Part shown: positions 1 through 64,000 of the stretch, piece by piece
How the letters are laid out: each line of letters opens with the position of its first letter
Numbering within the stretch: the first letter of the stretch is position 1
Assembly: GCA_964459835.1 (NCBI GenBank)
Contig: CAYWPA010000001.1
Location: forward strand, 1,601 to 65,600
Direction of reading: 5' to 3'
Source: an uncultured Methanosarcinales archaeon
GTDB taxonomy: Archaea > Nanobdellota > Nanobdellia > Woesearchaeales > UBA12501
Length of the DNA: 64,000 nt
Notes under the pieces: model-generated
Seen by the model: the letters and a program-made list of their open reading frames with translations, nothing else
Databases searched by the model: none
What the model was told of the DNA's origin: nothing
Translations under genes and position numbers: made by a program

Positions 1-5
1 AAGTA

Positions 6-788
6 ATGACTTGGAATATACAGTATGGCACATTATGCGGGCCGTTGAATGAAAGCAAGAGAAGGCTTCACATGTATTTTCTTCCTTCTTTTGCAAATCT
101 GGACGGCATTGCAAGAAAAATAAAATTAACTGGCGCGGATATCGTTGTTCTGAATGAAGTTGACGCTGGCTCTCCAAGAACAGGCTTTAGAAACCAGGCT
201 AAATATGTTGCCGATAAGGCAGGATATTCGTATCATACTTACTTCAGCACAGTCATTGTTCCTAGAATAGTAACAGGCCATTATACTGCTGTGCTGTCAA
301 AAGAACCTGTTCATCTGGAAAAGAAAATGCTCAGGCATAAGAATGTCGGAGTTGTAAGGACAAGTGCAGAAGGAATTGACTATACTGTCATTGCCGTTCA
401 CCTTGACCACCGAGGAAACAAGATAGTCGAAGACCTGCCTTTCCTGGCCGGACTTGTTGGCGAGCAAAATGGAATGTATATGGCTGTTGGAGATTTTAAT
501 TTTTATGATGGGTTGCTGGAAGTATTTCTTAACCACGTCAATAATGGAACAACAAGACTTGTTCACAGCGGAAGCAAAGAACCAACATGGCCTGTCAAGC
601 CAGGGAGAAAACCGGATAATGGTTATCCTTACTACAGGCTCGACCACATCTTAGTTTGCCCTGATCTTGAAATTAAAGAAGAAAGAGTTGTAAAAACAAT
701 TCGCTCTGACCATTATCCAGTTGTTGCTAGATTAGAGCCAAAGTTAGAAGAAAGAGTTGAAGAAATAAAAGCAGTAGGGCCAGCGTAA
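6..788 (+). CDS. endonuclease/exonuclease/phosphatase (EEP) family protein
   Basis: 260-aa ORF; C-terminal motifs RLDHILV and SDHYPVVA typical of the DNase I-like EEP fold. Confidence 0.55.
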   Translation: MTWNIQYGTLCGPLNESKRRLHMYFLPSFANLDGIARKIKLTGADIVVLNEVDAGSPRTGFRNQAKYVADKAGYSYHTYFSTVIVPRIVTGHYTAVLSKEPVHLEKKMLRHKNVGVVRTSAEGIDYTVIAVHLDHRGNKIVEDLPFLAGLVGEQNGMYMAVGDFNFYDGLLEVFLNHVNNGTTRLVHSGSKEPTWPVKPGRKPDNGYPYYRLDHILVCPDLEIKEERVVKTIRSDHYPVVARLEPKLEERVEEIKAVGPA

Positions 789-1106
789 GCCGCCTTCTGT
801 AAGAGCCAAACAATAAAGATTTATTGCGATGCTCTTTCTTGGCATTTAACTTAGCCTCATATGCAGCAATAAATGCTGCTGAGTTGCACAAGCCAGGGCT
901 CACCGTTTCACCCATTCCTTAAGGAACGTCTGCTGGTTATCTCGGCTCTGTCGCCAAAGCCTTCGCAAGCGTCATCCTCCCAAAAGGTGGTATCGTTTCT
1001 GAGTGGTTGCCTTCCTTTTCAGGAACTCCCAATGGAGAGTAGCTAACCATTAATAATGTGGGCGGACTTTCCTCAGTTACCCGAAAGCCAAGCTCTGGCC
1101 CTACTG
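772..1106 (-). ncRNA. rnpB: RNase P RNA
   Basis: Minus strand carries GAGGAAAGTCCGCCC (P4 5' strand), GGGTGAAACGGTG, and ACAGAAGGCGGCTTAC (P4 3' strand, complementary to AAGTCCGCC with one bulge). A terminal P1 helix CAGTAGGGCCAG/CTGGCCCTACTG encloses about 335 nt. Confidence 0.8.
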
Positions 1107-1145
1107 TATTGTTCAAGAAGAATTAAAGGTATTTAAGCTTTGCGG

Positions 1146-1664
1146 TTATACTGCAAACGGCCCTCGTGGTATAATAAATTTCTTTTCAACAGGCCCTTCT
1201 GAAGAGTTAACAGATATTTCAAACCCTATTGGTAGATGCTGGCCTATCCTTCCTTTTGGCCTTTGATAGGCAAATGAAATTTTTGGTCCAATATATTTTA
1301 AAATTTTGCTATTGCAATGCGGGTCAACAAAACCATACCTATAGTATAAGCCATTTGCATATTCTGTTGGAACTCTTAAAAACCAAAGACGGTTTTTGAA
1401 TATGTCAACTGTTTGGGATCTTAAGCAATAAGTATCCCTGAATCTGTCAAACCCAAGATCATCAGCCCTATATTGCACTTCTTTCGCCACATCATCCAGC
1501 AAAACATGTGCTGAAAGGTAATGTGGTATTGGCTCTTGATTTAACCAATCATTAGGTGGTATGATTCTCAATTCTGGCTTTTTTTCACCTAATGGTGCAA
1601 CAGGATTACTAACAACCAATTCTAAGTTTGGCCTTACTATTCCTCTTGCATACTCTCCCACCAT
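1146..1664 (-). CDS. hypothetical protein
   Basis: 172-aa ORF, no recognisable motif. Confidence 0.4.
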   Translation of the reverse strand: MVGEYARGIVRPNLELVVSNPVAPLGEKKPELRIIPPNDWLNQEPIPHYLSAHVLLDDVAKEVQYRADDLGFDRFRDTYCLRSQTVDIFKNRLWFLRVPTEYANGLYYRYGFVDPHCNSKILKYIGPKISFAYQRPKGRIGQHLPIGFEISVNSSEGPVEKKFIIPRGPFAV

Positions 1665-1707
1665 ACAACCACCAAAAGCAAAGAAACTTTAAAGAAATAT
1701 ATAAAAC

Positions 1708-1977
1708 TTACCTTCTCTTAATGTCTCTTCTGAACTCCCTTACTTCGTTAAGCTGCATTTCTATTACCTGCTTCAGCTCTTCCTTTATATTCTCGTTAAC
1801 TGCCAGCAGGATTATCATTGTAACAAGGATAAGCCATAGAAAAATCATCTGTATTGTTTCTGTGTTAAAGCCCTCCAAAGCCACTGTCCTATGCACCAAG
1901 GCATAGCCGAAAAGTATGATTGCAACCCCTATTGCCAGAACAATCTTCTCAAAAACATTTGGTTTTGGGCCTTTCAT
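1708..1977 (-). CDS. small membrane protein (2 TM plus charged C-terminal helix)
   Basis: 89-aa ORF with two hydrophobic segments. Confidence 0.4.
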   Translation of the reverse strand: MKGPKPNVFEKIVLAIGVAIILFGYALVHRTVALEGFNTETIQMIFLWLILVTMIILLAVNENIKEELKQVIEMQLNEVREFRRDIKRR

Positions 1978-1998
1978 ACAGCTTAAGTATTAAGGGGC

Positions 1999-3072
1999 TT
2001 ATTTAAATTTTGTCATTACTATTGCTGTTAAAATTTCCTTACCCTGCTCTATGACCGCTTTTTCCAATACTTTGAATTTTTCGCTGTATTTTTCAATTAA
2101 TTCCGGCGTTCTTGTCAGCAAAACAATCCTTCCATCTTTTTTCAGAATAAACTCTGCCTGGTAAAAGAACTCTTTATAGAGCTTTTCCATCTGGCTTTTG
2201 TTCTGCTCTGTTGCTGTTGGCGGATAAGAAACAATCTTGTCTATGCTTTCTTTTTCAAATTTTGAATCCAGCCATTCAATATCAATTCTTGAAAAATTGA
2301 TCAATGGATTAACGCCTGCAATCTTTGCATTTTTCTCTGCTGCCTTGACATTGTTCATGCTTCTGTCAGTGCAGTGTATCTTAACTTTAACTTTCCTGTC
2401 TGCTTTTTTATCAATTGCCTCAAAATCAAATTTCTCAAAGGCAAGCTTGTCTTTTGCATAAAAGTTTGGCGATATATTTGCAGCATACAAGGCTGCTTCT
2501 ATTGCAATTGTTCCATCGCCGCAAAAGCAGTCCAGCAAAACGTCCTCTTTCTTGTAATCTGCAATGCTAAGAAGGGAAAATCCAATATTCCCTTTTATTG
2601 TATGTGGATGGGTAAATATTTTATGCGGCCTTTTGGCCAAGTCAAATCCTGAAATGTCTATTCCGACATAGCAGTCAGTATTGCATATAAATGCAAGAAC
2701 AGTTACTTGTGGATTGTCAAGGTCAACTTTTCCTTCTATTTTGCTGCCTATTGCATCTTCAACATCATATGTCGGGGCATCATTATGGGTTTTTATGCAT
2801 CTGACAGCAAACCTTGTTTTTTTGGATATAAAGCCTGAAAAATCAATATCTTTTGCTTTTTCCTCTAGCTTATTTAGCTTGAATTGGCTAAGAAGAATCA
2901 TTACTCTTGAAGCTGACTGGGAAGAATAGGCTAGATGCTGAAGCTCTTTTTTATCCTTAACATCAAATATTATTATGCCTTTTTTTATGTCTGCTTTTTT
3001 TCTAAGGATAATGGAAACTTCTTTTTGAGCAGCATTCTCTACTCCTATATTTGTTACAATAGCGGCTTTCAT
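1999..3072 (-). CDS. THUMP-domain RNA (guanine-N2) methyltransferase, Trm14/RlmL-like
   Basis: 357 aa; N-terminal THUMP-like region followed by class I methyltransferase motif VLLDCFCGDGTIAIEAA and an SYPP (NPPY-like) motif. Confidence 0.6.
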   Translation of the reverse strand: MKAAIVTNIGVENAAQKEVSIILRKKADIKKGIIIFDVKDKKELQHLAYSSQSASRVMILLSQFKLNKLEEKAKDIDFSGFISKKTRFAVRCIKTHNDAPTYDVEDAIGSKIEGKVDLDNPQVTVLAFICNTDCYVGIDISGFDLAKRPHKIFTHPHTIKGNIGFSLLSIADYKKEDVLLDCFCGDGTIAIEAALYAANISPNFYAKDKLAFEKFDFEAIDKKADRKVKVKIHCTDRSMNNVKAAEKNAKIAGVNPLINFSRIDIEWLDSKFEKESIDKIVSYPPTATEQNKSQMEKLYKEFFYQAEFILKKDGRIVLLTRTPELIEKYSEKFKVLEKAVIEQGKEILTAIVMTKFK

Positions 3073-3093
3073 AAATACAGAAGAAATATGAGA

Positions 3094-4008
3094 TTATATA
3101 AATTTTCTCGGCTCAAGCTTTCTTGGAAGCTCTGTTTCCATCTTTGACTTCAGCATTTCTTTCTTTGCTCTCTTAAGCTGTATAGTGCCGTATTTGTACA
3201 ATCCAAGGCCAAATCCAAACATACATAATGATACAAGGAAAGGCCCTCTGGCCACGTACCATGAAAACGCGAACAAAAGCAAAATGCTTTTGCCGTATAA
3301 TATATCAGTTACTGCCTGTGAAGCCAATAGCCTGATTACAAGATAATATATTAAACTGAACCATCCTACAAAAACAGAGAATTTAGCCATGACATAAAGA
3401 AATGCAGGCTTGTGCCCCAAGGATTTTGAAATATATGATAGCAGCGACCCTACTAATATTCCAACAATGCCTATGTAAAGCATTAATCCCATCAAGTTTA
3501 GCAATGCAACTGCAGGGTCAATCTGCTGCAATGCTAATTGGCTCTGCGCTAGCTGCCCTCTTGCAATGACGTCATTTACAGAGCTTACTGTAAACAGCTG
3601 TATGATTATTATTGCAACAACTCCTATAATTCCTGGAAGCATGATGACTTTCCCAATATCTTTTATAAATTCCGGCATAGTTTTGACTGTCATTACCTTC
3701 ACCAAAACTCCAAAGAAAACCAATGCTAAACCTATAACCAATCCTGTGTTCTGGTACTGCCCTATGAAATTGAAAGGAAACGAGTTTGAAATAGTTCCTA
3801 TCATAAGCTTTAGTTCTTCAAAAGCTCCGCCACCGAACTTATGCCCAAGCAGCTCAGCAGCATCCACCCATCTGCTTTCAAGATTAAAATAAGAAACTCC
3901 GAAAACCAAAAGAACTATTGACAGCCCGGCTTCAAGAAACTCGTCAACTATCTCTGCGCCTATAGTCTCGCTAACGCTTTCGCCTTTCTTATTTTTGAAG
4001 ATTTTCAT
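3094..4008 (-). CDS. polytopic membrane protein, unknown function
   Basis: 304 aa with multiple hydrophobic helices. Confidence 0.45.
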   Translation of the reverse strand: MKIFKNKKGESVSETIGAEIVDEFLEAGLSIVLLVFGVSYFNLESRWVDAAELLGHKFGGGAFEELKLMIGTISNSFPFNFIGQYQNTGLVIGLALVFFGVLVKVMTVKTMPEFIKDIGKVIMLPGIIGVVAIIIIQLFTVSSVNDVIARGQLAQSQLALQQIDPAVALLNLMGLMLYIGIVGILVGSLLSYISKSLGHKPAFLYVMAKFSVFVGWFSLIYYLVIRLLASQAVTDILYGKSILLLFAFSWYVARGPFLVSLCMFGFGLGLYKYGTIQLKRAKKEMLKSKMETELPRKLEPRKFI

Positions 4009-4050
4009 TATTAGAAAAGTAAAGAATTAAGTTTATAAGGTTTGCGGTTA

Positions 4051-5106
4051 CTAGTTGGCGGTCTGCTCGCCACTAGGTTTTTGTATTTCAACATGCTCCT
4101 TTCTGGCATCTATTCCATAAAGTATTCTAAGGATATGCAGCATTCCGTCATCAATTTGGTTTAGAGAGTATGATACTCTTTCTGCTGGAGAAAGGTTAGC
4201 TTCTCTTCCATCAATTATGATTTTTTCAGGCGAGCCGACAAAACCCATATCGTGCTTTATTGTTGCAAGAAGATCTGCTTTTATTTTTTCAATATGATCT
4301 AATGGTACAAATTCTGCAATATCATCGTACTTTGTTTCAAAAAGATGATTCAGATGCTCTGCAACTTTTGGATCTACCAAGTTTGCGTCTTCCATATCAT
4401 CCAAAAGATGTGTGCATATTTTTGAATAGCCGAACAATAGAGTTGTTAAGTCTGCGCTTGTTACAAACTCATTGAAAGCAGAATCATCGATTTTTGTACC
4501 TTTGTTTAAATTAATAAAATATGTTCTAAATGTTTTGGTTGAATCTGCTAAAGAAGCATAGAGTAATTCTCTGGCACGATCTATTTTTTGTATGTTGCTG
4601 ATTTTTGCGTCAATTTCTTCATTGCTGTTGCCAAGGCTGGTCCTTATATCATGGTATAATTTTTCACCTAGGTCTTTTGAAAATTTTGCAATCTTAAATA
4701 CTGCATCTCCATAATTTCCATTCTTTTGTTTGGCGATAGATTCTGCTAATTTAGTTATAAAATCATCCATAAGCTGCCTTTCATTTTTATAAGCTTCAAC
4801 ATGGCTTTCAGCTTTAGCGGCTTTAACAGGATCATCTGTCAAAATAACATGATATGGATTTTTAGATTCTTTGTCAACTATAGTTGCAAGGTTCTCTGGT
4901 TTATTATCTGTTTGCTTCATACCCATGTGTTCTCTTGCTAGCTGTGTCAAAGCCATAACATAAGCATCTCTAGGGATCATCTCATTTACCAAACCAATGT
5001 AAGTATCTTTACATTCAATTGGGATTTCAAACTTCAGAATTTCATCTATTCCAACCCTCCCGCTTCTTTCGTACCATAAGCCAGAACTTTTTGGTTTATC
5101 TGCCAT
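4051..5106 (-). CDS. hypothetical protein
   Basis: ORF 4051..5124; likely start at MADKPK; no recognisable family. Confidence 0.4.
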   Translation of the reverse strand: MADKPKSSGLWYERSGRVGIDEILKFEIPIECKDTYIGLVNEMIPRDAYVMALTQLAREHMGMKQTDNKPENLATIVDKESKNPYHVILTDDPVKAAKAESHVEAYKNERQLMDDFITKLAESIAKQKNGNYGDAVFKIAKFSKDLGEKLYHDIRTSLGNSNEEIDAKISNIQKIDRARELLYASLADSTKTFRTYFINLNKGTKIDDSAFNEFVTSADLTTLLFGYSKICTHLLDDMEDANLVDPKVAEHLNHLFETKYDDIAEFVPLDHIEKIKADLLATIKHDMGFVGSPEKIIIDGREANLSPAERVSYSLNQIDDGMLHILRILYGIDARKEHVEIQKPSGEQTAN

Positions 5107-5287
5107 TTTTCTTAAAATAAGCACTCTCCTTACAGCTTCTTTGTATTACTCCTTTATATATCTTTCGGTTTTTAATCACTCATAAGTAATAACTTTAATT
5201 ATTTTCAATATGGAAAATAATTACCATACCCCCATAGCTACAGCCCAAAAGAATTCAAAAAAATAATAATTAACCTGTATAAAAGCC

Positions 5288-7720
5288 TTACTCATTCACA
5301 ATCTTAGCAACAGCAACAGCCTTGTCCTCTTCTCTCAGCTTCATCAGCCTTACTCCCTGAGTATTCCTTCCAATGCAGGAAATTGTCTGGACAGGTATCC
5401 TTATTGTAATGCCGTCTTTTGACATAAGCATTACATCATCATCTTCTTCAACTGCCTTTACAGAAATTACATTCCCGTTTCTTTCTGAGCAGATGATATT
5501 CTTAACGCCGATGCCTCCTCTCCCTATAAGCCTATATTCTGAAATCTTTGTCCTTTTTCCATAGCCGTTTTCTGTTACTGTAAGGATTGTTTTGTCATCA
5601 TCTGCAATTATTGTACCTACAACTTCATCTCTGTCTTTAAGAGTTATTGCCCTTACTCCCCTTGAAGTTCTTCCTATCTCCCTGGCATCACTTTCATGGA
5701 ACTTTGCGGCCATTCCGTTTGCAGTTGCAATCATGATCTGCTTATTGCCATCAGTCAACAAAGCAGACACTAATTCATCTCCCTCATCAAGATTAACCGC
5801 AATGATTCCTCCCTGCCTTGGCCTTGAGTACTCTTCCAGAGAAGTTTTCTTTATGACTCCATTTTTTGTAACAAGAGCAAGGAAATTATTTTCAAAGCTC
5901 TTTACCGGAACATATGCCTGTATGCGCTCTTCCTTGTCAATCTGTATCATATTTATTATTGGCTTTCCTGCCGCCTGCCTTGACGCTTCTGGAATATGAT
6001 GGACTTTCTGCCAGTAAACTTTTCCTTTGTTTGTGAAGAATAGAACATATGAATGTGTAGATGCTATAAAGACATCTTCAATAAAGTCCTCTTCCCTTGT
6101 TCCTACAGCCTTTATTCCAACCCCTCCCCTTCCCTGCTGCCTGTATGTATTGACAGGAAGCCTTTTTATGTAGCCTTTGTGGGAGATTGTAATAACCATA
6201 TCCTCTTCTTTAATCAAAGCTTCTTCCTTAACTTCTTCATCTTTTGCCTCTATAATTTTTGTTCTCCTTTCATCGCCGTAGTTTGCCTTCAGCTCATGCA
6301 TCTCAGACTTTATCATATTTAAGATTCTCTGCGGCTTTACAAGGATGTCCCTTAGGTCTACTATTATCTCTCCAAGCTGCTTATGCTCATCCCTTATCTT
6401 TGTCTGCTCCATTGATGAAAGCTTCTGCAGCTTCATGTCAAGAATTGATTTTGCCTGTATTTCTGTAAAGGAATAATTGCTCATTAGAGCTTCTTTAGCT
6501 TCTTCAACTGTTTTTGACTTCTTTATCCTGCTGACTACATCATCGATATTGTTTAATGCTATTATCAAACCTTCAAGAATATGCTGCCTTTCCTCTGATT
6601 TTTTCAGGTCAAACTCTGTCCTTTTTCTTACAATATTCTGCCTGTGCAGGACAAAGTTTTTTACAATATCTCTCAAGTTTAATGTCTTTGGCTCATTATT
6701 TACAAGAGCAACAACATTCACTCCAAAAGTTACAGACATTTTTGTGTATGCATATAATTGATTGAGAACAACGTTTGCATTTGCGTCTTTCTTTAGCTCT
6801 ATTACTATTCTCATCCCTTCCCTGTCTGACTCGTCCCTTAAGTCTGAAATGCCCTCTATCTTTTTATCCTTTACATTATTTGCAATTTCTTCCAGAAGGT
6901 CTGATTTGTTCACCTGGTATGGAATTTCTGTTACTATAATCCTTTCCTTCCCCTTGTCTTCCTGGATCTCTGCAACTGCCTTTACCTTTAATTTCCCCCT
7001 TCCTGTTTTATAGGCTTCTTTTATGCCTTCTTTTCCTTCTATGATTCCTGCTGTCGGAAAATCAGGGCCTTTGATGTAATGCATTAATTGCTCTGGTGAG
7101 ATATCTTGGTTTTCAATAAAAGCAATTGTTCCGTCTGCTACTTCGTTTAAGTTATGAGGTGGAATATTTGTTGCCATTCCAACTGCAATTCCTGATGTTC
7201 CGTTAATCAATAAGTTCGGGGCTTTTGCAGGCAGAACCGTAGGCTCTTTCAGGCTGCCATCAAAATTGTCTACCATAGGAACAGTTTCTTTTTCTATATC
7301 CTGCAGCATTTCTTCTGCAAGTTTTGTTAATTTTGCCTCTGTATACCTGTATGCAGCCGCATTGTCCCCGTCAACGCTACCAAAATTTCCTTGTCCTTTA
7401 ACTAAAGGGTAACGTAAAGAAAAGTCCTGAGCCATCCTTACCATTGCATCATAAACAGCAGAATCACCATGTGGATGATATCTTCCCAAAACCATTCCAA
7501 CAACAGTAGCAGACTTCTTAAATGGCTTATTATGCTGCAGCCCCATCTCATGCATTGCAAACAGAATTCTCCTGTGCACTGGCTTTAATCCGTCCCTTAT
7601 ATCCGGCAGTGCTCTTCCCACAATGACTGACATGGCATAGTCTATGTAAGCAGACTTCATCTCATCTTCAATGACTCTTTGCACTACCTTTTCCGGCCTT
7701 TTGACAGCTTCTTCTGACAT
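5288..7720 (-). CDS. gyrA: DNA gyrase subunit A
   Basis: 810 aa; [25 protein letters not shown] active-site region and C-terminal beta-pinwheel repeats. Confidence 0.95.
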
Positions 7721-7842
7721 TTTAGAACAACCCTTCCTTTATTTTTTTAATGAAGCTTTGTTTATAAAGGTTTTGCTTGTAAAATGGCTTTATAGAGGCT
7801 GTAATGGCTGAATTTAAGGGTTTTAGGAAGTTTTTTGTTTAT

Positions 7843-7864
7843 TTATTTTCTATATAGAAAATAA
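7843..7864. promoter_or_regulatory. 22-bp perfect palindrome TTATTTTCTATATAGAAAATAA (copy 1)
   Basis: Lies in the gyrA / kinase divergent intergenic region; an identical copy occurs at 24058..24079. Confidence 0.4.
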
Positions 7865-7952
7865 TTAAAAATATTTCTGTTACGATGACTATATGTAGTT
7901 TTTACCACTAATGAGTAAATTTATATATTTGGGCTGATTAGCTGTAGTTAAA

Positions 7953-9473
7953 ATGGCAATAGATGATACAGTAAATAATGAATATGACAAAAGGTTTAGC
8001 TGTACAGATATAACTAAGTTACAAGAAGCAAATATCCCACCTGAATTAGCAAATGAGTACATCGGATTTAATTGGCTTGGTAGATTTAATTGGTTTAATA
8101 TATCTTATTTTTGCAGTGAAAATATCATTATGTTTATAAAAAATGATATTCCTTATAAATTAGCAAAAAAATATACTTGGAAATTTAGTTCTGCTACTGC
8201 CGCTGCATTAATTTTGGCTGGTATTTCATTAAAAGATGCAAAAAAATATGACAAAAGATTTTCAGATGAAGCTATAAGGTATTTTGTCACAAATAAAATT
8301 ATGCCAAAAGATGTAAATATATTTCATAAACGCTTTAAGAGAGAGGACATATATTATTTAACACGTGTTTCTCCCGGATTGGCAAATAAGTATAATAAAA
8401 TATTTACCGGTCGTGCTATTGGTAAATTCGCTAGAGCAGATATTTCTCCTGAATTAGCAGAAAAATACGATAAAAGATTTGTTGGTAGTTTCGGTCTTGA
8501 GATTGTTATGTTAGCTAAAGGAAAGGTTCCGCCTGAGATAGCAAATAGATATAACCCAAGATATGATGGAAGTTGTATAGCTGTGTTATATAATTTAGGC
8601 ATATGTCCTGATCTTGTTGAAAAACATATAGATCTTGCAGAGCAGATAGTATCTATGACACATACTATTTTAACAGGACAAGGTATAATCGAAAATACTG
8701 AAAATTTCTCATTTATTGGTGTAGGAAAACAAGGTGTAATTATAAGAAATGGTCAAGAAGCTTGGAAATTTTCTAAGGATAAAGAAAATGAAGCTTTATT
8801 ATTATTGAGATTAAAACGAAAATATGTTCATCCAGATAATATAATTAAAGATATGTCAGATAAAAATGATCTTAGTATATGCCATACAGGATATTTGAAA
8901 CTAAATTATGTACCTGGTGAAACTATTGAAACATTAGTTAAAGATCAGCATAATCTTTCCTATGATAAAGCTATAAAATATGGCGCAGGAATAATTAATG
9001 GCTTGATAGAAATGCGCGAAGCGGGAATATTTTACCATAGGGATATCAGGCCCGGGAATATCATTATTGATGAAAAAAGAGATGAGCCGGTTATTGTTGA
9101 TTTGGGCATTGCAACAACAGACAGGCATGCTTTGCCTAAAGATAACAGAAGATTCGGCGGCCCTAATGATTTGGTTTCTGTTGGGCAGATAATGTACTAC
9201 ATGGCAACAGGCAAGCATATTTTTGCACAATCGCAGTCAATGTCATTAACATTGCAGGCAGATGATATCAAGGATTACAGGGAACAGGTTTATGCTGATC
9301 AAGGTGGACAGCTATTGGAAAAGCACCTAAGGCAAGTGGACGAAACAATCCAGGATGAAAGGTTCGGGACGTTAATTAAAGAATGCTTGACAGCAAAAAA
9401 ATACCATTATAGAAAGATGCAAAGAATGTTTGAAGAATATGCAAAATATACCAATAGAACTACATCAAACTGA
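7953..9473 (+). CDS. eukaryotic-like Ser/Thr protein kinase with N-terminal tandem-repeat domain
   Basis: Kinase motifs: Gly loop IGVGKQGVI, catalytic loop HRDIRPGNIII, DLG (DFG-like). N-terminal 220 aa hold about eight approximately 25-aa repeats of consensus [IV][SP]PELA[NE][KR]Y[DN]KRF. Confidence 0.65.
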   Translation: MAIDDTVNNEYDKRFSCTDITKLQEANIPPELANEYIGFNWLGRFNWFNISYFCSENIIMFIKNDIPYKLAKKYTWKFSSATAAALILAGISLKDAKKYDKRFSDEAIRYFVTNKIMPKDVNIFHKRFKREDIYYLTRVSPGLANKYNKIFTGRAIGKFARADISPELAEKYDKRFVGSFGLEIVMLAKGKVPPEIANRYNPRYDGSCIAVLYNLGICPDLVEKHIDLAEQIVSMTHTILTGQGIIENTENFSFIGVGKQGVIIRNGQEAWKFSKDKENEALLLLRLKRKYVHPDNIIKDMSDKNDLSICHTGYLKLNYVPGETIETLVKDQHNLSYDKAIKYGAGIINGLIEMREAGIFYHRDIRPGNIIIDEKRDEPVIVDLGIATTDRHALPKDNRRFGGPNDLVSVGQIMYYMATGKHIFAQSQSMSLTLQADDIKDYREQVYADQGGQLLEKHLRQVDETIQDERFGTLIKECLTAKKYHYRKMQRMFEEYAKYTNRTTSN

Positions 9474-10413
9474 TATCGCTTTGCTTATTATCAATGTTCT
9501 TGATAACTGAATATTCTATAAAATTGTTTATAACCTCCAAGAATAAGTTCGTCTCTGGGAGTACCTGTAATTCTTTTACAGTAAAATTCTCATCATCAAT
9601 TTTTTTCTTAAGAGCATATCTTTTTTCAATAAGTTCGCCATACTTGATTTTCCCATCTAATAATTGGAACTGTTCATAGAAAAAGATGAAGATCTCTTCT
9701 AAATATTTCTTTACCTTTGCAGTGCAGCCATAAGCATCAATTTTTTCGCTTAAATGCCTTAGTTTATCTACTAAAGTATCCAGTAATATATAAAAAGAAT
9801 ATGCTTCATTCTTAAGCTCTTCACTTTTATCTGAGGCATGTAGCTCCCTTAAAAAATAATGTATAAACTTTATTATATTGTCATGATGGTTGTAAATTGT
9901 GCCATGGAATTCTTCATAAGTATTATCTATTGCATTTAATAACTCATCTGTTGTCTCTTTTAATAGAAAATATATCCTTTTTTCTATCTGGCCTAAATCA
10001 GGATTTTCCTCCGTGACAAAACATTTTATCTCTGTTTTTGTTGAGGATTGGGATATTATTTCAGCACCTATAAATCGTCCGGCTAATCGCTTGATTTCAG
10101 TTTTGATATTAAGCCACTTTCTTTCTTTATGATTATAAATTTCATGTTTGGAATAAGTCAATGTGATTTTGTTGAAACCTGTTTTATACAATACGCTCAA
10201 CTTTCTTGTAAGCTCCATAAGCGAGTAATTGTCTATATTCAATGAAGCCTCTTTTGTAGCCTTGGCTGTTGGTTTTACAGAAAAGATTACACTGTTTTTA
10301 TCATAACCAATATCCAGCTCATCCCCTTTCTTAACATTATTCTTCCTAGCCCACTTAGTAGGCAAACTAACTGTAAGCGTGTTCTGGCCGACTAGATTGA
10401 CTTTTCTCTTCAT
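9460..10413 (-). CDS. AbrB/SpoVT swapped-hairpin DNA-binding protein with helical C-terminal domain (archaeal PhoU-like architecture)
   Basis: N-terminus VGQNTLTVSLPTKWARKNNVKKGDELDI resembles an AbrB/MazE/SpoVT domain; the C-terminal part is helical. Confidence 0.45.
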   Translation of the reverse strand: MKRKVNLVGQNTLTVSLPTKWARKNNVKKGDELDIGYDKNSVIFSVKPTAKATKEASLNIDNYSLMELTRKLSVLYKTGFNKITLTYSKHEIYNHKERKWLNIKTEIKRLAGRFIGAEIISQSSTKTEIKCFVTEENPDLGQIEKRIYFLLKETTDELLNAIDNTYEEFHGTIYNHHDNIIKFIHYFLRELHASDKSEELKNEAYSFYILLDTLVDKLRHLSEKIDAYGCTAKVKKYLEEIFIFFYEQFQLLDGKIKYGELIEKRYALKKKIDDENFTVKELQVLPETNLFLEVINNFIEYSVIKNIDNKQSDISLM

Positions 10414-10531
10414 AGAGGAAGGTAATTCAGGCTGATTTATATATTTTTCTAAAAATAATTATATAATTAGTAGTAATAATTATAATTGCCAAAAGTATAT
10501 ATATTTTCCGGATATTCTAGTACTTATTCCG

Positions 10532-10987
10532 ATGTTATCAGAAAAAGAACGAAAATTGGTTGCAGCCCTGCGAAAAGAGAGTGGAGTAAGTATTGCAAAG
10601 CTTGCAAAGAAATTCGGAATCCCAAAGTCAACTTTGTTTGATTTGAGAAAGAGATTGGAGCAAGACAAAATGATACAGAACAAAAGCATGGTTTCGTTTG
10701 AAAAGATTGGATTCCCTGTGAGAATGTTTGTTGCCATTAAAACATCCCCAAATGACAGGAGCAGCCTGACAAGGTATCTGTCAGAAAAACCGAATGTCAA
10801 CAGCCTGTATATCGTTAACTCAGGCTTTGACATTCACTTTGAGGCATTGTTTAGAAACCAAAAGGAAAATATGGAATTCATGGAAGATATAGAAAAAATG
10901 TTTAAGATTTACCAAGCGCACGAATTTAATGTTATTGAAATAGTAAAGCATGAAAAGTTTTTGATAGAAGAAAGCCATTTTGAATAA
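10532..10987 (+). CDS. Lrp/AsnC family transcriptional regulator
   Basis: 151 aa; N-terminal HTH (SIAKLAKKFGIPKSTLFDLRKRL) and C-terminal RAM-like domain. Confidence 0.7.
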   Translation: MLSEKERKLVAALRKESGVSIAKLAKKFGIPKSTLFDLRKRLEQDKMIQNKSMVSFEKIGFPVRMFVAIKTSPNDRSSLTRYLSEKPNVNSLYIVNSGFDIHFEALFRNQKENMEFMEDIEKMFKIYQAHEFNVIEIVKHEKFLIEESHFE

Positions 10988-11094
10988 CATTCGGAAATAG
11001 TGTAAATATTTCAGTTATTACAAAAAAATTTCCGGATAAATAGCAAATAGCCATATTAAAAGTATATTGATTATGAACAATTGGGAGTAAAAAC

Positions 11095-12081
11095 ATGGAC
11101 CAAATATCAATAAGTATTCCAGCTTCAACTGCAAATGTCGGCCTAGGTTATGATATATGGTGTTTAGGCCTTGAAGAACCGCAGCTTATGCTTACCTACA
11201 CCAGAAAAAATAAGCCTGGTATAGAAACTAGAGTCAAAAGCCCGTGCCAGCCGCCTGCAAGCAGGATTCTTGGATATGCTGGGAGGCTAGCATTAGAGAA
11301 GTTTCTTGGTGAAAAAGGAATTGACGAAGGCGCTTATCTTTATTATGAAGACGAAGGCTATCCTGTTGGCGGCTTGGGAAGATCAGGTGCAGAAGCTGTT
11401 GGAGCAGTAGCAGCTGCTGCAATTATCTATGGGATAAAATTGAGCAGAAATGAGATGATTATTGCCAGTGCAAAAGGCGAAGCAGGAGAGCATAAGGACA
11501 ATGTAGCAGCATCTGTCAATGGAAGGCTTAACATAATTGTACCGTCTGAGCCATACACCGGCAAGGCATCAGTTGATTTTTATGATGTGCCAGAAGATTT
11601 GGGATTGGCAATAGGCTTTTCTTCTTACCAAAAAACAGGAGGCACTGAAGCCGGCAGAGCAGCCCTCAAAAGCCCTGTTGATACAACGGATTTTGTAGAA
11701 CAGATAGGATTAGTATCAGCAGCCACAGCAGCAATAGTAACCGGCAATACTGACAGATTTCTTGAGCTAGCATGGGGCGATAAGTTTCATCAGCCGCGCA
11801 GGGCTCGCGTTGGATTTTATGGAAATTTTGATGACAAAGATTTTACCGGATTGCAGAGAAAGCTTTACGAAGAATTTCGTGTTGCATGGGATGTTTCAGG
11901 CGCAGGGCCTAATATGCAGGCTAAGTACAGCAAAGCACAATATCCAGAAGGCATTGCAGAAATAATCTCCCCTGTTGTAGTTCCGTGGTTTGCAGAAAAA
12001 GGAATTGAAATGAAGCTAAAAGAGATGAACATCGCTAAAGAAGGCGCGTATGACTTTGCACAGAGATGCTATGATTTTTGA
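11095..12081 (+). CDS. GHMP kinase superfamily protein (candidate beta-RFAP synthase-like or small-molecule kinase)
   Basis: PASTANVGLGYD (GHMP motif I-like) and Gly-rich GGLGRSGAEAVGAVAAAA (motif II). Confidence 0.55.
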   Translation: MDQISISIPASTANVGLGYDIWCLGLEEPQLMLTYTRKNKPGIETRVKSPCQPPASRILGYAGRLALEKFLGEKGIDEGAYLYYEDEGYPVGGLGRSGAEAVGAVAAAAIIYGIKLSRNEMIIASAKGEAGEHKDNVAASVNGRLNIIVPSEPYTGKASVDFYDVPEDLGLAIGFSSYQKTGGTEAGRAALKSPVDTTDFVEQIGLVSAATAAIVTGNTDRFLELAWGDKFHQPRRARVGFYGNFDDKDFTGLQRKLYEEFRVAWDVSGAGPNMQAKYSKAQYPEGIAEIISPVVVPWFAEKGIEMKLKEMNIAKEGAYDFAQRCYDF

Positions 12082-12815
12082 GAAATGTGGGGGACAAGAA
12101 AATGGAAAAGAAAAATCTAGAAGAAAAGATGGATACATTTATGGGGCATCTTTCTGCTACCGTTAGGACACACCCATCAGTAAATCATCGGTTATATGAT
12201 AGGTTAATCAATGGGCAAAAATTAGATAGAAATGGGCTATTTCGCTTGTGCGTGGGTTACCATGATATGGCACAGGGATATCTTAAGGCTGCAGCTACTG
12301 CAATCCTTTATCAAGGAGTAAAAGACCAGAGGACTATGATAGAAATGACCAAAACTTTGCATTCAGAGCTCGGTTTTGGGCATCCGGAACAGGTTCATCA
12401 TGAATATTTCTTGCTTTTCCCACAAAGCCAAGGTATCCCAAAAGAAGAGATATTGAATGAACCTCCTGTTCAGGCATCTGAAAGATACAATCAAGGGCTG
12501 ATTAAACTCTTCTCAGGAGATTTGCTAGAGTTCCTTGGCGCTCAAACTGCTTTTGAGATGGACGCAAAGGAAATGATCCATAAGGTTCATGAAGCTGCAA
12601 GAAGATACACAACAAACCCTGGGGACCTTTCTTATTTCCACTTGCATCTGTGGTTTGAGGATGCACATGTAAACTGGGCAGAAAAAGCTATGGGACCTTA
12701 TATAACCGATTGTATATCACGCTCAAGAATTGAACGTGGCTTTAAGAAAGAATTGAAACTGAAAGAAGAATGGTTAGATGGCCTCTACAAATATGTATTT
12801 GATGAGCCTTTGTGA
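12078..12815 (+). CDS. heme-oxygenase-like (CADD/PqqC-type) putative diiron enzyme
   Basis: 4-nt overlap with the upstream gene; H-x3-E-x2-H (HLWFEDAH) plus upstream E/H residues consistent with an HO-like diiron site. Confidence 0.35.
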   Translation: MRNVGDKKMEKKNLEEKMDTFMGHLSATVRTHPSVNHRLYDRLINGQKLDRNGLFRLCVGYHDMAQGYLKAAATAILYQGVKDQRTMIEMTKTLHSELGFGHPEQVHHEYFLLFPQSQGIPKEEILNEPPVQASERYNQGLIKLFSGDLLEFLGAQTAFEMDAKEMIHKVHEAARRYTTNPGDLSYFHLHLWFEDAHVNWAEKAMGPYITDCISRSRIERGFKKELKLKEEWLDGLYKYVFDEPL

Positions 12816-13750
12816 ACATGGTTGGTATAGTATTAGAAAGGATAAGGGGAAATAGCTATTACTGTAGTGGAAAGCTTTCTATCGGAGTATATTTAAACTA
12901 TGAAAATAAATCCGCCATACTTATAGATAGTGGAATAGACAAAGATACAGCACGTAAAGTCGATAAACATGTTAATTCTTTGGGCTATACCACATGTGCA
13001 ATTGTCAATACGCACAGTCACGCTGATCATTGCGGTGGAAATAATTTTTTTCAGAAAAAGTACCAAAATCTAAAGACATATGCGACAGAGTTCGAGAAAA
13101 GTTTCATTGAAAACCCGTCACTAGAGCCTATTTGTTTTTGTGGCGGAGCTGCCCCGTATCAAGAATTAAAAAATAAGCTTCTGGAAGCAGAGCCTTCGCA
13201 TGTATCAAATGTTATACCATACCAGGATTGCACAATAAACATAGAAGATGTAATGCTTGATATAATAACATTTCCTGGTCATACGCCTGGTATGGTCGGC
13301 GTTATGACGCCGGATAAAGTACTTTACTGTGGAGATGCTATTTTTGGGGAAGAAACCATTAGCAAACATGGTGTTTTGTTCTATACAGATATCGAAAAGG
13401 CCAAAGAGTCACTTCATAAAATAGGAAATTACCAAGAATGTGAGTACATATTATATCATAGTGGGCTTATTAAAGATATACACTCCCTCAGAGATAGACA
13501 TCTAGCAAAGATAGAAGAAACTACTGAATTTATAAGAGAAACAATATGCAACTCTCCTATTTCTTTGGATGATCTAACACAGGCTGTTTTGAAGAGATAT
13601 CATATTCCGCAAAATGTCATTCAGTATACACTTACACAAACATGCGTTCGTGCTTATGTCTCCGCAATGCAAAAGAATGATTTGGTATCTTTGACTATTG
13701 AAGACGGTTTACTAAAGTTCACTGCTTCTGAAGACATTGATGTGATGTAA
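12812..13750 (+). CDS. metallo-beta-lactamase fold hydrolase
   Basis: THSHADHCGG (HxHxDH) motif; 4-nt overlap with the upstream gene. Confidence 0.6.
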   Translation: MNMVGIVLERIRGNSYYCSGKLSIGVYLNYENKSAILIDSGIDKDTARKVDKHVNSLGYTTCAIVNTHSHADHCGGNNFFQKKYQNLKTYATEFEKSFIENPSLEPICFCGGAAPYQELKNKLLEAEPSHVSNVIPYQDCTINIEDVMLDIITFPGHTPGMVGVMTPDKVLYCGDAIFGEETISKHGVLFYTDIEKAKESLHKIGNYQECEYILYHSGLIKDIHSLRDRHLAKIEETTEFIRETICNSPISLDDLTQAVLKRYHIPQNVIQYTLTQTCVRAYVSAMQKNDLVSLTIEDGLLKFTASEDIDVM

Positions 13751-13839
13751 ATTCTTTGTTTTTTGAACGATTTTCAATAAATTTGGAAATGTTACATTAA
13801 ACCAAAAAGCATTAATAGAATCACATCATAAAGCTTAAA

Positions 13840-14433
13840 ATGCAAAAACTTATCGAAAAAGCTAGGAAATTTGCAATAAAAGAATATACAAACTACAATG
13901 GAAAGTTTGGTTCAGAATTTATGATTGCTTTAACAGGAGAATGTGTCAAGTTAGCTGAGGAGCTTGCAGATGAAAGTATGGATAAAACTGCTTTAATCAT
14001 TGGTACATATCTCCACGATATTGGAAGAACAATTACAGATGGGCCAGAACATGCTGCTGAAGGCGCTAAAATAGCTAAGGATTTTCTAAAAAAGAACAAT
14101 GCTGACGAACAAACAAAAACGATTGTTCTTGACTGCATCCTTAACCACGGCTCCAGTGCAGAGCCTAAAACAGCTGAAGGAAAGCTTCTGCAATTTATAG
14201 ATAAAGCAGCGCTTATCAATATTGGCATATTGCAAATTTACATAAAGAAATTAGCCGAGACTATGACTGAAGAAGAAGCAATGCAAAAAGCAATGGAAAG
14301 CCTGGACAAATGGTATAACCGCTTAGGAGATAGAAAAGCTAAGGTTAAAAAAGAATATAAGGCTTGTAAAGAATACTTACTCCACCATCACCAACAACAC
14401 CATAAGCCCAATACCAAGCAAAAAAGTGATTAA
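13840..14433 (+). CDS. HD-domain-like protein with His-rich C-terminus
   Basis: YLHDIGR motif; C-terminal HHHQQHH. Confidence 0.4.
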   Translation: MQKLIEKARKFAIKEYTNYNGKFGSEFMIALTGECVKLAEELADESMDKTALIIGTYLHDIGRTITDGPEHAAEGAKIAKDFLKKNNADEQTKTIVLDCILNHGSSAEPKTAEGKLLQFIDKAALINIGILQIYIKKLAETMTEEEAMQKAMESLDKWYNRLGDRKAKVKKEYKACKEYLLHHHQQHHKPNTKQKSD

Positions 14434-15144
14434 CTGAATAAAAGACTTCTTTGTTTCAAAATGCTTGTGCAGCTCAGGTATTAGATCAGAGCCTGCAATG
14501 TAGATAAAGCCGCCTGCGGTAAAGGCAAGCAAATAAATCCCAAAGCCTTCCATTATGTTTCCTAAAATTAAAGCAACACCTGCTCCAATAAAAGCTGTCA
14601 ATGCAGTAAGAAAATTAAAAAACAAAGCTTTTTTCTTTGTAAAGCCACCGTGCATCAAAACGCCAAAATCGCTTATCTCCTGAGGAATCTCGTGCAGAAT
14701 GACGGCAATGGTTGTCGCAAAGCCAAGAGGTATGCTAACAAGATAGCTTCCTGCAATAATAAGGCCATCGATAAAATTATGGACAACATCGCCAACTAAA
14801 TTCATATATGCAAAAGAATGGGGATGAGAAGTATGTTCAGAAGCAACATTTGCATGCAGATGCGCATGATGGCAGTGATGCCAGTGTATAAATTTCTCTA
14901 TGATGAAAAATAAAACAATTCCAGACAGCAAAACAAGAGACAACTGCATGGTAAATCCAATATCTTCAACTGCTTCAGGCAATAAATGGATAAAAGCATC
15001 TCCGAACAATGCTCCGGCTGCAAAGCTTACCAAATAAATAATAACTTTATGCAAAGTCTTTTCTTTCCAAGAAATTGTTAGAATGCCTATCAAAGAAAGC
15101 AGGCTTACTACCAGCACGCTTAGCAAAGTTATTCCAATTACCAT
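14377..15144 (-). CDS. zupT: ZIP family metal (Zn/Fe) permease
   Basis: HEIPQEISDFGVLMHGG and HNFIDGL ZIP signatures; His-rich cytoplasmic loop. Confidence 0.85.
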   Translation of the reverse strand: MVIGITLLSVLVVSLLSLIGILTISWKEKTLHKVIIYLVSFAAGALFGDAFIHLLPEAVEDIGFTMQLSLVLLSGIVLFFIIEKFIHWHHCHHAHLHANVASEHTSHPHSFAYMNLVGDVVHNFIDGLIIAGSYLVSIPLGFATTIAVILHEIPQEISDFGVLMHGGFTKKKALFFNFLTALTAFIGAGVALILGNIMEGFGIYLLAFTAGGFIYIAGSDLIPELHKHFETKKSFIQLITFLLGIGLMVLLVMVE

Positions 15145-15150
15145 GCTTTT

Positions 15151-16023
15151 CTAAAGCTCTATTTTCTTTATAAAGCTATCGGCGGAAATAATGTGCCTGT
15201 CCAGCCCTATTTCCTGAGGGGAAAAGCCAAAGGCTAATGCAACCAACTGGGACAAATGCAAAGCAGGAATTTCCTTTTCCAGCCCTACTAATTTTGCTGA
15301 TTTCTTCTGGTAAGCATCAAGCTTCAGATGGCATAAAGGGCAGGGTGTAACCATTACATCTGCATTTGCATCAACAGCGCTTTTGATATTGGAGCCGTTC
15401 ATCTTCAAAGAAGTCTTTTCATTGACCATAACCGTATGGAAGCCGCAGCACTTTAACCTGCCGTCATAATCAACAGGCTCTGCTCCCAAAGCCTTTATCA
15501 GATTTTCAAAGCTTTTTGGATTTCTTGCATCGTCAAACCCAAGAACATCTGAAGGCCTTATAGTGTGGCAGCCGTAGAATGGTGCTATTTTAACACCTTT
15601 TAATGGTCTGGAAACAAACTTTTTCAGAACTTCAGGATCAAATTTGTTCAGCACAAACAATAAATGAGTGATGTCCATTTTAGCTTCGTACTTTAACCCT
15701 ACTTCTGTAAGCTTTTCGTTTACTTTCTCAAGCAGAGCAGGATCATCCTTTAATCTCTTGTTTGCTTTCCTTAAGACAGCCAAGCAAGTGCTGCAAGGAG
15801 TCATTATATCCAAGCCTTGTTTTTCAGCATAAGCGAAGTTTCTTGCATTAATAACTAGATTAAAGAAATCATTGACAGCATCTGCATTTGTAGCTCCGCA
15901 GCAGGTGAATTCAGGAATATCAACTAATTCTATCCCTGCCTTGTCGCAGATTCTTCTGCATGCCCAGTCTGATTCTGTGGCAATCTGCTTTGTATTGCAT
16001 CCTGGAAAATATGCGTATCTCAT
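15151..16023 (-). CDS. CCG-domain Fe-S protein (HdrB/SdhE-like subunit of succinate dehydrogenase/fumarate reductase)
   Basis: Two Cys-rich CCG-type repeats (FPGC...CCG...PC..C); 4-nt overlap with sdhB. Confidence 0.65.
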
Positions 16024-17168
16024 TTTTGTGTTTTTATTTTTCTTGTTAATTTTGATATTGTTTTGATTTCATCCATTCCTTTTGACTTTTCAGGGAAAAC
16101 AGGAGGAACTTTGCCATGTGCTGCCATTTTTATTGCCATTGGAATGAATTTTATTGCCCTTACCATGCCATAAGTCCTTATCGGAAGCATAATTTCATTC
16201 AGCTCTCCCATCTCTTTCATTGAAGTTTCAAATGCCCTTGCATGCCTTGCGCCGTCATTATGTGTGATGCCTGCCTGAATCGCCATTTCCCTTAAAGCTG
16301 TAATCTTATCCGATGGTCTTATATCTTTAGGGCACTGCTCTGTGCATGCGTACATTTGAGCGCAATGCCATAAACCTTTTTTTGTGATGTCTTTCAGCCT
16401 TTCCCTTACGTCTGATGACCTTGGGTCAACTACAAACCTGTATGCCTTTGTCAGGGCCGCAGGACCTAAAAACCTTCCCTCATCATGCTCCACAACCTGG
16501 CAGTCTGTATAGCACGCCATGCACATTATGCAGTTTTCTGCATTCTTCTGCTTTGCCAAATCCTCTTTGTACATCCTTCCTGGCTCTGTTCCCAAAGGAT
16601 ATTTGTTTTCAAGCCATGGCTTTGATTTTTCTATCTGCTCCCAGAAAGGCCTGTCATCAACAACCAAATCTTTGATGACTTTCAGGTTGTTCATTGGCTC
16701 TATTGTTATTTCTCCATCTCTTATTTCATCAACTAATTGTGTTTTGCATGTTAATTTTGCATGGCCGTTTACCTTCATGCAGCAGCTTCCGCATATTGCA
16801 CTTCTGCAGGATTTCCTGTATGTCAAAGTTCCATCATGCTCTGCTTTAATTATATCTAAACAATCAAGAATTGTCTTTCCTTCATGAACATTGAGTTTGT
16901 ATGTTTTGTATTCTTTTTTTTCTGTTTCAGGATTGTATCTAAATATCCTAAAAGAAACATCTATTTTTTTATGCTCTGTTATTTTGCTTGGCGGGAGAAT
17001 AACATCAGGCTCTGCTGCTGTTTTTCTTTCTTGCTTTTTTGTTATTCTCTTTTGTGATGTTTTTATTTTTGCTTGTTTTTTCTTTATTGTTACTTTTGAT
17101 TTTTTTGCAGATTCCACCTTACTGCTTGGCTTTTTTCCTACTCGCTTACTTCTTTTCTTTGCCATCAA
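16020..17168 (-). CDS. sdhB: succinate dehydrogenase/fumarate reductase iron-sulfur subunit with Lys-rich N-terminal extension
   Basis: 2Fe-2S ([11 protein letters not shown]) and 4Fe-4S Cys clusters; a roughly 75-aa KKxK low-complexity N-terminus; 4-nt overlaps on both sides. Confidence 0.8.
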
Positions 17169-18886
17169 TAACTCCTCTCCACTGGCTTGTATTTGGTTAT
17201 TACAACAGGCTTGTATTTTAATTCTATGCCTAAAGGAGTCTTAAAAACCAATGTGTGCCTCAGCCAGTTCTTGTCATCCCTTTTCCTGCAGTCAGTCCTG
17301 TAGTGCGCACCCCTGCTTTCATCTCTTGCTAAAGCTGAAACAAGTATCGCCTCTGAAAAGCCAAGCAGGCTGCCAAGCTCTATGGCCTCTGTTAATTCAG
17401 TGTTAAAAATCCTGCTTTTATCGTCCAGGCCTATGTCAATATGCCTTTTCTGGAGCTTTCTTATCTTTTCAATCCCTTTTTCCAAGCCTTCCTTGTTCCT
17501 GAAAACCCCGCAATGCTCCATCATCAATTCTCCTAACTCTTTTCTTATATCCCCAATCCTTTCATTTCCGCTTGAAGAAAGCAGCCTTTCTATTCTTGCA
17601 TTTTCTTCTTCATAATCATCTTCAGGCATTAAATGCAAAGGAGAGTGCACTGCATACCTTGCCATTTCAATCCCTGCCCTTTTTCCAAAAACCAGAGTTT
17701 CCATCAAAGAGTTTCCTCCTAAACGATTTGCACCATGAACTGAAACACAAGCGCATTCTCCAGCTGCAAAAAATCCTTTTACAACATTTGAATCGTCTTG
17801 TTTCCTTTCTCCTTTAACAACCCTTCCATCAATATCTGTTGGAATTCCTCCCATTGAGTAATGCGCAGTTGGAACAACAGGAATTGGCTCCTTAATGCAG
17901 TCTATTCCTAAAAAATCCAAAGCCAGCTGGTGTATCTGCGAGAGCCTTTCCATTATGATTTCCTTTCCAAGATGCCTTATGTCAAGGAAAACATGGTCTT
18001 TTTTCTTTCCTCCGCCTCTTCCTTCATTGATTTCTGTCTGAATTGCCCTGCAGACAATGTCCCTTGCAGCAAGCTCCATTTTTTCAGGTGCATATTTTCT
18101 CATAAACCTCTCTCCTTTTCCGTTTACCAAATATCCTCCTTCACCTCTTGCCCCTTCTGTTATCAGTATTCCCTGCCCGTACATTCCTGAAGGGTGGAAC
18201 TGGACAAACTCCATATCCTCTAATGGTATGCCTGCATTAAAAGCCATTGCTACGCCGTCTCCTGTAGAGGCAAATGCGTTTGAAGTTACCTTAAACGCCC
18301 TTCCATAGCCTCCTGTGGCAAACAATACTGCCTTAGCCCTTATCGCTTCTACCTTGCCGTCTTTAATATTATACGCAATAATCCCTCTGCATATGTCATC
18401 TTTTATCACGACACTTAAAACATGCCATTCAGAGTAAACCTTTATCTTTGCCTTTTGAATCTGCTCATACAAAGTGTGCAGCAAAACATGCCCTGTCCTG
18501 TCTGCTGCATAGCATGCCCTGTTGAACCTTTGCCCTCCAAAAGGCCTTTGCGCTATTGTGCCGTCATTGTTTCTTGAAAACAGCACTCCAAAATGCTCCA
18601 TCTCGTTTATTATTTGCGGAGCTTCGCTTGCAAAAACTTCTATTGCATCCTGGTCTCCTAAAAAATCAGAACCATAAACAGTGTCGTAGATATGGCCTTC
18701 AATTTTGTCTTCCGGATTTATTGCAGCAGTTATCCCTCCCTGTGCTGCTCCTGAATGGCTTCTTACAGGATGAACTTTAGAAAATATTGCAACGTTTAGA
18801 TCATGCTTAGAAAGCTCAACTGCCGCCCTTAATCCTGCCAAGCCTGCCCCAACTATTACTGCGTCATGTGTTATTATCAGTACCAC
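17165..18886 (-). CDS. sdhA: succinate dehydrogenase/fumarate reductase flavoprotein subunit
   Basis: FAD motif [18 protein letters not shown] and catalytic Arg/His motifs. Confidence 0.9.
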
Positions 18887-18908
18887 CCCAAATTAAAAAA
18901 TAAAAAAT

Positions 18909-19364
18909 TTATTTGCTCAGCACTTTGTCAATTGAAAGGTATCTGCTTCCTTCCAATGCCAAGTGTATAGATGCTCCAAGCAAGCCTATGTCTTTTATTA
19001 AGCCGGCTGCGTTGAACATCCCTGGAATTGTTCCTGTTGCATCAAGCACTATTCCTGACACGATGAAGATCAGCAATAATACTGCTGTTCCCAATGCAGC
19101 AAACCTTGTTATCAATCCTATTAACAAAAGCACTCCCAAGATAAGCTCTGCAAGACCAAGCAAAAATACTATAGTAGCTGCCGGCATGAAAGGTATAACC
19201 TTGTCAATTGGCGGCGCTGCTCCAAGAAACAGCTTTCCTATGGCTGCATATATAAAAACAGCTGCAATACCTAAGCGCAGAATAAGGTTGGCAATGTTCA
19301 TCTTTTTTTCCTGTTCCATTTTTAAGCCTCCGAACCTCTTTTTAAGAGAATAAGGAATAAGCAT
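18909..19364 (-). CDS. DoxX family membrane protein
   Basis: LILRLGIAAVFIYAAIGKLF DoxX-like N-terminal helix and 4 TM; immediately upstream of sdhA on the same strand; start may be at an internal Met. Confidence 0.55.
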   Translation of the reverse strand: MLIPYSLKKRFGGLKMEQEKKMNIANLILRLGIAAVFIYAAIGKLFLGAAPPIDKVIPFMPAATIVFLLGLAELILGVLLLIGLITRFAALGTAVLLLIFIVSGIVLDATGTIPGMFNAAGLIKDIGLLGASIHLALEGSRYLSIDKVLSK

Positions 19365-19390
19365 ATTTAAAGTTAATGCTTAAAGAAGTC

Positions 19391-19540
19391 CTATTTCCTA
19401 GGCAGCCTTTCCTTTTTGTGCTTTACCCTTATATGCGCTTCTAAAGCCTTGACGTGCTTGTGACAGTAAGGGCAGCTTCCTGCTGTTGTCTTCTCTACAA
19501 ACTTCGGCAGCTTTGTTTTTCCGTAGACTGGTTTGACCAT
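19391..19540 (-). CDS. small C2H2-type zinc-finger protein (49 aa)
   Basis: Not in the ORF track (<60 aa); MVKPVYGKTKLPKFVEKTTAGSCPYCHKHVKALEAHIRVKHKKERLPRK, C-x2-C-x9-H-x4-H. Confidence 0.4.
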   Translation of the reverse strand: MVKPVYGKTKLPKFVEKTTAGSCPYCHKHVKALEAHIRVKHKKERLPRK

Positions 19541-19699
19541 TTTGGGTACCTCTTGGGTAAGCAACTTTGTGAGTCTATTTAAATATTTCTATTAATAATA
19601 AAAACAAAAAATTTAATTATTTGTGCTCTCAATCAGTGCTTCTACATTACTTGCTATCTCTGAAATTGCTAATGTTTCCAGCCCTTCCCAAACATATAA

Positions 19700-20317
19700 T
19701 TAATAGGTGTTCTGAACATAATCAACAGATATTGCTTCTGTTGATTCATCAAGTTGTGTTGCTGGGGGCGGATCTATAAGTGATATAAATTTAATTTCTG
19801 TTTCCTTTGATAAATTCCAAAAAAATTGTTCTTGTATTGAAATTGCTAACATATTATAAAGATAATCACTATACAAAACTTCAGCATGGTATTTCTTGAT
19901 AACATTTAATGCTTCTTTTTTAGTTACATTTTCGTAAAACATTATATTAAGTTTTACATTATGATTTTCTACAGCATAATTATATACACCATCTTCTAAT
20001 ATATAATCTTGGACTTTTCTTACTTCCTTCTCCTTCTTTAGCTCTTCCTCTATAATATACTTCAGCACATTAGGCTGGTCAGGCCTTTTAACTTCAACTA
20101 CAGGCAAAGGCTCTCCACCAAATGGCCAGATGCTTTTCTTGGTTGATGATTCAGCAGAAGTTTCGTCAGCAACAGAACCATTCTCTGTTTTATTCTCTGT
20201 TTTAGTTGCGTCTATAACTCGTGCAGAATCATCTTTTGATAAACCTACAAATATTATTAGCAAAGCAACTACAAAAACAACAGCAATGCAAATTCCGACA
20301 ATATTCTTTGCTTTCAT
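19700..20317 (-). CDS. membrane-anchored hypothetical protein
   Basis: N-terminal TM helix then a soluble domain. Confidence 0.4.
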   Translation of the reverse strand: MKAKNIVGICIAVVFVVALLIIFVGLSKDDSARVIDATKTENKTENGSVADETSAESSTKKSIWPFGGEPLPVVEVKRPDQPNVLKYIIEEELKKEKEVRKVQDYILEDGVYNYAVENHNVKLNIMFYENVTKKEALNVIKKYHAEVLYSDYLYNMLAISIQEQFFWNLSKETEIKFISLIDPPPATQLDESTEAISVDYVQNTY

Positions 20318-20358
20318 GGTATTTCGAATGTTAGGCCTCCTGAGAGTAGGATTTCAAT

Positions 20359-21213
20359 TTATCCCTTCAGCAGCTTAACAATATCTGCCGGAACTTCAGC
20401 TACCTCAACGCCTGCTTCTTTCAAGGCTTTAATCTTTGTCTCTGCTGTTCCGGATTTTCCGGAGATCAAAGCGCCTGCATGGCCCATTGTTTTTCCAGGA
20501 GGAGCAGTTTTTCCAGCAATAAATGCAACAACCTTTTTCTTCATTTGCTTGATGTACTCTGCAGCAGTCTCCTCTGCATCTCCGCCTATTTCGCCAACCA
20601 AAACAATTTTTTCTGTTCCATCATCGTGCTCAAACATCTCAAGAACGTCAACGATATCCATACCAACAACAGGATCTCCTCCTATGCCTACAACAGTTGA
20701 CTGGCCTATTTTGTTTTGCGTCAGTAAATTTACAAACTCATAAGTCAAAGTGCCTGAACGGGAAATCACTCCAACTTTTCCTTTCTTAAACAAATAATCA
20801 GGTATGATGCTTATGTTGCATTCGCCTGCTGTAACTATCCCAGGGCAGTTAGGGCCGATAACAATAAGATTTTTTTTCTTTGCAAAATTAATGACCTCAA
20901 GAGTGTCATGCACTGGCATGTGCTCTGTTATTATTACAATATTCAGCCCATTCTCCAGAGCTTCAATAGCAGCATTTTTTGCATAAGGCGCAGGAACAAA
21001 AAGGCAGCTCCATGAGGCAGGATGCTCTGCCAATGCCTCTTTTACAGAATTATAAACAGGAATCCCTGAAACATTCTTTCCTTTTTTCCCTGGAGTAACA
21101 CCTGCAACAACCTTAGTGCCATAGCTCTTCATGAGCTTTGCTTCCATGCTCCCCCTGCTTCCGGTTATTCCCTGGATAATAACCTTTGTTTCCTTGCTTA
21201 TCAGAATTGACAT
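20359..21213 (-). CDS. sucD: succinyl-CoA synthetase alpha subunit
   Basis: Start set at MSILISKETKVIIQGITGSRG (matches the SucD N-terminus); CoA-binding and phosphohistidine-loop region. Confidence 0.9.
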   Translation of the reverse strand: MSILISKETKVIIQGITGSRGSMEAKLMKSYGTKVVAGVTPGKKGKNVSGIPVYNSVKEALAEHPASWSCLFVPAPYAKNAAIEALENGLNIVIITEHMPVHDTLEVINFAKKKNLIVIGPNCPGIVTAGECNISIIPDYLFKKGKVGVISRSGTLTYEFVNLLTQNKIGQSTVVGIGGDPVVGMDIVDVLEMFEHDDGTEKIVLVGEIGGDAEETAAEYIKQMKKKVVAFIAGKTAPPGKTMGHAGALISGKSGTAETKIKALKEAGVEVAEVPADIVKLLKG

Positions 21214-21214
21214 C

Positions 21215-21748
21215 TTACTTTTTCCTGAAATCCCCTTTAAGCATGCAGAACATATGCACATCCTGGAATTTTCCGCTTATATATGATCGCTTCCTTAGCA
21301 ATCCTTCGTAATTTAAGCTCAGCTTAATCGCCAGCCTTTTTGCCTCAAGATGCTCAGTCGGGCACGGGAACTCCACCCTGTTCAATCCGAGAGACTTAAA
21401 CCCGTAGCCCATCAAGGCTTCGCACGCCTCTACTCCGTAATCCTTTCCCCTGAACGGCTTTCCAATCCAATACCCAAGCTCCGCATACTTGTCGTTTATA
21501 TTTATGTTGTTGAACTCAACACCACCTACCAAATAATTGGAAGAGTTTTCAATTATTGCATAAGAAAATGCTGTTTTCTTTTTCATATTTTCTTCTGCTT
21601 TTTTTATAAACAGCTTTGCATGCTTTAAGGTGTAAGGATAAGGGATATGTGTAAAAGAAGCTACCTTTCTGTCATTTGCAAGCTTTACTAAATTTGCTGC
21701 ATCCTTTTCCCTGAACTGCCTTAAGGTTATATTTTTTGCCTTGATCAT
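21215..21748 (-). CDS. GNAT family N-acetyltransferase (RimJ/RimL-like)
   Basis: 177 aa; acetyl-CoA-binding-like GYGFKSLGLNRVE region; sits between sucC and sucD. Confidence 0.6.
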   Translation of the reverse strand: MIKAKNITLRQFREKDAANLVKLANDRKVASFTHIPYPYTLKHAKLFIKKAEENMKKKTAFSYAIIENSSNYLVGGVEFNNININDKYAELGYWIGKPFRGKDYGVEACEALMGYGFKSLGLNRVEFPCPTEHLEAKRLAIKLSLNYEGLLRKRSYISGKFQDVHMFCMLKGDFRKK

Positions 21749-22842
21749 TTTACCGTTGAAATTATTTTTTTTACAGCTTCTTCCATTGTGCTTATGGAGT
21801 GAATCCCGTCTTTATCTAAAATCTTTTTTCCGGCTTCCTCATCAATACCTGTAATCCTGACTACCATAGGGATTTTGATTCCGAATTTTTTCTTGTAGTC
21901 AATAATTCCTTTTGCTACTTCCTTGCAGCTTGTAAGGCCTGCAAATATATTAATAAGTATTCCCCCTGGCTTTTTCATCATGCAGATTTCCATTGCCTTT
22001 TCCATTACATCTTCTCCGCTTCCTGCGCCTACATCAAGGAAATTGGCGGGCTTTCCTCCGTATAAGCTAATTAAATCCAAAGTCGCCATAACCATGCCTG
22101 CGCCGTTTCCTATTACAGCTATGTTTCCGTCAAGCTCAACATAGCCGAGGCCGAGCTTCTTTGCCTTTTTCTCTATTTCTGTTCCTTCAAATTTTGTCTT
22201 GAGCTTCTGCCTGAATAAGGCATTGTCGTCAATGATTATTTTTGAGTCAGCTGCAACAAGCTTGTTGTCTGAAACAACCAATGGATTGATCTCAACAATA
22301 GTTGCATCTTTTTCTTTCATTATTTTGTACAGCTTTGTTATCAGCTCAAGAATGTTTTCTTTTGCCTTAAAGTTGCTGATCAATGAAGATATTTTTGCTA
22401 TGTTTTCTGAGCTCAATTCAAAGAAAGGAAATTTTATTATCTTATCAGGATTTTTCTCTGCAAGCTCCTCTATATCAACTCCACCTTCAAATGAGAACAG
22501 CAACATGATGCCTTTGTGCTTTCTGTCAACAGCCAATGAAATATACAGCTCATCATCAACAGACAGCTTTTCCTCAACAAGAATCTTCTTTGGTATCATT
22601 CCTTTTATTTCCTTCTCGAAAAGCTTTTTTGCCTCTGTTTCTGCAAACTCCTGCGAAGAAGAAACTATTCCTCCGAGCTTTCCCCTATGGCCTGTGAGAA
22701 CCTGACTTTTCAGGACAACATCTCCTCTTATTTTGATTAGATTTTTCTTAAGCTCTTTTGTGCTAGAAATCACAAACCCTTTTGGGACAGAAACACCATA
22801 CTTGGAAAATATCTCCTTCCCCTCATATTCCATCAGTTTCAT
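21745..22842 (-). CDS. sucC: succinyl-CoA synthetase beta subunit (ATP-grasp)
   Basis: MKLMEYEGKEIFSKYGV N-terminus, ATP-grasp and CoA-ligase domains. Confidence 0.9.
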   Translation of the reverse strand: MKLMEYEGKEIFSKYGVSVPKGFVISSTKELKKNLIKIRGDVVLKSQVLTGHRGKLGGIVSSSQEFAETEAKKLFEKEIKGMIPKKILVEEKLSVDDELYISLAVDRKHKGIMLLFSFEGGVDIEELAEKNPDKIIKFPFFELSSENIAKISSLISNFKAKENILELITKLYKIMKEKDATIVEINPLVVSDNKLVAADSKIIIDDNALFRQKLKTKFEGTEIEKKAKKLGLGYVELDGNIAVIGNGAGMVMATLDLISLYGGKPANFLDVGAGSGEDVMEKAMEICMMKKPGGILINIFAGLTSCKEVAKGIIDYKKKFGIKIPMVVRITGIDEEAGKKILDKDGIHSISTMEEAVKKIISTVK

Positions 22843-22879
22843 CTATAACCCCTTTTACGCACAAATATTAAACCTTGCT

Positions 22880-23980
22880 TTAAGCATTAAATAATATGCA
22901 TATATATATATCTCTATCGTAAATTCCTTTTGTCTTATCAACCCAGACAACCCTTCCTGAGTCTATAATAGGGTTTGTCTGAAGGCCTTCTGCTGTAGTT
23001 ACAGGAAATATCTCCTCTTTGTTCAGGCTGTAAGCGTATATGTCTCCATCTCCATACCTGTAGTCAAGCCATACAACATAATCTCCGTTTATCTCTGGCT
23101 GCTCCTGAATTGCGCTGTCTGCTGTTAATGGGATTTCCTCATCAAGCCTTAAATCATACAAGTAAATATCGCCTGCTCCGTGTCTTCTATCCTTCCATAC
23201 AATAAAGTTTCCGTAGATTCTTGGCTCTTCCTGGTGTTCGCCATCTATCGTTATTCTTGTTTCCTTTTTTGAAGAAATGTTGTACATGTAAATATCGTTA
23301 TTTTCGTTCCTGTTGTCATCATAAACAATAACATCCATGTAAATATCTGGATTTCCTTGGTCCCTGAAAAGGTCTGTTATCTGGATTTCCTTTCCTGCTT
23401 CTATCTCGTATACAAAAATATCTAGGTTGGCGTTTCTATTGTCTTCCCATACAACAAAGTTTTCATATATTTTAGGATGCTTCTGGTCTTTCTCGTCAAA
23501 AGTTATTCTTGTCTCTTTCTTTGTTTTCAGGTCATACATGTAAAGGTCTCCATTTCCATTTCTGTTGTCATGATAAACTATTTTGTTGCCGAAGATTGAG
23601 GGCTGGTCCTGGTCATAAGGATTGTCTGTTATCTGTATCGTTTTGCCTGTCATTATGTCAAACATATAAACATCGTTGTTGTTTGATGTTCTTCTTGTGA
23701 AGACTATTTTGTTTCCTTGAATATAAGGCTCTATGTCGACAGTAGGCTCTTCAGTTGATATTAGGTATGTTTCTCCTTTTTTATACTGAGACTGCTTTGT
23801 TTCTTCTTTCACAGGCTCTATCTTTGTCTGTTTTTCTGATTCTTGCTCTTTTATGTGCTCTGTTGCAGGCCCTGCATAATCAACAGACTTAATATAGTCA
23901 ATTGCAGCTCTGTCTAAGAAAATCCCCAATCCTAATACTGCAACCAGCAATATTGCGAAGCTTATGATTACTGCCTTCAT
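22880..23980 (-). CDS. secreted beta-propeller repeat protein
   Basis: N-terminal TM/signal; six tandem roughly 47-aa repeats (P.IYGN.IV..D.RNG..DIYMYD), TolB/PD40-like. Confidence 0.55.
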   Translation of the reverse strand: MKAVIISFAILLVAVLGLGIFLDRAAIDYIKSVDYAGPATEHIKEQESEKQTKIEPVKEETKQSQYKKGETYLISTEEPTVDIEPYIQGNKIVFTRRTSNNNDVYMFDIMTGKTIQITDNPYDQDQPSIFGNKIVYHDNRNGNGDLYMYDLKTKKETRITFDEKDQKHPKIYENFVVWEDNRNANLDIFVYEIEAGKEIQITDLFRDQGNPDIYMDVIVYDDNRNENNDIYMYNISSKKETRITIDGEHQEEPRIYGNFIVWKDRRHGAGDIYLYDLRLDEEIPLTADSAIQEQPEINGDYVVWLDYRYGDGDIYAYSLNKEEIFPVTTAEGLQTNPIIDSGRVVWVDKTKGIYDRDIYICILFNA

Positions 23981-24057
23981 TTTCCATATCTATCAACCCT
24001 TTCAGAACCTCTAGCTAGGGGATACATAGAAGCTATTTAAAAGTTGTTATTATTTAA

Positions 24058-24079
24058 TTATTTTCTATATAGAAAATAA
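24058..24079. promoter_or_regulatory. 22-bp perfect palindrome TTATTTTCTATATAGAAAATAA (copy 2)
   Basis: Identical to 7843..7864; lies about 80 bp upstream of the beta-propeller gene start. Confidence 0.4.
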
Positions 24080-24113
24080 ATAGAAGAAAGTTATTTGTTA
24101 GCGCTCTATGGGA

Positions 24114-24752
24114 TTAAAGCAGATAAATCACATTGCTCGTGTTCGGGCAGGCTTCTTTGTGAATATCGTGCTTAAGCCGTTCTAAATCCTCTACAGTATC
24201 AACATCGCTCCTTACTTCAAGCAGAGCAAAGCCTATGCCTTTTTCTTCCAGATTTCTTTTCTGCTGCTCCAAAACCTTATCCGTGCTCCAATTTATGCCT
24301 GAAAAAATATCTGTATCAACGCCTTTGTTTATTCCAATCAGATAATACCCGCCGTCTTTTGCAGGACCTAAGACAGCTTCATTATCGTTCAGCAAAGCAA
24401 GAGCTTTCTTTATATTCCTTTCAAGAATATCAGGAATGTCAGAGCCAATGATTATAACTTTTTGAAACTCATTCAGCAGCAAATCAAAGCAGTTCTTCAT
24501 CCTCTCGCCCAAATCCTTTCCTTCCTGCGGAATGTAATTTACTGTTCCATACAGTTTTCTCATATCATCTTCTTTTTCTTTCGGAGAAAAGCAGATAAAC
24601 AGGTCGTACTCTTTGTTGTCGTGAAGGATAAGCAAGTCTTTAACAAATGCTATCTGCAGCTTTGCTGCATTTTCCTCGCCAATATCTACTGCAAGCCTTG
24701 TCTTTACTTTTCCTTTTTCAGGATATTTTGTGAATATGGCTAATGCGTCCAT
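24114..24752 (-). CDS. DUF2064 (TIGR04282-like) nucleotidyltransferase-fold protein
   Basis: N-terminal ALAIFTKYPEKGKVKTRL signature; paired with the adjacent GT2. Confidence 0.6.
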   Translation of the reverse strand: MDALAIFTKYPEKGKVKTRLAVDIGEENAAKLQIAFVKDLLILHDNKEYDLFICFSPKEKEDDMRKLYGTVNYIPQEGKDLGERMKNCFDLLLNEFQKVIIIGSDIPDILERNIKKALALLNDNEAVLGPAKDGGYYLIGINKGVDTDIFSGINWSTDKVLEQQKRNLEEKGIGFALLEVRSDVDTVEDLERLKHDIHKEACPNTSNVIYLL

Positions 24753-25423
24753 TATAAGTACAGTCTAGCTAATTTGTCAGGCTTTGTGCCTAAAAAATAC
24801 AAAAGCCTTATAAGGCCCATTTTAAAATACATTTTCGTTATGCCTTTTTTCAAAAGCCTTCTTCCTGATGTAGATGCTTTGCTTCTTATTATCTTTATCC
24901 TTTTTTTGCTGTACTTTTCTATAAGCCTTTTTGAAAAGTCGACGTCCTCCATGATTCTTATGTTATTGAAGCCTCCCAGCTCACTAAATGCCTGTTTCTT
25001 TACAAATATTGCCTGGTCTCCGAATATAACCTTTGATGTTAAAATCCTGTAATTTGACCTTGCTGCTATTATACTAAGTAGTGGATGCCTCTCTTTAAAC
25101 CTTATGCAGAAGCCGCCAGCAACAAAGTCTGTATTTTTTATTTTGCTTATTTCTTCAAAGGCATTTTGAGGAAGCAAAGTGTCGGCATGCAAAAATAATA
25201 TGATATCTCCTTTTGCTTTCTTTGCTCCGGCGTTCATCTGCCCCGCCCTTCCTTTTTGAGAGCTAACAATCTTTACGCCTAATTTTTTTGCAATCTTTAC
25301 AGTATTATCTCTGCTTTCGCCGTCAGAAACAATAATCTCGCATTTTCCATGCTTTTTCACACTATTGATAGCATCGGCAATGTTTTTTTCTTCATTTAGT
25401 GTCGGAATAACTACAGATATCAT
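24752..25423 (-). CDS. glycosyltransferase family 2 (TIGR04283-like)
   Basis: MISVVIPTLNEEKNI and DGESRD motifs. Confidence 0.7.
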   Translation of the reverse strand: MISVVIPTLNEEKNIADAINSVKKHGKCEIIVSDGESRDNTVKIAKKLGVKIVSSQKGRAGQMNAGAKKAKGDIILFLHADTLLPQNAFEEISKIKNTDFVAGGFCIRFKERHPLLSIIAARSNYRILTSKVIFGDQAIFVKKQAFSELGGFNNIRIMEDVDFSKRLIEKYSKKRIKIIRSKASTSGRRLLKKGITKMYFKMGLIRLLYFLGTKPDKLARLYL

Positions 25424-26166
25424 TTGGGGTGATATTTCCTTTTTTCTATATATTTTTTTCCGGCAATCGAGAATATGATTAATGCGGCGAATAGCAAAAC
25501 AGGGATTAGGACTTCTGTTGCCATCATGTCCATAAAGCCAAAGTCTCCTGCCAGAACCTTCTCTCCAAGAGTTGCAAACAAGTAAGTATAGATGAATGTT
25601 CCCGGTATTATCCCCAAAGCTGTCGCCAGGAAATAATCCTTTAACGAAATCTTTGTCAAGCCAGAGCCAAAGTTTAAGATATTGAACGGAACAACTGGAA
25701 TCAGCCTTGGAATAAAGACAGCCATAAAGCCTTTTTCCCCAATCTTTGTGTCAAGCTTCTTTGCCTTTCCCCTTGTTATTGACACTACAAAATCCCTTCC
25801 AAGATACTTTGCAGACATAAAGCACAGTGTTGCCCCTATAACAGCTCCGATCCAGTTGTACAGAAAGCCTTTTGCGGTGCCGAAAAGAATCGCGCCTGCA
25901 AATGTAAGAACTGTCCCTGGGATAAGAAAGATAGTTCCGGCTGCGTATATAAAAATAAATATCACAGGGCCTAAAATTCCAAACCCTTCCACAAACCCCT
26001 TTATGGCTTCAGGTGTTATGCCGGCTCCAATATCTGTAAACTTAAATATGTAAACGACACCGATTAAAGCCAGAGCAAACAATACGAATTTGATAATTGG
26101 TCCGCTGTTTTTTGCCATAATATGGTATTTTGCTTTTCTATTAAAAAATGTTGTGCTTAATATCAA
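25420..26166 (-). CDS. DedA/TVP38 family membrane protein
   Basis: VPFNILNFGSGLTKISLKDYFLATALGIIPGTFIYTYL signature. Confidence 0.7.
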   Translation of the reverse strand: MILSTTFFNRKAKYHIMAKNSGPIIKFVLFALALIGVVYIFKFTDIGAGITPEAIKGFVEGFGILGPVIFIFIYAAGTIFLIPGTVLTFAGAILFGTAKGFLYNWIGAVIGATLCFMSAKYLGRDFVVSITRGKAKKLDTKIGEKGFMAVFIPRLIPVVPFNILNFGSGLTKISLKDYFLATALGIIPGTFIYTYLFATLGEKVLAGDFGFMDMMATEVLIPVLLFAALIIFSIAGKKYIEKRKYHPK

Positions 26167-26176
26167 AAGAAACAGA

Positions 26177-26386
26177 TCATTCCTTTTCTATGTGTATGCA
26201 GTTTACAGGGCAGACTTCCTCTGCCTTCTTGTTTCTCTCTATATCCCTTGCCTCAAGCTTTATCTTCTTAGGCTTTGCTTTGTAGCCGTCCTCTAATTCA
26301 ACCATCTCCCAGTTTTCAGGGCATTCGCTGGTGCAGGCGCTGCAGCCGATGCATATGTCTATCTCATGCCTTATTTTTAAGCTCAT
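26177..26386 (-). CDS. 4Fe-4S ferredoxin
   Basis: CIGCSACTSECP and a second Cys cluster. Confidence 0.75.
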   Translation of the reverse strand: MSLKIRHEIDICIGCSACTSECPENWEMVELEDGYKAKPKKIKLEARDIERNKKAEEVCPVNCIHIEKE

Positions 26387-26430
26387 TTTGAATACCTAAT
26401 AAAAAGAATATATAAATGTTTAGAAGCAAA

Positions 26431-26619
26431 TCATAAGGAGTCAGAATCTACTTCTTCTTCCTCATCGTCGACGTCTTCAAAGTCCTTAAAGTCCTCGGCG
26501 TCATCCTTCTCTTTCAGGTGGAAAACTCCCCCGCACTCGCATTCCTCTCCTTCAAAAATGCCGTCGTGCTCTGTTTTTTCAGCATTGCAGCCGTCGCATA
26601 TATACACTCTTTCTTCCAA
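26431..26619 (-). CDS. small zinc-ribbon protein with acidic tail
   Basis: CDGC...CECGG, then a D/E-rich C-terminus. Confidence 0.45.
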   Translation of the reverse strand: MEERVYICDGCNAEKTEHDGIFEGEECECGGVFHLKEKDDAEDFKDFEDVDDEEEEVDSDSL

Positions 26620-26697
26620 TTTAGCCCCTCCTATAGGTGTTTGAAAAAGAGGTTTTAAAAAATACTATTTAAATTTAACGCATTTATTGCTATATAT

Positions 26698-26931
26698 CTA
26701 GATCCCCAGGGCTTTCTTCATGGCAGGCCTGTCAAAGCCAACTATCACAGTGCCATTGATCTCTATAACAGGCACGCCCATCTGGCCTGACTTCTTCACC
26801 ATCTCTTCCCTGGCCTTATCATTTTCAGCAACATTGATATCATCGAATTTTATATTGTTGTCTTTAAGAAACTTCTTTGCCTGTATGCAGTAAGGGCATG
26901 TTGGCGTTGAATAGACCTTTACTTTTGCCAT
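26698..26931 (-). CDS. glutaredoxin-like protein
   Basis: YSTPTCPYCIQAKKFL (CPYC) and GVPVIEINGTVIVGF. Confidence 0.8.
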   Translation of the reverse strand: MAKVKVYSTPTCPYCIQAKKFLKDNNIKFDDINVAENDKAREEMVKKSGQMGVPVIEINGTVIVGFDRPAMKKALGI

Positions 26932-26969
26932 AAAAATCCAGTCGCTTATGGGCTATATAAATTTTATGC

Positions 26970-27728
26970 TCAACTTTTTTTGCTTATTCTGTACAGCATG
27001 AAAACAGAAATCAGAAACATTGGGATGCTAAGCACCTGTCCCATTGTCAATGGAAATGTAGAAGGTAAAGTCTGGTACTCTTTGAAGTACTCCACAAAAA
27101 ACCTTAGCAATCCATACAGTGCGCCGAAGCTCCAGAATAAAAATCCTTTTGGAAGGTTTTTTACTGACTTCATATTCCATAAAATTCCGAATATCAATAA
27201 ATTCTTAGCTGCTTCATATAACTGAGAAGGATGCCTAAATCCTTCATATCCTTTAAACTTCACGGCCCATGGAATGCTTGTTACTCTTCCTACAATTTCG
27301 CCGTTGAAAAAATTCCCAACCCTTACAAAAGCAGCGCCTAATGCAATTGGTATTACAGCAATATCTGCAATATCATAAAACTGGATTTTTTTCTTTTTTG
27401 AATACCACCACATTACAAGCACTCCTCCTATTACTGCACCGTGGCTTGCTAATCCTCCTTTCCATACATACAAAATCTGCTCAGGATTTGAAAAATAATA
27501 TCCTGGATTATAGAATAAAACCTCTCCAAGCCTTGCCCCGACTATGAGGCCTATCATCATGAAAAGAAACAGCTCTTCTATATTCTGCCTTTTGATCCCT
27601 CTTTCTTCTGCAAGCTTAATTATGATAAAATAACCTATAAGAAATGCAAGGGCCATCAGAATTCCATAATACCTAATCTGAAAGGGCCCAACCTCTGCCA
27701 AAATCGGGTTTATATTGTGGTAAAACAT
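26970..27728 (-). CDS. lgt: prolipoprotein diacylglyceryl transferase
   Basis: Matches the Lgt PROSITE-type signature RVGNFFNGEIVG and the HPSQLYEA motif; 7 TM. Confidence 0.8.
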   Translation of the reverse strand: MFYHNINPILAEVGPFQIRYYGILMALAFLIGYFIIIKLAEERGIKRQNIEELFLFMMIGLIVGARLGEVLFYNPGYYFSNPEQILYVWKGGLASHGAVIGGVLVMWWYSKKKKIQFYDIADIAVIPIALGAAFVRVGNFFNGEIVGRVTSIPWAVKFKGYEGFRHPSQLYEAAKNLLIFGILWNMKSVKNLPKGFLFWSFGALYGLLRFFVEYFKEYQTLPSTFPLTMGQVLSIPMFLISVFMLYRISKKS

Positions 27729-27756
27729 GGTTAAAAAAATTAAAATTTATTGCAGC

Positions 27757-28437
27757 TTACTGCAGCTCAGCGTCAATTATCTGCTTGAATGCAGAGAACG
27801 GCTGCGCTCCTACAATCTTCTTTCCGTTTACAAAGAAAGAAGGAGTTCCTGAAACTCCTGCAGCCTGCCCATCAGTCAAGTCTTTCTGCACTTCTGACGC
27901 ATACTTTCCTGAGTCTAAGCAGCTGTTGAATTTTGCTGTATCAAGGCCAAGCTCATCTGCGTACTTTTTCAGATCGATTACGCCAATGGCTGCCTGGTTG
28001 TCAAAAATCTTGTTATGCATCTCCCAGAACTTTCCTTGGTCATCTGCGCATTCAGCTGCCTCTGCCGCTTTCTGCGCATATGGATGTATGCTTGTTAAAG
28101 GAAAGTCCCTGTAAACTAATTTTGCTTTTCCTGTTTTAATGTATTCTTTTTCCAATTGTGGAAGCGTATCAGAATAGAACCTTGCACAGAAAGGACACTG
28201 GAAATCTGAAAACTCTATTATCTCTACAGGCGCGTTCTTGTTTCCCTTAACAGGATCATCATCTGCGCTAACTTCTACTGTTGGCGCTGCTGAAGGCTGT
28301 GTAGGAGAAGGGCTTGGTGCTGCTCCTGTTTCTCCCCTGAAGAATAAAGCCCATATCAAAACTATTGCAAGAATTACTGTAGCTATTTTCCAAAAATCCT
28401 CTTTTTTCAATGAAAACAAAACATCGCTTTTTGCCAT
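27757..28437 (-). CDS. membrane-anchored DsbA-like thiol:disulfide oxidoreductase
   Basis: IEFSDFQCPFCARFY thioredoxin-fold CxxC; N-terminal TM plus Pro/Ser-rich linker. Confidence 0.8.
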   Translation of the reverse strand: MAKSDVLFSLKKEDFWKIATVILAIVLIWALFFRGETGAAPSPSPTQPSAAPTVEVSADDDPVKGNKNAPVEIIEFSDFQCPFCARFYSDTLPQLEKEYIKTGKAKLVYRDFPLTSIHPYAQKAAEAAECADDQGKFWEMHNKIFDNQAAIGVIDLKKYADELGLDTAKFNSCLDSGKYASEVQKDLTDGQAAGVSGTPSFFVNGKKIVGAQPFSAFKQIIDAELQ

Positions 28438-28497
28438 CTATACACCCTCCATAAGGAATGATAAGCGGAAATACCGGTTGTTTATAAAAGTATTGTT

Positions 28498-28689
28498 TTA
28501 AGCCTTATGGCCGACAGGGCACGGCCTGTCTCCGTAGTCGCAGAAAACGCAGCAGCCTTGCTTTGCAGATATTGTTTTTCCACAGCCTTCACATTTGTAA
28601 AAAGTAATGCATTTATCACTAGGAATCTCCATTTTCTGTTTGTGCCTGCATTTAGGGCATGTTAGAGTTCCTGTTGCAGATAGTTTCAT
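28498..28689 (-). CDS. small Cys-rich (multi-CxxC) metal-binding protein
   Basis: CPKC...CEGCG...GCCVFCDYG...CP; 63 aa. Confidence 0.45.
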   Translation of the reverse strand: MKLSATGTLTCPKCRHKQKMEIPSDKCITFYKCEGCGKTISAKQGCCVFCDYGDRPCPVGHKA

Positions 28690-28775
28690 GAGTTTTTTGA
28701 CCGTATATCGTTTATTTAGTAAAATTTATATAAAGGTTATGATATAAAAATATGAACTTTGGTTGAGGTGGAAAA

Positions 28776-29168
28776 ATGAAAAAAATTTTGCTTCTTATCG
28801 CAGTGCTTCTATTGATGACAGGTTGTGCTAAAAGCTATGACTATGGAAAGCCCGCAGAGCCGCAGAAAACATATGTTGTTGAAGAAGAGGCGCAAGCTGA
28901 TGCAGAACAATCAGAGCCTGAAACATCAACAGTTAGTGTAACGATACAGAACTTTGCCTTCAGCCCTGCAACAATAACTGTGAAGAAAGGCACAGCTGTT
29001 ACTTGGACAAATATGGATTCAGCTCCGCATACAGCAACAGGAGATGGCTTTGACACAGGAGTTTTAAAGAAAGGCGAGAGTGGCAGCATTACTTTCAATG
29101 AAGCGGGAACATTTGACTATACCTGCACAATTCATCCAAGCATAAAGGGGAAGGTAATAGTGCAATGA
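28776..29168 (+). CDS. cupredoxin-fold lipoprotein
   Basis: Signal with LLLMTGC lipobox-like Cys; C-terminal YTCTIHPSIKGKVIV cupredoxin copper-site-like motif; GGTGG SD-like sequence upstream. Confidence 0.65.
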   Translation: MKKILLLIAVLLLMTGCAKSYDYGKPAEPQKTYVVEEEAQADAEQSEPETSTVSVTIQNFAFSPATITVKKGTAVTWTNMDSAPHTATGDGFDTGVLKKGESGSITFNEAGTFDYTCTIHPSIKGKVIVQ

Positions 29169-29539
29169 ACAAAAAACTTGCAAATGTTTTTGTTTTTTCA
29201 ATTTTGTTTGCTTTAGCTGTTAATGCAGTAGATATAATATACCATCTTTCCACAGGTGTGCTTGCTCCGCTTTACTATATCATAAGAAAATTCCTTGCGA
29301 TGTTTGTTGCTGCTTTTGCAGTGACATGGCTATATGGCAAAAACATTAAATCAGGCGTTGCTGTTTCAGTCCTTGGTCCAGTATTGTTTTTTATTTACTA
29401 CCGCTTTTTTTATCTGATTAAAGCAGGTGATTTCTTTGCCTTTGGACCTGAAGTGGGAGACAGCGTATCAATGCTATTTGCCCACATGATAATGGCTTTT
29501 GCTGTCTACTGGATGTTTTTGAAGGTTGTTAAAGAATAA
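29165..29539 (+). CDS. membrane protein, unknown function
   Basis: ATGA overlap with the cupredoxin gene; 4 TM. Confidence 0.45.
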   Translation: MNKKLANVFVFSILFALAVNAVDIIYHLSTGVLAPLYYIIRKFLAMFVAAFAVTWLYGKNIKSGVAVSVLGPVLFFIYYRFFYLIKAGDFFAFGPEVGDSVSMLFAHMIMAFAVYWMFLKVVKE

Positions 29540-30187
29540 CTATCCGGTTGCATTAGAAACATTGCTTTGATTGATTGTAGCGTTCATCTCAATATAAAAC
29601 TCTTTAAGATCATCAGGAGACTTATATTCAAGGAATGTTTCATACTCTCCCACTCTGATTTTAGTAAACTCTCCTCTCCTCCTATGGCCTGGAACGTGTG
29701 AATAAATGTTATATTCCCCTTCTTTTGCGTTAAAAACATAGTCTGTTTTACCGTTTGCAGAGACATTAAGCCTTTCAGTTACCCTGTCAAAGCTTCTCAT
29801 AGGGCCTTCAACTACAACCTCATTAGCTTCGCTTACATTATTTTCAATGATTAGCTTAACAGGCCCTGGAAGAATGTTTATCTCTGCAGGAGAAAACTTA
29901 TCAACATTTATTACAATTTTAATAAACTGCTCTATTTCCTCATCGCTTATCCTTTCAAGAACTTCTGACTCGTTTATTTCTGTCTGGTTTGTCTCATTTG
30001 ATTCTTCAACTTCTGTTTCGTTTACTTCTTCTGCTGTTTCATTAATACCATCTTGGGCTGTTTCATTCTCAATCTCCCCTATCTCTGTTTCAAGATCAAG
30101 AATATCCTGCTCTAAATCACTGTTGGATTTGCAGCCTAGAGTAATAAAAACAATAAATACAACAATAATCAAAACCAGCTTTTTCAT
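29540..30187 (-). CDS. acidic lipoprotein with degenerate cupredoxin-like domain
   Basis: Signal ending ITLGC; NET/NQT/NES sequon-rich acidic repeat; C-terminal YSHVPGH resembles a cupredoxin CxxPGH site with Cys replaced by Ser. Confidence 0.45.
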   Translation of the reverse strand: MKKLVLIIVVFIVFITLGCKSNSDLEQDILDLETEIGEIENETAQDGINETAEEVNETEVEESNETNQTEINESEVLERISDEEIEQFIKIVINVDKFSPAEINILPGPVKLIIENNVSEANEVVVEGPMRSFDRVTERLNVSANGKTDYVFNAKEGEYNIYSHVPGHRRRGEFTKIRVGEYETFLEYKSPDDLKEFYIEMNATINQSNVSNATG

Positions 30188-30222
30188 AAAAACAAAGAAG
30201 AAGGATTTGTATTTAAAGCTTT

Positions 30223-32652
30223 CTACAGTTCTTTTACAGCCTTTTCTATTTCCTCTGTTGCCCGGATATATGAACCATGCTTTACAATAATTGGCTTCCC
30301 TATATTTACTTTTGTCCTTGCAAATTTAGGGAATCTCTTCCATCTCGGAAGAACTTTTATTACATTCTCCACCTTTATCGGAACAACAGGAATGCCCATC
30401 TCTACAGCCAGTATTCCTATGCCCTGCTTAAAGCTTTGAATCTCCCCTGTCATTGTTCTTGCTCCCTCAGGATAAATCAAAATATTCCATTCTTTTCCTA
30501 CTAGCCTTCCTGTATATTTTAGGCTTCTCCTGAAGCCTTTTTGCTGTGGAAACGGGTAAATATTATAGAATATGGTTGCAAGGTGGTATAAAAGCCATTT
30601 CCCAAAGCCTTTGTATTTCAGGTTGTGCCTGAAGAAAAACTCCTGCCATGCTGCAACTGCTGTTTTAAGGGAAAACCTCAGCGGAAGCTTCATCAGTATT
30701 ATTGGCGTGTCAAAATGGCTTTGGTGATTTGCTGCAAAGATAACGGGGCTTTTCAATCCTTTTAAGTTCTCCCTTCCATAAATCCTTGGCCAGCTGAAAA
30801 ATCTTGCAATTTGGTTTGTTAAAGGCTGAAGTACAAAACGGAAAAATCTTGCTGCTAGGGAAAGCGCCCAATGCTTGAATATTGGCTTTTCCTCGATTAT
30901 TATTTTTTGTTTTATTATTTGTTCAAGCTCTTTTATTTTTGTGCTAGGTATCATTCTTTCTTCGTCTATCTCAATATTGAACTCCTGTTCCAGCAAAGAA
31001 ATCAATTCAACAATGTCAATTGAAGACAAGCCAAGATCTTGTAAAGTAGCAGCATCTGTTATTTTTTTATTGGTTAATTGTGAAATTATGCTATAAATCT
31101 TGTTCTTTTTCTTTACAATAACAGCTTCTTTTTTTGTTTTCAATGCTTCCTTAACAGCAAACTTTTTTATTTTTAGAGTTGTTGTTCTTGGAAAATCCTC
31201 ATATGGCCAGACAGAGTAATCCTTTATTTTCTGTGAAGAGTCAAGCTTTTCGTTTGCTTTGTCTACAATGTTTTTTGCCTTTGCTCCTTCTTTCAGCAGC
31301 AAAACAGCATATACCTCTTCTCCTTTCTTTCCATCCATTCCGATAACACAGCTATCTGCTACACCTTCTATTTTGTTCAGGATATTTTCAATATCTTCTG
31401 CATACACATTGATGCCTGCTGCTGTTACTATAACATCTTTTTTCCTTCCTTTCAGATAAAGAAATCCTTCATTATCAAATCTTCCTAAATCGCCTGTTTT
31501 AAGCCATCCATCCTCAAAAAGCTCTTTTGTCTTTGTCGGGTTCTTGTAGTAGCCTTGGGTTATATTATCGCCTTTTGCAACCACCTCTCCGTTCTTTATG
31601 CTAACTTCTACACCGGTAATGGCCCTTCCAACTGAGCCAATCTTGTGCTTTTTTGTCGTGTTTGCAGTTAAGATTGGAGAAGTTTCTGTTAAACCATATC
31701 CCTGAATAACAAGTATCCCTATGCTGTTGTAGAATCTTTCAAGCTCTTCATTCAGTGTTGCTCCGCCTGAAATAAAATAATTAATATTGTTTCCAAGCTT
31801 TTTATGGATTTTTCTGAACAATAATTTTCTTAGTGAAAACGGAATATATTTAGCAGCTTTCAATGCTATGAAAAACTGATTTTCTTTGTTTTTCTTTTTT
31901 ACTTCCTGCAGAATGCCTGAATATATTAATTCCAAAATTCTTGGAACAAATGCTGCATTTGTTATTTTTTCATCTTCAAAGGCCTCAAAGAGAGAACTTG
32001 GCTTTAGTGTCTTTACATAGACAATGCTTGCTTTTTGCGAAAGTGGAACAAAAAATCCTGTCATCTGCTCAAAGACATGGCTCAATGGAAGAACAGAAAG
32101 AAACTTGAATTTTGATTTTACTTTTTCAACTGAATTTATAGCATTTAAGTTTGAAATAAAATTCTTGTGTGTTAAAATAACTCCTTTTGGATTTCCTGTT
32201 GTTCCGGAAGTATATATTATCTCAGCAATGTCGTTTTCATTAACATCAGTAGAGTATGTCCCTTCTTCTAATGAATCAAGCAATTCCTCAACAAAAACTG
32301 TTTTTTGCTTTAATTTTGGCTTGTGCCTTGTCTGAAACACCAATTTTGCCTGAACAATATTCTGTATTTTCCTTGCAAACACAATATCTGACCTTAAATC
32401 CACTGGCACGACTATTACTCCTGCTAAAAACGCCCCCAAAAGCATGATAGCATATTCTATGCCGTTATAGCTCCAGACTATGATCATGTCTCCTTTATTT
32501 ACTTTGTTTTTCTTAAGAAAATAGGCGAATTTAGAAGAAAGCTTGTATAGCTCTTTGTAAGTATAGGCAAATTTTCTATACTCTTTTCTATCAATAACAG
32601 CAACTTTGTTTGATTCCTTAAATCCTTCAATTAAATCAGCTAAGGTTTTCAC
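30223..32652 (-). CDS. fatty-acyl-AMP ligase / carrier-protein / 1-acyl-sn-glycerol-3-phosphate acyltransferase (PlsC) tripartite fusion
   Basis: AMP-binding motifs IIYTSGTTGNPKGV, GYGLTET, GDLGRFDNEGFLYLKGRKKD; PP-binding LQDLGLSSIDIVEL; PlsC motifs NHQSHFD (HX4D) and YPEGAR. Confidence 0.8.
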   Translation of the reverse strand: MKTLADLIEGFKESNKVAVIDRKEYRKFAYTYKELYKLSSKFAYFLKKNKVNKGDMIIVWSYNGIEYAIMLLGAFLAGVIVVPVDLRSDIVFARKIQNIVQAKLVFQTRHKPKLKQKTVFVEELLDSLEEGTYSTDVNENDIAEIIYTSGTTGNPKGVILTHKNFISNLNAINSVEKVKSKFKFLSVLPLSHVFEQMTGFFVPLSQKASIVYVKTLKPSSLFEAFEDEKITNAAFVPRILELIYSGILQEVKKKNKENQFFIALKAAKYIPFSLRKLLFRKIHKKLGNNINYFISGGATLNEELERFYNSIGILVIQGYGLTETSPILTANTTKKHKIGSVGRAITGVEVSIKNGEVVAKGDNITQGYYKNPTKTKELFEDGWLKTGDLGRFDNEGFLYLKGRKKDVIVTAAGINVYAEDIENILNKIEGVADSCVIGMDGKKGEEVYAVLLLKEGAKAKNIVDKANEKLDSSQKIKDYSVWPYEDFPRTTTLKIKKFAVKEALKTKKEAVIVKKKNKIYSIISQLTNKKITDAATLQDLGLSSIDIVELISLLEQEFNIEIDEERMIPSTKIKELEQIIKQKIIIEEKPIFKHWALSLAARFFRFVLQPLTNQIARFFSWPRIYGRENLKGLKSPVIFAANHQSHFDTPIILMKLPLRFSLKTAVAAWQEFFFRHNLKYKGFGKWLLYHLATIFYNIYPFPQQKGFRRSLKYTGRLVGKEWNILIYPEGARTMTGEIQSFKQGIGILAVEMGIPVVPIKVENVIKVLPRWKRFPKFARTKVNIGKPIIVKHGSYIRATEEIEKAVKEL

Positions 32653-32987
32653 TTTAACAGCAGCACGACTTGAGCAATTGCATAGTCCTTATCATGGCTT
32701 ATGCTTACATCAACGTCTTCTATGATTTCTTTTAGCTCGTTTGCCAGCAACAAAGCTGGCTTTCCTGTTTTTTGTTTTTTAAGCTCAACTTTCATCCATT
32801 CCGGCTTTTTTCCTAGAGCTTTAAAAAAAGCTTCCTTTGCAGCAAATATTCCAGCAATACTTTCAGCTTTGTAATACTTCATTTCTGATTTATGCAGCAC
32901 TTTTTTCATAAATTCTTTGTTCAGCATAAGTTTTCCTACTTTTGGGATATATACAATATCCACACCTGTTCTTATTTTTGATTTCAT
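32649..32987 (-). CDS. acpS: holo-[acyl-carrier-protein] synthase (4'-phosphopantetheinyl transferase)
   Basis: GVDIVYIP ... SISHDKDYAIAQV AcpS motifs; 4-nt overlap with the fusion gene. Confidence 0.75.
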   Translation of the reverse strand: MKSKIRTGVDIVYIPKVGKLMLNKEFMKKVLHKSEMKYYKAESIAGIFAAKEAFFKALGKKPEWMKVELKKQKTGKPALLLANELKEIIEDVDVSISHDKDYAIAQVVLLLK

Positions 32988-33418
32988 TTTACATAAAACT
33001 CCAGAGGCCTGCCGTAAAGGTCGTACATAGCTATGTTGCCTTTTTCAAACGGCCTGCACACTATCATATGCACCAAGCCATGCTTATTAAATGTGCTTTT
33101 GTCAGCAACAGAAGGAAGGTTGCTGTAGCTTGGATGGCTGTGCACAGTTCCAATATCATTAGATATTAAAGGGAGGTTTAGCTTGAAGGATGCAGACTCC
33201 TCTGTAGTCTCGTAAATCTGATATGTTAAGCTTACTATTAGCAATTCCCTTTCATCTATCTTCCCGTTCAGAATGGCAAAAAATTCCTTAGGGTATGCCT
33301 GCCTTGCAAGGTGGCAGATTTCATCCATTGCTGAACTCTTAACCACAATTTTATCAAACTCAAACTTGTCCAGGCCAAATAATTTAGCCATCTTGCTCTT
33401 TATTATTTTAAGAACCAT
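32984..33418 (-). CDS. JAB/MPN (JAMM) metalloprotease domain protein
   Basis: HSHPSYSNLPSVAD JAMM motif (HxHx7Sx2D). Confidence 0.7.
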   Translation of the reverse strand: MVLKIIKSKMAKLFGLDKFEFDKIVVKSSAMDEICHLARQAYPKEFFAILNGKIDERELLIVSLTYQIYETTEESASFKLNLPLISNDIGTVHSHPSYSNLPSVADKSTFNKHGLVHMIVCRPFEKGNIAMYDLYGRPLEFYVK

Positions 33419-33431
33419 TTTACTTCTTTGC

Positions 33432-34052
33432 TTATTTCTTTGCTTCTACAAGCATCACAGACCAAAACCAGTTTGCTTTCCACCAGCTTATCCTTACATC
33501 CTTAAACTCATGAACCCTGAACAGCTTCCTCATTTCATTTGTTGAGTATGCCTTTTGATGTCCTTTCTTAAATCTCCATAGTTTTTCAAAAAACCAAACC
33601 CATCTTCCGTCTGTGCAGAAATCCGTCAATAGCAAAGTTCCGCCTTTTTTTAGAACCCTATGCATCTCTTCAAGAAATAAATTAACACTTGCCATGTGAT
33701 GTATAACATTTGTAGATACTATTTTTGAAAACTCATTGTCTTTAAATTCAATATTATGGGCATGCCCGTAAAGTATTTCAACATTCTTAAAGCCTTCCAG
33801 CTTTTTCTTTGCAATCCTTATCATCTTTTCAGAAACATCTATCCCTACAAGCCTCTTGTACTTGTTTTTCTCTGCAATCAGCCTAAGCAATTCCCCTGTT
33901 CCGCAGCCGACATCAAGAACAGCATCGTTTCGTGTCAGCTTCATGGATTCAAGTATTTTGTCATAAGAAGACCTGAGAAAAATCTGAAACTTTGTGTCGT
34001 ACTTCTCAGCACGCTTGTCGTACTCGCTCTGCACAGCCCTTGTAATATCCAT
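33432..34052 (-). CDS. class I SAM-dependent methyltransferase
   Basis: VLDVGCGTGELL motif I. Confidence 0.7.
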   Translation of the reverse strand: MDITRAVQSEYDKRAEKYDTKFQIFLRSSYDKILESMKLTRNDAVLDVGCGTGELLRLIAEKNKYKRLVGIDVSEKMIRIAKKKLEGFKNVEILYGHAHNIEFKDNEFSKIVSTNVIHHMASVNLFLEEMHRVLKKGGTLLLTDFCTDGRWVWFFEKLWRFKKGHQKAYSTNEMRKLFRVHEFKDVRISWWKANWFWSVMLVEAKK

Positions 34053-34081
34053 TTTACCTCTTTTTTAGCCCTACAGCCTGT

Positions 34082-34906
34082 TTAAAGCCTGTGTACAACT
34101 GATAGTATAAAAATCCTTCCCCACGTAAAAGCTGGAAGAACTGTTATTGCGCCTATAAGAATTATTGAGGTTGGATCTGATAAAGCTGCCAATAAGTAAT
34201 TAATCAAGAAAAATACTATTATGACAACAGCAAAAGCAGGTATTGTGAATTTGGCTTTTTTTATGCCAATAATAAATGCTTTTTTTATTGTTTCCCATGT
34301 TTTTTGCTTTTCAATTAGTGAGTAGGAGATATTTGCAAAATAAACAATAAGCAGCAGAAATATTGAAAGTACTATGCTTCTTTTGTCAACAATCTGGTCA
34401 GCCCTTACCTGCGCAAGTGTTGTTACAAAATCAAAAACAAAGCTTGCAATAAAGTAAATGACAAACAAGATAAGCCAGAATAGGTTAACTTTTGCAAAAT
34501 TGATTACAAAGTCTGTAAAGTCATGCTTTTTTCCAGCCATCCTGTAGCAGAAACACCAGCTGATTCCCATGAAAAAGCAGTAAATAATGTAAACTGCTGC
34601 AAGCGCAATAAGCAAAAGCAATATGAATGATTTTGTATAGCTTGCTGCTCCTGCGCTTTCTATCACTCCCCACAGTGAAGGCGTTTTAGCAAGTGCATCG
34701 ATATTTCCTGACGCCTGCGTCACAAGGGATGCTGACTTGTAGAAATACTCAATAATCTTTGTAAAAATAGGGCTTGTTATAAAGCCATAGGCAAAAATAA
34801 ACAGCAAGTCAGTAAGCATAGGAAGGAATATGTAAAGGCCGTTTTCTTTTATGATCTTAAAAGAACGGAAAAATTCCTCTTTTACCAACGATATTACATC
34901 CTTCAT
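34082..34906 (-). CDS. polytopic membrane protein, unknown function
   Basis: 274 aa, multiple TM. Confidence 0.4.
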   Translation of the reverse strand: MKDVISLVKEEFFRSFKIIKENGLYIFLPMLTDLLFIFAYGFITSPIFTKIIEYFYKSASLVTQASGNIDALAKTPSLWGVIESAGAASYTKSFILLLLIALAAVYIIYCFFMGISWCFCYRMAGKKHDFTDFVINFAKVNLFWLILFVIYFIASFVFDFVTTLAQVRADQIVDKRSIVLSIFLLLIVYFANISYSLIEKQKTWETIKKAFIIGIKKAKFTIPAFAVVIIVFFLINYLLAALSDPTSIILIGAITVLPAFTWGRIFILSVVHRL

Positions 34907-34962
34907 TATTACCCTCTTTGTATGGAAAGATTTATATGTTTTTGCTGCTTATACAGGCTACT

Positions 34963-35268
34963 ATGAAAGTATTGTTTATATGCAACCAGAACCGGAACAG
35001 GAGCAAAACAGCTGAAAAGCTCTTTAAAGGCAGATTTGAGACTAAATCCGCAGGGCTTTACAATGAGAAGCCTGTCACTGAAAAGCAGCTTGAATGGGCT
35101 GATATTGTTGTTGTTATGGAGGATTCCCAAAGAAAAGAGATAGCTGAAAGGTTTCCTAAACAATACATGAAAAAGCGCATTGTTTCCCTTGATGTTCCTG
35201 ATGTTTTCCAATTCAACCAACCCAAACTAGTTAATACGCTAAAAGCTAAAGTCGAGGCATTACTTTAG
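34963..35268 (+). CDS. low-molecular-weight protein tyrosine phosphatase / ArsC-like
   Basis: KVLFICNQNRNRS CX5R P-loop; start set at the internal Met of ORF 34918..35268. Confidence 0.6.
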   Translation: MKVLFICNQNRNRSKTAEKLFKGRFETKSAGLYNEKPVTEKQLEWADIVVVMEDSQRKEIAERFPKQYMKKRIVSLDVPDVFQFNQPKLVNTLKAKVEALL

Positions 35269-35439
35269 CCACTTTTCTAGCTGTTCTTTTGCTTTCTTTT
35301 TAGTCTTGAAAAACTTTGTTTCTGAAACTGACAAATAAGGGATCCTTCTTGTTACCTTAAATCTTTTTTCTGCTTGGCTTTTAAGCTCAATTAAAGAAAC
35401 TTCCCATTTCTTTGCTGGATGCTTTTTTGCCTTTTTCAT
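35260..35439 (-). CDS. small basic protein (59 aa)
   Basis: Not in the ORF track; MKKAKKHPAKKWEVSLIELKSQAEKRFKVTRR...; its ATG overlaps the TGA of the upstream DsbA-like gene (ATGA coupling). Confidence 0.4.
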   Translation of the reverse strand: MKKAKKHPAKKWEVSLIELKSQAEKRFKVTRRIPYLSVSETKFFKTKKKAKEQLEKWLK

Positions 35440-36110
35440 TTTAACTCGTTATCTATAACCTCTTTTAATTTTGCAAAGCTCTGCGCTCCGACAAGCATCT
35501 GCCCGTTGATAAACAAAGTAGGCGTTCCCTGCACTCCTCTTGAAGAGCCTTCTGCAAAGTCTGCCTGCACTATTGAAAATTTCTGGTTTGTGTCCATACA
35601 TTCGTTAAATTGGTCCATGTTTAGATTTAGCTTTGCTGCATATGCTTCCAATGCATCCCTTGAAACCCTGTCTTGATTCTGGAATATTAAATCATGGTAT
35701 TCCCAGAACTTTCCCTGATCCTTAGCGCATTCACTTGCCTCTGCTGCCTTGTATGCGTTCGGGTGTATCTGTGAAATAGGAAAGTGCCTGTATACAATTG
35801 CAACTTTGTCTCCATAAACAGACTTCACTTGCTTTAAAATCGGGAGCTGCTGTTTGCAGAAAGGGCATTCAAAGTCAGAGAATTCCTCTATAACAACATC
35901 TGCATCTGAGTTTTCTGCTAAATTTGCTGTTAAAGCCTCTCCTGTTATTCCTGAAGTTGCATAGTTTCTTAACTCTTCTGAAGACCCTAAGCTTTGTGTA
36001 AAAGCCAGGTCAATATCAGGAGAAGGAAAAAAATAATTTATATTCATAGCAAAAAGAACCAATCCTAAAACAAGCAATATTCCTAAGCCAAAAATTACTT
36101 TGTTTTTCAT
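35436..36110 (-). CDS. membrane-anchored DsbA-like thiol:disulfide oxidoreductase
   Basis: IEEFSDFECPFCKQQLP. Confidence 0.8.
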   Translation of the reverse strand: MKNKVIFGLGILLVLGLVLFAMNINYFFPSPDIDLAFTQSLGSSEELRNYATSGITGEALTANLAENSDADVVIEEFSDFECPFCKQQLPILKQVKSVYGDKVAIVYRHFPISQIHPNAYKAAEASECAKDQGKFWEYHDLIFQNQDRVSRDALEAYAAKLNLNMDQFNECMDTNQKFSIVQADFAEGSSRGVQGTPTLFINGQMLVGAQSFAKLKEVIDNELK

Positions 36111-36111
36111 T

Positions 36112-36498
36112 TTATGGAAGAGGGCATCCTGTCAGCGCTGATAAGCTTTCCAGAGGCATTACTCCTGCTTCTAATAGCTGCCCTTTTATGCTCCATGTTG
36201 GATAAGCCTTGATCCCAACCTCTTTGCATTCAGGATTTACATCGCAGTCCTTGAAGTCAATGTACCTGAAAGAATCCCCAAACATTTTTTTCTGGTTCTG
36301 GCAGTGTGGGCACCAGTTAGTGCCGTACATCGCTACATCATTCTCTGTCAGGCAGACTGCAAAGCTGTCATATTTTGCTGAGTCTGCTTTCTTTAAATAG
36401 AAAAATAAAGCAATAACAACGATAGCCAAAACAATTCCTGCCCTGAAGTAAAGCTTTTTCTGTTTACTGTCCATTTTATTTTGAAAGTTCTGCGTCAA
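36112..36498 (-). CDS. membrane-anchored thioredoxin-like protein
   Basis: N-terminal TM; MYGTNWCPHCQNQKK CxxC. Confidence 0.7.
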   Translation of the reverse strand: MTQNFQNKMDSKQKKLYFRAGIVLAIVVIALFFYLKKADSAKYDSFAVCLTENDVAMYGTNWCPHCQNQKKMFGDSFRYIDFKDCDVNPECKEVGIKAYPTWSIKGQLLEAGVMPLESLSALTGCPLP

Positions 36499-37480
36499 TT
36501 ATCTCCTTGAAAACCTCAAAAGGCTGAGCTCCTGAAACAGGAATTCCATTGATAAAGAAAGCCGGTGTTCCTGAAACGCCTACGCTTATTCCGTCCTGCA
36601 TGTCCTTCTCAACTTCTGACTGGTATTTTCCTGAATCCAGGCATTTGTTGAATTTAGCTGTATCCAACCCAAGGTCAGCTGCCCATTGCTTCAAGTCTGC
36701 TGCAGTGAATTGAACAGTGCCCTGGCCTTGCTTCTCCTGCTCTTCAAATACCTTATCATGATATTCCCAGTACTTGTTTTGTTCTTCTGCACACTCAGCT
36801 GCTTCTGCTGCCTTCTGTGCAGTTGGATGTATTTGTGCTAGAGGAAAGTCTCTATAAACAAACTTAACCTTTCCTGTGTCAATATAATTTTTTTCTAGTT
36901 TAGGTAACGTTTGTCTCCAGAATGCTCTGCAGAATGGGCACTGGAAATCTGAAAACTCGATTATTTCAACTGGTGCATCTTTGCTTCCTTTTACTGCATC
37001 GTCATCTGCTTTTGGAGGATTTAGGTATTTGCCAGCGCCTATTGCCGCTGGGTTTACAATAAATTTGTTGCCTTTAACAATAAATGCTGCCTGAAGCTGA
37101 GGATTTGCCTGAAAGTTTGCGGTTTTTGTTATTTTGTCATCAAATACATATGCTGGCAGTGCTATTATATCCAAATCTTCTGCCATCTTTTTTCCTTCGG
37201 GTGTAGTATAGTCAATTTCCTTTATTTCTAAACTAGGGAATAATTGTCCCTGTAGAACAGATAGTGCCTGTGATACATCACAGCTGCTGCAGCCAGGGTC
37301 ATTTATTATTGTTAAAGTTACCTTTGGGTCACTTGAAGTGTCAATTGCTCCTGGAACTGTTGGAACGGCTGGAGCCTTCTCTTTTACAAACACCAAATAT
37401 AGAACGATGATTGCCAGTACGACAACAGCAACCTTCCATGCTGTGTCTTTTTTAATCCTTATCTCTGAACCCTTTGCCAT
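36476..37480 (-). CDS. DsbA-like thiol:disulfide oxidoreductase with extra N-terminal domain
   Basis: IIEFSDFQCPFCRAFW; 334 aa; N-terminal TM plus about 130-aa additional domain with a CSSC pair. Confidence 0.75.
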   Translation of the reverse strand: MAKGSEIRIKKDTAWKVAVVVLAIIVLYLVFVKEKAPAVPTVPGAIDTSSDPKVTLTIINDPGCSSCDVSQALSVLQGQLFPSLEIKEIDYTTPEGKKMAEDLDIIALPAYVFDDKITKTANFQANPQLQAAFIVKGNKFIVNPAAIGAGKYLNPPKADDDAVKGSKDAPVEIIEFSDFQCPFCRAFWRQTLPKLEKNYIDTGKVKFVYRDFPLAQIHPTAQKAAEAAECAEEQNKYWEYHDKVFEEQEKQGQGTVQFTAADLKQWAADLGLDTAKFNKCLDSGKYQSEVEKDMQDGISVGVSGTPAFFINGIPVSGAQPFEVFKEIIDAELSK

Positions 37481-37534
37481 ATATGCACCCCTATAACCAT
37501 TGGATTTTTAGCTGGTTTTTAAAGTTATTGTTTG

Positions 37535-38599
37535 TTACATCCATTTTCTCTTCTTGAATAAAACCAGCATAATTACTGTAACAGTAATAATTACTGTCCA
37601 TAATATAGGGTAGCTCCATTTCCAGCCGAGTTCTGGCATAAAATCAAAATTCATGCCGTAAATGCTTGTTAAAAATGTCAATGGGATGAATATTGTTGCG
37701 ATAATAGTCAAAACTTTCATAACTTCATTCATTTTGTTGCTTACGCTAGAAAGATAAATCTCCAGCATTCCAGAAACAATGTCCCTGTATGTTTCTATTA
37801 TATCTTTAACTTGTATTGTGTGGTCGTAAACATCCCTGAAATAAATCCTTGTCCGATTTTCAATTATTGTAGATTCCGCCCTGTAGAGGCTGTTGACAAC
37901 TTCTCTTAGAGGCCATACAGACTTCCTTAGAAGAATAAGCTGCTGCTTCAGATTATGCACTACTTTAAGGGTTTCTGGCTGCGGATTTGCAGTGATGTCA
38001 TCTTCTGCATCTTCTATCTTCCATCCTATTTTTTCCAGCGTTACGAAATAGCTGTCAACAATTGCATCAATCAGTGAATAGAAAAGGTAGTCGTTTCCAA
38101 GCTTCCTTATTTTGCTTTTCACATTTGCTATCCTATGCCTAATTGGGTCAAAAATATCCAATTCTTTTTCCTGGAAAGAAATAACATAGCTTTGGCCAAC
38201 AACAAAGCTGATCTGCTCTGACTCTATATCGTTTGTTTTTTCATTGTAAAAAAGCATCCTTAACACTATAAATACATAATTATCAAATTCCTCTATCTTT
38301 GGCCTTTGGTTTGTATTGGTTATGTCTTCAAGAGTTAATGGGTGGAGGTTGAAGGCTTTTCCTATTTTTTCTATAACACCAGTCTGGTAAACCCCTGTTA
38401 TGTTTATCCATGTTACAGAAGGCTTTTGCATCAGAGGAAAGCAGTCTTCTATTTTTTCAGCCTCTTTTGCAACAAGCTTTGTCTCTGTATAATCTATAAC
38501 CTCTATCTTTACTTTTTCAGTCCTCTTTTTTCCTACATAAACAACTGTTCCAGGGGGTAATCCAGCCTTCCTTGAAACTTTTTTTATCAGCTTTGGCAT
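37535..38599 (-). CDS. corA: CorA family magnesium/cobalt transporter
   Basis: YGMNFDFMPELGW (GMN motif) and two C-terminal TM. Confidence 0.85.
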   Translation of the reverse strand: MPKLIKKVSRKAGLPPGTVVYVGKKRTEKVKIEVIDYTETKLVAKEAEKIEDCFPLMQKPSVTWINITGVYQTGVIEKIGKAFNLHPLTLEDITNTNQRPKIEEFDNYVFIVLRMLFYNEKTNDIESEQISFVVGQSYVISFQEKELDIFDPIRHRIANVKSKIRKLGNDYLFYSLIDAIVDSYFVTLEKIGWKIEDAEDDITANPQPETLKVVHNLKQQLILLRKSVWPLREVVNSLYRAESTIIENRTRIYFRDVYDHTIQVKDIIETYRDIVSGMLEIYLSSVSNKMNEVMKVLTIIATIFIPLTFLTSIYGMNFDFMPELGWKWSYPILWTVIITVTVIMLVLFKKRKWM

Positions 38600-38659
38600 A
38601 AGCTTTTATTATAGAAATCCTTATTTATATCTTTCTGTTTATCAAGAAGGATCAAAAAC

Positions 38660-40849
38660 TTAGAATTTCTTTGCCTTCAGAAGAAGGGAGTTTCCTACAA
38701 CACTTACGCTGCTAAATACCATGGCTGCAGCTGCAATCATAGGGCTTAAAAGCAGCCCTGTAAATGGGTAAAGAACCCCTGCTGCGATAGGAATGCCTGC
38801 TGTATTGTAGAAAAATGACCAGAAAAGATTCTGCCTTATTGTGCTGAAGGTCTTTTTTGAAAGCTTAAGCGACTCAACAACTTTTAACGGATGGCCCCTT
38901 ACAAGCACTATGTTGCCTGCTTCAATGGCTATATCGGTTCCTGTGCCTATTGCAATGCCTAGGTCAGCCTGTACTAATGCAGGCGCATCATTAATGCCAT
39001 CTCCCACAAAAGCAACTTTTAATTTATCCCTCTGAAGCATTTTTACCTTGTCCGCCTTGTCCTGAGGAAGCACCTCTGCAAACACTTTTTCTATGCCAGC
39101 TTGCTTGGCAATTGCATCTGCTGTTCTTTTGTTATCCCCTGTAATCATGATAGTTTCAATCCCCATTGCCCTTAGCTTATTGACTGCTTCGAGCGAATCT
39201 TCTTTTAAAGTATCTGCAATGGCGATAATCCCCAATGCTTCTTTTTCATCTGCGACTACAATAACAGTCTTTGCCTGCTGCTCAAGCTCTTCAATCTTGC
39301 CCTGACATGTTTTTGTGGAAATATTATGCCCTTTCATTAAAACATTGTTACCGACAAATATTTTTTTGTTTCCAATAACTCCTGTAACGCCTTTTCCGGC
39401 AAAATTTTCAAATCTATGAACAATTTTTAATGCAATCTTTTTATCCTTTGCAGCGTTTACAACTGCCTGCGCCAATGGATGCTCTGATAATGCTTCTATG
39501 CTGGCTCCCAATGCCAACACACTATCTTCTGAAATATTTTTGCATGCAGCAATATTGGTTACTCTTGGCTTTCCCTCTGTTAATGTCCCTGTTTTATCAA
39601 ATATAACAACATCGATCTTTTTTCCCCTTTCCAGCGCCTCGCCGTTTTTAATCAAGATTCCTCTTTTTGCTCCAATGCCTGTTCCAACCATTATTGCTGT
39701 TGGTGTTGCAAGCCCAAGAGAGCAAGGGCAGGCAATGACAAGCACTGCAACTGCAGGAATCAAGCTTGCTGCAATATTTCCTGTAAAGAAATACCATACT
39801 GCAAATGTAATTATAGAGATAATAATAACAATAGGCACAAATATCCCTGAAACATTGTCTGCAAGCTTTTGTATCGGAGCTGTCTTTGTCTGCGCCTCTG
39901 TGACCATTTTTACGATCTGCGCAAGCACAGTGTCTTCTCCGACCTTTGTTGCCTTTATGTACAAAGCTCCATTGATATTTATAGTGGCTCCAAAAACATC
40001 ATCATCTTTCTGCTTTCCAACTGGCAGGCTTTCTCCTGTAAGCATGGATTCATCAACACTTGACATTCCCTTTGCAACCTTTCCATCAACTGGAATTTTT
40101 TCGCCGGGCTTTACAAGAAGTATGTCGCCAGCCTTAACCTGCTCAATGGGAATTTCCATTTCTTTGTTATTTTTTATTACCCTTGCTGTTTTGGCTCCAA
40201 GCTGAAGCAGCTTTTCAATGGCCTCGCTTGCCTGCCCCCTGCATTTTGCTTCAAAATACCTTCCAAGCAGAATAAATGCAGCAATAACAGCGCCTGTTTC
40301 AAAATAAAGGTCTGGCTTTCCTGCTGCCATGGCCCATGCACTGTAGAATAATGCAGCAAGAACACCTATTGATACTAAAGTGTCCATATTTGCAGACTTC
40401 ATTCTTGCCTGATGGATCATGCCTAAGTGGAACTCCCTTCCAAGAACAAGAATTACAAATGCGCTTAATAGTGCCTGGATCCAGAGGCTTGCATTAATGC
40501 CTAGGATATCCAGCGGCAGCTTGATACTGAACATAGCGATTATTAGCGGAGGGGCTGCCAGCAGCAATGCCAAAACAGCTCTCCTTTTTGTTGTAGCAAG
40601 CTCTTTTTGAGCTTCCTGCTTATGATTATGGGTGAATTGTTCAGTAAGCACCTTATACCCATTCTTTATGATTGCATCATGAAGGTCTTTCTCAGAAACA
40701 AGGCTTTCATCATACTCCACAGTTGCGCTGTGTGTTGCAAAATTAACCATGGCTTCAGAGACACCTTTTATTTTTTTCAGGCTTCTTTCATTTCGCACTG
40801 CACAAGAAGCGCAGTGCATTCCTGCAATATTAAAAGTTGTTTTTTTCAT
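38660..40849 (-). CDS. copA: copper-translocating P1B-type ATPase
   Basis: N-terminal [15 protein letters not shown]; CPC in TM6; DKTGTLT; GDGINDAP. Confidence 0.9.
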
Positions 40850-40856
40850 GTTTTGT

Positions 40857-41066
40857 TTATTTTTTACTTACTACCTTATATTCGCCAGCTGATTCAATTT
40901 CTTTTTTTAATCTCCCTAAATCAGCATTGTCATGCTCTATGGTTACTTTACCTGTCTTGAAATCAACAACACAATTCCTGACACCGGCAACATCCCTGCA
41001 TACATCTTCAATTACTGCTTTGCAGGATTCGCAGTGCATGCCTTTTATATACATTGTTGTTTTCAT
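40857..41066 (-). CDS. copZ: copper chaperone (HMA domain)
   Basis: [16 protein letters not shown]; 69 aa. Confidence 0.85.
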
Positions 41067-41107
41067 CTTCAGTGCTTTTTATATTTTTGCTATTCTTTTA
41101 TGTAGCG

Positions 41108-42541
41108 TCAGACAACATTGAACACGCCTGGGCCTGCCATCCCCATTGAGCAGCTGAATCTTATCGCTCCTGTTTTTTCTGGGGTAAAGGTAATGGTCTT
41201 TACCTTATCCCTGGGAAGAACTTCTGTGATGCCAAGCTGCGGAACAGAGATCACCTGTGCACAGCCCTGCGCTGCCCTTCCGTCAATCCTCCATTCTACA
41301 GGAACGCCTTCAGCAACAGTAAACTGCGATGGGTAATAATCACGCCCCATGACTTTCATTTCTATTATTTGTTTGCCGTCAGCTTCTCCAGCTGTTTTTA
41401 TGTAATCTGTGCCTGCGCCCTGGATTGTATTCTGGACTGTATTTTTTGAAAAGAAACCGGATTCAAGCGGATTTCCTGCCAAGGCAAAGCCATTGCTTAT
41501 GCTGAATATGCCTAGTAAAATAACTGCAACAGCAGATGTTTTTACAATATACCTGTGTGCTGCTCCTTTTGCAAAGCTTGAAACAGCGCCTAAAGAAACA
41601 AGCGCTGGAAGTGTTCCTAAGGAAAAGAAAAGCATTGTCAATGCTCCTGTCATAAAGCTTCCTGTGCTCAGCACATAAAGCTGCAATGCCTGTGTAAAGC
41701 CGCATGGAAGGAAAAATGTAGATGCCCCAAACAAGAAAGGGGCAGCTTTGCGGTTTTTGTCTGAAGAGGTATTGTAAATCTTATGCACTATGAACTTTGG
41801 CATCTTTGGCTGGAAGTATCTTAGCCATGGGAATATATTGAGCATCTGCAGGCCAAGCAGGACCATGACTATGCTTACAGCAACAGTCAGATAGCCTGTT
41901 GTACTTGCTGACAAAGTAAAGGCAGAGCCTAGCAACCCAACAAAACCGCCTAGAATTGTGTATGAAGCGATTCTTCCTATGTTGAAATAAATATGCGGCT
42001 TAAATTTCTGGTGTCCGCTTAGATTATGATGCTGCTGGTTGTACTTTGTTGCAACCGCAAGCAGCAGGCCTCCTGTAACTGCAAGGCATGTGGAGAATGC
42101 AGCAATGATCCCTATAATAAAAACAAGGCCATAGGTCATATTTTCAGAAACGCCTATATTTGGAAGTATATCAAACTGCTTGAAGATAAGGTATAATCCT
42201 AAAACAATAAGGAAAGCTGCTCCTATTTCCACATGGTCTTTTTTAAATTCATAGTGTTTGCTTTTGGCGGCGCTTTTCTTTGAAGGCTCAGCGCTTTCAT
42301 GCCTTGCCCCTTCCTTAAGCGAGGAAACTGTATAGCCATGCCCATGTATAGATTCATTTAATTCGTTTATGCTCGGTTCTCTTGCCTTGTAATACACTAT
42401 CGCCCTGCCGCTTGCATGGCTTACCCTAGCTTTCTTTACTCCCTCAATATTACTGAATTTTCTCTCGATAAGCACTTCGCAGCTCGCGCAGTGCATTCCG
42501 TTAACCCTTAGTTTTAGTTTTTTCAGGTTTTTGTTGCCCAT
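41108..42541 (-). CDS. HMA domain / Cys-containing permease (DsbD_2/MerT-like) / cupredoxin-like domain fusion protein
   Basis: N-terminal VNGMHCASCEVLIE; central 6-8 TM with Cys in helices (AAFSTCLAVTGG, FFLPCGF); C-terminal about 100 aa YYPSQFTV...FSCSMGMAG cupredoxin-like with a Cys/Met site. Confidence 0.55.
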   Translation of the reverse strand: MGNKNLKKLKLRVNGMHCASCEVLIERKFSNIEGVKKARVSHASGRAIVYYKAREPSINELNESIHGHGYTVSSLKEGARHESAEPSKKSAAKSKHYEFKKDHVEIGAAFLIVLGLYLIFKQFDILPNIGVSENMTYGLVFIIGIIAAFSTCLAVTGGLLLAVATKYNQQHHNLSGHQKFKPHIYFNIGRIASYTILGGFVGLLGSAFTLSASTTGYLTVAVSIVMVLLGLQMLNIFPWLRYFQPKMPKFIVHKIYNTSSDKNRKAAPFLFGASTFFLPCGFTQALQLYVLSTGSFMTGALTMLFFSLGTLPALVSLGAVSSFAKGAAHRYIVKTSAVAVILLGIFSISNGFALAGNPLESGFFSKNTVQNTIQGAGTDYIKTAGEADGKQIIEMKVMGRDYYPSQFTVAEGVPVEWRIDGRAAQGCAQVISVPQLGITEVLPRDKVKTITFTPEKTGAIRFSCSMGMAGPGVFNVV

Positions 42542-42599
42542 AGTCAGGATATGTTCTGAAACCCCTTATAAAAATAACGTGAAACTAGTTTCAGGATGA

Positions 42600-43157
42600 T
42601 TAGTTGAGAATAACTATATTAGTCATCCCCCTTCTCTGCCTTTCTATCAGCTTCTTTCCTTCCATCCTGTCAAGAATTCTTGTAAGCTGGACCTTTGTGA
42701 GGCCTGTTTCCTTCATTATATCGCTCTGGTACATAGAGCCGTCCTTCTGCACAAGCAGCTCATAAACCTTTTTTTCCCTTTCATCAAACTTTGAAATCTT
42801 TGAAATGTCGGCTTTTTCAGCCTTGGATATTGATTCTGTTGTTCCTGCTTCTTTCTTTTTCTTTGCACTTATTTCCCTTATTTCTGCTATTTCTTTTTTT
42901 ATAGGCTTAAAAATCATAAATATGCCGCTGCCAAAAATAAGCAAGGCAATCACAAATGCTGCAAGAACATACCACGATGCAATGTTTTCGTGTGCAGGGC
43001 ACTGCTCCATTGTTAGAGTGGGGGATTCTGCCACAACCTTGCATAGAAAAGCCCCTTCCTTGTCAAGATTGAGCTTGACAAAAATAAGAAGGATGATAAG
43101 TATAAAAGAAGATGCAACTAGTATTTTACCAATACTTTTCTGGTCAATGTTAGCCAT
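42600..43157 (-). CDS. membrane-tethered winged-helix transcriptional regulator
   Basis: 2 TM flanking a loop with a Cys pair (CKVV...EQC); charged linker; C-terminal MarR/TrmB-like wHTH (SDIMKETGLTKVQLTRILDRMEGKKLIER). Confidence 0.55.
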   Translation of the reverse strand: MANIDQKSIGKILVASSFILIILLIFVKLNLDKEGAFLCKVVAESPTLTMEQCPAHENIASWYVLAAFVIALLIFGSGIFMIFKPIKKEIAEIREISAKKKKEAGTTESISKAEKADISKISKFDEREKKVYELLVQKDGSMYQSDIMKETGLTKVQLTRILDRMEGKKLIERQRRGMTNIVILN

Positions 43158-43240
43158 ATTTTCCTTGTTTTTTGTTTGTATTTAAATGTTGCTAAAAATT
43201 AAGGCAAATCTTTAAATAAGCCACGACCTTCCTTCAAAAA

Positions 43241-43735
43241 ATGAATAACAAAAAAATAGGGGCAGTTTTTCTTGTAATCAGCATAGTCATTGCAATGATT
43301 ATAATCAAGCTAATGGGTGGTTTAAATACAAAGGCAAGTGAACTTGGCTGTTTTGATAAGCAGGGATGCCTGCAGATTGAATCTTCATTAAGCCTGGCCC
43401 ATATCTCTTTTGGCGTTATAGGATTTATCTTTGCCCTTGGCTTTTATCTTATTTTCTTTGCAAAGGGAGAGGAGGAAATCCTAAGGAGGTTAGAACAAGA
43501 CAAGCAAAAGCTGCTTGAAGATGAAAAATTTAATTTAATATTAAAAGGTCTTGATAATTTTGAAAAAAAAGCAATGAAGGCAATAAAAGAGCAGGATGGA
43601 ATAACTCAAAATACATTGCGAATAAGAACAGACATGTCAAAGGCAAAGCTTAGCTATGTTCTTAAGGATCTTGAAGATAAAGGATTAATAAAGAGAGTTA
43701 AAAAAGGAAAGACGCTTGCAGTGTTCTTAAAATAG
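43241..43735 (+). CDS. membrane-tethered winged-helix transcriptional regulator (paralog)
   Basis: 2 TM flanking a CFDKQGC loop; coiled-coil linker; C-terminal wHTH (ITQNTLRIRTDMSKAKLSYVLKDLEDKGLIKR); divergent to 42600..43157. Confidence 0.55.
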   Translation: MNNKKIGAVFLVISIVIAMIIIKLMGGLNTKASELGCFDKQGCLQIESSLSLAHISFGVIGFIFALGFYLIFFAKGEEEILRRLEQDKQKLLEDEKFNLILKGLDNFEKKAMKAIKEQDGITQNTLRIRTDMSKAKLSYVLKDLEDKGLIKRVKKGKTLAVFLK

Positions 43736-43868
43736 GCTGAGATTGCTTTATGAACGTTCTTAAAGCAGAATTCGGCATATATAGCCATTTTTACCAGTAC
43801 TGTTCATAGGATTGATTATTTATAATACTTCTATCTAAAATTCTTTAAAATCACATTGGAGGGATAAT

Positions 43869-44597
43869 ATGAAAAAAGAAAGTGAAAAAGAGGAAGCAAT
43901 CACATTCAAAAAATCAACATTATGGAAAGCTGCCGTAGTTATTTTGGCAATAATAGTAGTATGGCAGTTATTTTTTAAGACAGGAACAGGAGTAGGGGCA
44001 GCGGTGCCATCACCGGCTGCTCCGCCTCCCCCAACAGCTGCTGTAAGCGCTGCAGAACTGGAGGATGACGATGCCTTTTTGGGCAATGAAAATGCGCCAC
44101 TAACAATAGTGGAGTTTTCAGACTTCCAGTGCCCATTCTGCAGGAAGTTCTGGAAAGATACTTTGCCTAGCATAAAGAAAGATTATATCGACACAGGAAA
44201 GGTTAAGTTTGTCTACAGGGATTTCCCATTGACAAGCATACATCCGGGAGCTCAGCCGGCTGCAGAGGCAAGTGAATGTGCCAGAGAGCAGGATAGGTTC
44301 TGGCAGTACCATGACAAGATCTTTGAAGAGCAGGATAAAAGAGGACAGGGCACAGTTCAATTCGGAGTTGCTGACTTAAAACAATGGGCAGCTGACCTTG
44401 GACTGGATACAGGAAAGTTCAACAAATGCCTGGATTCAGGAAAATATTCTGCAGAAGTAAATAAAGACCTGATAGATGCACAAAGAGCAGGGGGACAGGG
44501 AACTCCTCATTTTGTCATTGGAAACACGCCGGTAAGCGGCGCAATGCCTTATTCATCTTTCAAGCCAGTGATTGACGCAGAGCTGGCAAGAAGCTAA
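43869..44597 (+). CDS. membrane-anchored DsbA-like thiol:disulfide oxidoreductase
   Basis: IVEFSDFQCPFCRKFW; GGAGG SD upstream. Confidence 0.8.
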   Translation: MKKESEKEEAITFKKSTLWKAAVVILAIIVVWQLFFKTGTGVGAAVPSPAAPPPPTAAVSAAELEDDDAFLGNENAPLTIVEFSDFQCPFCRKFWKDTLPSIKKDYIDTGKVKFVYRDFPLTSIHPGAQPAAEASECAREQDRFWQYHDKIFEEQDKRGQGTVQFGVADLKQWAADLGLDTGKFNKCLDSGKYSAEVNKDLIDAQRAGGQGTPHFVIGNTPVSGAMPYSSFKPVIDAELARS

Positions 44598-44624
44598 ATT
44601 TTTGTTTTTTATTATTTTTTAAAT

Positions 44625-45173
44625 ATGGAAGTAAAGAAAAGGATTAAAGATATACTTATTGCACTAAAAAACGTATATCAAAAACCGCTTTACATAGCTT
44701 TAGCTAGCTTTACAACTTTGCTTATATTAACTTTTAACATTAGCATAATCAATTACAGAGTTTATCTTAATTTCCCAAGCTTTGAAATTATCAGTAAAAT
44801 ATTCATTGGAACATTTTTGGCATTACCCGTTCATTCAATAATGCTTTTATTAATAGCATCGATTTTAAGCGGCATATTCGTTTCATTGCTGGTGTACCAA
44901 CTTAAAACTATAAAATCCATGAACAAGTCTTATGCAACAGGCGCAGGCGGCATTGTTTTGGGAACAATTGCTCCTGCCTGCGCTTCATGCGGCATTGGCT
45001 TGCTTGCTTTGCTTGGCTATACAGGATTAATTGCTGTTTTGCCTTTCAAAGGCCTGGAAGTAGGCTATCTTGGCATAGTTTTATTAATAATAGCAATATC
45101 TTCGATCTCAGCAAAGATATCTAATAAAACATGCAATATAAGCAATGCGAAACTCATTAAATATAGAAAATAA
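44625..45173 (+). CDS. CxxC-containing small permease-like membrane protein (MerT/DsbD_2-like?)
   Basis: ATGAGGIVLGTIAPACASCGIGLLALLG intramembrane CxxC; paralog of 45712..46188. Confidence 0.45.
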   Translation: MEVKKRIKDILIALKNVYQKPLYIALASFTTLLILTFNISIINYRVYLNFPSFEIISKIFIGTFLALPVHSIMLLLIASILSGIFVSLLVYQLKTIKSMNKSYATGAGGIVLGTIAPACASCGIGLLALLGYTGLIAVLPFKGLEVGYLGIVLLIIAISSISAKISNKTCNISNAKLIKYRK

Positions 45174-45213
45174 GATAAATAAGTTTAGTTTGCATAAAAT
45201 GATAACGTAAAAA

Positions 45214-45579
45214 ATGAAAAACACAATACAGACAACTTTGATGATAGACATTATATTTATCATTTTAGCTATTGCAGGATGTACAAGTCAGACAATAAGC
45301 AGCAAAGGAACAGGGGAATTAAAAGAATTTAATGCAGTTATAAGTGAATATAGTTACAATCCTTCTTCTATAACTGTTAATTTTGGCGATACAGTGAAGG
45401 TAAATATAAAGAACACTGATGGGGTAACTCACGGCATATCCTTGCCGGTTTTTGGCGTACAGGAGTTTGTAAAGCCAGGAGAAACAAAAACAATACAGTT
45501 TGTGGCAAACCAGCGTGGTCAGCCAGAAACATTTTGCAGTACAGACCATGGAGAGAAATTATTTATTGAGGTGATATAA
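45214..45579 (+). CDS. cupredoxin-fold lipoprotein
   Basis: Signal with ILAIAGC lipobox; HGISLP and FCSTDHGEKLFIEV cupredoxin-like ligands. Confidence 0.55.
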   Translation: MKNTIQTTLMIDIIFIILAIAGCTSQTISSKGTGELKEFNAVISEYSYNPSSITVNFGDTVKVNIKNTDGVTHGISLPVFGVQEFVKPGETKTIQFVANQRGQPETFCSTDHGEKLFIEVI

Positions 45580-45711
45580 TGGGGCATCATCCGGCAGCAG
45601 GAATGCAAGTTGCAAGCTCATCAGGAATTCCATCTGAAGTATGGTTTATAATTCTCGTTGGTATTGCAGTCTTAATTTATCTTATTTATAAGTTTACAAA
45701 GAAAAACTAAG

Positions 45712-46188
45712 ATGAGAAAAAAACAAAAGAAAAATCCGGCATCATGGCCTTATGTAGCTATTGGCTCAGTTGCCGCAATAATAGCTTTCTTTTTATTTGG
45801 AATACCCACTGCAGTAATACCAAACTCTTATTTTTTCAGAATGTCGCCTGTAACAATTTTTGACTATATTTTTCTTCCGATAAATTCTGTTTTGTTTGGG
45901 GCTTTTATTGCTCTTTTATTTTACCAAGGAAATTACAAAAGGCTGATAAAACTAAAAAATACAAAAACAGAAAGCGCAGCAACTGGAGCTGCATTTGTCA
46001 ATGTTTTAGCATTGGGCTGCCCAATATGCAATGTAGTGCTTGTCTCATTATTCAGCACAACAGCTTTGATGACTTATCTAGAGCCTGCAAGGCCTGCACT
46101 TTCAGTATTAACTGCAGGAATTCTCGGAACAGCAATCTATTTCAAGGCAAAGAGCATAAAGGAATGCAAAGTTTGCAAAAGAAAATAA
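45712..46188 (+). CDS. CxxC-containing small permease-like membrane protein (paralog)
   Basis: ATGAAFVNVLALGCPICNVVLVSLF; C-terminal KECKVCKRK. Confidence 0.45.
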   Translation: MRKKQKKNPASWPYVAIGSVAAIIAFFLFGIPTAVIPNSYFFRMSPVTIFDYIFLPINSVLFGAFIALLFYQGNYKRLIKLKNTKTESAATGAAFVNVLALGCPICNVVLVSLFSTTALMTYLEPARPALSVLTAGILGTAIYFKAKSIKECKVCKRK

Positions 46189-46196
46189 TAAAAGTT

Positions 46197-46376
46197 TTAT
46201 GATTTATTTTTTAATTCATCTTCAGCAACTTCAGGAAAGAATAATCCTGTAAATCCACATTTATTGCATTTATATTGATTGAAAAAAGAACCTCTGCCAT
46301 AAGATTGCAAGGATAAGTCCGGAATTACATCAGTGCTCTTGCACTTAGGACAAAATCTAATTAATTTTTTTGACAT
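46197..46376 (-). CDS. small zinc-ribbon protein (59 aa)
   Basis: Not in the ORF track; MSKKLIRFCPKCKST...YKCNKCGFTG. Confidence 0.4.
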   Translation of the reverse strand: MSKKLIRFCPKCKSTDVIPDLSLQSYGRGSFFNQYKCNKCGFTGLFFPEVAEDELKNKS

Positions 46377-46481
46377 ATTTTCCTTGTTTTTTATTGGTAT
46401 TTAAATCTTGCTATCCAATGCCGTAAAGCTTGAAAACATTTATATAATTATACAACAAGAGATCATAAATTAAGGTGAAAA

Positions 46482-46727
46482 ATGAAAAACAATCATATTA
46501 AACTGGCTTTATTTGCTTCAGTATTGTTGTTATTCTCTGTTTTTGTTTCAGCGCAGGGAGGATGTCCTACGATATATGGTGGATACAGCATGATGGGTTA
46601 TGGGGCTGGATGGTGGGTATTTTACCACTTAATAGGTCTTGTATTGCTGATTGCATTAATATGGGTTATCGTATGGGTGATTTTAAAATATTTTAACCCA
46701 CAGAAAAAATCAAAAAGGAAACAATAA
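46482..46727 (+). CDS. small secreted/membrane protein
   Basis: Signal peptide; GGCPTIYGGYSMMGYGAGWW; C-terminal TM; GGTGA SD upstream. Confidence 0.4.
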   Translation: MKNNHIKLALFASVLLLFSVFVSAQGGCPTIYGGYSMMGYGAGWWVFYHLIGLVLLIALIWVIVWVILKYFNPQKKSKRKQ

Positions 46728-46744
46728 AACAAGGAGGTGAAAAA

Positions 46745-47038
46745 ATGGAAGGACAGGCAAAACTAAATACATGCGCATTGGCAGGTGCATTTACAATTAT
46801 CTCAGGCGTTGATTCGTTTCTTCATGCATTGCTTCAGTCAATGGGCAAGGAGTTTTTGTTCTACAATGCAGGAACATGGAATATTGTGTCGTCTGTATAT
46901 CCCTGGATGTCAGCAACAACTAGCGGAGCATTTGTTGGGCTTATAGCTGGTGCAATTTTAGGCTTTGTAGTTGGCTTTATAACGGCATGGCTGTACAACT
47001 TCGTGCTTGCAAGGCACAGCTGCAAGATGTGCAAATAA
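46745..47038 (+). CDS. small membrane protein with C-terminal CxxC
   Basis: GGAGGTGA SD upstream; ends HSCKMCK. Confidence 0.4.
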   Translation: MEGQAKLNTCALAGAFTIISGVDSFLHALLQSMGKEFLFYNAGTWNIVSSVYPWMSATTSGAFVGLIAGAILGFVVGFITAWLYNFVLARHSCKMCK

Positions 47039-47105
47039 ATTTTTGTTTTATTTTTAATTCAATAAAACAACAAAATATTTAAACATAAAAGCCAGAATTT
47101 AGCTT

Positions 47106-47516
47106 ATGAGGCCTTTAGCGCATCTTAATTTAGGTGTTTTCACAGGCTTGATAGCTCAGTATTATTTTGGCTGGAAGATAGGGATAGTAGTTTTCTTGTT
47201 TCAATTAATTCCTCTTATTGATATTTATGTTGGAATGTTTATAAGGGTTGAGCCTTTGCATAATATTTTTGCTGTTGTTATTTTGTCTGGATTAGTTGCA
47301 TTGTATGATTTTTTTGCAGCGTGGATAGCATTTGTAAGCTATGTCCTGCATATAGGAGTTGATCTTCTAGTTGACGAAGGCATAGAATTGTTTTATCCGT
47401 TTACAAAAAAGAAATTCAAATACCCTGTCTGGCACAGCGAGGATATTGTGATTGCAATAAGCGCCTTGGGAATAGCTGTTTTTGTAGTTTTGTTCTATCT
47501 GCAGGGAAAAATATAG
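47106..47516 (+). CDS. DUF457 (YdjM-like) membrane-bound metal-dependent hydrolase family protein
   Basis: MRPLAHLNLGVFTGL N-terminus and HIGVDLLVDEG motif. Confidence 0.5.
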   Translation: MRPLAHLNLGVFTGLIAQYYFGWKIGIVVFLFQLIPLIDIYVGMFIRVEPLHNIFAVVILSGLVALYDFFAAWIAFVSYVLHIGVDLLVDEGIELFYPFTKKKFKYPVWHSEDIVIAISALGIAVFVVLFYLQGKI

Positions 47517-47979
47517 AAGCCATAGCTATACATAGAAGCGGCTTATGCAAAAAAAGTGAAATAAAAAAGAAAAAGTTTAGGGCTTAGTAGTCGTCATCAT
47601 CGTCACTATCATCGTCGTCTTCGTCGTCATAGCGTATAGTATTTTCCCACATTTCCATTTTTCATCCTCCACATACAATAATAGCACTCAATCAGAAGAA
47701 AAAAAGAAAAAACGCTTTAAGCTAGCTCCCATTTGCTGTGTTTTGGAAACCATCTATTCGGATAGCAGCAAAGCTTATCTTCTTTTCTTTGCTTTCTTTT
47801 TAGCCATTTCGGGTGTCACCTCTCCCATTAGATTAGCGCTTTTATGTATTAATAGATATATTAATGTTTCTATTTCTAAAGCTTAAGCTGGCTGGCATAT
47901 ATTCTTTGAAGTGGAAAACTATATAAACAAAGCTTGCCAGAATAAAGAGTAAAAAGGGGTGACAGTTGTAGTGGTGTGA

Positions 47980-48549
47980 GTGATTATGTACGATAGTGGT
48001 TTTTTAGGCATAGATGAGTCAAACCATGGCAGAGTGCCGGAAGTTTTTGTTGCTGTATATTCTCAAATCCCAGAAGATATAAAAGACATAGGTGGATTGG
48101 AGAAAAAAAGAGGAAATTCTACTATTAATGAGATATTATGTGGAAGGGATTATAGACACATTCTTATTCCTGCAGAAGTTAAAGAAGAATTTGAACAAAG
48201 GCATGTTCAAATGATTGTTTTATCTGAATTTGCAAAGTGTTTTGGTAATTTGGAAAAAATTCTTGTTGATGGCCAAGTACGAGCACAGATAATTGAAGAA
48301 GTAAAAAAAGAGATAAGTTCTATTGCGTGCCCGACCATTGTTGGTGTTGAAAAGGGAGATACAAGAATTAAACTAATAAATATAGCAGATCAGCTCGCGA
48401 ATTATTTATTCAGGTTTTATAAAAATGAGAATAGTAACAAATATTCAGATAAAGAAAAGCTTGCAATTCATGCTAAATGTATTGTTCCTGATTTTGAACA
48501 TTATGCTGTATCATTTGAAGACAATACAAGAAGATATAAAGCTGCATAA
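47980..48549 (+). CDS. hypothetical protein (GIDE-motif, possible RNase H-like fold)
   Basis: FLGIDESNHGRVPEVFVAVY is reminiscent of the RNase HII N-terminus but the rest does not align; weak. Confidence 0.35.
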   Translation: MIMYDSGFLGIDESNHGRVPEVFVAVYSQIPEDIKDIGGLEKKRGNSTINEILCGRDYRHILIPAEVKEEFEQRHVQMIVLSEFAKCFGNLEKILVDGQVRAQIIEEVKKEISSIACPTIVGVEKGDTRIKLINIADQLANYLFRFYKNENSNKYSDKEKLAIHAKCIVPDFEHYAVSFEDNTRRYKAA

Positions 48550-48566
48550 CTTAATTTATTTATCGT

Positions 48567-48827
48567 TTATTTATAGAACTTCGCTGCAATTATGTTCTTA
48601 ACGCCAAAAGCAACTGTTCCTAAGCCAGTAAGAAGCAAAGCAATGCTGTAAAGCCTTAATTCAGGCGTGTTTATCATCAGCATTCCTGTCTCTGTTATAA
48701 GGCCCCCCAATAGGGTAAACCCATATACAAAGAACCTATTGCGCAGAGTAAAGATGTTTTTTGTCTTTGGCATTATAGCGGCAAAGCCATGGTTTTTTAT
48801 AAATATTTCCACAAAAATATTGAACAA
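48567..48827 (-). CDS. small membrane protein
   Basis: 86 aa, 2-3 TM. Confidence 0.35.
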   Translation of the reverse strand: MFNIFVEIFIKNHGFAAIMPKTKNIFTLRNRFFVYGFTLLGGLITETGMLMINTPELRLYSIALLLTGLGTVAFGVKNIIAAKFYK

Positions 48828-48837
48828 AGCCTATTGC

Positions 48838-48940
48838 GCCAATGCTGCGCTCTGTTCGCTTATGGAGCAGGATTGAACGCAGTGAAATCCTGCACTAATC
48901 TCGGTGTCAACGGACGAAACCGTTGCTTGGCAGCATTGGC
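48838..48940 (+). repeat. TIR-bounded short repeat element, copy 1 (MITE-like)
   Basis: 5' GCCAATGCTGCGCTCTGTTCGCTT and 3' GCTTGGCAGCATTGGC shared with 55233..55331; termini form an 11-bp inverted repeat. Confidence 0.6.
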
Positions 48941-48997
48941 ACTAAACTTAGCTCACCTCACAAAAACCTTTTTATATGGCTGTGCAACCTATGCATT

Positions 48998-50386
48998 ATG
49001 CTTAAAATACACAATACCCTTACAAAAAAAGACGAAGTATTCAAGCCTATTAAGAAAGGCTCAGTCAGCCTGTATACATGCGGCCCTACGGTGTACGACT
49101 ATGCCCATATAGGGAATTTCAGGGCAATGATATTCTATGATGTTGTGAGAAGATACCTTGAATACTCAGGGTATAAAGTAAAGCATATAATGAACATAAC
49201 CGATGTTGATGACAAAATAATAAAAGGATGCAAAAAAGAAAACAAATCACTGAAAAAGTTTACAAACTTCTATCTAAAGGCATTTGTTGATGACCTTAGG
49301 GCATTGAATATCGAGCAGCCTTATGCAATGCCGCTGGCAACAGAGCATATAAAGGAAATGATTTATATGATTAAAAAATTAAAGAAAAATGGCTTTACTT
49401 ATGAAAAAAATAATACAATCTATTTCAATATTTCAAAGTTTAAGAATTACGGAAAGCTTGCAAACATTGATCCAGAGCACCTTAAGGAAAATGCAGAAGG
49501 AAGATTGAATGAAGAAGATGAATATGAAAAGGAAAATATAAGGGACTTTGCATTGTGGAAAGCCCACAGCAAAGAAGACGGAAGCATATTTTGGGAGACT
49601 GAGCTTGGAAAGGGAAGGCCGGGATGGCATATTGAATGCAGCGCAATGGCTGTAAAGTATTTAGGAGAGACATTTGATATGCATTTGGGAGGAGAAGATC
49701 TGATGTTCCCGCACCATACTAATGAAATTGCGCAAAGCGAAGGCGCAACAGGCAAGAAATTTGTAAATTACTGGATGCATAATGCGCATCTATTGGTAGA
49801 CGGCAAAAAGATGAGCAAAAGCCTTGGAAATTTCTATACGTTGAGGGATTTGCTGGAGAAAGGCAGCAAGCCAACTGCCATAAGGTATCTTTTGTTGTCT
49901 GCACATTATAGGATTCCGCTAAATTTCACAGAGGAAAGCCTTAAGGCAGCAGAAGCCTCTGTCCAGAGGATAAATGACTTTGTTTTTGCCTTAAGGCATT
50001 ACAAAGATGGCGGAAAAGATGATTTTGATGCTGAAAAATACAGAAAAGAGTTTGAAAATGCAATGGACAATGACTTTAATGTTTCAGAAGCCTTGGCTGT
50101 TATTTTTGAAATGATTAAGGATGTAAATACTGCAATGGCCGGCAAAAAAATAAGCAGCAAGGCTGCAAAAAAAGTATTGGACTTGCTGCTGGGCTTTGAT
50201 AAAGTTCTTGGAGTTGTAAAGGAAGAGGAGAAAATTCCTAAAAATATTATTGATTTGGCTGAAGAAAGGGAAGAGGCAAGACAAAAAAAAGACTGGAAAG
50301 GCGCAGATAAATTAAGAGATGAAATAAAAAAGAAAGGATATATTATTGAAGATACAAAAGATGGATATGTCTTAAAGAAGGCCTAA
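48998..50386 (+). CDS. cysS: cysteinyl-tRNA synthetase
   Basis: Start set at MLKIHNTLTKKDEVFKPI (matches the CysRS N-terminus); HIGN (HIGH), KMSKS, Zn-binding Cys. Confidence 0.9.
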   Translation: MLKIHNTLTKKDEVFKPIKKGSVSLYTCGPTVYDYAHIGNFRAMIFYDVVRRYLEYSGYKVKHIMNITDVDDKIIKGCKKENKSLKKFTNFYLKAFVDDLRALNIEQPYAMPLATEHIKEMIYMIKKLKKNGFTYEKNNTIYFNISKFKNYGKLANIDPEHLKENAEGRLNEEDEYEKENIRDFALWKAHSKEDGSIFWETELGKGRPGWHIECSAMAVKYLGETFDMHLGGEDLMFPHHTNEIAQSEGATGKKFVNYWMHNAHLLVDGKKMSKSLGNFYTLRDLLEKGSKPTAIRYLLLSAHYRIPLNFTEESLKAAEASVQRINDFVFALRHYKDGGKDDFDAEKYRKEFENAMDNDFNVSEALAVIFEMIKDVNTAMAGKKISSKAAKKVLDLLLGFDKVLGVVKEEEKIPKNIIDLAEEREEARQKKDWKGADKLRDEIKKKGYIIEDTKDGYVLKKA

Positions 50387-50994
50387 ACAATTTTTCTTCT
50401 GGCAATCGTATGCCTCATAAACTCATCAACTTTAATAGGATCTTTTGTTTTGCTTGTGTAAACTATTTGTGGTTCCCGAACTCCAAACGGCCTATCGCTT
50501 GAAACATATGGCTCATCTTTGTAGGATTCAACAAATAAGTGTGCCCTTTTCTCTATGTCTGATTTTGAATGATCCAAAAGCCTGAAAATCACTGCCTTCC
50601 CTCCAAACCGCACGTCGGTATGGATGTTTAGGTCGTTATAAGCGCAGTCCACTAGCTCCTCATCTGATCTGGAAGTAAACAATGCATAATCAACAACATC
50701 TTTATGGAAAAAGTAATGCTGGTCCATTTCTTTGTCATAGAAGTGCTGAAACTGTGAGATTTCGGGCACTGTTAAAGAATATAATAAATCTGTTGCCTCT
50801 GCTAAAGTCAATTCCCTTACATCACTCTCAACTAATTTTAGCGGACCGGCTTTGAAATGCCTGTTCAGCTCAAGTGAAAGCTGACGGACTTCAGCGTTGG
50901 TGTCGGCCCTCACAGAAATCGGTATTAAAGGCATTTCTTTTTCTGCAATTTCTTCCAACGCCAATGCTTCTCTTATTGCTGCTCTTCTATTCAT
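50383..50994 (-). CDS. hypothetical protein
   Basis: 203 aa; 4-nt overlap with the cysS stop (convergent). Confidence 0.4.
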   Translation of the reverse strand: MNRRAAIREALALEEIAEKEMPLIPISVRADTNAEVRQLSLELNRHFKAGPLKLVESDVRELTLAEATDLLYSLTVPEISQFQHFYDKEMDQHYFFHKDVVDYALFTSRSDEELVDCAYNDLNIHTDVRFGGKAVIFRLLDHSKSDIEKRAHLFVESYKDEPYVSSDRPFGVREPQIVYTSKTKDPIKVDEFMRHTIARRKIV

Positions 50995-51039
50995 GCTTCA
51001 CCACACTATATGTTCTCTGAAACAACCACTATATAAACT

Positions 51040-53475
51040 TTACTCTATACCTACATAAACATCAAAGTTTGCGCATTTAATATCTGCCTTGCCTGAAAAT
51101 TCGATTTCTTTTGCCTTTGTTGTTGCTTTTAAATCCAGCATAAATTCATTTATCATCTTTCTGTGCTTGATGTCGCATTTGAGTTTGAGCTTTGAAAGCT
51201 CCGCATTGAGAGGCATGGTTTTGTCTGATTTGTATTTTCTTACAATGCTTATTATATCAACAAGCAAATCTCCTGCCTCTTCTGCATAAGCATCAGCCAT
51301 ATCTTTTTCATGAACAGGCCAGCTGCTTATATGAATGCTTGCTTTTTTCTCTTTCTCCGCAAAATACATGCGATAAATAGCTTCAGTTATGTGCGGCATT
51401 ATGGGGGCCATTAGTTTTAAAACACCTAAAATTGAATGATAAAGAGCAAACTGTGCTGACTTTCTTTTATCCTCTCCATAATCTTTTGGATTGTACAGCC
51501 TTGCTTTTGAAATCTCCAGATAATTGTCGCATAAAGTATGCCAGAAAAATGTTTCTGTCTCTAATTTTGTTTTAGAATATTCATATCTTTCAAAGCTTTC
51601 TGTTGCAGATTTTATTATTTTATGCAGCTTAGATAAAATCCACTTATCTGTAATATAAAGCTCTGGCTTTTCCAAATCAAAATCTTTCATATGCATGATT
51701 CCGAATTTGGAAGCATTCCATAGCTTGACGATCATCTTGTTTCCTGTAACCAAATCCTTTTCCTGATATGGGAGGTCATCTCCAAGTGTGCTTCCTGCTG
51801 CCCAGAAACGAAGCGCATCTGCGCTGTATTTTTTCAGAACCTCCAAAGGATCAACAACATTCCCCTTTGACTTGCTCATCTTTCTTCCATGTGGATCAAG
51901 AGCATGGCCTGCAATCATTATGTTTTTCCAGGGAACATCTCCATTGTTGTAAAGCCCTTTGACAATCGTATAGAATGCCCATGTTCTTATTATATCGTGT
52001 GCCTGGAATCTTACAGACATTGGAAACATTTTTTCAAAGCTGACATCATAATAGAAATCCTTTGTTCCTGCCCAGTTCAGTGCAATCTGCGGCGTTAAAG
52101 AAGACGTTGCCCATGTGTCCATGATATCTTTCTCAGGCGCTAAATCATCCAGATTGCCGTCGTAATGCTTTGGCTTGCTGACAGCAGGGTCAACAGGCAA
52201 TTCATCCTCTTCAGCAACAACAATCTCGCCTGTTTTTTTGTTATACCATACAGGAAACGGAACTCCAAAATGCCTCTGCCTTGAAATGCACCAGTCCCAG
52301 TTCAGGTTTTCAACCCAGTGAACATACCTTACTTTCATAAATTCCGGATACCACGTAATCCTGTCGACAGCCTCAATAAGCTCCTGCTTTTTGTCAAGAA
52401 TCTTAACATACCACTGCTTTGTCTTCAGGAATTCCAATTCTGTTCCGCATCTTTCGTGGACACTGACTGCATGCTCAATGTCTTTCTGCGCAATCAATAA
52501 GCCTGCTTTTTTCAAATCCTCAATTATCTGCTTTCTTGCATCTTTCAGAGAAAGTCCTTTGTATTTTCCAGCATTCTCATTCATCTTCCCGTTTTTTTCA
52601 ATAACAACTTTCAAAGGAAGATTGTGCTTGTGCCACCATTCAATGTCTGTCTTGTCTCCAAAGGTGCAGCACATTACTATTCCTGTTCCTTTTTCTGGAT
52701 CTGCTTTTTCATCTGCAATTATAGGAACTTCATAATCAAATAATGGGACTTTTGCAAACTTTCCAAACAAACTTTTGTATCTTTTGTCAGAAGGATGCGC
52801 AATAACAGCAACGCATGCTGATAACAGCTCTGGCCTTGTTGTTGCAATAACAATATCCTTTTCACCAACCTTGAATATTATATCGTTGAAGGATGATCTC
52901 ATGTCAATGCTTTCAAACTCTGCCTGCGCAATTGCAGTCTGGCAGTGTGTGCACCAGCTTATAGGGGTTTCTTCCTGATAAACCCTTCCTTTGTGATAAA
53001 GGTCAATAAAGGATTTCTGGGAAGTCTTTACACAATGAGGGTCAATAGTAGAGTATGCGCCTGTAAAGTCGCATGAAATAGCAAGGTCTTTCCACGACTG
53101 GATAAAGTCTTGCTTTATTTCGCCCAAAGTTTTGACGCAGAGCTTTACAAACTCATCTCTTTGCATATTTGTAGATTTGACATTCTTCAGCTTTTCCACA
53201 AGCCTTTCTGTAGGCAAGCCATTATCATCTGTTCCATAAGGATAAAAAACTGCTTTACCCCTCATCCTTTGGAACCTTGCTATAAAATCCCCTTGCGTAT
53301 AGGAAAAAGCATGGCCAATGTGCATCTGGCCTGAGACAGTTGGTGGAGGGGTGTCTATGCTATAGACTTCTTTGCCTTTTGGGTTGAACTTGTAAATATT
53401 ATTCCTCTGCCAAAACTGCTGAATCTTCTTTTCCTCTACTCGAGGATCATAGTTTTTCTGTTGCTCTGGTTTCAT
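51040..53475 (-). CDS. valS: valyl-tRNA synthetase
   Basis: PPTVSGQMHIGHAFSYT and KMSKSKGN. Confidence 0.95.
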   Translation of the reverse strand: MKPEQQKNYDPRVEEKKIQQFWQRNNIYKFNPKGKEVYSIDTPPPTVSGQMHIGHAFSYTQGDFIARFQRMRGKAVFYPYGTDDNGLPTERLVEKLKNVKSTNMQRDEFVKLCVKTLGEIKQDFIQSWKDLAISCDFTGAYSTIDPHCVKTSQKSFIDLYHKGRVYQEETPISWCTHCQTAIAQAEFESIDMRSSFNDIIFKVGEKDIVIATTRPELLSACVAVIAHPSDKRYKSLFGKFAKVPLFDYEVPIIADEKADPEKGTGIVMCCTFGDKTDIEWWHKHNLPLKVVIEKNGKMNENAGKYKGLSLKDARKQIIEDLKKAGLLIAQKDIEHAVSVHERCGTELEFLKTKQWYVKILDKKQELIEAVDRITWYPEFMKVRYVHWVENLNWDWCISRQRHFGVPFPVWYNKKTGEIVVAEEDELPVDPAVSKPKHYDGNLDDLAPEKDIMDTWATSSLTPQIALNWAGTKDFYYDVSFEKMFPMSVRFQAHDIIRTWAFYTIVKGLYNNGDVPWKNIMIAGHALDPHGRKMSKSKGNVVDPLEVLKKYSADALRFWAAGSTLGDDLPYQEKDLVTGNKMIVKLWNASKFGIMHMKDFDLEKPELYITDKWILSKLHKIIKSATESFERYEYSKTKLETETFFWHTLCDNYLEISKARLYNPKDYGEDKRKSAQFALYHSILGVLKLMAPIMPHITEAIYRMYFAEKEKKASIHISSWPVHEKDMADAYAEEAGDLLVDIISIVRKYKSDKTMPLNAELSKLKLKCDIKHRKMINEFMLDLKATTKAKEIEFSGKADIKCANFDVYVGIE

Positions 53476-53540
53476 AAAAAGATATAAGAAGGAATTTTGT
53501 TTTTAAAGCTTTTGTAATTACACTATACTTATCTATATGC

Positions 53541-53762
53541 TTATCTATCGTTATGTTGTAGGTTGCTATCAGTTGAATTTGATTCTTCTGGCTCTTTTTC
53601 TTCTTGGATGTCCTTTACAGAGAAGGTAGTGATGTCTTGCTCTTTGGTTATTGAATCTGTAGTGTCCTTTACACTGGTTATTATATTTAAAGAAGCTATA
53701 AATGATATTATAATAAATAAAGTAATTAGGGAAATAACTGTTATGGTGCTAAGTTTTGCCAT
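53541..53762 (-). CDS. small membrane-anchored acidic protein
   Basis: N-terminal TM; 73 aa. Confidence 0.35.
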   Translation of the reverse strand: MAKLSTITVISLITLFIIISFIASLNIITSVKDTTDSITKEQDITTFSVKDIQEEKEPEESNSTDSNLQHNDR

Positions 53763-53844
53763 TGTTACTTTTCTTAACCCTCATTAGTTTGATAAATATA
53801 TAAATATTTCTATTGTGCTGCAACCTGTTCTGTCCTCATGCGCT

Positions 53845-54537
53845 TTAGCTCATTATGCCATGCCAGATTAAGAAAACCTTGTCTGTTGCCTTCAGAATTT
53901 CCAGGCCTCGTCCCTGTATCACAAGGCAATTGTCCTTTAATTTTACTGCTGTGAGGTTGCCCTGGTTGATGTATATTATTGGCGCTCCTTTGTAAGAGCA
54001 ATCAACTATAGGCGCTCCTTTGCACGCATCTGTATCATTCTTTGTGCACGCTGCTGTTGGATGGATGCCTTCCACTTTCCTTAATGTTGTTGTAATATCT
54101 GCTGCTGCTAATGCTACGTAGCTTAGATTTTCTTCAGTTGGGTCAAATGTCAGATATGTCCTGTTTCCAAAATCCCATGACATGTTGAGGAAATTACCTA
54201 CATCTCCTTCAACAGGAACAAGCTCAAGGTCATAAGGAGAATACCTTAGCTCAATATTATAAAGTGTTGTTGCTCCTTTTGGAAGAACCTGAGTGTACCA
54301 CCTGTCATTGACTCTTACAAAGCTGAAGCCGCTGTACATATAGCCATCTTCTGGGTCAAGCTTTCCTTCTATGTTTTCCAAATGAAGATCGTTAATTGTT
54401 TTTACATTAGGCTTTAATATAGTATTATATCCAACAATTATAAGCGCAAAAAAAACAACTAGTATAAGTATTGCCAGCATTAAATTCCTGAAGCTGTCAT
54501 CTTTTTTCTTTTTATTTTCTATCTTTTTCTTTGCCAT
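53845..54537 (-). CDS. membrane-anchored extracellular protein (tandem paralog A)
   Basis: Basic N-terminus, TM, then a domain sharing DPTEENLS/NPEEENLE, a conserved Cys pair and an LIWHGIM/LYMKFGVI ending with 54537..55166. Confidence 0.45.
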   Translation of the reverse strand: MAKKKIENKKKKDDSFRNLMLAILILVVFFALIIVGYNTILKPNVKTINDLHLENIEGKLDPEDGYMYSGFSFVRVNDRWYTQVLPKGATTLYNIELRYSPYDLELVPVEGDVGNFLNMSWDFGNRTYLTFDPTEENLSYVALAAADITTTLRKVEGIHPTAACTKNDTDACKGAPIVDCSYKGAPIIYINQGNLTAVKLKDNCLVIQGRGLEILKATDKVFLIWHGIMS

Positions 54538-55166
54538 TATTCTATAACCCCAAATTTCATGTATAATATCCTATCCCTTATAAGCGTAAAGTCATAAGGA
54601 GTAGATGCCTGTGCAACAATGCAGTTGTTTTCAAGGGAAATTTTTGTTTCGTTTCCTGTTTTTAACAGCAGTACTGGAATATACATTGTTGCATTTATGC
54701 ATTCAATTTGCGGAAGCGCGTATGTCGTTGTGTTTTTTGTCATGCCGCTTGCTATGTAAACATTTCCATTCTCCATCATTATCCTTGAGACATCAAACCT
54801 CACCAAGTCAATAGGCTCAAGGTTTTCTTCCTCAGGATTAAAGGTGATGTAAAGCTGCCTTGCTGCCGTAAGCCTTCTTGCGGCTTCTGGGTCAAAAGGG
54901 ATATTTTCTGCAGCTGCCGGAGGATTGTAGAACTCTATGACTTTTCCGTCAATTTCAATTCCCCACTTGGTTGTGCCTGGAAGCTGCACAAGCTTGAACC
55001 CTTTATAGATTTCTGTTGTTTCAGAAGGCGAATAAATAAACCCGATTGCAGACAGAGTCATTATAGCTATGATAAATATTGCAAACCACGCTTCTTTGGA
55101 AATGCCTTTTTTCTTTTCCTCTATAGGCTCCTGCCTGCTGTATTTTGAGCGCTTGAATTTTTTCAT
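54537..55166 (-). CDS. membrane-anchored extracellular protein (tandem paralog B)
   Basis: See paralog A. Confidence 0.45.
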   Translation of the reverse strand: MKKFKRSKYSRQEPIEEKKKGISKEAWFAIFIIAIMTLSAIGFIYSPSETTEIYKGFKLVQLPGTTKWGIEIDGKVIEFYNPPAAAENIPFDPEAARRLTAARQLYITFNPEEENLEPIDLVRFDVSRIMMENGNVYIASGMTKNTTTYALPQIECINATMYIPVLLLKTGNETKISLENNCIVAQASTPYDFTLIRDRILYMKFGVIE

Positions 55167-55232
55167 ATTCTGGCAGTATTATAGTTATTTATAAGTTTTA
55201 TGCTAAATAGATAAGCCAGGCAAGTGTTGCAT

Positions 55233-55331
55233 GCCAATGCTGCGCTCTGTTCGCTTCTGTTTTTTGATATCGCAATCGATAATCTTTCGCAACAGCTTCC
55301 TTACTGGAACACGTCGCTTGGCAGCATTGGC
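55233..55331 (+). repeat. TIR-bounded short repeat element, copy 2 (MITE-like)
   Basis: Same conserved termini as 48838..48940; the internal sequence differs. Confidence 0.6.
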
Positions 55332-55393
55332 GTTTAACCTGGCTTAATCTGCTAAACAATATATTTATATAAGCTTCACAGCCCGTATATTGT

Positions 55394-55477
55394 ATGGCGG
55401 CGATAATAAAGCTTGAAAATGTCTGGAAAATATACCAGATGGGAGAGGTGCAGGTTGAGGCATTGAGGTATGAGTAA
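55394..55477 (+). pseudogene. ABC transporter ATP-binding protein N-terminal remnant
   Basis: The 27-codon ORF MAAIIKLENVWKIYQMGEVQVEALRYE* matches the canonical start of ABC ATPases, then stops; no Walker A follows. Confidence 0.4.
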
Positions 55478-55531
55478 TAATTTATAAGTAAATAAGCAAA
55501 AATTATAAAGAATAGAAAGAAATGGAGAAAA

Positions 55532-55768
55532 ATGAAATACAAAGATATGAAGCATACGCTTGAAGGGAAGATTTCTTACCACTTGCATCACTTTTCAAAT
55601 TCCCTGATTGCTATTGCAGTAATAAAGATGTTCACTTTAATCCTTTTTCTTCTTGTAAGAGTTCATTTAATTTCAGGATACACATGGTTTGCCCTGCTCA
55701 TAGTGTTCTATGCTGCAAGCATAACATACCATGAGATATACAAAACTGAAAAGAAAGCAAAGAGTTAG
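55532..55768 (+). CDS. small membrane protein
   Basis: 78 aa, 2 TM. Confidence 0.35.
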   Translation: MKYKDMKHTLEGKISYHLHHFSNSLIAIAVIKMFTLILFLLVRVHLISGYTWFALLIVFYAASITYHEIYKTEKKAKS

Positions 55769-55796
55769 TAAAAAGAAAAAAATAAATAAAAATTTC

Positions 55797-56192
55797 TTAA
55801 GCAAAGTATACAAGAACAGCTGACATTGCTGCTATTGAAGCTAAGCTTCCTCCTGCGTGCAGTGCAAACAGCTTAGGATCTTCTCCTCCCCATATCACTC
55901 CGCCAATCTCTGTTGTTGCCATGAATCCAAGCCATATCCATGCTGCTGTTTTAATGCCTGCATTAAGTGTTGATGCTCCTGTAAGGAACTTTGCAAGAAC
56001 AAAAGCCATTACTATTGCCACGATAAAGCCCTGCACAAAGGCCTTCTTTGGATGTGCAGCATCTTTTGGCTTCATCTTTGAAAGCTTCATAAACTGCTTC
56101 CCGAACAGAACTGGAGAATACCATATGCTTCCAACAATCATGCTGGCAACAGCCGCAAGCAATATTGCTGTCCAATTTGCGTACATTAACAT
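55797..56192 (-). CDS. DUF1761 family membrane protein
   Basis: N-terminal NWTAILLAAVASMIVGSIWYSP signature. Confidence 0.5.
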   Translation of the reverse strand: MLMYANWTAILLAAVASMIVGSIWYSPVLFGKQFMKLSKMKPKDAAHPKKAFVQGFIVAIVMAFVLAKFLTGASTLNAGIKTAAWIWLGFMATTEIGGVIWGGEDPKLFALHAGGSLASIAAMSAVLVYFA

Positions 56193-56207
56193 TTTGTCTA
56201 CCTCCTC

Positions 56208-57209
56208 TTAGTTGACTTTACATAGCTTAATATGCTGCATTTTATTAATGTATTGCTCAAGCTTTGCTTTTATCTTTTGTTTTAATTCAACTTCAACATC
56301 TAATTTATTGATTTCATGATCAATACCAATTTCAGGCATTTTTGTCAGGGTTCCTAAAAACTCCCTTCCGGCAAGCTGCGCCTGCTTTTCTATTTCTTTT
56401 GCCATTTCTGTATTGAATTTTCTTATTGTAGGAAATTTTGATATTGAGTTTGCTCCTGCTTTCAGCAATAATGAGACCCTTTCAGGCCTGTCTTCCCATA
56501 TGCCGCACTGAATATCAAGCTTTGGAAAAGCTATCCTTGTTCTTGCAATCCACTCTGCCTGATACTCTGCAGAAGGCAGAGGGGAATTTTCAAAAACAGT
56601 TCCTTTCTGCGGCACAAGGCTGTAAATATGGATTTTTGATATGTTATTCTTTTTTATAAAATCACAAAGCAGCGGAAAATCATTGATGTTTTCCCCGAGC
56701 CCAAGAATCAAGGTCATTGCGCATTCCACGCCAATATCTTTTGCATTTTTGAACATGATTTCATACGGCAAAGTTGGCTTTGACGGGCAAATTTCTTTGT
56801 GCAGCTCTGGGTTTACAGTTTCTATAGAGCCTACAATTCCTTTTAAATATGGCTTGTATTTTTCAAGTGATACTTTTGGTGTTGGGCCTATGTTCAGCCA
56901 TATTTTTTTCCCAAGAATTTTGTTGATAGTTTTAAGCATGAACAGTATTTCTTCCTCGCTAAAAACACCTATGCCTCCTGAAAGAAATCCAAAGTCCCAG
57001 CCGAGCTTTTTGCACAGGATTGTTTCTGCAAAGATTGACTCATAGCTTCTCCTTGCCTCCTTAAGGCTTTTTGCCTCCACAGTCGACATATAGCAGAATG
57101 TGCAGTCTTTAATTGCGCAGCTCCAGCTGAAGAAAACAGCTCTTTCAAAAACAGCTGTTTGCGGAAAGTTTGCAGCGAAAACTTTGTTTGCCTGGCTTAT
57201 TATTTCCAT
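56208..57209 (-). CDS. radical SAM domain protein (BioB/HydE-like)
   Basis: SCAIKDCTFC (Cx4Cx2C variant) and LILGLGEN glycine motif. Confidence 0.5.
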   Translation of the reverse strand: MEIISQANKVFAANFPQTAVFERAVFFSWSCAIKDCTFCYMSTVEAKSLKEARRSYESIFAETILCKKLGWDFGFLSGGIGVFSEEEILFMLKTINKILGKKIWLNIGPTPKVSLEKYKPYLKGIVGSIETVNPELHKEICPSKPTLPYEIMFKNAKDIGVECAMTLILGLGENINDFPLLCDFIKKNNISKIHIYSLVPQKGTVFENSPLPSAEYQAEWIARTRIAFPKLDIQCGIWEDRPERVSLLLKAGANSISKFPTIRKFNTEMAKEIEKQAQLAGREFLGTLTKMPEIGIDHEINKLDVEVELKQKIKAKLEQYINKMQHIKLCKVN

Positions 57210-57296
57210 TTTCCTCGGTATAGAAATAGCTTGTATTTATTTCTTTGTAAAAGTCGTTTTACAGCAACAATTATTGTTGCTTGCTACTGCTGATCA

Positions 57297-57500
57297 TTAT
57301 TGGTTTTTATTATTTATGCTAAACAAGTTGTGAAGAAGGCACCAACCAATAAAACTTTCAATCAATGCAATCCAGCCCGCAACCATAACCAATACATTAG
57401 CCCAATCTGCAGCAAACTGCAGTTTCCATGGCCCAAGCCACCAGAAGGCCAATGCAAACCTGAAAATTCTGTCAAGCTTACCTAAGTTTTGGCTCACCAT
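57297..57500 (-). CDS. DUF2892 (YgaP-like) small membrane protein
   Basis: NLGKLDRIFRFALAF ... GWCLLHNLF. Confidence 0.5.
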   Translation of the reverse strand: MVSQNLGKLDRIFRFALAFWWLGPWKLQFAADWANVLVMVAGWIALIESFIGWCLLHNLFSINNKNQ

Positions 57501-57533
57501 TTTATCACCTTTTTATATATGCTATATTAATAT

Positions 57534-57836
57534 TTATATCCAACCTTTTCTTTTGCAATGCGCAACACATTTGTTGTATACAAAACCATAAATGACCCCT
57601 GTAATGTAAAAGAAGATAATGACTTTGATAAGTCCATTAAAGAATGTGCCAAACGTTAGTTGTGGTGCTATAAAAAGGCTTCCAATATCAATGCCGTGAA
57701 ACCAATCACTAAAAAACCTTACAGTCTGAGTTGGCCATAAAAAAACAAACAACGCGCATATTGAGTAAACCATACCTGCTGTAATACCAAGTGCAATGCC
57801 TGTTGGATGTGTATAATGCAAAGTTGTTTTGCTCAT
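57534..57836 (-). CDS. membrane protein
   Basis: Start moved to MSKTTLHY because the upstream part of ORF 57534..57992 translates the tRNA gene. Confidence 0.45.
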   Translation of the reverse strand: MSKTTLHYTHPTGIALGITAGMVYSICALFVFLWPTQTVRFFSDWFHGIDIGSLFIAPQLTFGTFFNGLIKVIIFFYITGVIYGFVYNKCVAHCKRKGWI

Positions 57837-57934
57837 TTTTTGTTTATTATTTTTCTTATTTATTATATACCACATATATGTACTGTTGGAGTATATAAAT
57901 GTTTTTAAGATAGTTGATGGATCAAATGATTCAA

Positions 57935-58006
57935 AGCCTCCGATGGGATTTGAACCCACAACCTTTTGCTTACGAAGCAAATGCTCTACCATTGAGCTAC
58001 GGAGGC
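57935..58006 (-). tRNA. tRNA-Thr (anticodon CGU)
   Basis: Minus-strand sequence GCCTCCGTAGCTCAATGGTAGAGCATTTGCTTCGTAAGCAAAAGGTTGTGGGTTCAAATCCCATCGGAGGCT; cloverleaf with anticodon loop TTCGTAA. Confidence 0.85.
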
Positions 58007-58011
58007 AGTGC

Positions 58012-58167
58012 TCAAAGCTCTTTCAAGATTGTGGTCTTGTCTTTAAATTTTTTCTGGCATGCATGGCAGACTGTGTGCTTCTTTCCTTTCTTATCTTTTA
58101 TATATGTCCCAATAATTTTATTCAGAAAGGTCTCTTCAATCTTTGCTTTGCATATCTCGCATTTCAT
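58012..58167 (-). CDS. small zinc-ribbon protein (51 aa)
   Basis: Not in the ORF track; MKCEICKAKIEE...HTVCHACQKKF. Confidence 0.4.
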   Translation of the reverse strand: MKCEICKAKIEETFLNKIIGTYIKDKKGKKHTVCHACQKKFKDKTTILKEL

Positions 58168-58188
58168 TTTAAAACAGCTTAAGCTTTG

Positions 58189-58437
58189 TTAGTTTTTTAG
58201 CTTTACAAGCTCATCATAAAGCTTTCTGCTCTGCTCCATGACAAACTGGCTTTTTGTTGTATCCATTATTGCCTTAAGAAACAAAATGTGCTCTGTAACC
58301 TGCATCCTGTCACTGTATCCTTTCTTCAGGAGCCTTCTTATTTCCTCAAGGCTTTGTATATTGTAGTCGTCTATGCTGAACTCTTCAGCGTATCCAAAGG
58401 CATTTGCAAACATGCTGTGCTTCATGCATAGTGGCAT
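58189..58437 (-). CDS. hypothetical protein
   Basis: 82 aa. Confidence 0.35.
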   Translation of the reverse strand: MPLCMKHSMFANAFGYAEEFSIDDYNIQSLEEIRRLLKKGYSDRMQVTEHILFLKAIMDTTKSQFVMEQSRKLYDELVKLKN

Positions 58438-58515
58438 TTTTAGGGTGTTTAAAAAGTTTCCCTTATAAGCGTAAAACCCAAAAGATTTAATAATATAGCC
58501 TTATGAAGCAAAAGC

Positions 58516-60270
58516 ATGGTAAGAATAGCTGTTATTGAGGAAGAGAGATGCCACCCTACAGAATGCGGCAACTACCTTTGCATTAGAGTGTGCCCTGTCA
58601 ACAAGATAGGGGACGAGTGCATTTACAAGGGAGAAAAAAAGAAAGCGGCTATCAATACTGAGCTCTGCACTGGCTGTGGAATCTGCCCAAAAAGGTGCCC
58701 TTTTGATGCGATACATATAATCAACCTTCCTGAAGAGCTTGACAAGAATCCTATCCATAGGTATGGGGAAAACGGATTTCACCTTTACAATCTTCCTATC
58801 CCTATTTTCGGGAAAGTGGTGGGATTGTTGGGAAGAAACGGAATCGGAAAATCAACAGCAGTAAAAATTCTTGCAGGCTTGCTGAAGCCAAACCTAGGCG
58901 GAGAAAAAGATGCGACACATGAGGAATTGATTGAATACTTTAAGGGAAGCGAAGCGCATCAGTTTATGGAGAAAGTCAGGGATGGAAAAATAAAAGTTTC
59001 ATACAAGCCGCAGCAGGTTGAATTAATCCCTAGAACAGCTTCAGGAACTGTAAAGGAATTGCTTAAGAAGGCAGATGAAAAGGGAGAATGGAAAAATGTT
59101 GCTGAAGAGTTGGATCTAAATGAAGTTTTGGATCATGATGTAAAGAATATTTCGGGTGGAGAGCTGCAAAGGCTTGCAATAGCAGCTGCTGTTTTGAAAA
59201 AGGCAAATGTTTATTTTTTTGATGAGCCTGCCTCTTATCTTGATATCAAGCAAAGAATTAATGTTTCAAAATTCATAAGCAATCTGGCAAATGAGGATAC
59301 TGCAGTTATAGTTGTAGAGCATGACCTTATTATTCTTGATTATATGACTGAATTGATACATGTAATGTACGGAGAAACAGGGGCTTATGGGGTAGTGAGC
59401 CAGACCAAAGCAACAAAAACAGGAATTAATGCCTATCTAGAGGGATTTCTGAAGGAAGAGAATATCAGGTTCAGAGAAAGCAGGATAAAGTTCGCTACAA
59501 GGCCGCCTATGGAAGCCAAGGGCAAGCATATTTTAACATCCTGGAATGGTATAAAGAAGCAGCTCGGAAGCTTCAGGCTCGAGGCATGGCATGGGGATGT
59601 AAAAAGAAATGAAGTTATAGGTATTTTAGGGGAGAATGGAATTGGAAAGACAAGCTTTGTAAAAATGCTTGCAGGAGTTATTGAAGCTGATTCGGGAGAA
59701 ACAGGAGCAAAGCTGAAAGTTTCATATAAACCGCAGTATATTGATATTTCCGGAGATGACTTAGTCATGTCTATTTTGCAGAATGCAATAAAAAAATACG
59801 AAGCCCAGATCATAAAGCCACTGGGTCTGAAAGAATTGCTTATGAGAAAAGTTGGGGACCTTTCAGGCGGAGAGCTGCAAAGGGTTGCCATTGCTTACGC
59901 TCTTTCACAGGAAGCTGACATTTATTTGCTGGATGAGCCTTCTGCTTATCTTGATACAGAGCAAAGGCTGAATGTTGCCAAAGTTATCAGGGATTTGATG
60001 GAGCTGAAAGGAGCAACATGTATGGTTGTTGACCATGACTTGCTATTTATTGATTATTTGTCTGATGAGATAGTTGTTTTTGGAGGAAAGCCTGCTGTTC
60101 ACGGAGTTGTCAACGGCCCGTTTATCATGGAAGAGGGAATGAATATGTTTCTTAGAGACATTAGCATAAGCATGCGAAGGGATGCAGAAAGCAACAGGCC
60201 AAGGATAAACAAGCTTGGCTCACAGATGGACAGGAAGCAGAAGTCCGAGGGGAAACTGTACTATGCCTGA
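58516..60270 (+). CDS. abcE1: ABCE1 (RNase L inhibitor / ribosome recycling ATPase)
   Basis: N-terminal 4Fe-4S domain (CIRVCPVN...CTGCGICPKRCP) plus two ABC cassettes (GRNGIGKST, GENGIGKTS, LSGGELQR x2). Confidence 0.95.
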   Translation: MVRIAVIEEERCHPTECGNYLCIRVCPVNKIGDECIYKGEKKKAAINTELCTGCGICPKRCPFDAIHIINLPEELDKNPIHRYGENGFHLYNLPIPIFGKVVGLLGRNGIGKSTAVKILAGLLKPNLGGEKDATHEELIEYFKGSEAHQFMEKVRDGKIKVSYKPQQVELIPRTASGTVKELLKKADEKGEWKNVAEELDLNEVLDHDVKNISGGELQRLAIAAAVLKKANVYFFDEPASYLDIKQRINVSKFISNLANEDTAVIVVEHDLIILDYMTELIHVMYGETGAYGVVSQTKATKTGINAYLEGFLKEENIRFRESRIKFATRPPMEAKGKHILTSWNGIKKQLGSFRLEAWHGDVKRNEVIGILGENGIGKTSFVKMLAGVIEADSGETGAKLKVSYKPQYIDISGDDLVMSILQNAIKKYEAQIIKPLGLKELLMRKVGDLSGGELQRVAIAYALSQEADIYLLDEPSAYLDTEQRLNVAKVIRDLMELKGATCMVVDHDLLFIDYLSDEIVVFGGKPAVHGVVNGPFIMEEGMNMFLRDISISMRRDAESNRPRINKLGSQMDRKQKSEGKLYYA

Positions 60271-60760
60271 AAGCAATCACCTGATGGACATCGTCGATGA
60301 TGACGACCGCGTGATCGGCCAGGCAGTGCAGGATGACATCTATGCGCAGCGGCTCTCTCACCGCATCGTGCACGTGCTCGTGTTCAACAAGAAAGGCGAA
60401 ATGTTGCTCCAATTGCGCAGCCGGCACAAGTCATTCTGCCCGCACCGCTGGAGCACAGCCGTAGGCGGGCACGTGATGGCAGGCGAGAGCTATGAGGATG
60501 CCGCGGCGCGGGAGTGTGCCGAGGAACTGGGCGCACGCCTGCCGATGAAACTCTCGTTCAAGGACATCTACACTGACCCGCACGGCTTCAAGAAGTTCCT
60601 CGTGACGTACACGACGACGCACGACGGCCCGTTCATGCCAAATCCTGACGAAGTTGAGCGTGTCGAATGCTTCAGCATCGAGAAGCTCAGGAAAATGGTG
60701 CAGCGCGGTGAGAAATTTCATCCCGAGCTGCTATTCCTGCTCAAGCAGCACTACGTCTAA
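60263..60760 (+). CDS. Nudix hydrolase (GC-rich, compositionally foreign)
   Basis: Nudix box GGHVMAGESYEDAAARECAEELG; region is about 60% GC against about 35% in the flanks; ATGCCTGA overlap with the abcE1 stop (start could instead be the next Met at 60284). Confidence 0.7.
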   Translation: MPESNHLMDIVDDDDRVIGQAVQDDIYAQRLSHRIVHVLVFNKKGEMLLQLRSRHKSFCPHRWSTAVGGHVMAGESYEDAAARECAEELGARLPMKLSFKDIYTDPHGFKKFLVTYTTTHDGPFMPNPDEVERVECFSIEKLRKMVQRGEKFHPELLFLLKQHYV

Positions 60761-61329
60761 GCCCTTCCGCTGCTCTCTCCTTTCTTAATGCCTGCGCCTA
60801 TAAGGTGGGCTACCCTTATCGGCTCTGGAATATAAGAGCTGGTTGCTGTTATGCTTATGATTTCTTTTGCCCTTTCCAAAGAAATGCCTGTCAGCTGGAC
60901 ATAAATCCTGTCCAATTTTACAACTTTACCTGCTTTTTCTATAAGCTTTATTTTATTTTTCATATTAAGATTTTCGAGCGCAGAGAATATTTTTTTGTAA
61001 TTAGGGTAATTTCTTATGACAATAATTATTGGAAGGCTGGTTTCTTTATTCAGTTTTTTCAAATCAATAACATTAAACCCTCCGAGTGCAATACCATTAA
61101 GCAAAATGCATTTCAATGTTGACTTGAACTTGCATTTATTTACCATATTGATTAGTTTTCTTGTTGAATCTGTTCCATCTTTTTTTATTGTTGTAGAGAG
61201 AATTCCATCAATTGATCTTCCGCCCCTGAAATAAGTTGCTATGACAAGAACTTCCCTATCATCCTTTTCAAAACTTGCATCATCTATTCCAAGAACCCTT
61301 ATTTCCTGCTTTAGATTTTTTGTTTTCAT
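60757..61329 (-). CDS. DUF99 (UPF0215) family protein
   Basis: Archaeal DUF99-like GIDDASF N-terminus. Confidence 0.55.
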   Translation of the reverse strand: MKTKNLKQEIRVLGIDDASFEKDDREVLVIATYFRGGRSIDGILSTTIKKDGTDSTRKLINMVNKCKFKSTLKCILLNGIALGGFNVIDLKKLNKETSLPIIIVIRNYPNYKKIFSALENLNMKNKIKLIEKAGKVVKLDRIYVQLTGISLERAKEIISITATSSYIPEPIRVAHLIGAGIKKGESSGRA

Positions 61330-61346
61330 TTTTTGCTTTAGCCATT

Positions 61347-62084
61347 TTACACATTATTTACCTTTCTTAAGAATGTTAAAAACCCAGTATGGCCAAGCAT
61401 CCTGTACTCAGGCCTTGCCCTTAAGCCTTCAACGTCCCACTTTCTCTCTATTGTTTCTTCTGTCATTATTACATAAAATCCGTTTTCATTTGCATCATTG
61501 CAGACGTTCAGCGATTGTGTAATATGGGGCGAATAGGTTACAAGAAACCCTCCTATTTTCAAAGCCCTGTTCATGGATTTCAGAGCCTTCCAAGGCTCTG
61601 TTACATCTAAGGTGGCAACATCAAAATTCTTTTCTTTAACTCCTGAATAAATATCCCCTTTCTTTGACTTTACATTGCTTAAGCCAAACAACCTGATGTT
61701 ATTTTTTGTTGTTTTGATGCTTCTATCATCATTGTCATATGTTACAACGCTTTTTGCAACATTTCCAAGAAAACATGCCAAGGCTCCTGAGCCTGAACCA
61801 GCGTCAATTACTTTTGTGTTTTTTCCTATGCCTGCATACGCTATTATCAGGCCTATGTCCTTAGGATTGATTGTCTGCGCATGCCTGCTTATTTTGTAGT
61901 ATAAGTCAATAAAGGCCGGCTCAATAACAAGAAGCTCCTTTCCTTTATTTGTTTTTATCCTGTTCCCTGGCTTTTTCTTCAGGTCTTTTTTTGAAATATA
62001 GCCGTACTCTGTATGGAAATCCCTGTCAGTATCTTCAATATAGAACTTTCTGCCTTCTTTTGTAAAAAGAATTTTCTTGAACAT
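61347..62084 (-). CDS. trmI: tRNA (adenine-N1)-methyltransferase TrmI
   Basis: VIDAGSGSGALACFL SAM motif and GCD14-type architecture. Confidence 0.75.
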   Translation of the reverse strand: MFKKILFTKEGRKFYIEDTDRDFHTEYGYISKKDLKKKPGNRIKTNKGKELLVIEPAFIDLYYKISRHAQTINPKDIGLIIAYAGIGKNTKVIDAGSGSGALACFLGNVAKSVVTYDNDDRSIKTTKNNIRLFGLSNVKSKKGDIYSGVKEKNFDVATLDVTEPWKALKSMNRALKIGGFLVTYSPHITQSLNVCNDANENGFYVIMTEETIERKWDVEGLRARPEYRMLGHTGFLTFLRKVNNV

Positions 62085-62132
62085 AAAAGGATGAGTAGGA
62101 ACAAAATATAAAAATATTGCTATTTAAGCTTA

Positions 62133-64000
62133 TTATTTCTTCTTTTCAAAGTTCTTTATTGCCCTGTTTACTACCTTCTTGCTCCAGCCTTTAAGCTTTG
62201 CTGCCATATGTATCTGGTCTTTTGAGTATCCATGATGGAAAGCCCTATCTACATAACCCTGAAGCATATTAACATGCCTGTGGAGCCTCTTTTCCCTTAC
62301 TTCATGTAATACAAGCATAGCTACTATGACTGCTATGATCACGGCGTACAACAAAGGCCATGATATGCTTGGCTTTTGCAATGGCTGAGGTATTTCTATG
62401 ACAGGCTCTGGCTTTTTCTCTTCTTTTTCTTCAGCTACTTCTACTATTGGCTCTGGCTCTTTTTCTAGATATGGCTTAGGAGGCACGTACAGCTTTATCT
62501 GCTGTATCTGGATTGTTGTCTTAACGCCAAGAATCTTTGAGACGCCTACTAAAATGTCATTATTGCCATCTCCATCCAAATCTATTCCTTTTCTTGCATT
62601 TACACTAATGCTTAGCTGTTGATTTCCTATTGAAAAGTCTGCTGCTCCTGAGTCTGCTCTTTTGAATTTTATTGAATAAGTTTGCCCATTGAAGCTAAAG
62701 CTTGCTGTGTTGAAAGGAGATATAGTTGCTTCCTGAGGTGATGTTGTAAGCGTTAAAGGAGTGTTCTGGATAATATTTCTTCCTCCTCCGCCCCCTCCTG
62801 CTCCTGTAGAAATGCCTGCTCCTGAATATGAGTTACTGACTGTGAAGTTCTCTGTTGAATTTGTTGTCCCATTAATTTTTGAGCCTTCAACAAACGGAAT
62901 TACTTTTATGAAAGTATTATTCCCATTCCCCATCAATAATGGGTTAAGGTTTCCGCTTGTATCTGTTGTTTGAAGCAGCCTTACTGACTCGCCTAAGCTA
63001 TTGAAAGCAATAATATCATAATTTACTGTAAATAAAGGAGATGATGACTGCCTTGTCCAGTTGAAGAAGAAGGGTGTTGTGCCTACAGTTTGCCCTGACA
63101 GGTTTGTTGTTATATTAACCTGCCCGCAGTCGTTTGCATTTACCCCTAAGCTTTCCTCGTAGAAGTTTCCTTCGCCGTTTACGCAGAACAAAGTTCCTGT
63201 TCCGCTGTCTGAAACATTCCTGCTAAGGAACATATTTCCTGAGATTCTTGTGTCTAGGACAGCAGCATCATATACTGTAATGCTAAAATTTGTTGCTTGG
63301 ACATTCCTGAAGGTGTTGTTTGTTATGTTAATATCTCTGCTTGCCCCCAAAGCACCCAAAAGGAATATAGGAGTTACTGTTGTTTCATTGAAGTAGTTGT
63401 TTGCTATTGTTATATTCTTTCCACCTGAAAGAACAAGTAATTCTGCGTCTATACCTGCACCTAAGATATTCGTGTTATAAGCGTTAAGGAATGTGTTGTT
63501 TGTTATAGTTACATTTGCAACATTTACTATCCCTAGTCCAAATGAATTATTTTTTAAATAATTATTTGTTATAGTTGAATTGTCTCCTGTTCTTATGCCT
63601 TCCCCCCTGTTGTTTATAAGTGTGTTATTTTCTATTAAAGCTCCAAAACCACCTGAAGCGTCAATAACTATATTATCCATATTCTCAAAAAAGCTGTCTT
63701 TTACTGTATTATAACTACTGCCTATATCCACTCCATCGCTGGAATTTGTCTTGTTCAGCCTTACTAAAGTGTTATTTCCTGAGTTAAAATCTATGCCAGC
63801 AGTTGTATTTGTCACATTTACATCAAAGAAGGAATTATTTACTGAGTTTGTTTCCACTAATAAGTATCCGTCATCTCTTAAAGTCAGATATCTGTAAAAG
63901 CCATTTGAAGCAGTATCAAGATTTAATCTTAAGCTGCTTGTTATATAAATATGAGTTACATTTACAAAGCCTGATGTTTGTTGGATGAATAATCCTCTTG
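62133..64000 (-). CDS. cell-surface parallel beta-helix repeat protein with C-terminal TM anchor (5'-truncated by the window edge)
   Basis: The reading frame is open to the window end upstream of the GTG at 63857; NxT/NxS-rich beta-helix repeats (ITNNTF, ITIANNYF, INITNNTF); poly-Gly, EK-rich linker, C-terminal TM and basic tail. Confidence 0.6.
   Translation of the reverse strand, partial: RGLFIQQTSGFVNVTHIYITSSLRLNLDTASNGFYRYLTLRDDGYLLVETNSVNNSFFDVNVTNTTAGIDFNSGNNTLVRLNKTNSSDGVDIGSSYNTVKDSFFENMDNIVIDASGGFGALIENNTLINNRGEGIRTGDNSTITNNYLKNNSFGLGIVNVANVTITNNTFLNAYNTNILGAGIDAELLVLSGGKNITIANNYFNETTVTPIFLLGALGASRDINITNNTFRNVQATNFSITVYDAAVLDTRISGNMFLSRNVSDSGTGTLFCVNGEGNFYEESLGVNANDCGQVNITTNLSGQTVGTTPFFFNWTRQSSSPLFTVNYDIIAFNSLGESVRLLQTTDTSGNLNPLLMGNGNNTFIKVIPFVEGSKINGTTNSTENFTVSNSYSGAGISTGAGGGGGGRNIIQNTPLTLTTSPQEATISPFNTASFSFNGQTYSIKFKRADSGAADFSIGNQQLSISVNARKGIDLDGDGNNDILVGVSKILGVKTTIQIQQIKLYVPPKPYLEKEPEPIVEVAEEKEEKKPEPVIEIPQPLQKPSISWPLLYAVIIAVIVAMLVLHEVREKRLHRHVNMLQGYVDRAFHHGYSKDQIHMAAKLKGWSKKVVNRAIKNFEKKK

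What the first reader, a model, noticed from the sequence alone, without database searches (positions are those of the whole stretch)
7953..9473. Eukaryotic-like protein kinase fused to a novel 25-aa tandem repeat array
The C-terminal half has a Gly-rich loop, HRDIRPGN catalytic loop and DLG motif. The N-terminal 220 aa consist of about eight repeats of [IV][SP]PELA[NE][KR]Y[DN]KRF with no resemblance to TPR, PQQ or other known kinase-associated repeats. It is divergently placed from gyrA, with a 22-bp palindrome in the shared intergenic region.
Basis: seen in the sequence. Interest (0 to 1): 0.6.

Follow-up and report, generated by a model that had tools for sequence, protein, structure and literature searches.

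The report
Archaeal kinase with undescribed helical repeats
This gene from a small symbiotic-type (DPANN) archaeon encodes an apparently active Ser/Thr protein kinase. Its front half is an array of about nine 25-residue helical repeats of a kind not found in the domain or structure databases searched, and the same repeat also occurs in exported proteins of these archaea.

Summary
ORF 7953..9473 (+) encodes a 506-aa protein. Residues 246-506 are a Hanks-type kinase: Pfam Pkinase scores 48.1 bits against a cut-off of 31.7, and K272, E280, D364, N369 and D383 are conserved across 52 homologues. Residues 3-241 are nine units of a ~25-aa repeat, consensus ISPEEANKYDKRFSGEDIAELVKAG. An HMM built only from other proteins scores this region 98 bits, against -0.3±1 for shuffles, so it is not low complexity.

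AlphaFold (pLDDT 90) predicts helix-loop-helix units stacked as a helical repeat array. The repeat matches no Pfam or NCBIfam model and no PDB or BFVD fold. A repeat profile finds 393 protein clusters, named ones all Woesearchaeota. About half of the best 150 are repeat+kinase proteins without signal peptides. The rest include peptidase C13+thioredoxin+repeat proteins and lipoproteins.

Best reading: a cytoplasmic kinase whose variable repeat array is a binding or sensor module. This is a new variant of a known kind, and the ligand is unknown.

The 22-bp palindrome is real but not kinase-specific. It recurs three times in the window and over 120 times in metagenomes, upstream of orc1/cdc6 and gyrA.

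The parts
7953..9473 (+). CDS for the 506-aa repeat+kinase protein (the stop codon is included)
   Evidence: ORF list. A 100% identical protein, P0001, exists in the public collection.
7959..8033 (+). Repeat unit 1 (aa 3-27), IDDTVNNEYDKRFSCTDITKLQEAN. It lacks the first short helix. This N-terminal form is conserved in homologues.
8034..8147 (+). Repeat unit 2 (aa 28-65), 38 aa. It carries a 13-aa insertion (GFNWLGRFNWFN) that has low pLDDT and comes from a small 18-nt DNA duplication.
   Evidence: (D9)
8148..8441 (+). Repeat units 3-6 (aa 66-90, 91-115, 116-138, 139-163)
   Evidence: Each unit is a short helix, a loop and a 7-9-residue helix in the model.
8442..8600 (+). Repeat units 7-8 (aa 164-191, 192-216). 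These are the best-preserved units: ISPELAEKYDKRF... and VPPEIANRYNPRY...
8601..8675 (+). Degenerate ninth unit plus a long capping/linker helix (aa 217-241) that leads into the kinase N-lobe
   Evidence: Helices 219-224 and 226-241 in both models
8688..9470 (+). Hanks-type protein kinase domain (aa 246-506)
   Evidence: Pfam PF00069 above its cut-off, invariant catalytic residues and Foldseek matches to PknB and Aurora
8718..8735 (+). Gly-rich loop GVGKQG (aa 256-261)
   Evidence: G258 is at least 90% conserved.
8760..8804 (+). Beta3 lysine K272 (AWKFS) and alphaC glutamate E280
   Evidence: K272 is invariant and E280 at least 90% conserved in 52 sequences
9036..9059 (+). Catalytic loop HRDIRPGN (aa 362-369)
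   Evidence: H362, D364 and N369 are invariant. The loop aligns to HRDIKPQN of S. aureus PknB.
9099..9173 (+). DLG motif (D383) and an unusually short activation segment, DLGIATTDRHALPKDNRRFGGPNDL. It holds candidate phospho-acceptors T388/T389 and has no APE motif.
   Evidence: D383 is invariant; A387, T388, N398, R400, G402 and N405 are at least 90% conserved. There is no helix between aa 381 and 406 in the model.
7843..7864 (.). Perfect 22-bp palindrome TTATTTTCTATATAGAAAATAA in the gyrA/kinase spacer. It is a shared cis-element and is not specific to the kinase.
7920..7927 (+). TATA-box-like TTTATATA, centred about 29 nt upstream of the ATG. This is the likely core promoter of the kinase gene (inferred).
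   Evidence: Read from the sequence. Archaeal TATA boxes lie about 26 nt upstream of the transcription start (general knowledge).
9460..10413 (-). Convergent neighbour encoding a SpoVT/AbrB-domain protein of 317 aa. Its 3' end overlaps the kinase gene by 14 nt, and it is a conserved neighbour of the kinase array in relatives.
   Evidence: Pfam MazE_antitoxin/AbrB fold. tblastn synteny in L003, L004, L005 and L006 and in L081.
10532..10987 (+). HTH (Lrp/AsnC-like) regulator that follows the AbrB-type gene. It is also syntenic in relatives.

Best explanation
The gene encodes a soluble, cytoplasmic, catalytically competent Hanks-type Ser/Thr protein kinase of a family found almost only in DPANN (Woesearchaeota/Nanoarchaeota-type) archaea. 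Its N-terminal half is a stack of about nine 25-residue helix-loop-helix units, consensus ISPEEANKYDKRFSGEDIAELVKAG.

The conserved P3, A6, Y9, R12, F13, I18 and L21 fit a framework role, and the variable positions 5, 8, 11, 16, 19, 20 and 22 could form a binding surface. This split is inferred from conservation alone.

The array most likely acts as the recognition module. It would bind a protein or other ligand, either to recruit substrates or to control the kinase through the long helix (aa 226-241) that joins it to the N-lobe. The kinase would then switch on by phosphorylation of T388/T389 in its short activation loop. That loop lacks the APE/P+1 substrate-docking segment, which fits substrate selection being handed to the repeat array.

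Shown here: the domain identities, the conservation, the confidently predicted folds, the family distribution and the absence of export signals. Inferred: the binding role of the repeats, the activation mechanism and the substrates.
For: Kinase identity:
- Pfam Pkinase matches above its gathering score.
- K272, H362, D364, N369, D383, D406 and G411 are invariant in 52 homologues. G258, E280, R363, T388 and R443 are at least 90% conserved.
- The predicted fold matches PknB, Aurora A and CaMKII at E about 5e-8, TM (target) 0.54-0.60.

Repeat reality and fold:
- An independent HMM scores the region 98.4 bits, against -0.3±1.0 for shuffles.
- AlphaFold gives mean pLDDT 90.3 and pTM 0.81 for the full length, and 90.2 for the repeat region alone. 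Each unit has a short helix and a 7-9-residue helix.

Family-level architecture:
- 52 homologues of 311-862 aa were found, and the named ones are DPANN, Woesearchaeota or Nanoarchaeota.
- Unit counts range from 0 to 24.
- Only 7 of the 80 loci kept from GTDB species representatives carry true relatives.

Modular reuse points to a general binding scaffold:
- The same repeat is joined to peptidase C13 + thioredoxin.
- It also makes up small proteins that start with a signal peptide or lipobox.
- None of 100 kinase-bearing members has an N-terminal hydrophobic segment, against 26 of 70 non-kinase members.

Short activation segment: D383 to D406 spans 23 residues with no helix. PKA has 36 residues between D184 and D220 (textbook numbering).
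Against: No ligand, substrate or partner is identified. No phosphatase or FHA gene was seen next to the kinase in the window or in nine related loci.

The window copy has fairly degenerate units, at 10-29 bits each, while non-seed homologues reach 33-38 bits. Its array could therefore be partly decayed.

The assignment of framework versus surface positions rests on conservation and secondary structure only. I had no access to model coordinates.

Confidence: 0.6

Rival explanations
1. The protein is an immune or conflict sensor kinase. The variable repeat array would recognise a viral or foreign protein, and the kinase would then trigger a protective or abortive response, as proposed for single-gene defence kinases.
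For: PADLOC models of the defence kinases PD-T4-6 and MAD6 match at E=3e-18 and 9e-16. Repeat number changes quickly between homologues. Relatives carry tandem arrays of 2-4 paralogous kinases. The same repeat is joined to caspase-like C13 peptidases. Variable sensors attached to different effectors are typical of conflict systems (general knowledge).
Against: The PADLOC matches cover only about 80-120 residues of the catalytic core, which any Hanks kinase shares. The NCBIfam defence models score far below their cut-offs: MAD6 31.8 against 460, PglW 25.9 against 990. The neighbours are housekeeping genes in conserved order (gyrA, AbrB-type, Lrp/AsnC, GHMP kinase), not a defence island. Many C13-peptidase versions carry signal peptides.
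Confidence: 0.12
2. The repeat array binds DNA, in the manner of helix-hairpin-helix or TALE-like arrays. The protein would then be a DNA-activated kinase acting on chromosome proteins, which would explain its position beside gyrA.
For: The junction between units (..LVKAG-ISPEEA..) resembles the GIGxxxA hairpin of HhH motifs; this comparison is from memory and was not tested. The weak Foldseek hits include the TALE-like protein BurrH (E=3.9, TMq 0.30). The window's array is basic, with pI 9.2. The gene sits next to gyrA here and near gyrB in L082. A DNA-activated Hanks kinase, YabT, is known (PMC6333020, listed).
Against: No HhH family appears in Pfam scans of 21 repeat regions, even at E<=10. 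There is no Topo V, RuvA or ComEA match by sequence profile or by fold. The net charge of the arrays varies from pI 4.7 to 9.5 across the family, which does not suit a shared polyanion ligand. The gyrase adjacency is absent from 7 of the 9 related loci examined.
Confidence: 0.08
3. The protein is a host-interaction factor. The repeat would be a recognition module of episymbiotic DPANN cells, used on surface lipoproteins and exported enzymes, and the kinase versions would be delivered into or act on the host.
For: The repeat is almost confined to DPANN-labelled proteins. 26 of 70 non-kinase members carry an N-terminal hydrophobic or lipobox leader. Copy number is highly variable. There are weak similarities to secreted effector kinases: LegK1 at E=0.0014 and YopO at E=9e-4.
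Against: None of 100 kinase-bearing members has an export signal. The effector-kinase similarities cover only the catalytic core. No secretion-system genes lie nearby. No host is known for this genome.
Confidence: 0.12
4. The gene is an artefact or a dead gene: the repeats are compositional low complexity in AT-rich DNA and the kinase is a pseudokinase.
For: The window is AT-rich, at 38% GC. Tandem Repeats Finder does not report the 75-nt period. The Pfam match covers only profile positions 72-247 of 263.
Against: The shuffle control gives 98.4 bits against a maximum of 4.6. The repeat profile retrieves 393 protein clusters at E<=0.001. All catalytic residues are invariant or nearly so across homologues of 29-53% identity. 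Both models have pLDDT of about 90.
Confidence: 0.02

Closest known systems
Bacterial Hanks-type Ser/Thr kinases with repeat sensor domains (PknB/Stk1 with PASTA, PknD with a beta-propeller, PknG with TPR)
   Same: The catalytic domain is of the same kind. The best sequence and fold matches are S. aureus and M. tuberculosis PknB. The logic is the same: a kinase fused to a repeat module that senses or binds something.
   Different: The domain order is reversed, with the repeats N-terminal. There is no transmembrane segment, so the whole protein is cytoplasmic. The repeat belongs to no curated family. The activation segment is about 13 residues shorter and lacks APE. The PknB_PASTA NCBIfam model scores 43.9 against a cut-off of 450.
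Eukaryotic kinases with N-terminal ankyrin repeats (ILK, TNNI3K) and archaeal ePKs with TPR (Sulfolobus ArnC)
   Same: These also combine a helical repeat array with a Hanks-type kinase in one soluble polypeptide, and their repeats serve as protein-binding platforms (general knowledge; archaeal ePK examples are listed).
   Different: The unit here is 25 aa with a short helix, an 8-residue loop and a 9-residue helix, against 33 aa for ANK and 34 aa for TPR. There is no Pfam ANK or TPR signal. The family is confined to DPANN archaea.
Short helical repeats of 24-27 aa (leucine-rich repeat variant LRV, PBS-lyase HEAT-like)
   Same: Unit length is similar, and the predicted build of two short helices per unit stacked into an array is also similar.
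   Different: There is no sequence-profile match to LRV, HEAT_PBS or HEAT_2 in any of 21 repeat regions. There is no Foldseek match at E<=0.001, and the best hit is a designed alpha/alpha toroid at E=0.87. The conserved Y-x-x-R-F loop has no counterpart that I know of.
Single-gene anti-phage kinases (PD-T4-6; MAD6; BREX PglW)
   Same: The kinase cores align at E=3e-18 to 4e-7. These are also kinases joined to variable accessory regions.
   Different: Only the catalytic core matches. The NCBIfam cut-offs are missed by more than tenfold. No partner genes of BREX or MADS are nearby.

Membership tests
Hanks-type / eukaryotic-like protein kinase (Pfam PF00069) | The profile match reaches Pfam's gathering score | tested here: met
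   48.1 bits against 31.7, E=1.4e-12, aa 312-482
Hanks-type / eukaryotic-like protein kinase (Pfam PF00069) | Gly-rich loop, beta3 Lys and alphaC Glu (ATP-binding N-lobe) | tested here: met
   GVGKQG at 256-261. K272 is invariant, and E280 and G258 are at least 90% conserved in 52 sequences. The third Gly is Ser in most relatives.
Hanks-type / eukaryotic-like protein kinase (Pfam PF00069) | Catalytic loop HRDxxxxN and the Mg-binding DFG aspartate | tested here: met
   The loop is H362-R363-D364...N369, and D383 is in DLG. H362, D364, N369 and D383 are invariant. An Arg (R366) replaces the usual catalytic-loop Lys.
Hanks-type / eukaryotic-like protein kinase (Pfam PF00069) | Activation segment ending in APE, with a P+1 loop and alphaEF | tested here: not met
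   There are only 23 residues from D383 to D406, no APE motif, and no helix between aa 381 and 406. This is an atypical feature, but the protein still passes the profile threshold.
Hanks-type / eukaryotic-like protein kinase (Pfam PF00069) | Bilobal kinase fold with the C-lobe helices (subdomain IX D..G, subdomain XI Arg) | tested here: met
   D406 and G411 are invariant and R443 at least 90% conserved. Foldseek gives E=4.8e-8 to PknB 5u94, and TM (target) up to 0.60 to CaMKII and Aurora A.
Hanks-type / eukaryotic-like protein kinase (Pfam PF00069) | Phosphotransfer activity on Ser/Thr (or Tyr) | not testable with these tools
   This needs a biochemical assay.
PASTA kinase PknB/Stk1 (NCBIfam NF033483) | Full-length equivalog score, a transmembrane helix and extracellular PASTA repeats | tested here: not met
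   43.9 bits against a cut-off of 450, covering only aa 311-388. There is no hydrophobic segment and no PASTA hit.
Known repeat families linked to kinases (TPR, HEAT, ANK, LRR, WD40, PQQ, Sel1, pentapeptide, HhH, LRV) | Profile match of the repeat region to the family model | tested here: not met
   The window's aa 1-245 give no Pfam hit at E<=10. None of these families appears in 21 repeat regions, and no family recurs in more than one member. NCBIfam gives none. A profile search of PDB sequences gives none.
Known repeat folds in solved structures | Significant structural match of the repeat domain model | tested here: inconclusive
Anti-phage kinases (PD-T4-6, MAD6, PglW) | Full-length model match and the system's partner genes nearby | tested here: not met
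   The PADLOC hits cover only the catalytic core, aa 296-434. NCBIfam MAD6 scores 31.8 against 460 and PglW 25.9 against 990. The neighbours are gyrA, an AbrB-type gene, an HTH gene and a GHMP kinase.
New 'YxxRF' 25-aa repeat family (proposed here) | Tandem units matching hxPExAxxYxxRFxGxDIxxLxxxx with a period of about 25 | tested here: met
   7 units reach the domain threshold and 9 can be read by eye. The profile of three units scores the window protein 167 bits, E=6e-45 in a 1.84-billion-protein library.

The most novel reading that the evidence does not exclude
The 25-residue unit defines an undescribed helical repeat family that is almost confined to Woesearchaeota-type DPANN archaea. 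These genome-reduced symbionts would use it as a fast-evolving recognition module. It sits on cytoplasmic kinases (often in tandem paralogue arrays), on exported caspase-like peptidase+thioredoxin enzymes and on surface lipoproteins. It could therefore be a lineage-specific system for partner, host or non-self recognition, and not merely a generic scaffold.
Probability: 0.25. Interest if true: 0.7.

Novelty: new variant of a known kind. Interest (0 to 1): 0.45.

Why it matters
DPANN archaea have very small genomes and mostly unknown biology. Even so, relatives of this organism keep two to four tandem copies of this kinase, and the same uncurated repeat turns up in at least 393 protein clusters.

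Defining the repeat would give annotation pipelines a new domain model. It would also name a large block of 'hypothetical' DPANN proteins. A kinase whose substrate-docking segment is missing and whose specificity may lie in a repeat array offers a handle on signalling in these organisms. The occurrence of the repeat both inside and outside the cell makes it a candidate for studies of symbiont-host contact.

Separately, the exactly conserved 22-bp palindrome upstream of orc1/cdc6 and gyrA is a testable candidate for an Orc1/Cdc6-type binding site in an uncultured lineage.

Tried and rejected
- Word-indexed homologue searches with repeat-only profiles gave nothing useful. A2 found no hit and A4 found 4 hits. 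The exhaustive HMMER search with A2 was what worked.
Its archaeal origin rests on homologue labels and on an archaeal RNase P RNA.
- A first N-terminal alignment (A3) was discarded because MAFFT stretched the query across the kinase columns. A4, built from trimmed homologues, replaced it.
- Literature searches for a DPANN or Woesearchaeota kinase with repeats found nothing relevant.
- The HhH/DNA-binding idea was considered and ranked low, because there are no HhH profile or fold hits and the charge varies.
- A replication origin in the window was considered because of the palindrome. GC skew simply follows gene orientation, and no orc1/cdc6 gene is present.
- No other kinase or repeat-bearing ORF exists in the window.
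- The palindrome does not occur in the nine related kinase loci.
Full report
**What is there.** The window is archaeal. It holds an archaeal RNase P RNA at 775-1103 and is 38% GC. ORF 7953..9473 (+) encodes 506 aa. It lies divergent from gyrA (5288..7720, -; Pfam DNA_topoisoIV E=1.5e-166) across a 232-bp spacer. Its 3' end overlaps by 14 nt a convergent gene for a SpoVT/AbrB-domain protein (9460..10413). The N-terminus MAIDDTVNNEYDKRF matches the conserved N-terminus of homologues, so the start codon is sound. A TATA-like TTTATATA at 7920-7927 sits about 29 nt upstream of the ATG. This suits an archaeal core promoter with little or no leader, which is an inference.

**The kinase half.** Pfam Pkinase matches aa 312-482 at E=1.4e-12, 48.1 bits against a gathering score of 31.7. 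The best solved relatives by sequence are S. aureus PknB/Stk1 (4eqm, 9ymt; E=1.6e-7), where HRDIRPGNIIID aligns to HRDIKPQNILID.

In an alignment of 52 homologues, K272 (beta3 Lys), H362, D364, N369, D383 (DLG), D406 and G411 are invariant. G258, E280 (alphaC), R363, T388 and R443 are at least 90% conserved. All residues needed for phosphotransfer are therefore kept, and a pseudokinase is unlikely.

The AlphaFold model of the full protein (52-sequence alignment) has mean pLDDT 90.3 and pTM 0.81. Foldseek places it among PknB, Aurora A and CaMKII at E about 5e-8 and TM (target) 0.54-0.60.

Two features are atypical. An Arg (R366) replaces the catalytic-loop Lys. The activation segment is short: 23 residues from D383 to D406, with no APE motif and no helix. 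It does contain a conserved A-T-T (T388/T389) that could be the phospho-switch, which is an inference.

Matches to curated kinase families are core-only and far below cut-off. These include PknB-PASTA, MAD6, PglW, LegK1 and Bud32, and PADLOC PD-T4-6.

**The repeat half.** Units start at aa 3, 28, 66, 91, 116, 139, 164, 192 and 217. The DNA still shows 60-90% identical direct repeats at matching spacing. Tandem Repeats Finder does not report the 75-nt period, so the duplications are old.

A 25-position HMM seeded only from P0003, P0004 and P0006 scores the window's first 245 aa at 98.4 bits. Five hundred shuffles average -0.3 ± 1.0, with a maximum of 4.6.

The conserved positions are P3 76%, A6 82%, Y9 85%, R12 70%, F13 87%, I18 80% and L21 75%. 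Positions 5, 8, 11, 16, 19, 20 and 22 are highly variable.

In both AlphaFold models each unit is a 4-6-residue helix (PExA), an approximately 8-residue loop carrying Y-x-x-R-F, and a 7-9-residue helix. A long helix (226-241) then leads into the kinase. The repeat region modelled alone has pLDDT 90.2. Unit 2 carries a low-confidence 13-aa insertion that stems from a small 18-nt duplication.

**Is the repeat known?** No Pfam family matches the window's repeat region at E<=10. Two repeat-rich homologues give only sub-threshold, unrelated hits. Scanning 21 repeat regions one by one gives no family that recurs in more than one member. NCBIfam has nothing for the repeat parts. A three-unit profile finds only a designed protein in PDB sequences, at E=0.82.

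**Distribution.** The full protein retrieves 52 homologues (29-53% identity, 311-862 aa). All names given by sources are DPANN, Woesearchaeota or Nanoarchaeota.

Among GTDB species representatives, only seven of the 80 loci kept are true relatives. Beyond them the matches drop to generic bacterial kinases at E about 1e-10. Three of the seven MAGs carry a 'Methanosarcinales' label, which I could not resolve.

The three-unit profile, searched exhaustively against 1.84 billion cluster representatives, finds 393 proteins at E<=0.001 and 107 at E<=1e-30. About half of the best 150 carry the family's kinase domain, usually C-terminal to the repeats and occasionally internal or duplicated.

The rest have no kinase and fall into these groups:
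- A recurrent architecture of peptidase C13 (legumain/caspase-like) + thioredoxin + repeats. One of these is named 'caspase family protein [Candidatus Woesearchaeota archaeon]'.
- Many 150-400-aa proteins that begin with a signal peptide or lipobox.
- A few giant multidomain proteins.
- Two high-GC proteins, one of them on a high-GC contig of unidentified origin.

None of 100 kinase-bearing members has an N-terminal hydrophobic segment, against 26 of 70 non-kinase members, 12 of which have a lipobox-like Cys. The repeat therefore works on both sides of the membrane. This favours a general binding scaffold over a dedicated ligand. The arrays' pI ranges from 4.7 to 9.5, which argues against a shared polyanion such as DNA.

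**Context.** The window has only this one kinase or repeat gene. Relatives carry 2-4 tandem paralogues, some with other N-terminal regions. Downstream, the order kinase(s), then AbrB-type gene (-), then Lrp/AsnC-type HTH (+) recurs in L003, L004, L005, L006 and L081 as well as here. The upstream neighbour varies: gyrA here, ribosomal protein S6e in L081, and an HTH gene with gyrB beyond it in L082. The conserved AbrB-type neighbour is a candidate partner or substrate, but this is inference from gene order alone. No PP2C or FHA gene was seen.

**The palindrome.** The 22-bp perfect palindrome is real (7843-7864). It is not private to this gene pair, however. It occurs again, identically, at 24058-24079, and with two mismatches at 5199-5220. 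These two perfect copies are the only perfect palindromes of 16 bp or more in the 64 kb, and none is expected by chance. About 30 bp are conserved while the flanks are unrelated.

In the 80 loci fetched, the element has these positions:
- 78-170 nt upstream of orc1/cdc6 in 8 loci, whose Orc1 proteins are only 31-83% identical to one another
- upstream of gyrA in two further genomes, 60-66% identical to the window's GyrA
- between divergent genes for a metallo-beta-lactamase-fold protein (possibly RNase Z) and tRNA-intron endonuclease in 5 loci

It was never next to another kinase. Its half-site ATTTTC fits the ANTTTC motif bound by the Orc1/Cdc6 paralogue Orc1-2 in Sulfolobales (PMC6061795). 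That is a six-base resemblance in a distant lineage, so it is a lead only. The element most likely belongs to gyrA or to a wider regulon, and is not a kinase-specific operator.

**Verdict.** The protein is a new, lineage-specific variant of a familiar design, a Hanks-type kinase with a repeat sensor, built with a repeat type that is uncurated as far as these databases show. Mechanism beyond 'active kinase plus binding array' is inferred. I rate interest as moderate (0.45).

Noticed in passing
window 5199-5220, 7843-7864, 24058-24079; metagenome loci L084-L163: A palindrome of about 30 bp with the exact 22-bp core TTATTTTCWATATRGAAAATAA recurs three times in the window and more than 120 times in AT-rich metagenome contigs. 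It lies upstream of orc1/cdc6 (8 of 80 loci, with Orc1 proteins only 31-83% identical) and of gyrA (3 genomes), and between divergent genes for a metallo-beta-lactamase-fold protein (possibly RNase Z) and tRNA-intron endonuclease (5 loci). Its half-site ATTTTC fits the ANTTTC motif bound by Orc1-2 in Sulfolobales (PMC6061795). It is a candidate Orc1/Cdc6 box or a conserved operator.
   Followed up: partly
L081 2304-10631; L002 2953-9573; L003 5644-9764; L082 3469-8199: Relatives carry tandem arrays of 2-4 paralogous kinases of this family at the same locus. Some have the 25-aa repeats and others have different, unannotated N-terminal regions. The window has a single copy.
   Followed up: partly
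proteins P0060, P0065, P0069, P0109, P0116, P0124, P0145, P0149 (not in the window): There is a recurrent architecture of signal peptide + peptidase C13 (caspase/legumain-like) + thioredoxin + the same 25-aa repeats. One member is named as a Woesearchaeota 'caspase family protein'. Its function is unknown.
   Followed up: partly
window 9460-10413 (-) and 10532-10987 (+): A 317-aa SpoVT/AbrB-domain protein and an Lrp/AsnC-like HTH regulator are conserved neighbours of the kinase array in five related loci. The AbrB-type gene overlaps the kinase gene's 3' end by 14 nt.
   Followed up: partly
window 775-1103 (-): There is an archaeal RNase P RNA here (Rfam RF00373, 144 bits against a gathering score of 84). 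It confirms an archaeal source.
   Followed up: no
window 8065-8100: An 18-nt direct duplication (GATTTAATTGG...) inside repeat unit 2 creates the GFNWLGRFNWFN insertion. This is the only low-confidence stretch of the repeat model.
   Followed up: no
L001, L003, L006 (GTDB genome contigs): Three MAGs that carry clear family members, two of them (L003, L006) also with the same AbrB-type synteny, are labelled 'uncultured Methanosarcinales archaeon'. All other named relatives are Woesearchaeota, Nanoarchaeota or DPANN. The labels may be wrong.
   Followed up: no
window 4051-5124 (-) and 3094-4008 (-): Two ORFs of about 300-360 aa downstream of gyrA have no Pfam match. The first is preceded by the near-copy of the palindrome, 75 nt upstream.
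   Followed up: no

Follow-up and report, generated by a model that had tools for sequence, protein, structure and literature searches.

Copper-handling and thiol-redox modules in an archaeal gene region encoding a membrane protein family remotely similar to MerT

Gene content of the region

Within the window, i.e. the whole 64-kb stretch of DNA analyzed here, about 21 kb (positions 26177–47516) encode copper pumps, copper-binding surface proteins, four DsbA proteins, Lgt, and two membrane proteins, TMa and TMb. Gene identities were assigned by Pfam, NCBIfam and PDB searches, which recovered all components listed in the original prediction, apart from the corrections given below; copper and extracytoplasmic thiol-redox genes are indeed concentrated here, and an artefact of motif reading is ruled out. 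Archaeal RNase P RNA and ABCE1 in the window confirm that the DNA is archaeal, and the nearest relatives suggest a DPANN/Woesearchaeota affiliation.

The four membrane-anchored DsbA paralogs all match DsbA/Thioredoxin_4 (E 1e-28 to 1e-40), as predicted, and combine an N-terminal hydrophobic anchor with a CPFC motif. They are in-paralogs, with pairwise identities of 42–69%: DsbA1, DsbA3 and DsbA4 are mutually 55–69% identical, and DsbA2 (35436–36110, minus strand; Thioredoxin_4, E 2.7e-28) is the most divergent, with 42–48% identity to the other three. The best PDB relatives of DsbA1 (27757–28437, minus strand; E 1.8e-40), which is located directly upstream of Lgt, are Corynebacterium diphtheriae MdbA (4PWP) and BdbD; the DsbA-Lgt adjacency recurs in loci L002 and L068. 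DsbA3 (36476–37480, minus strand) matches Thioredoxin_4 over residues 159–330 (E 8.9e-40) and bears an additional N-terminal domain with CSSC, and DsbA4 (43869–44597, plus strand; E 2e-35) is the first gene of a conserved DsbA-TMa-cupredoxin-TMb module. Between DsbA3 and DsbA2, in an order retained in L088, lies the predicted membrane thioredoxin, TrxTM (36112–36498, minus strand), a TM-anchored thioredoxin-like domain with CPHC that has no match in Pfam but aligns with the Trx-like domain of the VKOR from Synechococcus (3KP8/3KP9, E 5e-17). This is the Trx type that is fused to VKOR in cyanobacteria, here without the VKOR domain, and the relatives of TrxTM are likewise stand-alone proteins of about 120 aa.

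Pfam also confirmed the glutaredoxin (26698–26931, minus strand; E 1.5e-21), a cytoplasmic protein with CPYC that is also found near TMb in L001, L004, L016 and L089, and the ferredoxin (26177–26386, minus strand; Fer4_13, E 1.6e-7), which is small, cytoplasmic and of the single-cluster 4Fe-4S type. Several small Cys-rich proteins are indeed present (26431–26619, 28498–28689 and 46197–46376): the first, on the minus strand, has 62 aa, four Cys and an acidic tail, with no match in Pfam or NCBIfam, and the second, also on the minus strand, is a GDCCVxC family protein of 63 aa with nine Cys (NCBIfam NF041374, E 8.2e-20, above the cut-off).

Pfam likewise bore out CopA, CopZ and CorA. CopA (38660–40849, minus strand; E1-E2_ATPase, Hydrolase and HMA matches) is a P1B-1 ATPase for Cu(I)/Ag(I) in which an HMA domain occupies the N-terminus and the CPC, YN and MxxSS motifs are present; CopZ (40857–41066, minus strand; HMA, E 8.3e-14) is an HMA metallochaperone with CESC; and CorA (37535–38599, minus strand; E 3.1e-73) is of the divalent cation channel type. 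The predicted HMA-permease-cupredoxin fusion (41108–42541, minus strand) proved to consist of HMA, DsbD_2 (E 7.6e-38) and a CupA-type cupredoxin (C...CxMxM; Cupredoxin_1). Its C-terminal domain matches the metal-binding domain of Streptococcus pneumoniae CopA (4F2F, E 3.8e-8) and CupA (E 2.5e-7); both Cys residues and the Met pair fall in register. A ZIP/ZupT gene, placed close by in the original prediction, is at 14377–15144, 11 kb outside the region.

The two wHTH regulators, both with 2 TM segments and membrane-tethered as proposed (Pfam), are paralogous and stand back to back in the centre of the region. wHTH1 (42600–43157, minus strand; DUF7343 and MarR) has a Cys pair in the outer loop, and wHTH2 (43241–43735, plus strand; DUF7343, MarR and HTH_24) has CxxxxxC in its outer loop. 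As read from the sequence, the intervening putative divergent promoter region (43158–43240) contains two TATA-like boxes, and the distance from each to a start codon is about 26 nt.

Lgt (26970–27728, minus strand) is a bacterial-type prolipoprotein diacylglyceryl transferase, as expected, covering 239 of the 240 positions of the Pfam LGT profile (E 2.7e-73). Alignment with Escherichia coli Lgt (5AZB, E 1e-32) shows that the equivalents of Y26, H103, R143, N146, E151, R239 and E243 are retained. Of the claim of three cupredoxin-fold lipoproteins, the lipobox and the cupredoxin assignment stand for all three, although the fold match of Cup2 is weak. Cup1 (28776–29168, plus strand; Cupredoxin_1 and Copper-bind matches; lipobox-like MTGC) is an amicyanin-like type-1 cupredoxin (about E 1e-13 against amicyanin) with Ile in place of the axial Met, its CTIHPSIKG aligning with CTLHPWMKG of the top PDB match, a copper nitrite reductase cupredoxin domain. 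The stop codon of Cup1 is overlapped by the gene for a Cys-less, 124-aa four-TM protein (29165–29539, plus strand) with no family match in Pfam and NCBIfam; this gene adjoins Cup1, divergently, in the independent Logan contig L087. In Cup2 (29540–30187, minus strand; Cupredoxin_1, E 1.4e-6), the sole Cys is that of the lipobox, and there is no Cys ligand. Cup3 (45214–45579, plus strand; Cupredoxin_1, E 5e-11), located between TMa and TMb, has a canonical lipobox (IAGC) and is nitrosocyanin-like (1IBY, E 7.5e-12). Envelope biogenesis, the other function proposed for the region, is supported mainly by Lgt and the lipobox proteins.

The cluster is broken up by a block of about 5 kb (30223–34906, minus strand) with genes for lipid and other functions, neither redox- nor copper-related according to Pfam: an Aas-like AMP-binding/ACP/PlsC acyltransferase (acyl-ACP synthetase), an ACPS phosphopantetheinyl transferase, a JAB protein, a SAM methyltransferase and a 7-TM protein without assigned function. 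The Aas-to-VTT segment is reproduced by an independent Logan assembly. At the periphery (46197–47516, mixed strands) are small genes with weak Pfam/NCBIfam matches, encoding a Zn-ribbon protein (minus strand), an 81-aa TM protein, a DUF5676-like 2-TM protein and a YdjM-like membrane protein; YdjM and DUF5676 homologs adjoin TMb in L007 and L011.

The TMa/TMb family

TMa (44625–45173, plus strand), a membrane protein of 182 aa whose CASC is embedded in a TM segment and which has a single Cys at the C-terminus, had no match in Pfam or NCBIfam. TMb (45712–46188, plus strand), of 158 aa, has an invariant CP[IV]CN in TM3 and a C-terminal CKVC that is predicted to be cytoplasmic. Rather than halves of a split permease, as originally read, they are products of two separate paralogous genes (BLASTP E 1e-6; profile-profile comparison 99.6%), each a 4-TM protein with a membrane-embedded CxxC. 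The family, which is unnamed, comprises 2,428 clusters (50% identity, E<=1e-3) and conserves an invariant C-P-x-C-N and a YxEPxRP motif; 118 of 123 members have an extra Cys on the predicted cytoplasmic side. Among the plasmid homologs listed, all those with an annotation (25/25) read 'hypothetical protein'.

By sequence comparison, the family appears to be remotely related to MerT. TMb aligned with MerT in hhalign with 89% probability (76% in a second alignment), pairing the family CxxC with the CC pair of MerT and YxEPxRP with LEPYRP; Pfam MerT was weakly matched by 7 of 50 family members, and TMb itself gave a weak NCBIfam MerTP match. The similarity spans one TM hairpin, about 50 residues, and is below the Pfam and NCBIfam cut-offs; for TMa alone, it is weak (20%). 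The AF2 model of TMb (pLDDT 78) matched no solved structure, including DsbB, VKOR and CcdA.

Recurrence in other genomes

The region had been thought of as a single unit that would be syntenic in relatives. Sub-modules do recur (L015, L010, L011, L016, L077, L002 and L088), but the whole set is carried by no relative, such that the 21 kb are a mosaic of three or four modules; membership of CorA and the ferredoxin in one unit is not supported as claimed, although CorA adjoins the module in L015, too. The order wHTH|DsbA-TMa-cupredoxin-TMb is identical in the Woesearchaeota contig L015, and its components are shuffled in the Methanosarcinales contig L010 and in the archaeal contigs L011 and L016; L010 and L015 also share the divergent orientation of a wHTH gene and DsbA. 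In the Peribacteria contig L077, HMA-DsbD_2-cupredoxin, DsbA, TMb, CopZ and CopA are contiguous, and L002 holds DsbA-Lgt...TMb-CopA. Compact operons are found in L077, L002, L015, L010 and L089; that of L089 includes an ArsR-type regulator.

De novo clustering of the genes within 2.5 kb of TMb, in 87 loci with TMb, showed that the commonest neighbour families are DsbA (18 loci), multicopper oxidase (11) and CopA (10), followed by a ferric-reductase-like TM protein (7), CusF (6), MsrA (5) and DUF305 (5). DsbA is found beside TMb mostly in archaea (within 3 kb in 12 of 25 archaeal loci), and 57 of the 62 bacterial loci have TMb without a nearby DsbA; CopA is within 10 kb of TMb in 6/25 archaeal and 14/62 bacterial loci. 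In archaea, the close association of the DsbA and TMa genes would likewise be compatible with a redox partnership. A cupredoxin is encoded immediately upstream of TMb in L001, L010, L015 and L089. The TMb-adjacent cupredoxins always have a Cys-containing copper site, which is CuA-like, CupA-like or nitrosocyanin-like and varies from locus to locus. This variation, the interruption by unrelated genes and the remoteness of the MerT similarity sit less easily with functionally linked modules that include a Cu(I) conduit. Haloarchaeal megaplasmids carry the TMa/TMb pair with a DsbA-like protein, multicopper oxidases, a four-helix copper-binding protein and ZIP. In six bacterial loci, a pyridine-nucleotide disulfide oxidoreductase (CxxxxC active site) adjoins TMb, and these neighbours would also fit an Hg or redox role. 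In an Azospirillum locus, a DsbD-type protein adjoins DsbA and TMb.

Copper transfer and alternative readings

The region is best read as a mosaic in which conserved modules serve copper handling and envelope thiol repair; the fuller version, in which the modules manage copper and protect Cys-containing proteins and TMa/TMb pass Cu(I) across the membrane, has, in our estimate, a probability of roughly 0.55. In this Woesearchaeota-like archaeon, the region would handle copper (Cu(I)/Cu(II), and possibly Ag or Hg as well) at the membrane, and would also guard or fold Cys-containing surface proteins. A first, co-directional module, with a wHTH at its head and presumably co-regulated, comprises the HMA-DsbD_2-CupA-type cupredoxin, CopZ, CopA and CorA, and may buffer cytoplasmic Cu(I) and then pump it out. 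A second, with DsbA3, the VKOR-type Trx domain and DsbA2, and DsbA1-Lgt-Grx further along, would supply extracytoplasmic thiol-disulfide oxidoreductases of the MdbA/BdbD type, with Lgt probably attaching the lipid anchor to the three lipobox cupredoxins. The third, apparently divergent from the second wHTH, consists of DsbA4, TMa, the cupredoxin lipoprotein and TMb. In the predicted topology, the CxxC of both TMa and TMb is in the outer half of its TM helix, and Cys residues are on the cytoplasmic side; the two proteins could thereby form a thiolate-lined Cu(I) conduit operating by thiolate ligand exchange, with the cupredoxin and/or the CPFC of DsbA as candidate partners outside, and CopZ or HMA domains inside. 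Such a relay would parallel the MerP-MerT-MerA relay of Hg(II) and the CcoA-CopZ-CcoI copper circuit of Rhodobacter. Copper import would be counter-intuitive at a resistance locus, such that transport could run in either direction.

Conceivably, albeit with a much lower probability, TMa/TMb are the membrane redox partner of DsbA, either a DsbB/VKOR/MauE-like oxidant or a CcdA/DsbD-like reductant, in a region primarily devoted to oxidative folding or disulfide isomerization, with copper proteins as clients or electron acceptors. The DsbA and TMa genes adjoin each other in the same orientation and often overlap, DsbA is the leading neighbour of TMb, and the one CxxC per paralog could form a relay with the cytoplasmic Cys residues. 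Moreover, no DsbB- or VKOR-like ORF is present in the 64-kb window, part of a contig of 222 kb, despite the four DsbAs and the VKOR-type Trx domain, although either enzyme may be encoded outside it; and DsbB substitutes are still emerging, as in the case of the newly found MauE (bioRxiv 10.64898/2026.03.05.709764). However, the AF2 model is unlike the structures of the known partners, the sole detectable sequence kinship is with a metal transporter, and no quinone-binding feature was identified in TMa/TMb. Furthermore, most bacterial loci have CopA, multicopper oxidases and CusF instead of DsbA, and, in the Azospirillum locus, DsbA and TMb already have a DsbD-type protein beside them.

An absence of any coordinated function, with envelope and metal genes of bacterial type (Lgt, DsbA, CopA and Aas) acquired horizontally and clustered by chance, and DsbA duplicated in this lineage, appears unlikely. 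Such an origin would account for the intervening unrelated genes, the separation or different order of the modules in relatives, the many homologs on haloarchaeal and actinobacterial plasmids, and the close similarity of DsbA1, DsbA3 and DsbA4. Nevertheless, the recurrence of these combinations across phyla and domains is far above the roughly 1% expected by our own estimate for a single-copy gene within 10 kb, and the gene order in L015 is conserved; GC content is uniform across the window, the genes flanking the region yielded no integrase or transposase, and the two paralogous regulators occupy its centre. Highly improbable is a MerT-like module that serves not copper but Hg or a further thiophilic metal (Ag, Cd), and by which mer-like uptake would supply a reductase or a sequestration system in the cytoplasm: MerT is the only detectable homolog, the GDCCVxC protein and HMA domains are present, and the disulfide oxidoreductase adjoins TMb in the six bacterial loci, but MerA, MerB, MerP and MerR were not detected among the window genes scanned with Pfam, and the neighbours that predominate are specific to copper (multicopper oxidase, CusF, DUF305, cupredoxins and the P1B-1 ATPase).

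Apart from the mosaic of copper and thiol modules as such, the archaeal Lgt, which is full-length and retains its catalytic residues, contradicts the published claim that archaea lack Lgt homologs, and parts of the copper/thiol set recur beside copper genes in many archaea and bacteria.

Host and gene organisation of the region

The window is archaeal, as it carries an archaeal RNase P RNA (positions 775-1103, 144 bits) and an ABCE1/RLI gene. GC content is uniform along it, and a separate Logan assembly recovers the Aas-Cup2-Cup1-DsbA1-Lgt-Grx-Fer4-VTT segment on a 7.7-kb contig. When non-overlapping ORFs of the 24-50 kb interval were scanned against Pfam and NCBIfam, all components named in the original prediction, which had described a dense island of copper and thiol-redox genes at 26177-47516, were found. 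The concentration of copper and thiol genes is thus real, but 30223-34906 is occupied by genes for an Aas-like protein, a phosphopantetheinyl transferase (PPTase), a JAB protein, a methyltransferase and a 7-TM protein. Likewise, a ZIP transporter exists, but the ZupT said to be close by lies at 14377-15144, 11 kb away. What had been taken for a split permease is a pair of separate paralogous genes on the plus strand, TMa (44625-45173) and TMb (45712-46188), whose products are related by BLASTP (E = 1e-6) and by profile-profile comparison (99.6% probability, E = 1.5e-23).

The genes form two divergent sets. On the minus strand, a co-directional string of 13.6 kb, with gaps of at most 60 bp or overlaps and one larger gap of ~350 bp (separating the 7-TM gene from the 59-aa ORF), runs in the order wHTH1, HMA-DsbD_2-cupredoxin fusion, CopZ, CopA, CorA, DsbA3, TrxTM (a membrane thioredoxin), DsbA2, 59-aa ORF, and continues with the 7-TM, methyltransferase, JAB, PPTase, Aas and Cup2 genes. 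The string wHTH2-DsbA4-TMa-Cup3-TMb runs the opposite way from the same 84-bp intergenic region, which contains two TATA-like boxes, each ~26 nt ahead of a wHTH start codon, so that the transcripts would be leaderless. The two regulators, wHTH1 (42600-43157, minus strand) and wHTH2 (43241-43735, plus strand), are 2-TM proteins that end in a DUF7343/MarR-type winged helix, and both carry two Cys in the outer loop. This pair is kept in L011, another locus with TMb, and is absent in L010 (Methanosarcinales) and L015 (Woesearchaeota), so that a thiol- or metal-sensing role is only hinted at. Between the wHTH2 stop and the DsbA4 start codon lies a near-perfect 12+12 palindrome, TGCTTTATGAAC/GTTCTTAAAGCA (43744-43767), which could be an operator or a terminator. 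A DUF5676-type 2-TM protein that ends in CKMC and has a weak NCBIfam holin_4 match is encoded at 46745-47038 (plus strand), and its homolog is located immediately upstream of TMb in L011; a second protein of this type is encoded at 57534-57992 (minus strand). Elsewhere in the window, a 506-aa protein with a C-terminal Ser/Thr protein kinase domain (7953-9473, plus strand) and a 317-aa protein with an N-terminal MazE/AbrB-like domain (9460-10413, minus strand) have no apparent relation to the copper/thiol region.

The TMa/TMb family and its neighbours

Neither Pfam nor NCBIfam assigns a family to TMa, which has a CASC motif, or to TMb, which has CPIC and, at its C-terminus, CKVC. An exhaustive HMM search places them in a family of 2,428 50%-identity clusters at E ≤ 1e-3 (874 at E ≤ 1e-10), and a scan of one genome per species yielded 110 relatives, in Woesearchaeota, Nanohaloarchaea, Halobacteria, Archaeoglobi and Methanosarcinales as well as in many Proteobacteria, Chloroflexota and Actinomycetes. 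A copy is present on 88 plasmids; all 25 annotated plasmid records among the matches listed are labelled "hypothetical protein". The family motifs are an invariant C-P-x-C-N in a TM helix, IPTxxIPN/RMxP in the outer loop and a YxEPxRP turn. An AF2 model has four TM helices (pLDDT 78); by the positive-inside charges, both termini and the TM2-TM3 loop are predicted to be cytoplasmic, with the CxxC in the outer half of TM3. Among the 123 members with a locatable motif, 118 have further Cys on the predicted cytoplasmic side, in varying position and number; at the C-terminus, there are the CKVC in TMb and a single Cys in TMa. No HMA or Trx fusions were detected in a Pfam scan of 50 TMb-family members, including the long ones.

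The only homology detectable for this family is with MerT (PF02411). The TMa and TMb sequences of the window match neither MerT nor any other family in Pfam, 7 of 50 relatives show weak PF02411 matches (best E = 3.8e-5), and TMb scores 19.8 bits against the NCBIfam MerTP model (cut-off 180). Aligned with Tn501 MerT by hhalign (89% probability), the family places its CxxC on the CC pair of MerT and its YxEPxRP on LEPYRP; a second hhalign alignment to MerT gave 76%. The Tn501 MerT query is 99% identical to annotated merT genes. Kinship with MerF was rejected, as PDB profile matches were insignificant (E about 1) and hhalign gave 2% probability against a MerF sequence. The likeness to the MerT/MerP relay of mer operons thus consists of a TM hairpin whose first helix carries a Cys pair in its predicted outer half and is followed by an (L/Y)xEPxRP turn, more Cys predicted to face the cytoplasm, and an adjoining gene for an extracytoplasmic metal-binding protein. 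Unlike MerT, the family has four TM helices instead of three and CxxC (CP[IV]C) instead of a vicinal CC in TM1, and its scores are under the curated cut-offs; TMa and TMb are two paralogs that presumably work as a pair. Furthermore, the partner is a cupredoxin and/or DsbA rather than MerP, the context is that of copper, and a Pfam scan of window genes detected neither MerP nor MerA.

Window proteins were compared with the ORFs of other loci that contain TMb (25 archaeal and 62 bacterial). DsbA is encoded within 3 kb of TMb in 12 of the 25 archaeal and 5 of the 62 bacterial loci, TMa within 2.5 kb in 10 archaeal loci, with none found among the bacterial ones, and CopA within 10 kb in 6 archaeal and 14 bacterial loci. 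Unbiased de novo clustering of all ORFs within 2.5 kb of TMb, with the clusters labelled by Pfam, recovered DsbA (18 loci, 14 of them archaeal), multicopper oxidase (11), CopA (10), a ferric-reductase-like TM protein (7), CusF, a PEMT/ICMT-like protein and pyridine-nucleotide disulfide oxidoreductase (6 each), and MsrA and DUF305 (5 each).

Several of these loci resemble the window closely. L015 has exactly the order wHTH (minus strand)/DsbA-TMa-cupredoxin-TMb, with CorA alongside, and L010 has wHTH/DsbA-Cup-TMa...Cup-TMb...CopA. Genes for HMA-DsbD_2-Cup, DsbA, TMb, CopZ and CopA are contiguous in L077 (Peribacteria), another Woesearchaeota locus, L016, carries Grx, CopA, Lgt, TMb, HMA-DsbD_2 and CopA inside 20 kb, and further arrangements are DsbA-Lgt...TMb-CopA (L002), Cup-TMb-ArsR (L089) and, on an Azospirillum plasmid, DsbD-DsbA-TMb in a row. 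On haloarchaeal megaplasmids, the pair is accompanied by a DsbA-like protein, multicopper oxidases, a four-helix copper-binding protein, thioredoxins and ZIP; Haloterrigena turkmenica and Halobacterium noricense are among the species with complete genomes in which the DsbA-TMa-TMb triad is present. The cupredoxin encoded just upstream of TMb has a Cys-containing copper site in every case, CuA-like in L001 and L010, CupA-like (C...CxMxM) in L015 and nitrosocyanin-like in the window and L089; the cupredoxin of L007, ~4.5 kb from TMb on the opposite strand, is CuA-like. The lipobox cupredoxins of L010, L001 and L007 carry the CuA-like binuclear-site signature H...CxxxCGxGHxxM, with no cytochrome oxidase nearby. 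A comparison with L001, to see whether the ferredoxin and 62-aa protein genes (upstream of Grx) are kept beside TMb there, detected no similarity. No literature on a MerT-like/DsbA module or on this family was found. This MerT-related CxxC family, which has no name, is new or under-appreciated, as are its recurrent links to archaeal DsbA genes and to copper-resistance genes in general.

Copper proteins, thiol oxidoreductases and Lgt

Most components of the region are ordinary members of known families. CopA has the signatures of P1B-1 Cu(I) ATPases, namely ACPCSLG (CPC), FFYNTAG (YN), MVFSSVS (MxxSS), DKTGTLT and an N-terminal HMA domain with CASC, and both CopZ and CorA are present. The 477-aa HMA-DsbD_2-cupredoxin fusion (41108-42541, minus strand) includes a DsbD_2/CcdA-like domain (PF13386, 130.8 bits, cut-off 24.9) with one Cys per half (FSTCLAV and FLPCGFT), and in the alignment to 4F2F and 2MRY its C-terminal 103 residues match the two Cys as well as the MxM pair; to judge from this alignment, the C-terminus is a CupA/CopA-MBD-type cupredoxin that keeps C...CxMxM as its Cu(I) ligands. 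The CopY-CupA-CopA operon of S. pneumoniae (4F2E/4F2F) similarly has a C...CxMxM cupredoxin-fold Cu(I) chaperone domain beside a P1B-1 ATPase, whereas the window protein joins this domain to an HMA domain at the N-terminus and to the multi-TM DsbD_2 domain, and a separate CopZ is encoded as well. The three cupredoxin-fold lipoproteins of the original prediction all have lipobox-like signal peptides. Cup1 (28776-29168, plus strand) is amicyanin-like, with His, Cys and His ligands and Ile in place of the axial Met, and Cup3 (45214-45579, plus strand) is nitrosocyanin-like with a partial type-1 ligand set, but Cup2 (29540-30187, minus strand) has a weak cupredoxin match and lacks the Cys ligand. 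Outside the region, a 574-aa beta-helix protein (62133-63857, minus strand) with a weak match to NosD, a periplasmic copper-binding protein, may be another copper-related surface protein.

The four membrane-anchored DsbA-like CxxC paralogs are confirmed. DsbA1 (27757-28437), DsbA2 (35436-36110) and DsbA3 (36476-37480), on the minus strand, and DsbA4 (43869-44597), on the plus strand, score 99-139 bits against DsbA/Thioredoxin_4 (PF01323, PF13462; cut-off 23.2) and thus belong to this family; in the alignment, all four show the CPFC active site and the G(T/Q)GTP cis-Pro loop, and all have an N-terminal hydrophobic anchor, followed in DsbA1, DsbA3 and DsbA4 by a Pro/Ala-rich linker. They are in-paralogs (pairwise identity 42-69%), and their nearest relatives of solved structure in a PDB search are the Gram-positive oxidases MdbA and BdbD; ScsC ranked lower, its structures 6NEN, 6MHH and 4XVW being among the relatives of DsbA1. 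The region further encodes a glutaredoxin with a CPYC active site and a single-cluster ferredoxin. Directly upstream of DsbA1-Lgt, a 63-aa protein with nine Cys (28498-28689, minus strand) matches the NCBIfam "GDCCVxC domain-containing (seleno)protein" (E = 8e-20).

TrxTM (36112-36498, minus strand) has no match in Pfam; its specific homology is to the Trx-like part of the Synechococcus VKOR fusion protein (3KP8/3KP9, E = 5e-17). Of that fusion, TrxTM covers the Trx-like domain with its linking TM helix (3KP9 residues 192-279) but not the VKOR domain. Its gene stands alone between two DsbA genes, and the four homologs found are all stand-alone proteins of ~120 aa. Such a stand-alone VKOR-type Trx domain flanked by DsbAs is new or under-appreciated. 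The window thus shares TM-anchored MdbA/BdbD-like DsbAs and a homologous Trx-like domain with DsbA-VKOR/DsbB oxidative folding systems (actinobacterial MdbA-VKOR; cyanobacterial VKOR-Trx, 3KP9) and differs from them in that the Trx-like domain is unfused and VKOR and DsbB domains are lacking: none of the multi-TM ORFs of the 64-kb window is a VKOR/DsbB-like candidate. MauE with a CXC motif has been described as a DsbB substitute (bioRxiv 10.64898/2026.03.05.709764). The DoxX/MauE/DoxD-like 4-TM protein encoded at 18909-19364 (151 aa; MauE 36 bits, cut-off 27) was rejected for this role, as it has no Cys and hence no CXC motif. The 7-TM protein (34082-34906, minus strand; 274 aa, ~7 TM), whose gene is just downstream of the DsbA3-TrxTM-DsbA2 string and which has WCFC (CxC) in a TM segment, was considered as a MauE-like oxidase but matches no family whatever. 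The DoxX/MauE-like gene is grouped at 15151-19364 (minus strand) with genes for an SdhA-like flavoprotein, an enlarged SdhB-like Fe-S protein and an HdrB/CCG-domain protein, possibly a quinone-linked complex; given these subunits and the DoxX-like protein, the organism may have a quinone pool, and a VKOR may be encoded outside the window.

The Scs copper-tolerance system of Salmonella, Proteus and Caulobacter consists of ScsB, ScsC and ScsD (e.g. PMC5524982). There too, DsbA-fold CxxC proteins are tied genetically to copper tolerance and to Cys-containing membrane proteins; in contrast, the window DsbAs are nearer to the MdbA/BdbD oxidases than to ScsC, and a DsbD of ScsB type, with its periplasmic domains, is missing from the window. 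No counterpart of TMa/TMb is known from the described Scs operon.

Lgt (26970-27728, minus strand) matches PF01790 over 239 of 240 positions (246.7 bits, cut-off 24.9), and in the alignment to 5AZB the equivalents of E. coli Y26, H103, R143, N146, E151, R239 and E243 are conserved. The gene is located 26 kb from the archaeal RNase P RNA of the same window, with the three lipobox-like cupredoxins within 20 kb, and further Lgt genes are found in L016 (7659-8423), a contig labelled as a Woesearchaeota MAG, and in the related contig L002 (923-1672). Full-length Lgt with catalytic residues and lipobox proteins nearby resemble the bacterial lipoprotein pathway; in contrast, the host is archaeal, and no Lsp (signal peptidase II) was detected among the window proteins scanned. 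According to a 2025 Nature Communications study, archaeal Lgt homologs are not known, and lipidation is assigned to AliA/AliB (PMC12462473). A full-length Lgt with, as judged from the alignment, intact catalytic residues on an archaeal contig is new or under-appreciated, and together with candidate lipobox substrates it runs counter to that statement. Near Lgt, bacterial-type acyl-lipid handling is represented by the 809-aa Aas-like protein (30223-32987, minus strand), a tri-domain AMP-binding/ACP/PlsC-type acyltransferase whose gene adjoins that of the ACPS phosphopantetheinyl transferase. Genes for a DedA/VTT protein, a GT2 glycosyltransferase and a DUF2064 protein are located at 24114-26166.

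A proposed role in copper handling and thiol protection

We favor, with a probability only slightly better than even (about 0.55), the view that the region combines, as a mosaic, conserved modules for copper handling and for the protection of envelope thiols, with TMa/TMb acting as a MerT-like Cu(I) thiolate relay. CopZ, CopA and the CupA-type fusion would be conventional copper-efflux components, the MdbA/BdbD-like DsbAs and the VKOR-type Trx domain would supply extracytoplasmic thiol-disulfide chemistry, and Lgt would anchor the cupredoxins. Copper is known to damage such chemistry: DsbC is required under copper stress, and the Scs systems show the same. TMa and TMb would relay Cu(I), with a cupredoxin and/or DsbA as partner outside and the HMA proteins as partners in the cytoplasm; an import-then-export copper circuit has a precedent in CcoA-CopZ-CcoI of Rhodobacter.

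Alternatively, TMa/TMb could be a redox partner of DsbA, a DsbB- or DsbD-like relay, which we consider unlikely, with the DsbA genes close to TMb in archaeal loci on the one side and MerT as the sole detectable homology on the other. Fortuitous accumulation of transferred genes seems somewhat less probable still, the many plasmid copies of the family being set beside uniform GC content and the recurrence of the same gene order in L015. It is doubtful, too, that DsbA-TMa-cupredoxin-TMb is an unrecognised copper-dependent, quinone-independent disulfide-generating module, in which the two membrane CxxC proteins would together return the anchored DsbA to its oxidised state and pass the electrons to a copper centre, either the adjacent cupredoxin or, in haloarchaea, a multicopper oxidase. 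If true, the module would take the place of the missing DsbB/VKOR in many archaea, and the position of DsbA genes among copper genes in these lineages would be explained. Specificity for mercury or another metal is quite improbable, the kinship with MerT being accompanied by copper genes and, among the window genes scanned, by neither MerP nor MerA.

The region is of interest beyond an ordinary cop locus in several respects. The compact gene set, arranged as two divergent operons with membrane-tethered regulators, offers an entry to surface copper handling in a reduced-genome archaeon, and the combination of Lgt, an Aas-like enzyme and a PPTase raises the question of which lipids the organism uses. 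For the family, some 2,400 clusters of unnamed 4-TM CxxC proteins, many of them on plasmids, represent a recurrent, unstudied part of copper-resistance clusters and, in archaea, a standing partner of DsbA; whether TMa and TMb transfer metal or electrons, the answer would fill a gap in either copper trafficking or archaeal disulfide-bond formation.

Follow-up and report, generated by a model that had tools for sequence, protein, structure and literature searches.

An intact bacterial-type prolipoprotein diacylglyceryl transferase in a Woesearchaeota-type archaeon, encoded beside candidate lipobox cupredoxins

Introduction

Can an archaeon harbor the bacterial enzyme of lipoprotein maturation, and if so, on which proteins and from which lipid would it act? 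Papers from 2018 to 2026 describe prolipoprotein diacylglyceryl transferase (Lgt) as an enzyme that all bacteria have and archaea lack, with homologs of Lgt, SPII and Lnt present in no archaeal genome (PMC13251419, PMC12462473, PMC6098224), and it was this premise that motivated the search for AliA and AliB. Here we analyze a 64-kb stretch of DNA (the window; Table 1), for which a sequence-only reading had proposed a bacterial-type Lgt with cupredoxin substrates in an archaeal context. The core of that proposal, an Lgt in an archaeal genome with lipobox cupredoxins beside it, is upheld by profile searches, archaeal markers and a PROSITE-type lipobox rule.

Results and Discussion

The lgt product belongs to the bacterial Lgt family

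By family, active site and fold, the lgt open reading frame encodes an intact, full-length bacterial-type Lgt. In a Pfam profile search, PF01790 matched the product with 246.7 bits (E = 2.7e-73) and with model positions 1-239 of 240 covered, equivalent to full length. With a cut-off of 24.9, this score is about ten times the Pfam threshold, removing the concern that the match might prove sub-threshold. The TIGR00544 equivalog model agrees (189.5 bits, cut-off 118.9), and both stretches by which the gene had originally been recognized, the Lgt signature RVGNFFNGEIVG and HPSQLYEA, are found at residues 136-147 and 166-173, respectively.

To map the active site we used a pairwise alignment with E. 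coli Lgt, with which the window protein shares 29% identity; the reference sequence used agrees with the alignment to PDB entry 5AZB, which is itself found by sequence with the window protein (E = 1e-32). Y21, H96, G97 and D122 correspond to Y26, H103, G104 and D129 of the E. coli enzyme, R136, N139, E144 and G147 to R143, N146, E151 and G154, and H166, Y205, R209 and E213 to H196, Y235, R239 and E243. All 12 residues reported to be essential or important in E. coli Lgt are kept, together with the phosphatidylglycerol (PG)-binding ones, and the same catalytic residues are invariant or nearly so across sets of 25 and 33 diverged sequences from the archaeal clades described below. The head domain is approximately 22 residues shorter than in E. 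coli Lgt in this alignment. An AF2 model (pLDDT 90.6, pTM 0.86) displays seven long helices, and 5AZB was its sole significant match in a Foldseek search against the PDB (E = 1.4e-15, TM 0.85/0.76). Hence the protein has the same profile, seven-helix fold, signature and essential residues as bacterial Lgt (5AZB/5AZC, PF01790, TIGR00544), and differs in its DPANN archaeal host, its distance from the E. coli sequence and its shorter head. Enzymatic activity is predicted by homology with E. coli Lgt.

AliA and AliB (arCOG02177/arCOG02178, Haloferax volcanii) presumably perform the same job in archaea, thioether lipidation of the lipobox cysteine, with Sec- or Tat-exported lipobox proteins as substrates. 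One proposal has AliA descending from Lgt at a great distance, two arginines being conserved. Against PF01790 it reaches only 29% HHpred probability (PMC12462473). With its strong match to PF01790, to which AliA is only marginally similar, the window protein is an Lgt rather than an AliA; membership of arCOG02177/8 was considered and rejected on the strength of the PF01790 score. The unannotated membrane proteins of the window gave no match in NCBIfam or Pfam.

Table 1. Features of the window that bear on lgt, its candidate substrates and its archaeal setting.
Feature	Position	Strand	Remarks
Archaeal-type RNase P RNA	775..1103	-	RF00373 144.2 bits vs gathering score 84, full length
THUMP/Trm14	1999-3072		Archaeal context marker
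Glutaredoxin-like (Grx), 77 aa	26698..26931	-	PF00462 76.8 bits; 38 bp downstream of lgt, same strand
lgt, prolipoprotein diacylglyceryl transferase homolog	26970..27728	-	252-aa product with a short head domain; seven transmembrane helices predicted
DsbA-like thioredoxin-fold protein	27757..28437	-	PF13462 139 bits, PF01323 87 bits
Candidate substrate 1, small type-1 cupredoxin	28776..29168	+	PF13473, PF00127; lipobox LLMTG-C17
Multi-pass membrane protein, 124 aa	29165..29539	+	Start overlaps cupredoxin stop by 4 bp
Candidate substrate 2, 215 aa	29540..30187	-	PF13473 28.7 bits vs 27; lipobox FITLG-C19
Acyl-activating/carrier/acyltransferase fusion, 809 aa	30223..32652	-	PF00501 225.6, PF00550 33.9, PF01553 63.5 bits
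4'-Phosphopantetheinyl transferase (PPTase)	32649..32987	-	PF01648 43.7 bits; overlaps fusion start by 4 bp
Candidate substrate 3, cupredoxin-like, 121 aa	45214..45579	+	PF13473 42.9 bits; lipobox LAIAG-C23
ABCE1/RLI	58516..60270	+	PF04068 Fer4_RLI and two ABC_tran domains
Endo_dU/DUF99	60757-61329		Archaeal context marker
TrmI/GCD14	61347-62084		Archaeal context marker

The contig is archaeal

The presence of an archaeal-type RNase P RNA identifies the contig as archaeal. This RNA and ABCE1 lie on opposite sides of lgt, which is thus flanked on both sides by archaeal markers; ABCE1, TrmI, DUF99 and Trm14, from which an archaeal context had been read, are all confirmed, and the suspicion that the contig might be bacterial after all falls with them. 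A ValRS gene is also present in the window. The genes for Lgt, cupredoxin, ABCE1 and the acyltransferase fusion are all located on one 221,996-bp NCBI contig, and an independent Logan assembly has a gene order identical to that of the window. Compared with the window genes, lgt is typical in GC (z = -0.26) and codon usage (rank 26 of 55), and neither measure gave a signal of recent horizontal transfer. The host is considered Woesearchaeota-type on the basis of the named relatives that Lgt and the fusion protein have, and of the synteny with an NCBI metagenome-assembled genome (MAG).

Archaeal clades of Lgt and their origin

Judging from sequence relationships, the lgt of the window is not an isolated oddity, rather a member of large Woesearchaeota and Nanoarchaeota Lgt clades. 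The best 120 relatives are 48-61% identical to the window protein, and all seven named organisms among them are archaeal, being Woesearchaeota or Nanoarchaeia MAGs. Clade members are found beside S17e and the tRNA intron (splicing) endonuclease (locus L083) and beside Spt5-NGN and NFACT-R (L084 and L085). Among the relatives whose flanks could be used, the closest is L086, which shares a collinear block with the window (identities of 61% for Lgt, 73% for Grx, 65% for ValRS and 57% for SdhA). Scans of GTDB and of metagenomes recovered at least five and at least nine archaeal-type Lgt loci, respectively, where bacterial Lgts dominate the matches listed, also when the query alignment is restricted to window-type sequences; the 80 metagenomic Lgts among the matches listed divide into nine archaeal-type and 71 bacterial-type, with none ambiguous. 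Woesearchaeota and Nanoarchaeota MAGs are under-sampled by RefSeq- and arCOG-based surveys. In annotation pipelines and databases, the genes of these clades are already named Lgt.

Since no bacterial Lgt exceeds 45% identity to the window protein, the archaeal enzymes likely originate from an old horizontal transfer out of bacteria, the direction and age being inferred from the comparison of sequences. Archaeal subfamilies share 40-43% identity with particular bacterial groups, which in turn are 35% identical to each other. In a neighbor-joining (NJ) tree the archaeal sequences did not form a single clade, and the window sequence fell on the tree backbone. In group-quartet bootstraps, plain amino-acid distances yielded 224 of 300 against monophyly, whereas Dayhoff-6 recoding yielded 262 of 300 in favor. 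The outcome hence depends on the method and would fit one or two transfers. Phylogeny had been suggested as a means to separate bacterial transfer from an archaeal clade; the sequence relationships point to archaeal-resident clades and to a likely old transfer, but the trees do not agree on a single clade. Altogether, we consider it probable that an intact Lgt is resident in Woesearchaeota-type DPANN archaea, in widespread clades that would stem from an old bacterial transfer, made once or twice and followed by vertical inheritance.

Three cupredoxin-like proteins are candidate substrates

Bacterial Lgt acts on lipobox-bearing secreted proteins of its own genome; the window encodes candidates for such substrates. 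From their signals, three cupredoxin-like proteins are plausible Lgt substrates (Table 1). The first has the signal MKKILLLIAVLLLMTGC with Cys17, and Cu ligands at H85, C117 and H120, with an isoleucine at the axial Met position. In the second, the signal peptide MKKLVLIIVVFIVFITLGC, with Cys19, is followed by an acidic linker and then by the cupredoxin-like domain, and Cys19 is the sole cysteine of the protein. The signal of the third ends in ...IIFIILAIAGC, with Cys23. In each candidate the lipobox Cys is distinct from the Cu-site Cys. All three signals noticed from the sequence thus exist, with the correction that position 29540 is the 3' end of its open reading frame, which starts at 30187. 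The three proteins conform to a PROSITE PS51257-style lipobox rule, whereas a stricter G+LPP pattern is matched by the first cupredoxin only (one of three); as this pattern rejects the other two and its control pattern is crude, we relied on the PROSITE-type rule and a tabulation of the +1 residue instead.

Among 120 homologs of the first cupredoxin, a lipobox occurs in 69 (58%), two of them labelled archaeal, and a plain hydrophobic anchor without lipobox in 43. The nearest named relatives of this protein are largely bacterial (Moranbacteria, Firmicutes, Actinobacteria). Other archaeal lgt loci carry textbook lipoboxes, for instance MKKILAILISLTLLLIAC and MRKFLLIIAVLALVSLMVLGC. A census outside the window covered 309 genes from the flanks of 19 archaeal-type lgt genes and found lipoboxes in three of them, a 2.0-fold enrichment (p = 0.19) that became 1.0-fold with alternative starts allowed; the bacterial counterpart reached 6.1-fold, and 4.3-fold with alternative starts. 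An initial census with p = 0.002 was set aside, half of its matches having come from the window that generated the hypothesis. As the census without the window is not significant, we claim no genome-wide lipobox enrichment, and these organisms may have few lipoproteins; Hong et al. 2025 predicted abundant lipoproteins in DPANN (PMC12462473). The earlier proposal of cupredoxin substrates is plausible for the window, given that most of the cupredoxin family bears a lipobox, but gains no significant support from the flanks of other archaeal lgt genes.

Further maturation partners were also sought. With E. coli LspA and a two-round profile, LspA was detected neither in the window nor at the 19 other archaeal-type loci. 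The same search recovers the LspA of Tolumonas (L056, 2e-46) and Sulfurimonas (L030, 4e-10), and places lspA near lgt in just two of 144 bacterial loci, for which reason its absence from lgt flanks is uninformative. Pfam detected no CN_hydrolase or Lnt match among the approximately 70 open reading frames of the window; Lnt is optional in many bacteria.

Redox genes and an acyltransferase module lie near lgt

The gene for the DsbA-like protein lies 28 bp upstream of lgt and probably forms one transcription unit with it. Its product has an N-terminal membrane anchor without a lipobox and, at 159 bits vs 190, falls just short of NF041057, a family of thioredoxin-like (seleno)lipoproteins. On the other side of lgt, the adjacency to Grx is kept in L086, but in the opposite order. 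Only this adjacency and a nearby DsbA-like gene are common to the window and the lgt locus of this 61% identical relative. A conserved neighborhood that unites lgt, cupredoxins and the acyltransferase module was also considered, and is unsupported at the relatives' loci examined. The 124-residue membrane protein has no Pfam or NCBIfam match.

The acyl carrier and PlsC-type module that had been noticed near lgt is real. It consists of an 809-residue fusion, in which an AMP-binding adenylation domain is followed by an in-cis PP-binding carrier and a PlsC-type acyltransferase, and of a PPTase that, by its family, would activate the carrier domain. Relatives in a Woesearchaeota/Pacearchaeota clade are 44-65% identical, and fusions of the same architecture occur in Geobacteraceae, Desulfuromonadaceae and Saccharimonadales at approximately 41% identity. 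E. coli Aas, which re-acylates the lyso-PE arising from lipoprotein N-acylation, similarly pairs an acyl-adenylating with a PlsC-type domain and involves a phosphopantetheinyl carrier; in the fusion, however, the domains run in the reverse order, with the carrier fused in cis, and its scores against the Aas equivalogs are low (NF006386, 154 bits vs 1221; NF005291, 151 bits vs 1349). We infer a role in fatty acid activation and (lyso)phospholipid acylation, which could bear on the lipid-donor pool. Fusion and PPTase are situated 2.5 kb from lgt, inside an insert of approximately 6 kb that is absent at the syntenic L086 locus. The fusion is not found beside lgt at the other lgt loci examined either, and the pairing of the two is peculiar to this genome. 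The 64-kb window contains no PG-synthesis, G3P-backbone or other lipid-backbone genes.

Proposed reaction and the identity of the lipid donor

By homology with E. coli Lgt, Sec-exported lipobox precursors, here the three cupredoxin-like proteins, would be captured in the membrane, where a phosphatidylglycerol-type lipid would be held by Arg136/Arg209 (E. coli R143/R239), Asn139, Glu144, Tyr21 and His96. The thiol of the +1 Cys would then attack the glycerol C3 of the bound lipid, yielding a thioether-linked glyceryl-lipid anchor on the cupredoxin. Such an anchor may tether the copper proteins at the outer face of the membrane, alongside transmembrane-anchored DsbA-like oxidoreductases. In a purely archaeal membrane, a bacterial-type Lgt would meet a mirror-image glycerol backbone.

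We tentatively favor ester-linked diacyl PG, either taken over from a bacterial partner, re-acylated by the fusion, or both, as the donor of a canonical Lgt transfer, while recognizing that this may well prove incorrect. Every PG-binding residue of E. coli Lgt is kept, and the fusion and PPTase are close to lgt, with the fusion family widespread in Woesearchaeota and Pacearchaeota. Moreover, GGGP and DGGGP synthases are generally missing in Woesearchaeota (PMC8421398), some of which carry fatty-acid and G3P-dehydrogenase genes of bacterial type and may live on bacteria as episymbionts (PMC8204110). On the other hand, the fusion and lgt are not neighbors in the relatives examined, the fusion falls far below the Aas equivalog cut-offs, and PG-synthesis and G3P-backbone genes are lacking throughout the 64 kb. 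The neighboring module fits ester lipids, but its tie to an ester-linked donor, as drawn by the sequence-only reading, is weakened by an adjacency found in this genome and not in L086. We are more doubtful of the wider picture, in which this woesearchaeon, and by extension many Woesearchaeales, would perform bacterial lipoprotein chemistry in a partly bacterial-type membrane, using scavenged and re-acylated diacyl donors to anchor copper and redox proteins of its surface by S-diacylglyceryl-Cys.

It is also conceivable, if rather unlikely, that the enzyme is adapted to or promiscuous for archaetidylglycerol, and attaches diphytanylglyceryl (archaeol) in place of, or in addition to, AliA. The host is an archaeon, the product would equal that made by AliA/AliB in haloarchaea, and archaeal lipoproteins with thioether-linked archaeol are documented (PMC12462473, PMC13631571). 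AliA is reported in DPANN, with gaps in its distribution (PMC12462473) that such an Lgt could fill. Furthermore, the archaeal Lgts form old, diversified clades of ameliorated composition, so there would have been time to adapt to archaetidylglycerol. Nevertheless, the active site matches the bacterial enzyme residue for residue and shows no sign of remodelling, the glycerol stereochemistry of archaetidylglycerol is opposite, and the core archaeal lipid synthases are, as noted, reported missing in Woesearchaeota (PMC8421398).

Alternatively, the homolog may be a relic or be repurposed, for example as another glycerolipid transferase, with the lipoboxes being baggage or chance. The non-significant enrichment in the independent archaeal sample is in line with this, as are the largely bacterial nearest relatives of the cupredoxin, which would make the signals baggage of horizontally acquired cupredoxin genes, the 43 homologs with a plain anchor, and the two of three window lipoboxes that fail the G+LPP pattern. 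We nonetheless find this improbable: all catalytic residues are kept across the 25-33 diverged archaeal sequences, pointing to purifying selection for the canonical reaction, textbook lipoboxes occur at other archaeal loci, and the sole Cys of one candidate substrate is exactly at +1. Finally, mis-assembly or mis-binning of a bacterial gene or contig into an archaeal MAG, a concern because the records are mostly MAGs and contamination is common in DPANN bins, is effectively refuted by the internal position of lgt between archaeal markers on a 222-kb contig, its window-typical composition, the identical arrangement in an independent assembly, the archaea-specific neighbors of clade members in at least four other contigs and the synteny kept in L086.

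Implications for archaeal lipoprotein biogenesis

The resident Lgt of bacterial type that we favor has direct consequences for the phyletic picture of archaeal lipoprotein biogenesis. A full-text literature search retrieved no paper pairing diacylglyceryl transferase with Woesearchaeota, and the relevant papers found on Lgt in DPANN all assert its absence. The window and its relatives show that the premise of no Lgt in archaea is false for Woesearchaeota/Nanoarchaeota MAGs, and the picture therefore needs correction. The novelty is tempered by the abundance of bacterial genes in DPANN genomes and by automated pipelines that already name these proteins correctly.

Lgt may fill some of the AliA gaps in DPANN, and the window protein bears on the proposal that AliA descends from Lgt. 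It also offers an experimental handle, either on a bacterial-type lipid transferase working on archaeal lipids, or on archaea with bacterial-type lipids. Should the donor be archaetidylglycerol, Lgt would tolerate a mirror-image glycerol backbone. Should it be a diacyl lipid, archaea would rely, according to lineage, on one or the other of two unrelated systems for lipidation, AliA/AliB and Lgt, and these organisms would be a case in which protein lipidation naturally crosses the archaeal/bacterial 'lipid divide'.

Identity of the Lgt protein

The lgt ORF encodes a 252-residue protein that had been named a bacterial-type Lgt from two signature strings, both of which are present. The identification is secure: the protein scores 246.7 bits against Pfam PF01790 (LGT; model positions 1-239 of 240, gathering cut-off 24.9) and 189.5 bits against the NCBIfam equivalog TIGR00544 (cut-off 118.9). 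By sequence, the sole solved relative is E. coli Lgt (5AZB/5AZC, E = 1e-32), and in a pairwise alignment all residues reported as essential or important in the E. coli enzyme are kept: Y26, H103, G104, D129, R143, N146, E151, G154, H196, Y235, R239 and E243 correspond to Y21, H96, G97, D122, R136, N139, E144, G147, H166, Y205, R209 and E213, respectively. The head domain is however approximately 22 residues shorter than in E. coli. An AlphaFold2 model based on an alignment of 25 clade sequences (pLDDT 90.6, pTM 0.86) displays seven long helices, and Foldseek against the PDB returned a single significant match, 5AZB (E = 1.4e-15, TM 0.85).

Archaeal residence and inheritance

The claimed archaeal context also holds, and the contig is not bacterial: an archaeal RNase P RNA and a Trm14-type gene are present, while ABCE1 lies on the opposite side of lgt from the RNase P RNA, with Endo_dU/DUF99 and TrmI/GCD14 on the ABCE1 side. 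One 221,996-bp NCBI contig takes in Lgt, the adjacent cupredoxin, ABCE1 and the 809-residue fusion protein discussed below, and the lgt neighbourhood is reproduced exactly in an independent Logan assembly (run ERR3478686). The composition of lgt is ordinary (GC z = -0.26, GC3 z = +0.14, codon-usage rank 26 of 55), with no sign of recent transfer in these measures. Aggregated, these observations effectively exclude misassembly or contamination. The contig also encodes a DNA gyrase A subunit and a eukaryotic-type protein kinase; kinase genes are found directly upstream of lgt in two other loci, L082 and L087. The sole tRNA of the 64 kb overlaps the 5' end of a mechanically called DUF5676 ORF, the start of which is therefore probably further downstream.

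Features of the window
Feature	Position	Strand	Remarks
Archaeal RNase P RNA	775-1103		Rfam, full length, 144 bits vs 84
THUMP/Trm14-type methyltransferase	1999-3072
DNA gyrase A subunit	5288-7720	-	DNA_topoisoIV, six GyrA C-terminal repeats
Protein kinase	7953-9473	+	506 aa; C-terminal Pkinase, 48 bits
CCG-domain subunit	15151-16023	-
SdhB-like Fe-S protein	16020-17168	-
SdhA	17165-18886	-
DoxX	18909-19364	-
SucD	20359-21261	-
SucC	21745-22842	-
Beta-propeller	22880-23980	-	366 aa
DUF2064, glycosyltransferase, DedA run	24114-26166	-
lgt	26970-27728	-	252 aa
Cupredoxin-like candidate 1	28776-29168	+	Lipobox Cys17
Cupredoxin-like candidate 2	29540-30187	-	215 aa; lipobox Cys19
Fusion protein	30223-32652	-	809 aa; with PPTase, 30223-32987
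Membrane protein	34082-34906	-	274 aa, multi-pass
DsbA-like	35436-36110		N-terminal membrane anchor, not lipobox
128-aa protein	36112-36498
DsbA-like	36476-37480		N-terminal membrane anchor, not lipobox
CorA	37535-38599
CopA	38660-40849
HMA/DsbD_2/cupredoxin fusion	41108-42541
MarR/DUF7343 regulator	42600-43157	-	Membrane-anchored, divergent pair
MarR/DUF7343 regulator	43241-43735	+	Membrane-anchored, divergent pair
DsbA-like	43869-44597		N-terminal membrane anchor, not lipobox
Cupredoxin-like candidate 3	45214-45579	+	Lipobox Cys23
DUF5676 ORF	57534-57992		Start as called
tRNA-Thr(CGT)	57935-58006	-
ABCE1	58516-60270		With RLI Fe-S domain

In a database of 5.8 billion proteins, the best 120 homologs share 48-61% identity with the window protein. 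The seven with a named organism all belong to MAGs called 'Candidatus Woesearchaeota', 'Candidatus Nanoarchaeia' or 'archaeon', and already bear the name prolipoprotein diacylglyceryl transferase. On long contigs of clade members, lgt is adjoined by archaea/eukaryote-specific genes, such as ribosomal protein S17e and a tRNA-splicing endonuclease (locus L083) or Spt5-NGN and NFACT-R (L084/L085, from a marine organism listed in 48 collection blocks). The closest relative with usable flanks, L086 (MAG GCA_964604755.1; Lgt 61% identical), shares a collinear block of the 128-residue protein, DsbA-like protein, 274-residue membrane protein, glutaredoxin-like protein/Lgt, SucC, SucD and SdhA, as well as ValRS and CysRS, with shared proteins 30-73% identical. 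Hence lgt resides stably in this lineage and is passed on vertically. The Suc/Sdh genes, syntenic in L086, belong to a set of DPANN respiratory/TCA genes (15151-22842, -).

Origin of the archaeal enzymes

Archaeal Lgts form two subfamilies, A (the window type; GGLASHG ... EIVGR ... EFFKEF) and B (GGLSFHGG ... ELYGR ... EFFRxPDPQLGF), with a mean identity of 47% to each other and 37-43% to two bacterial groups, which are only 35% identical to one another. Among the matches listed from GTDB, the best bacterial Lgts reach 35-45% identity and stem from Bacteroidota, Ignavibacteriota, Chlorobiota, Desulfobacterota and Nitrospirota. Among the metagenomic matches listed, typing by nearest labelled neighbour separated 80 further Lgts cleanly into 9 archaeal-type and 71 bacterial-type, none being ambiguous. 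That the archaeal sequences fall inside the range of bacterial ones speaks for bacteria-to-archaea transfer and against a domain-level split. Archaeal monophyly depends on method: amino-acid distances group subfamily A with FCB-type bacteria (quartet bootstrap 224/300), as does a crude NJ tree, whereas Dayhoff-6 recoding, which damps compositional bias, unites A and B (262/300). The methods hence give opposite answers on whether one or two transfers may have occurred.

Candidate substrates

In exactly three of approximately 79 likely window genes, a positively charged N-terminus and hydrophobic core are accompanied by Cys at lipobox +1. These are the three Cys-terminated signals already noted near lgt, and all sit on cupredoxin-like proteins. 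All three pass the PROSITE PS51257-type rule, and only candidate 1 the stricter G+LPP pattern. In each, the lipobox Cys is distinct from the copper-site Cys; in the 215-residue protein it is the sole Cys. Among the 120 closest homologs of candidate 1, 69 carry a lipobox, including proteins of Firmicutes, Actinobacteria and CPR bacteria as well as two with archaeal labels, one from an 'archaeon' MAG and one from an Aenigmatarchaeota MAG. At its type-1 Cu site (C117-x2-H120-x2-I123), Ile takes the place of the axial Met; the 120 homologs have Met in 108 cases and Ile in five. Elsewhere among cupredoxins, the redox potential is usually higher when the axial residue does not coordinate.

Pooling the archaeal loci with the window yielded six +1 Cys against 1.27 expected (p = 0.002). 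With the window removed, no significant enrichment was detected among 309 genes of 19 archaeal-type loci (3 genes, 2.0-fold, p = 0.19; 1.0-fold with alternative start codons), while bacterial flanks reached 6.1-fold and 4.3-fold, respectively. All three lipobox genes from beyond the window carry textbook motifs. Although abundant DPANN lipoproteins have been predicted with SignalP 6 (Hong et al., PMC12462473), this independent 19-locus sample does not establish lipoprotein abundance in Lgt-bearing archaea. At other archaeal lgt loci, textbook lipobox signal peptides were noted in L021 (3285-3791 and 11085-11510), L082 (5416-5997, a cyclophilin-type PPIase) and L084 (8507-8716); in L021, a lipobox protein immediately downstream of lgt (MKKALILVLILAILILPAC) matches the G+LPP pattern only.

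Further along, envelope genes for copper handling and thiol redox are densely clustered at 35436-46188: three more DsbA-like proteins, CorA, CopA, the HMA/DsbD_2/cupredoxin fusion and the two MarR/DUF7343 regulators. The adjacent 274-residue membrane protein, without match in Pfam or NCBIfam, may act as a DsbB/VKOR-like partner to the neighboring DsbA-like protein; in L086 (7698-9674) it recurs with the DsbA-like and 128-residue proteins (30%, 52% and 42% identity, respectively). The beta-propeller, secreted or anchored, resembles TolB and contains seven TIGR04275 repeats (281 bits).

Maturation partners and candidate lipid donor

No LspA-like or Lnt-like ORFs were found in the window or the other archaeal-type loci; as the same search picked up LspA close to lgt at just 2 of 144 bacterial loci, this negative says nothing of the whole genome. 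In the fusion protein, AMP-binding and PP-binding domains are joined to a PlsC-type acyltransferase; its gene overlaps that of a PPTase, and the pair plausibly serves fatty-acid activation followed by acylation of a (lyso)phospholipid. As with Lgt, the family of the fusion comprises a Woesearchaeota/Pacearchaeota clade (44-65% identity), with bacterial relatives of the same architecture in Geobacteraceae, Desulfuromonadaceae and Saccharimonadales (approximately 41%). After lgt, it is another membrane-lipid gene of bacterial type in these archaea. Woesearchaeota are reported to lack GGGP and DGGGP synthases (PMC8421398), and some are reported to possess fatty-acid and G3P-dehydrogenase genes of bacterial kind and to be possible associates of bacteria (PMC8204110). 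Taken together with the fusion, these patterns make diacyl-PG a reasonable but unproven Lgt donor. The fusion resides in an insert of approximately 6 kb, also holding two cupredoxins, that the syntenic L086 locus lacks; its proximity to lgt is therefore peculiar to the window genome, and the proposed mechanistic tie of Lgt to ester-lipid donors is hypothetical. Just downstream of the glutaredoxin-like gene, a small acidic protein and a ferredoxin, a run of DUF2064 (CofC-like nucleotidyltransferase), family-2 glycosyltransferase and DedA/VTT membrane protein may form a membrane-lipid or glycoconjugate module.

Implications

The 2025 discovery paper of AliA/AliB, the lipoprotein lipidation components of Haloferax volcanii, takes as premise that Lgt is absent from archaea, and proposes AliA as a possible very distant derivative of Lgt (PMC12462473). 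Full-text search found no literature pairing 'diacylglyceryl transferase' with Woesearchaeota; with DPANN it returned this paper, its preprint, a 2018 review asserting absence and one unrelated item, and among the matches listed 'lipoprotein' does not occur in major DPANN/Woesearchaeota comparative-genomics papers. Thus, archaeal lgt genes have been correctly named by pipelines and left unremarked in a literature that they contradict. The central interpretation of the sequence-only reading, a bacterial-type Lgt in an archaeon beside lipobox cupredoxins, stands: this is a known enzyme family in a domain said to be without it, not a new kind of system. Its weight is lessened by the wealth of bacterial genes for which DPANN are known, and by the lack of significant lipobox enrichment beyond the window. 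Even so, archaeal Lgt sets right an assumption on which current work relies, opens lipid-donor specificity on both sides of the lipid divide to clean experiments, and may account for the patchy distribution of AliA.
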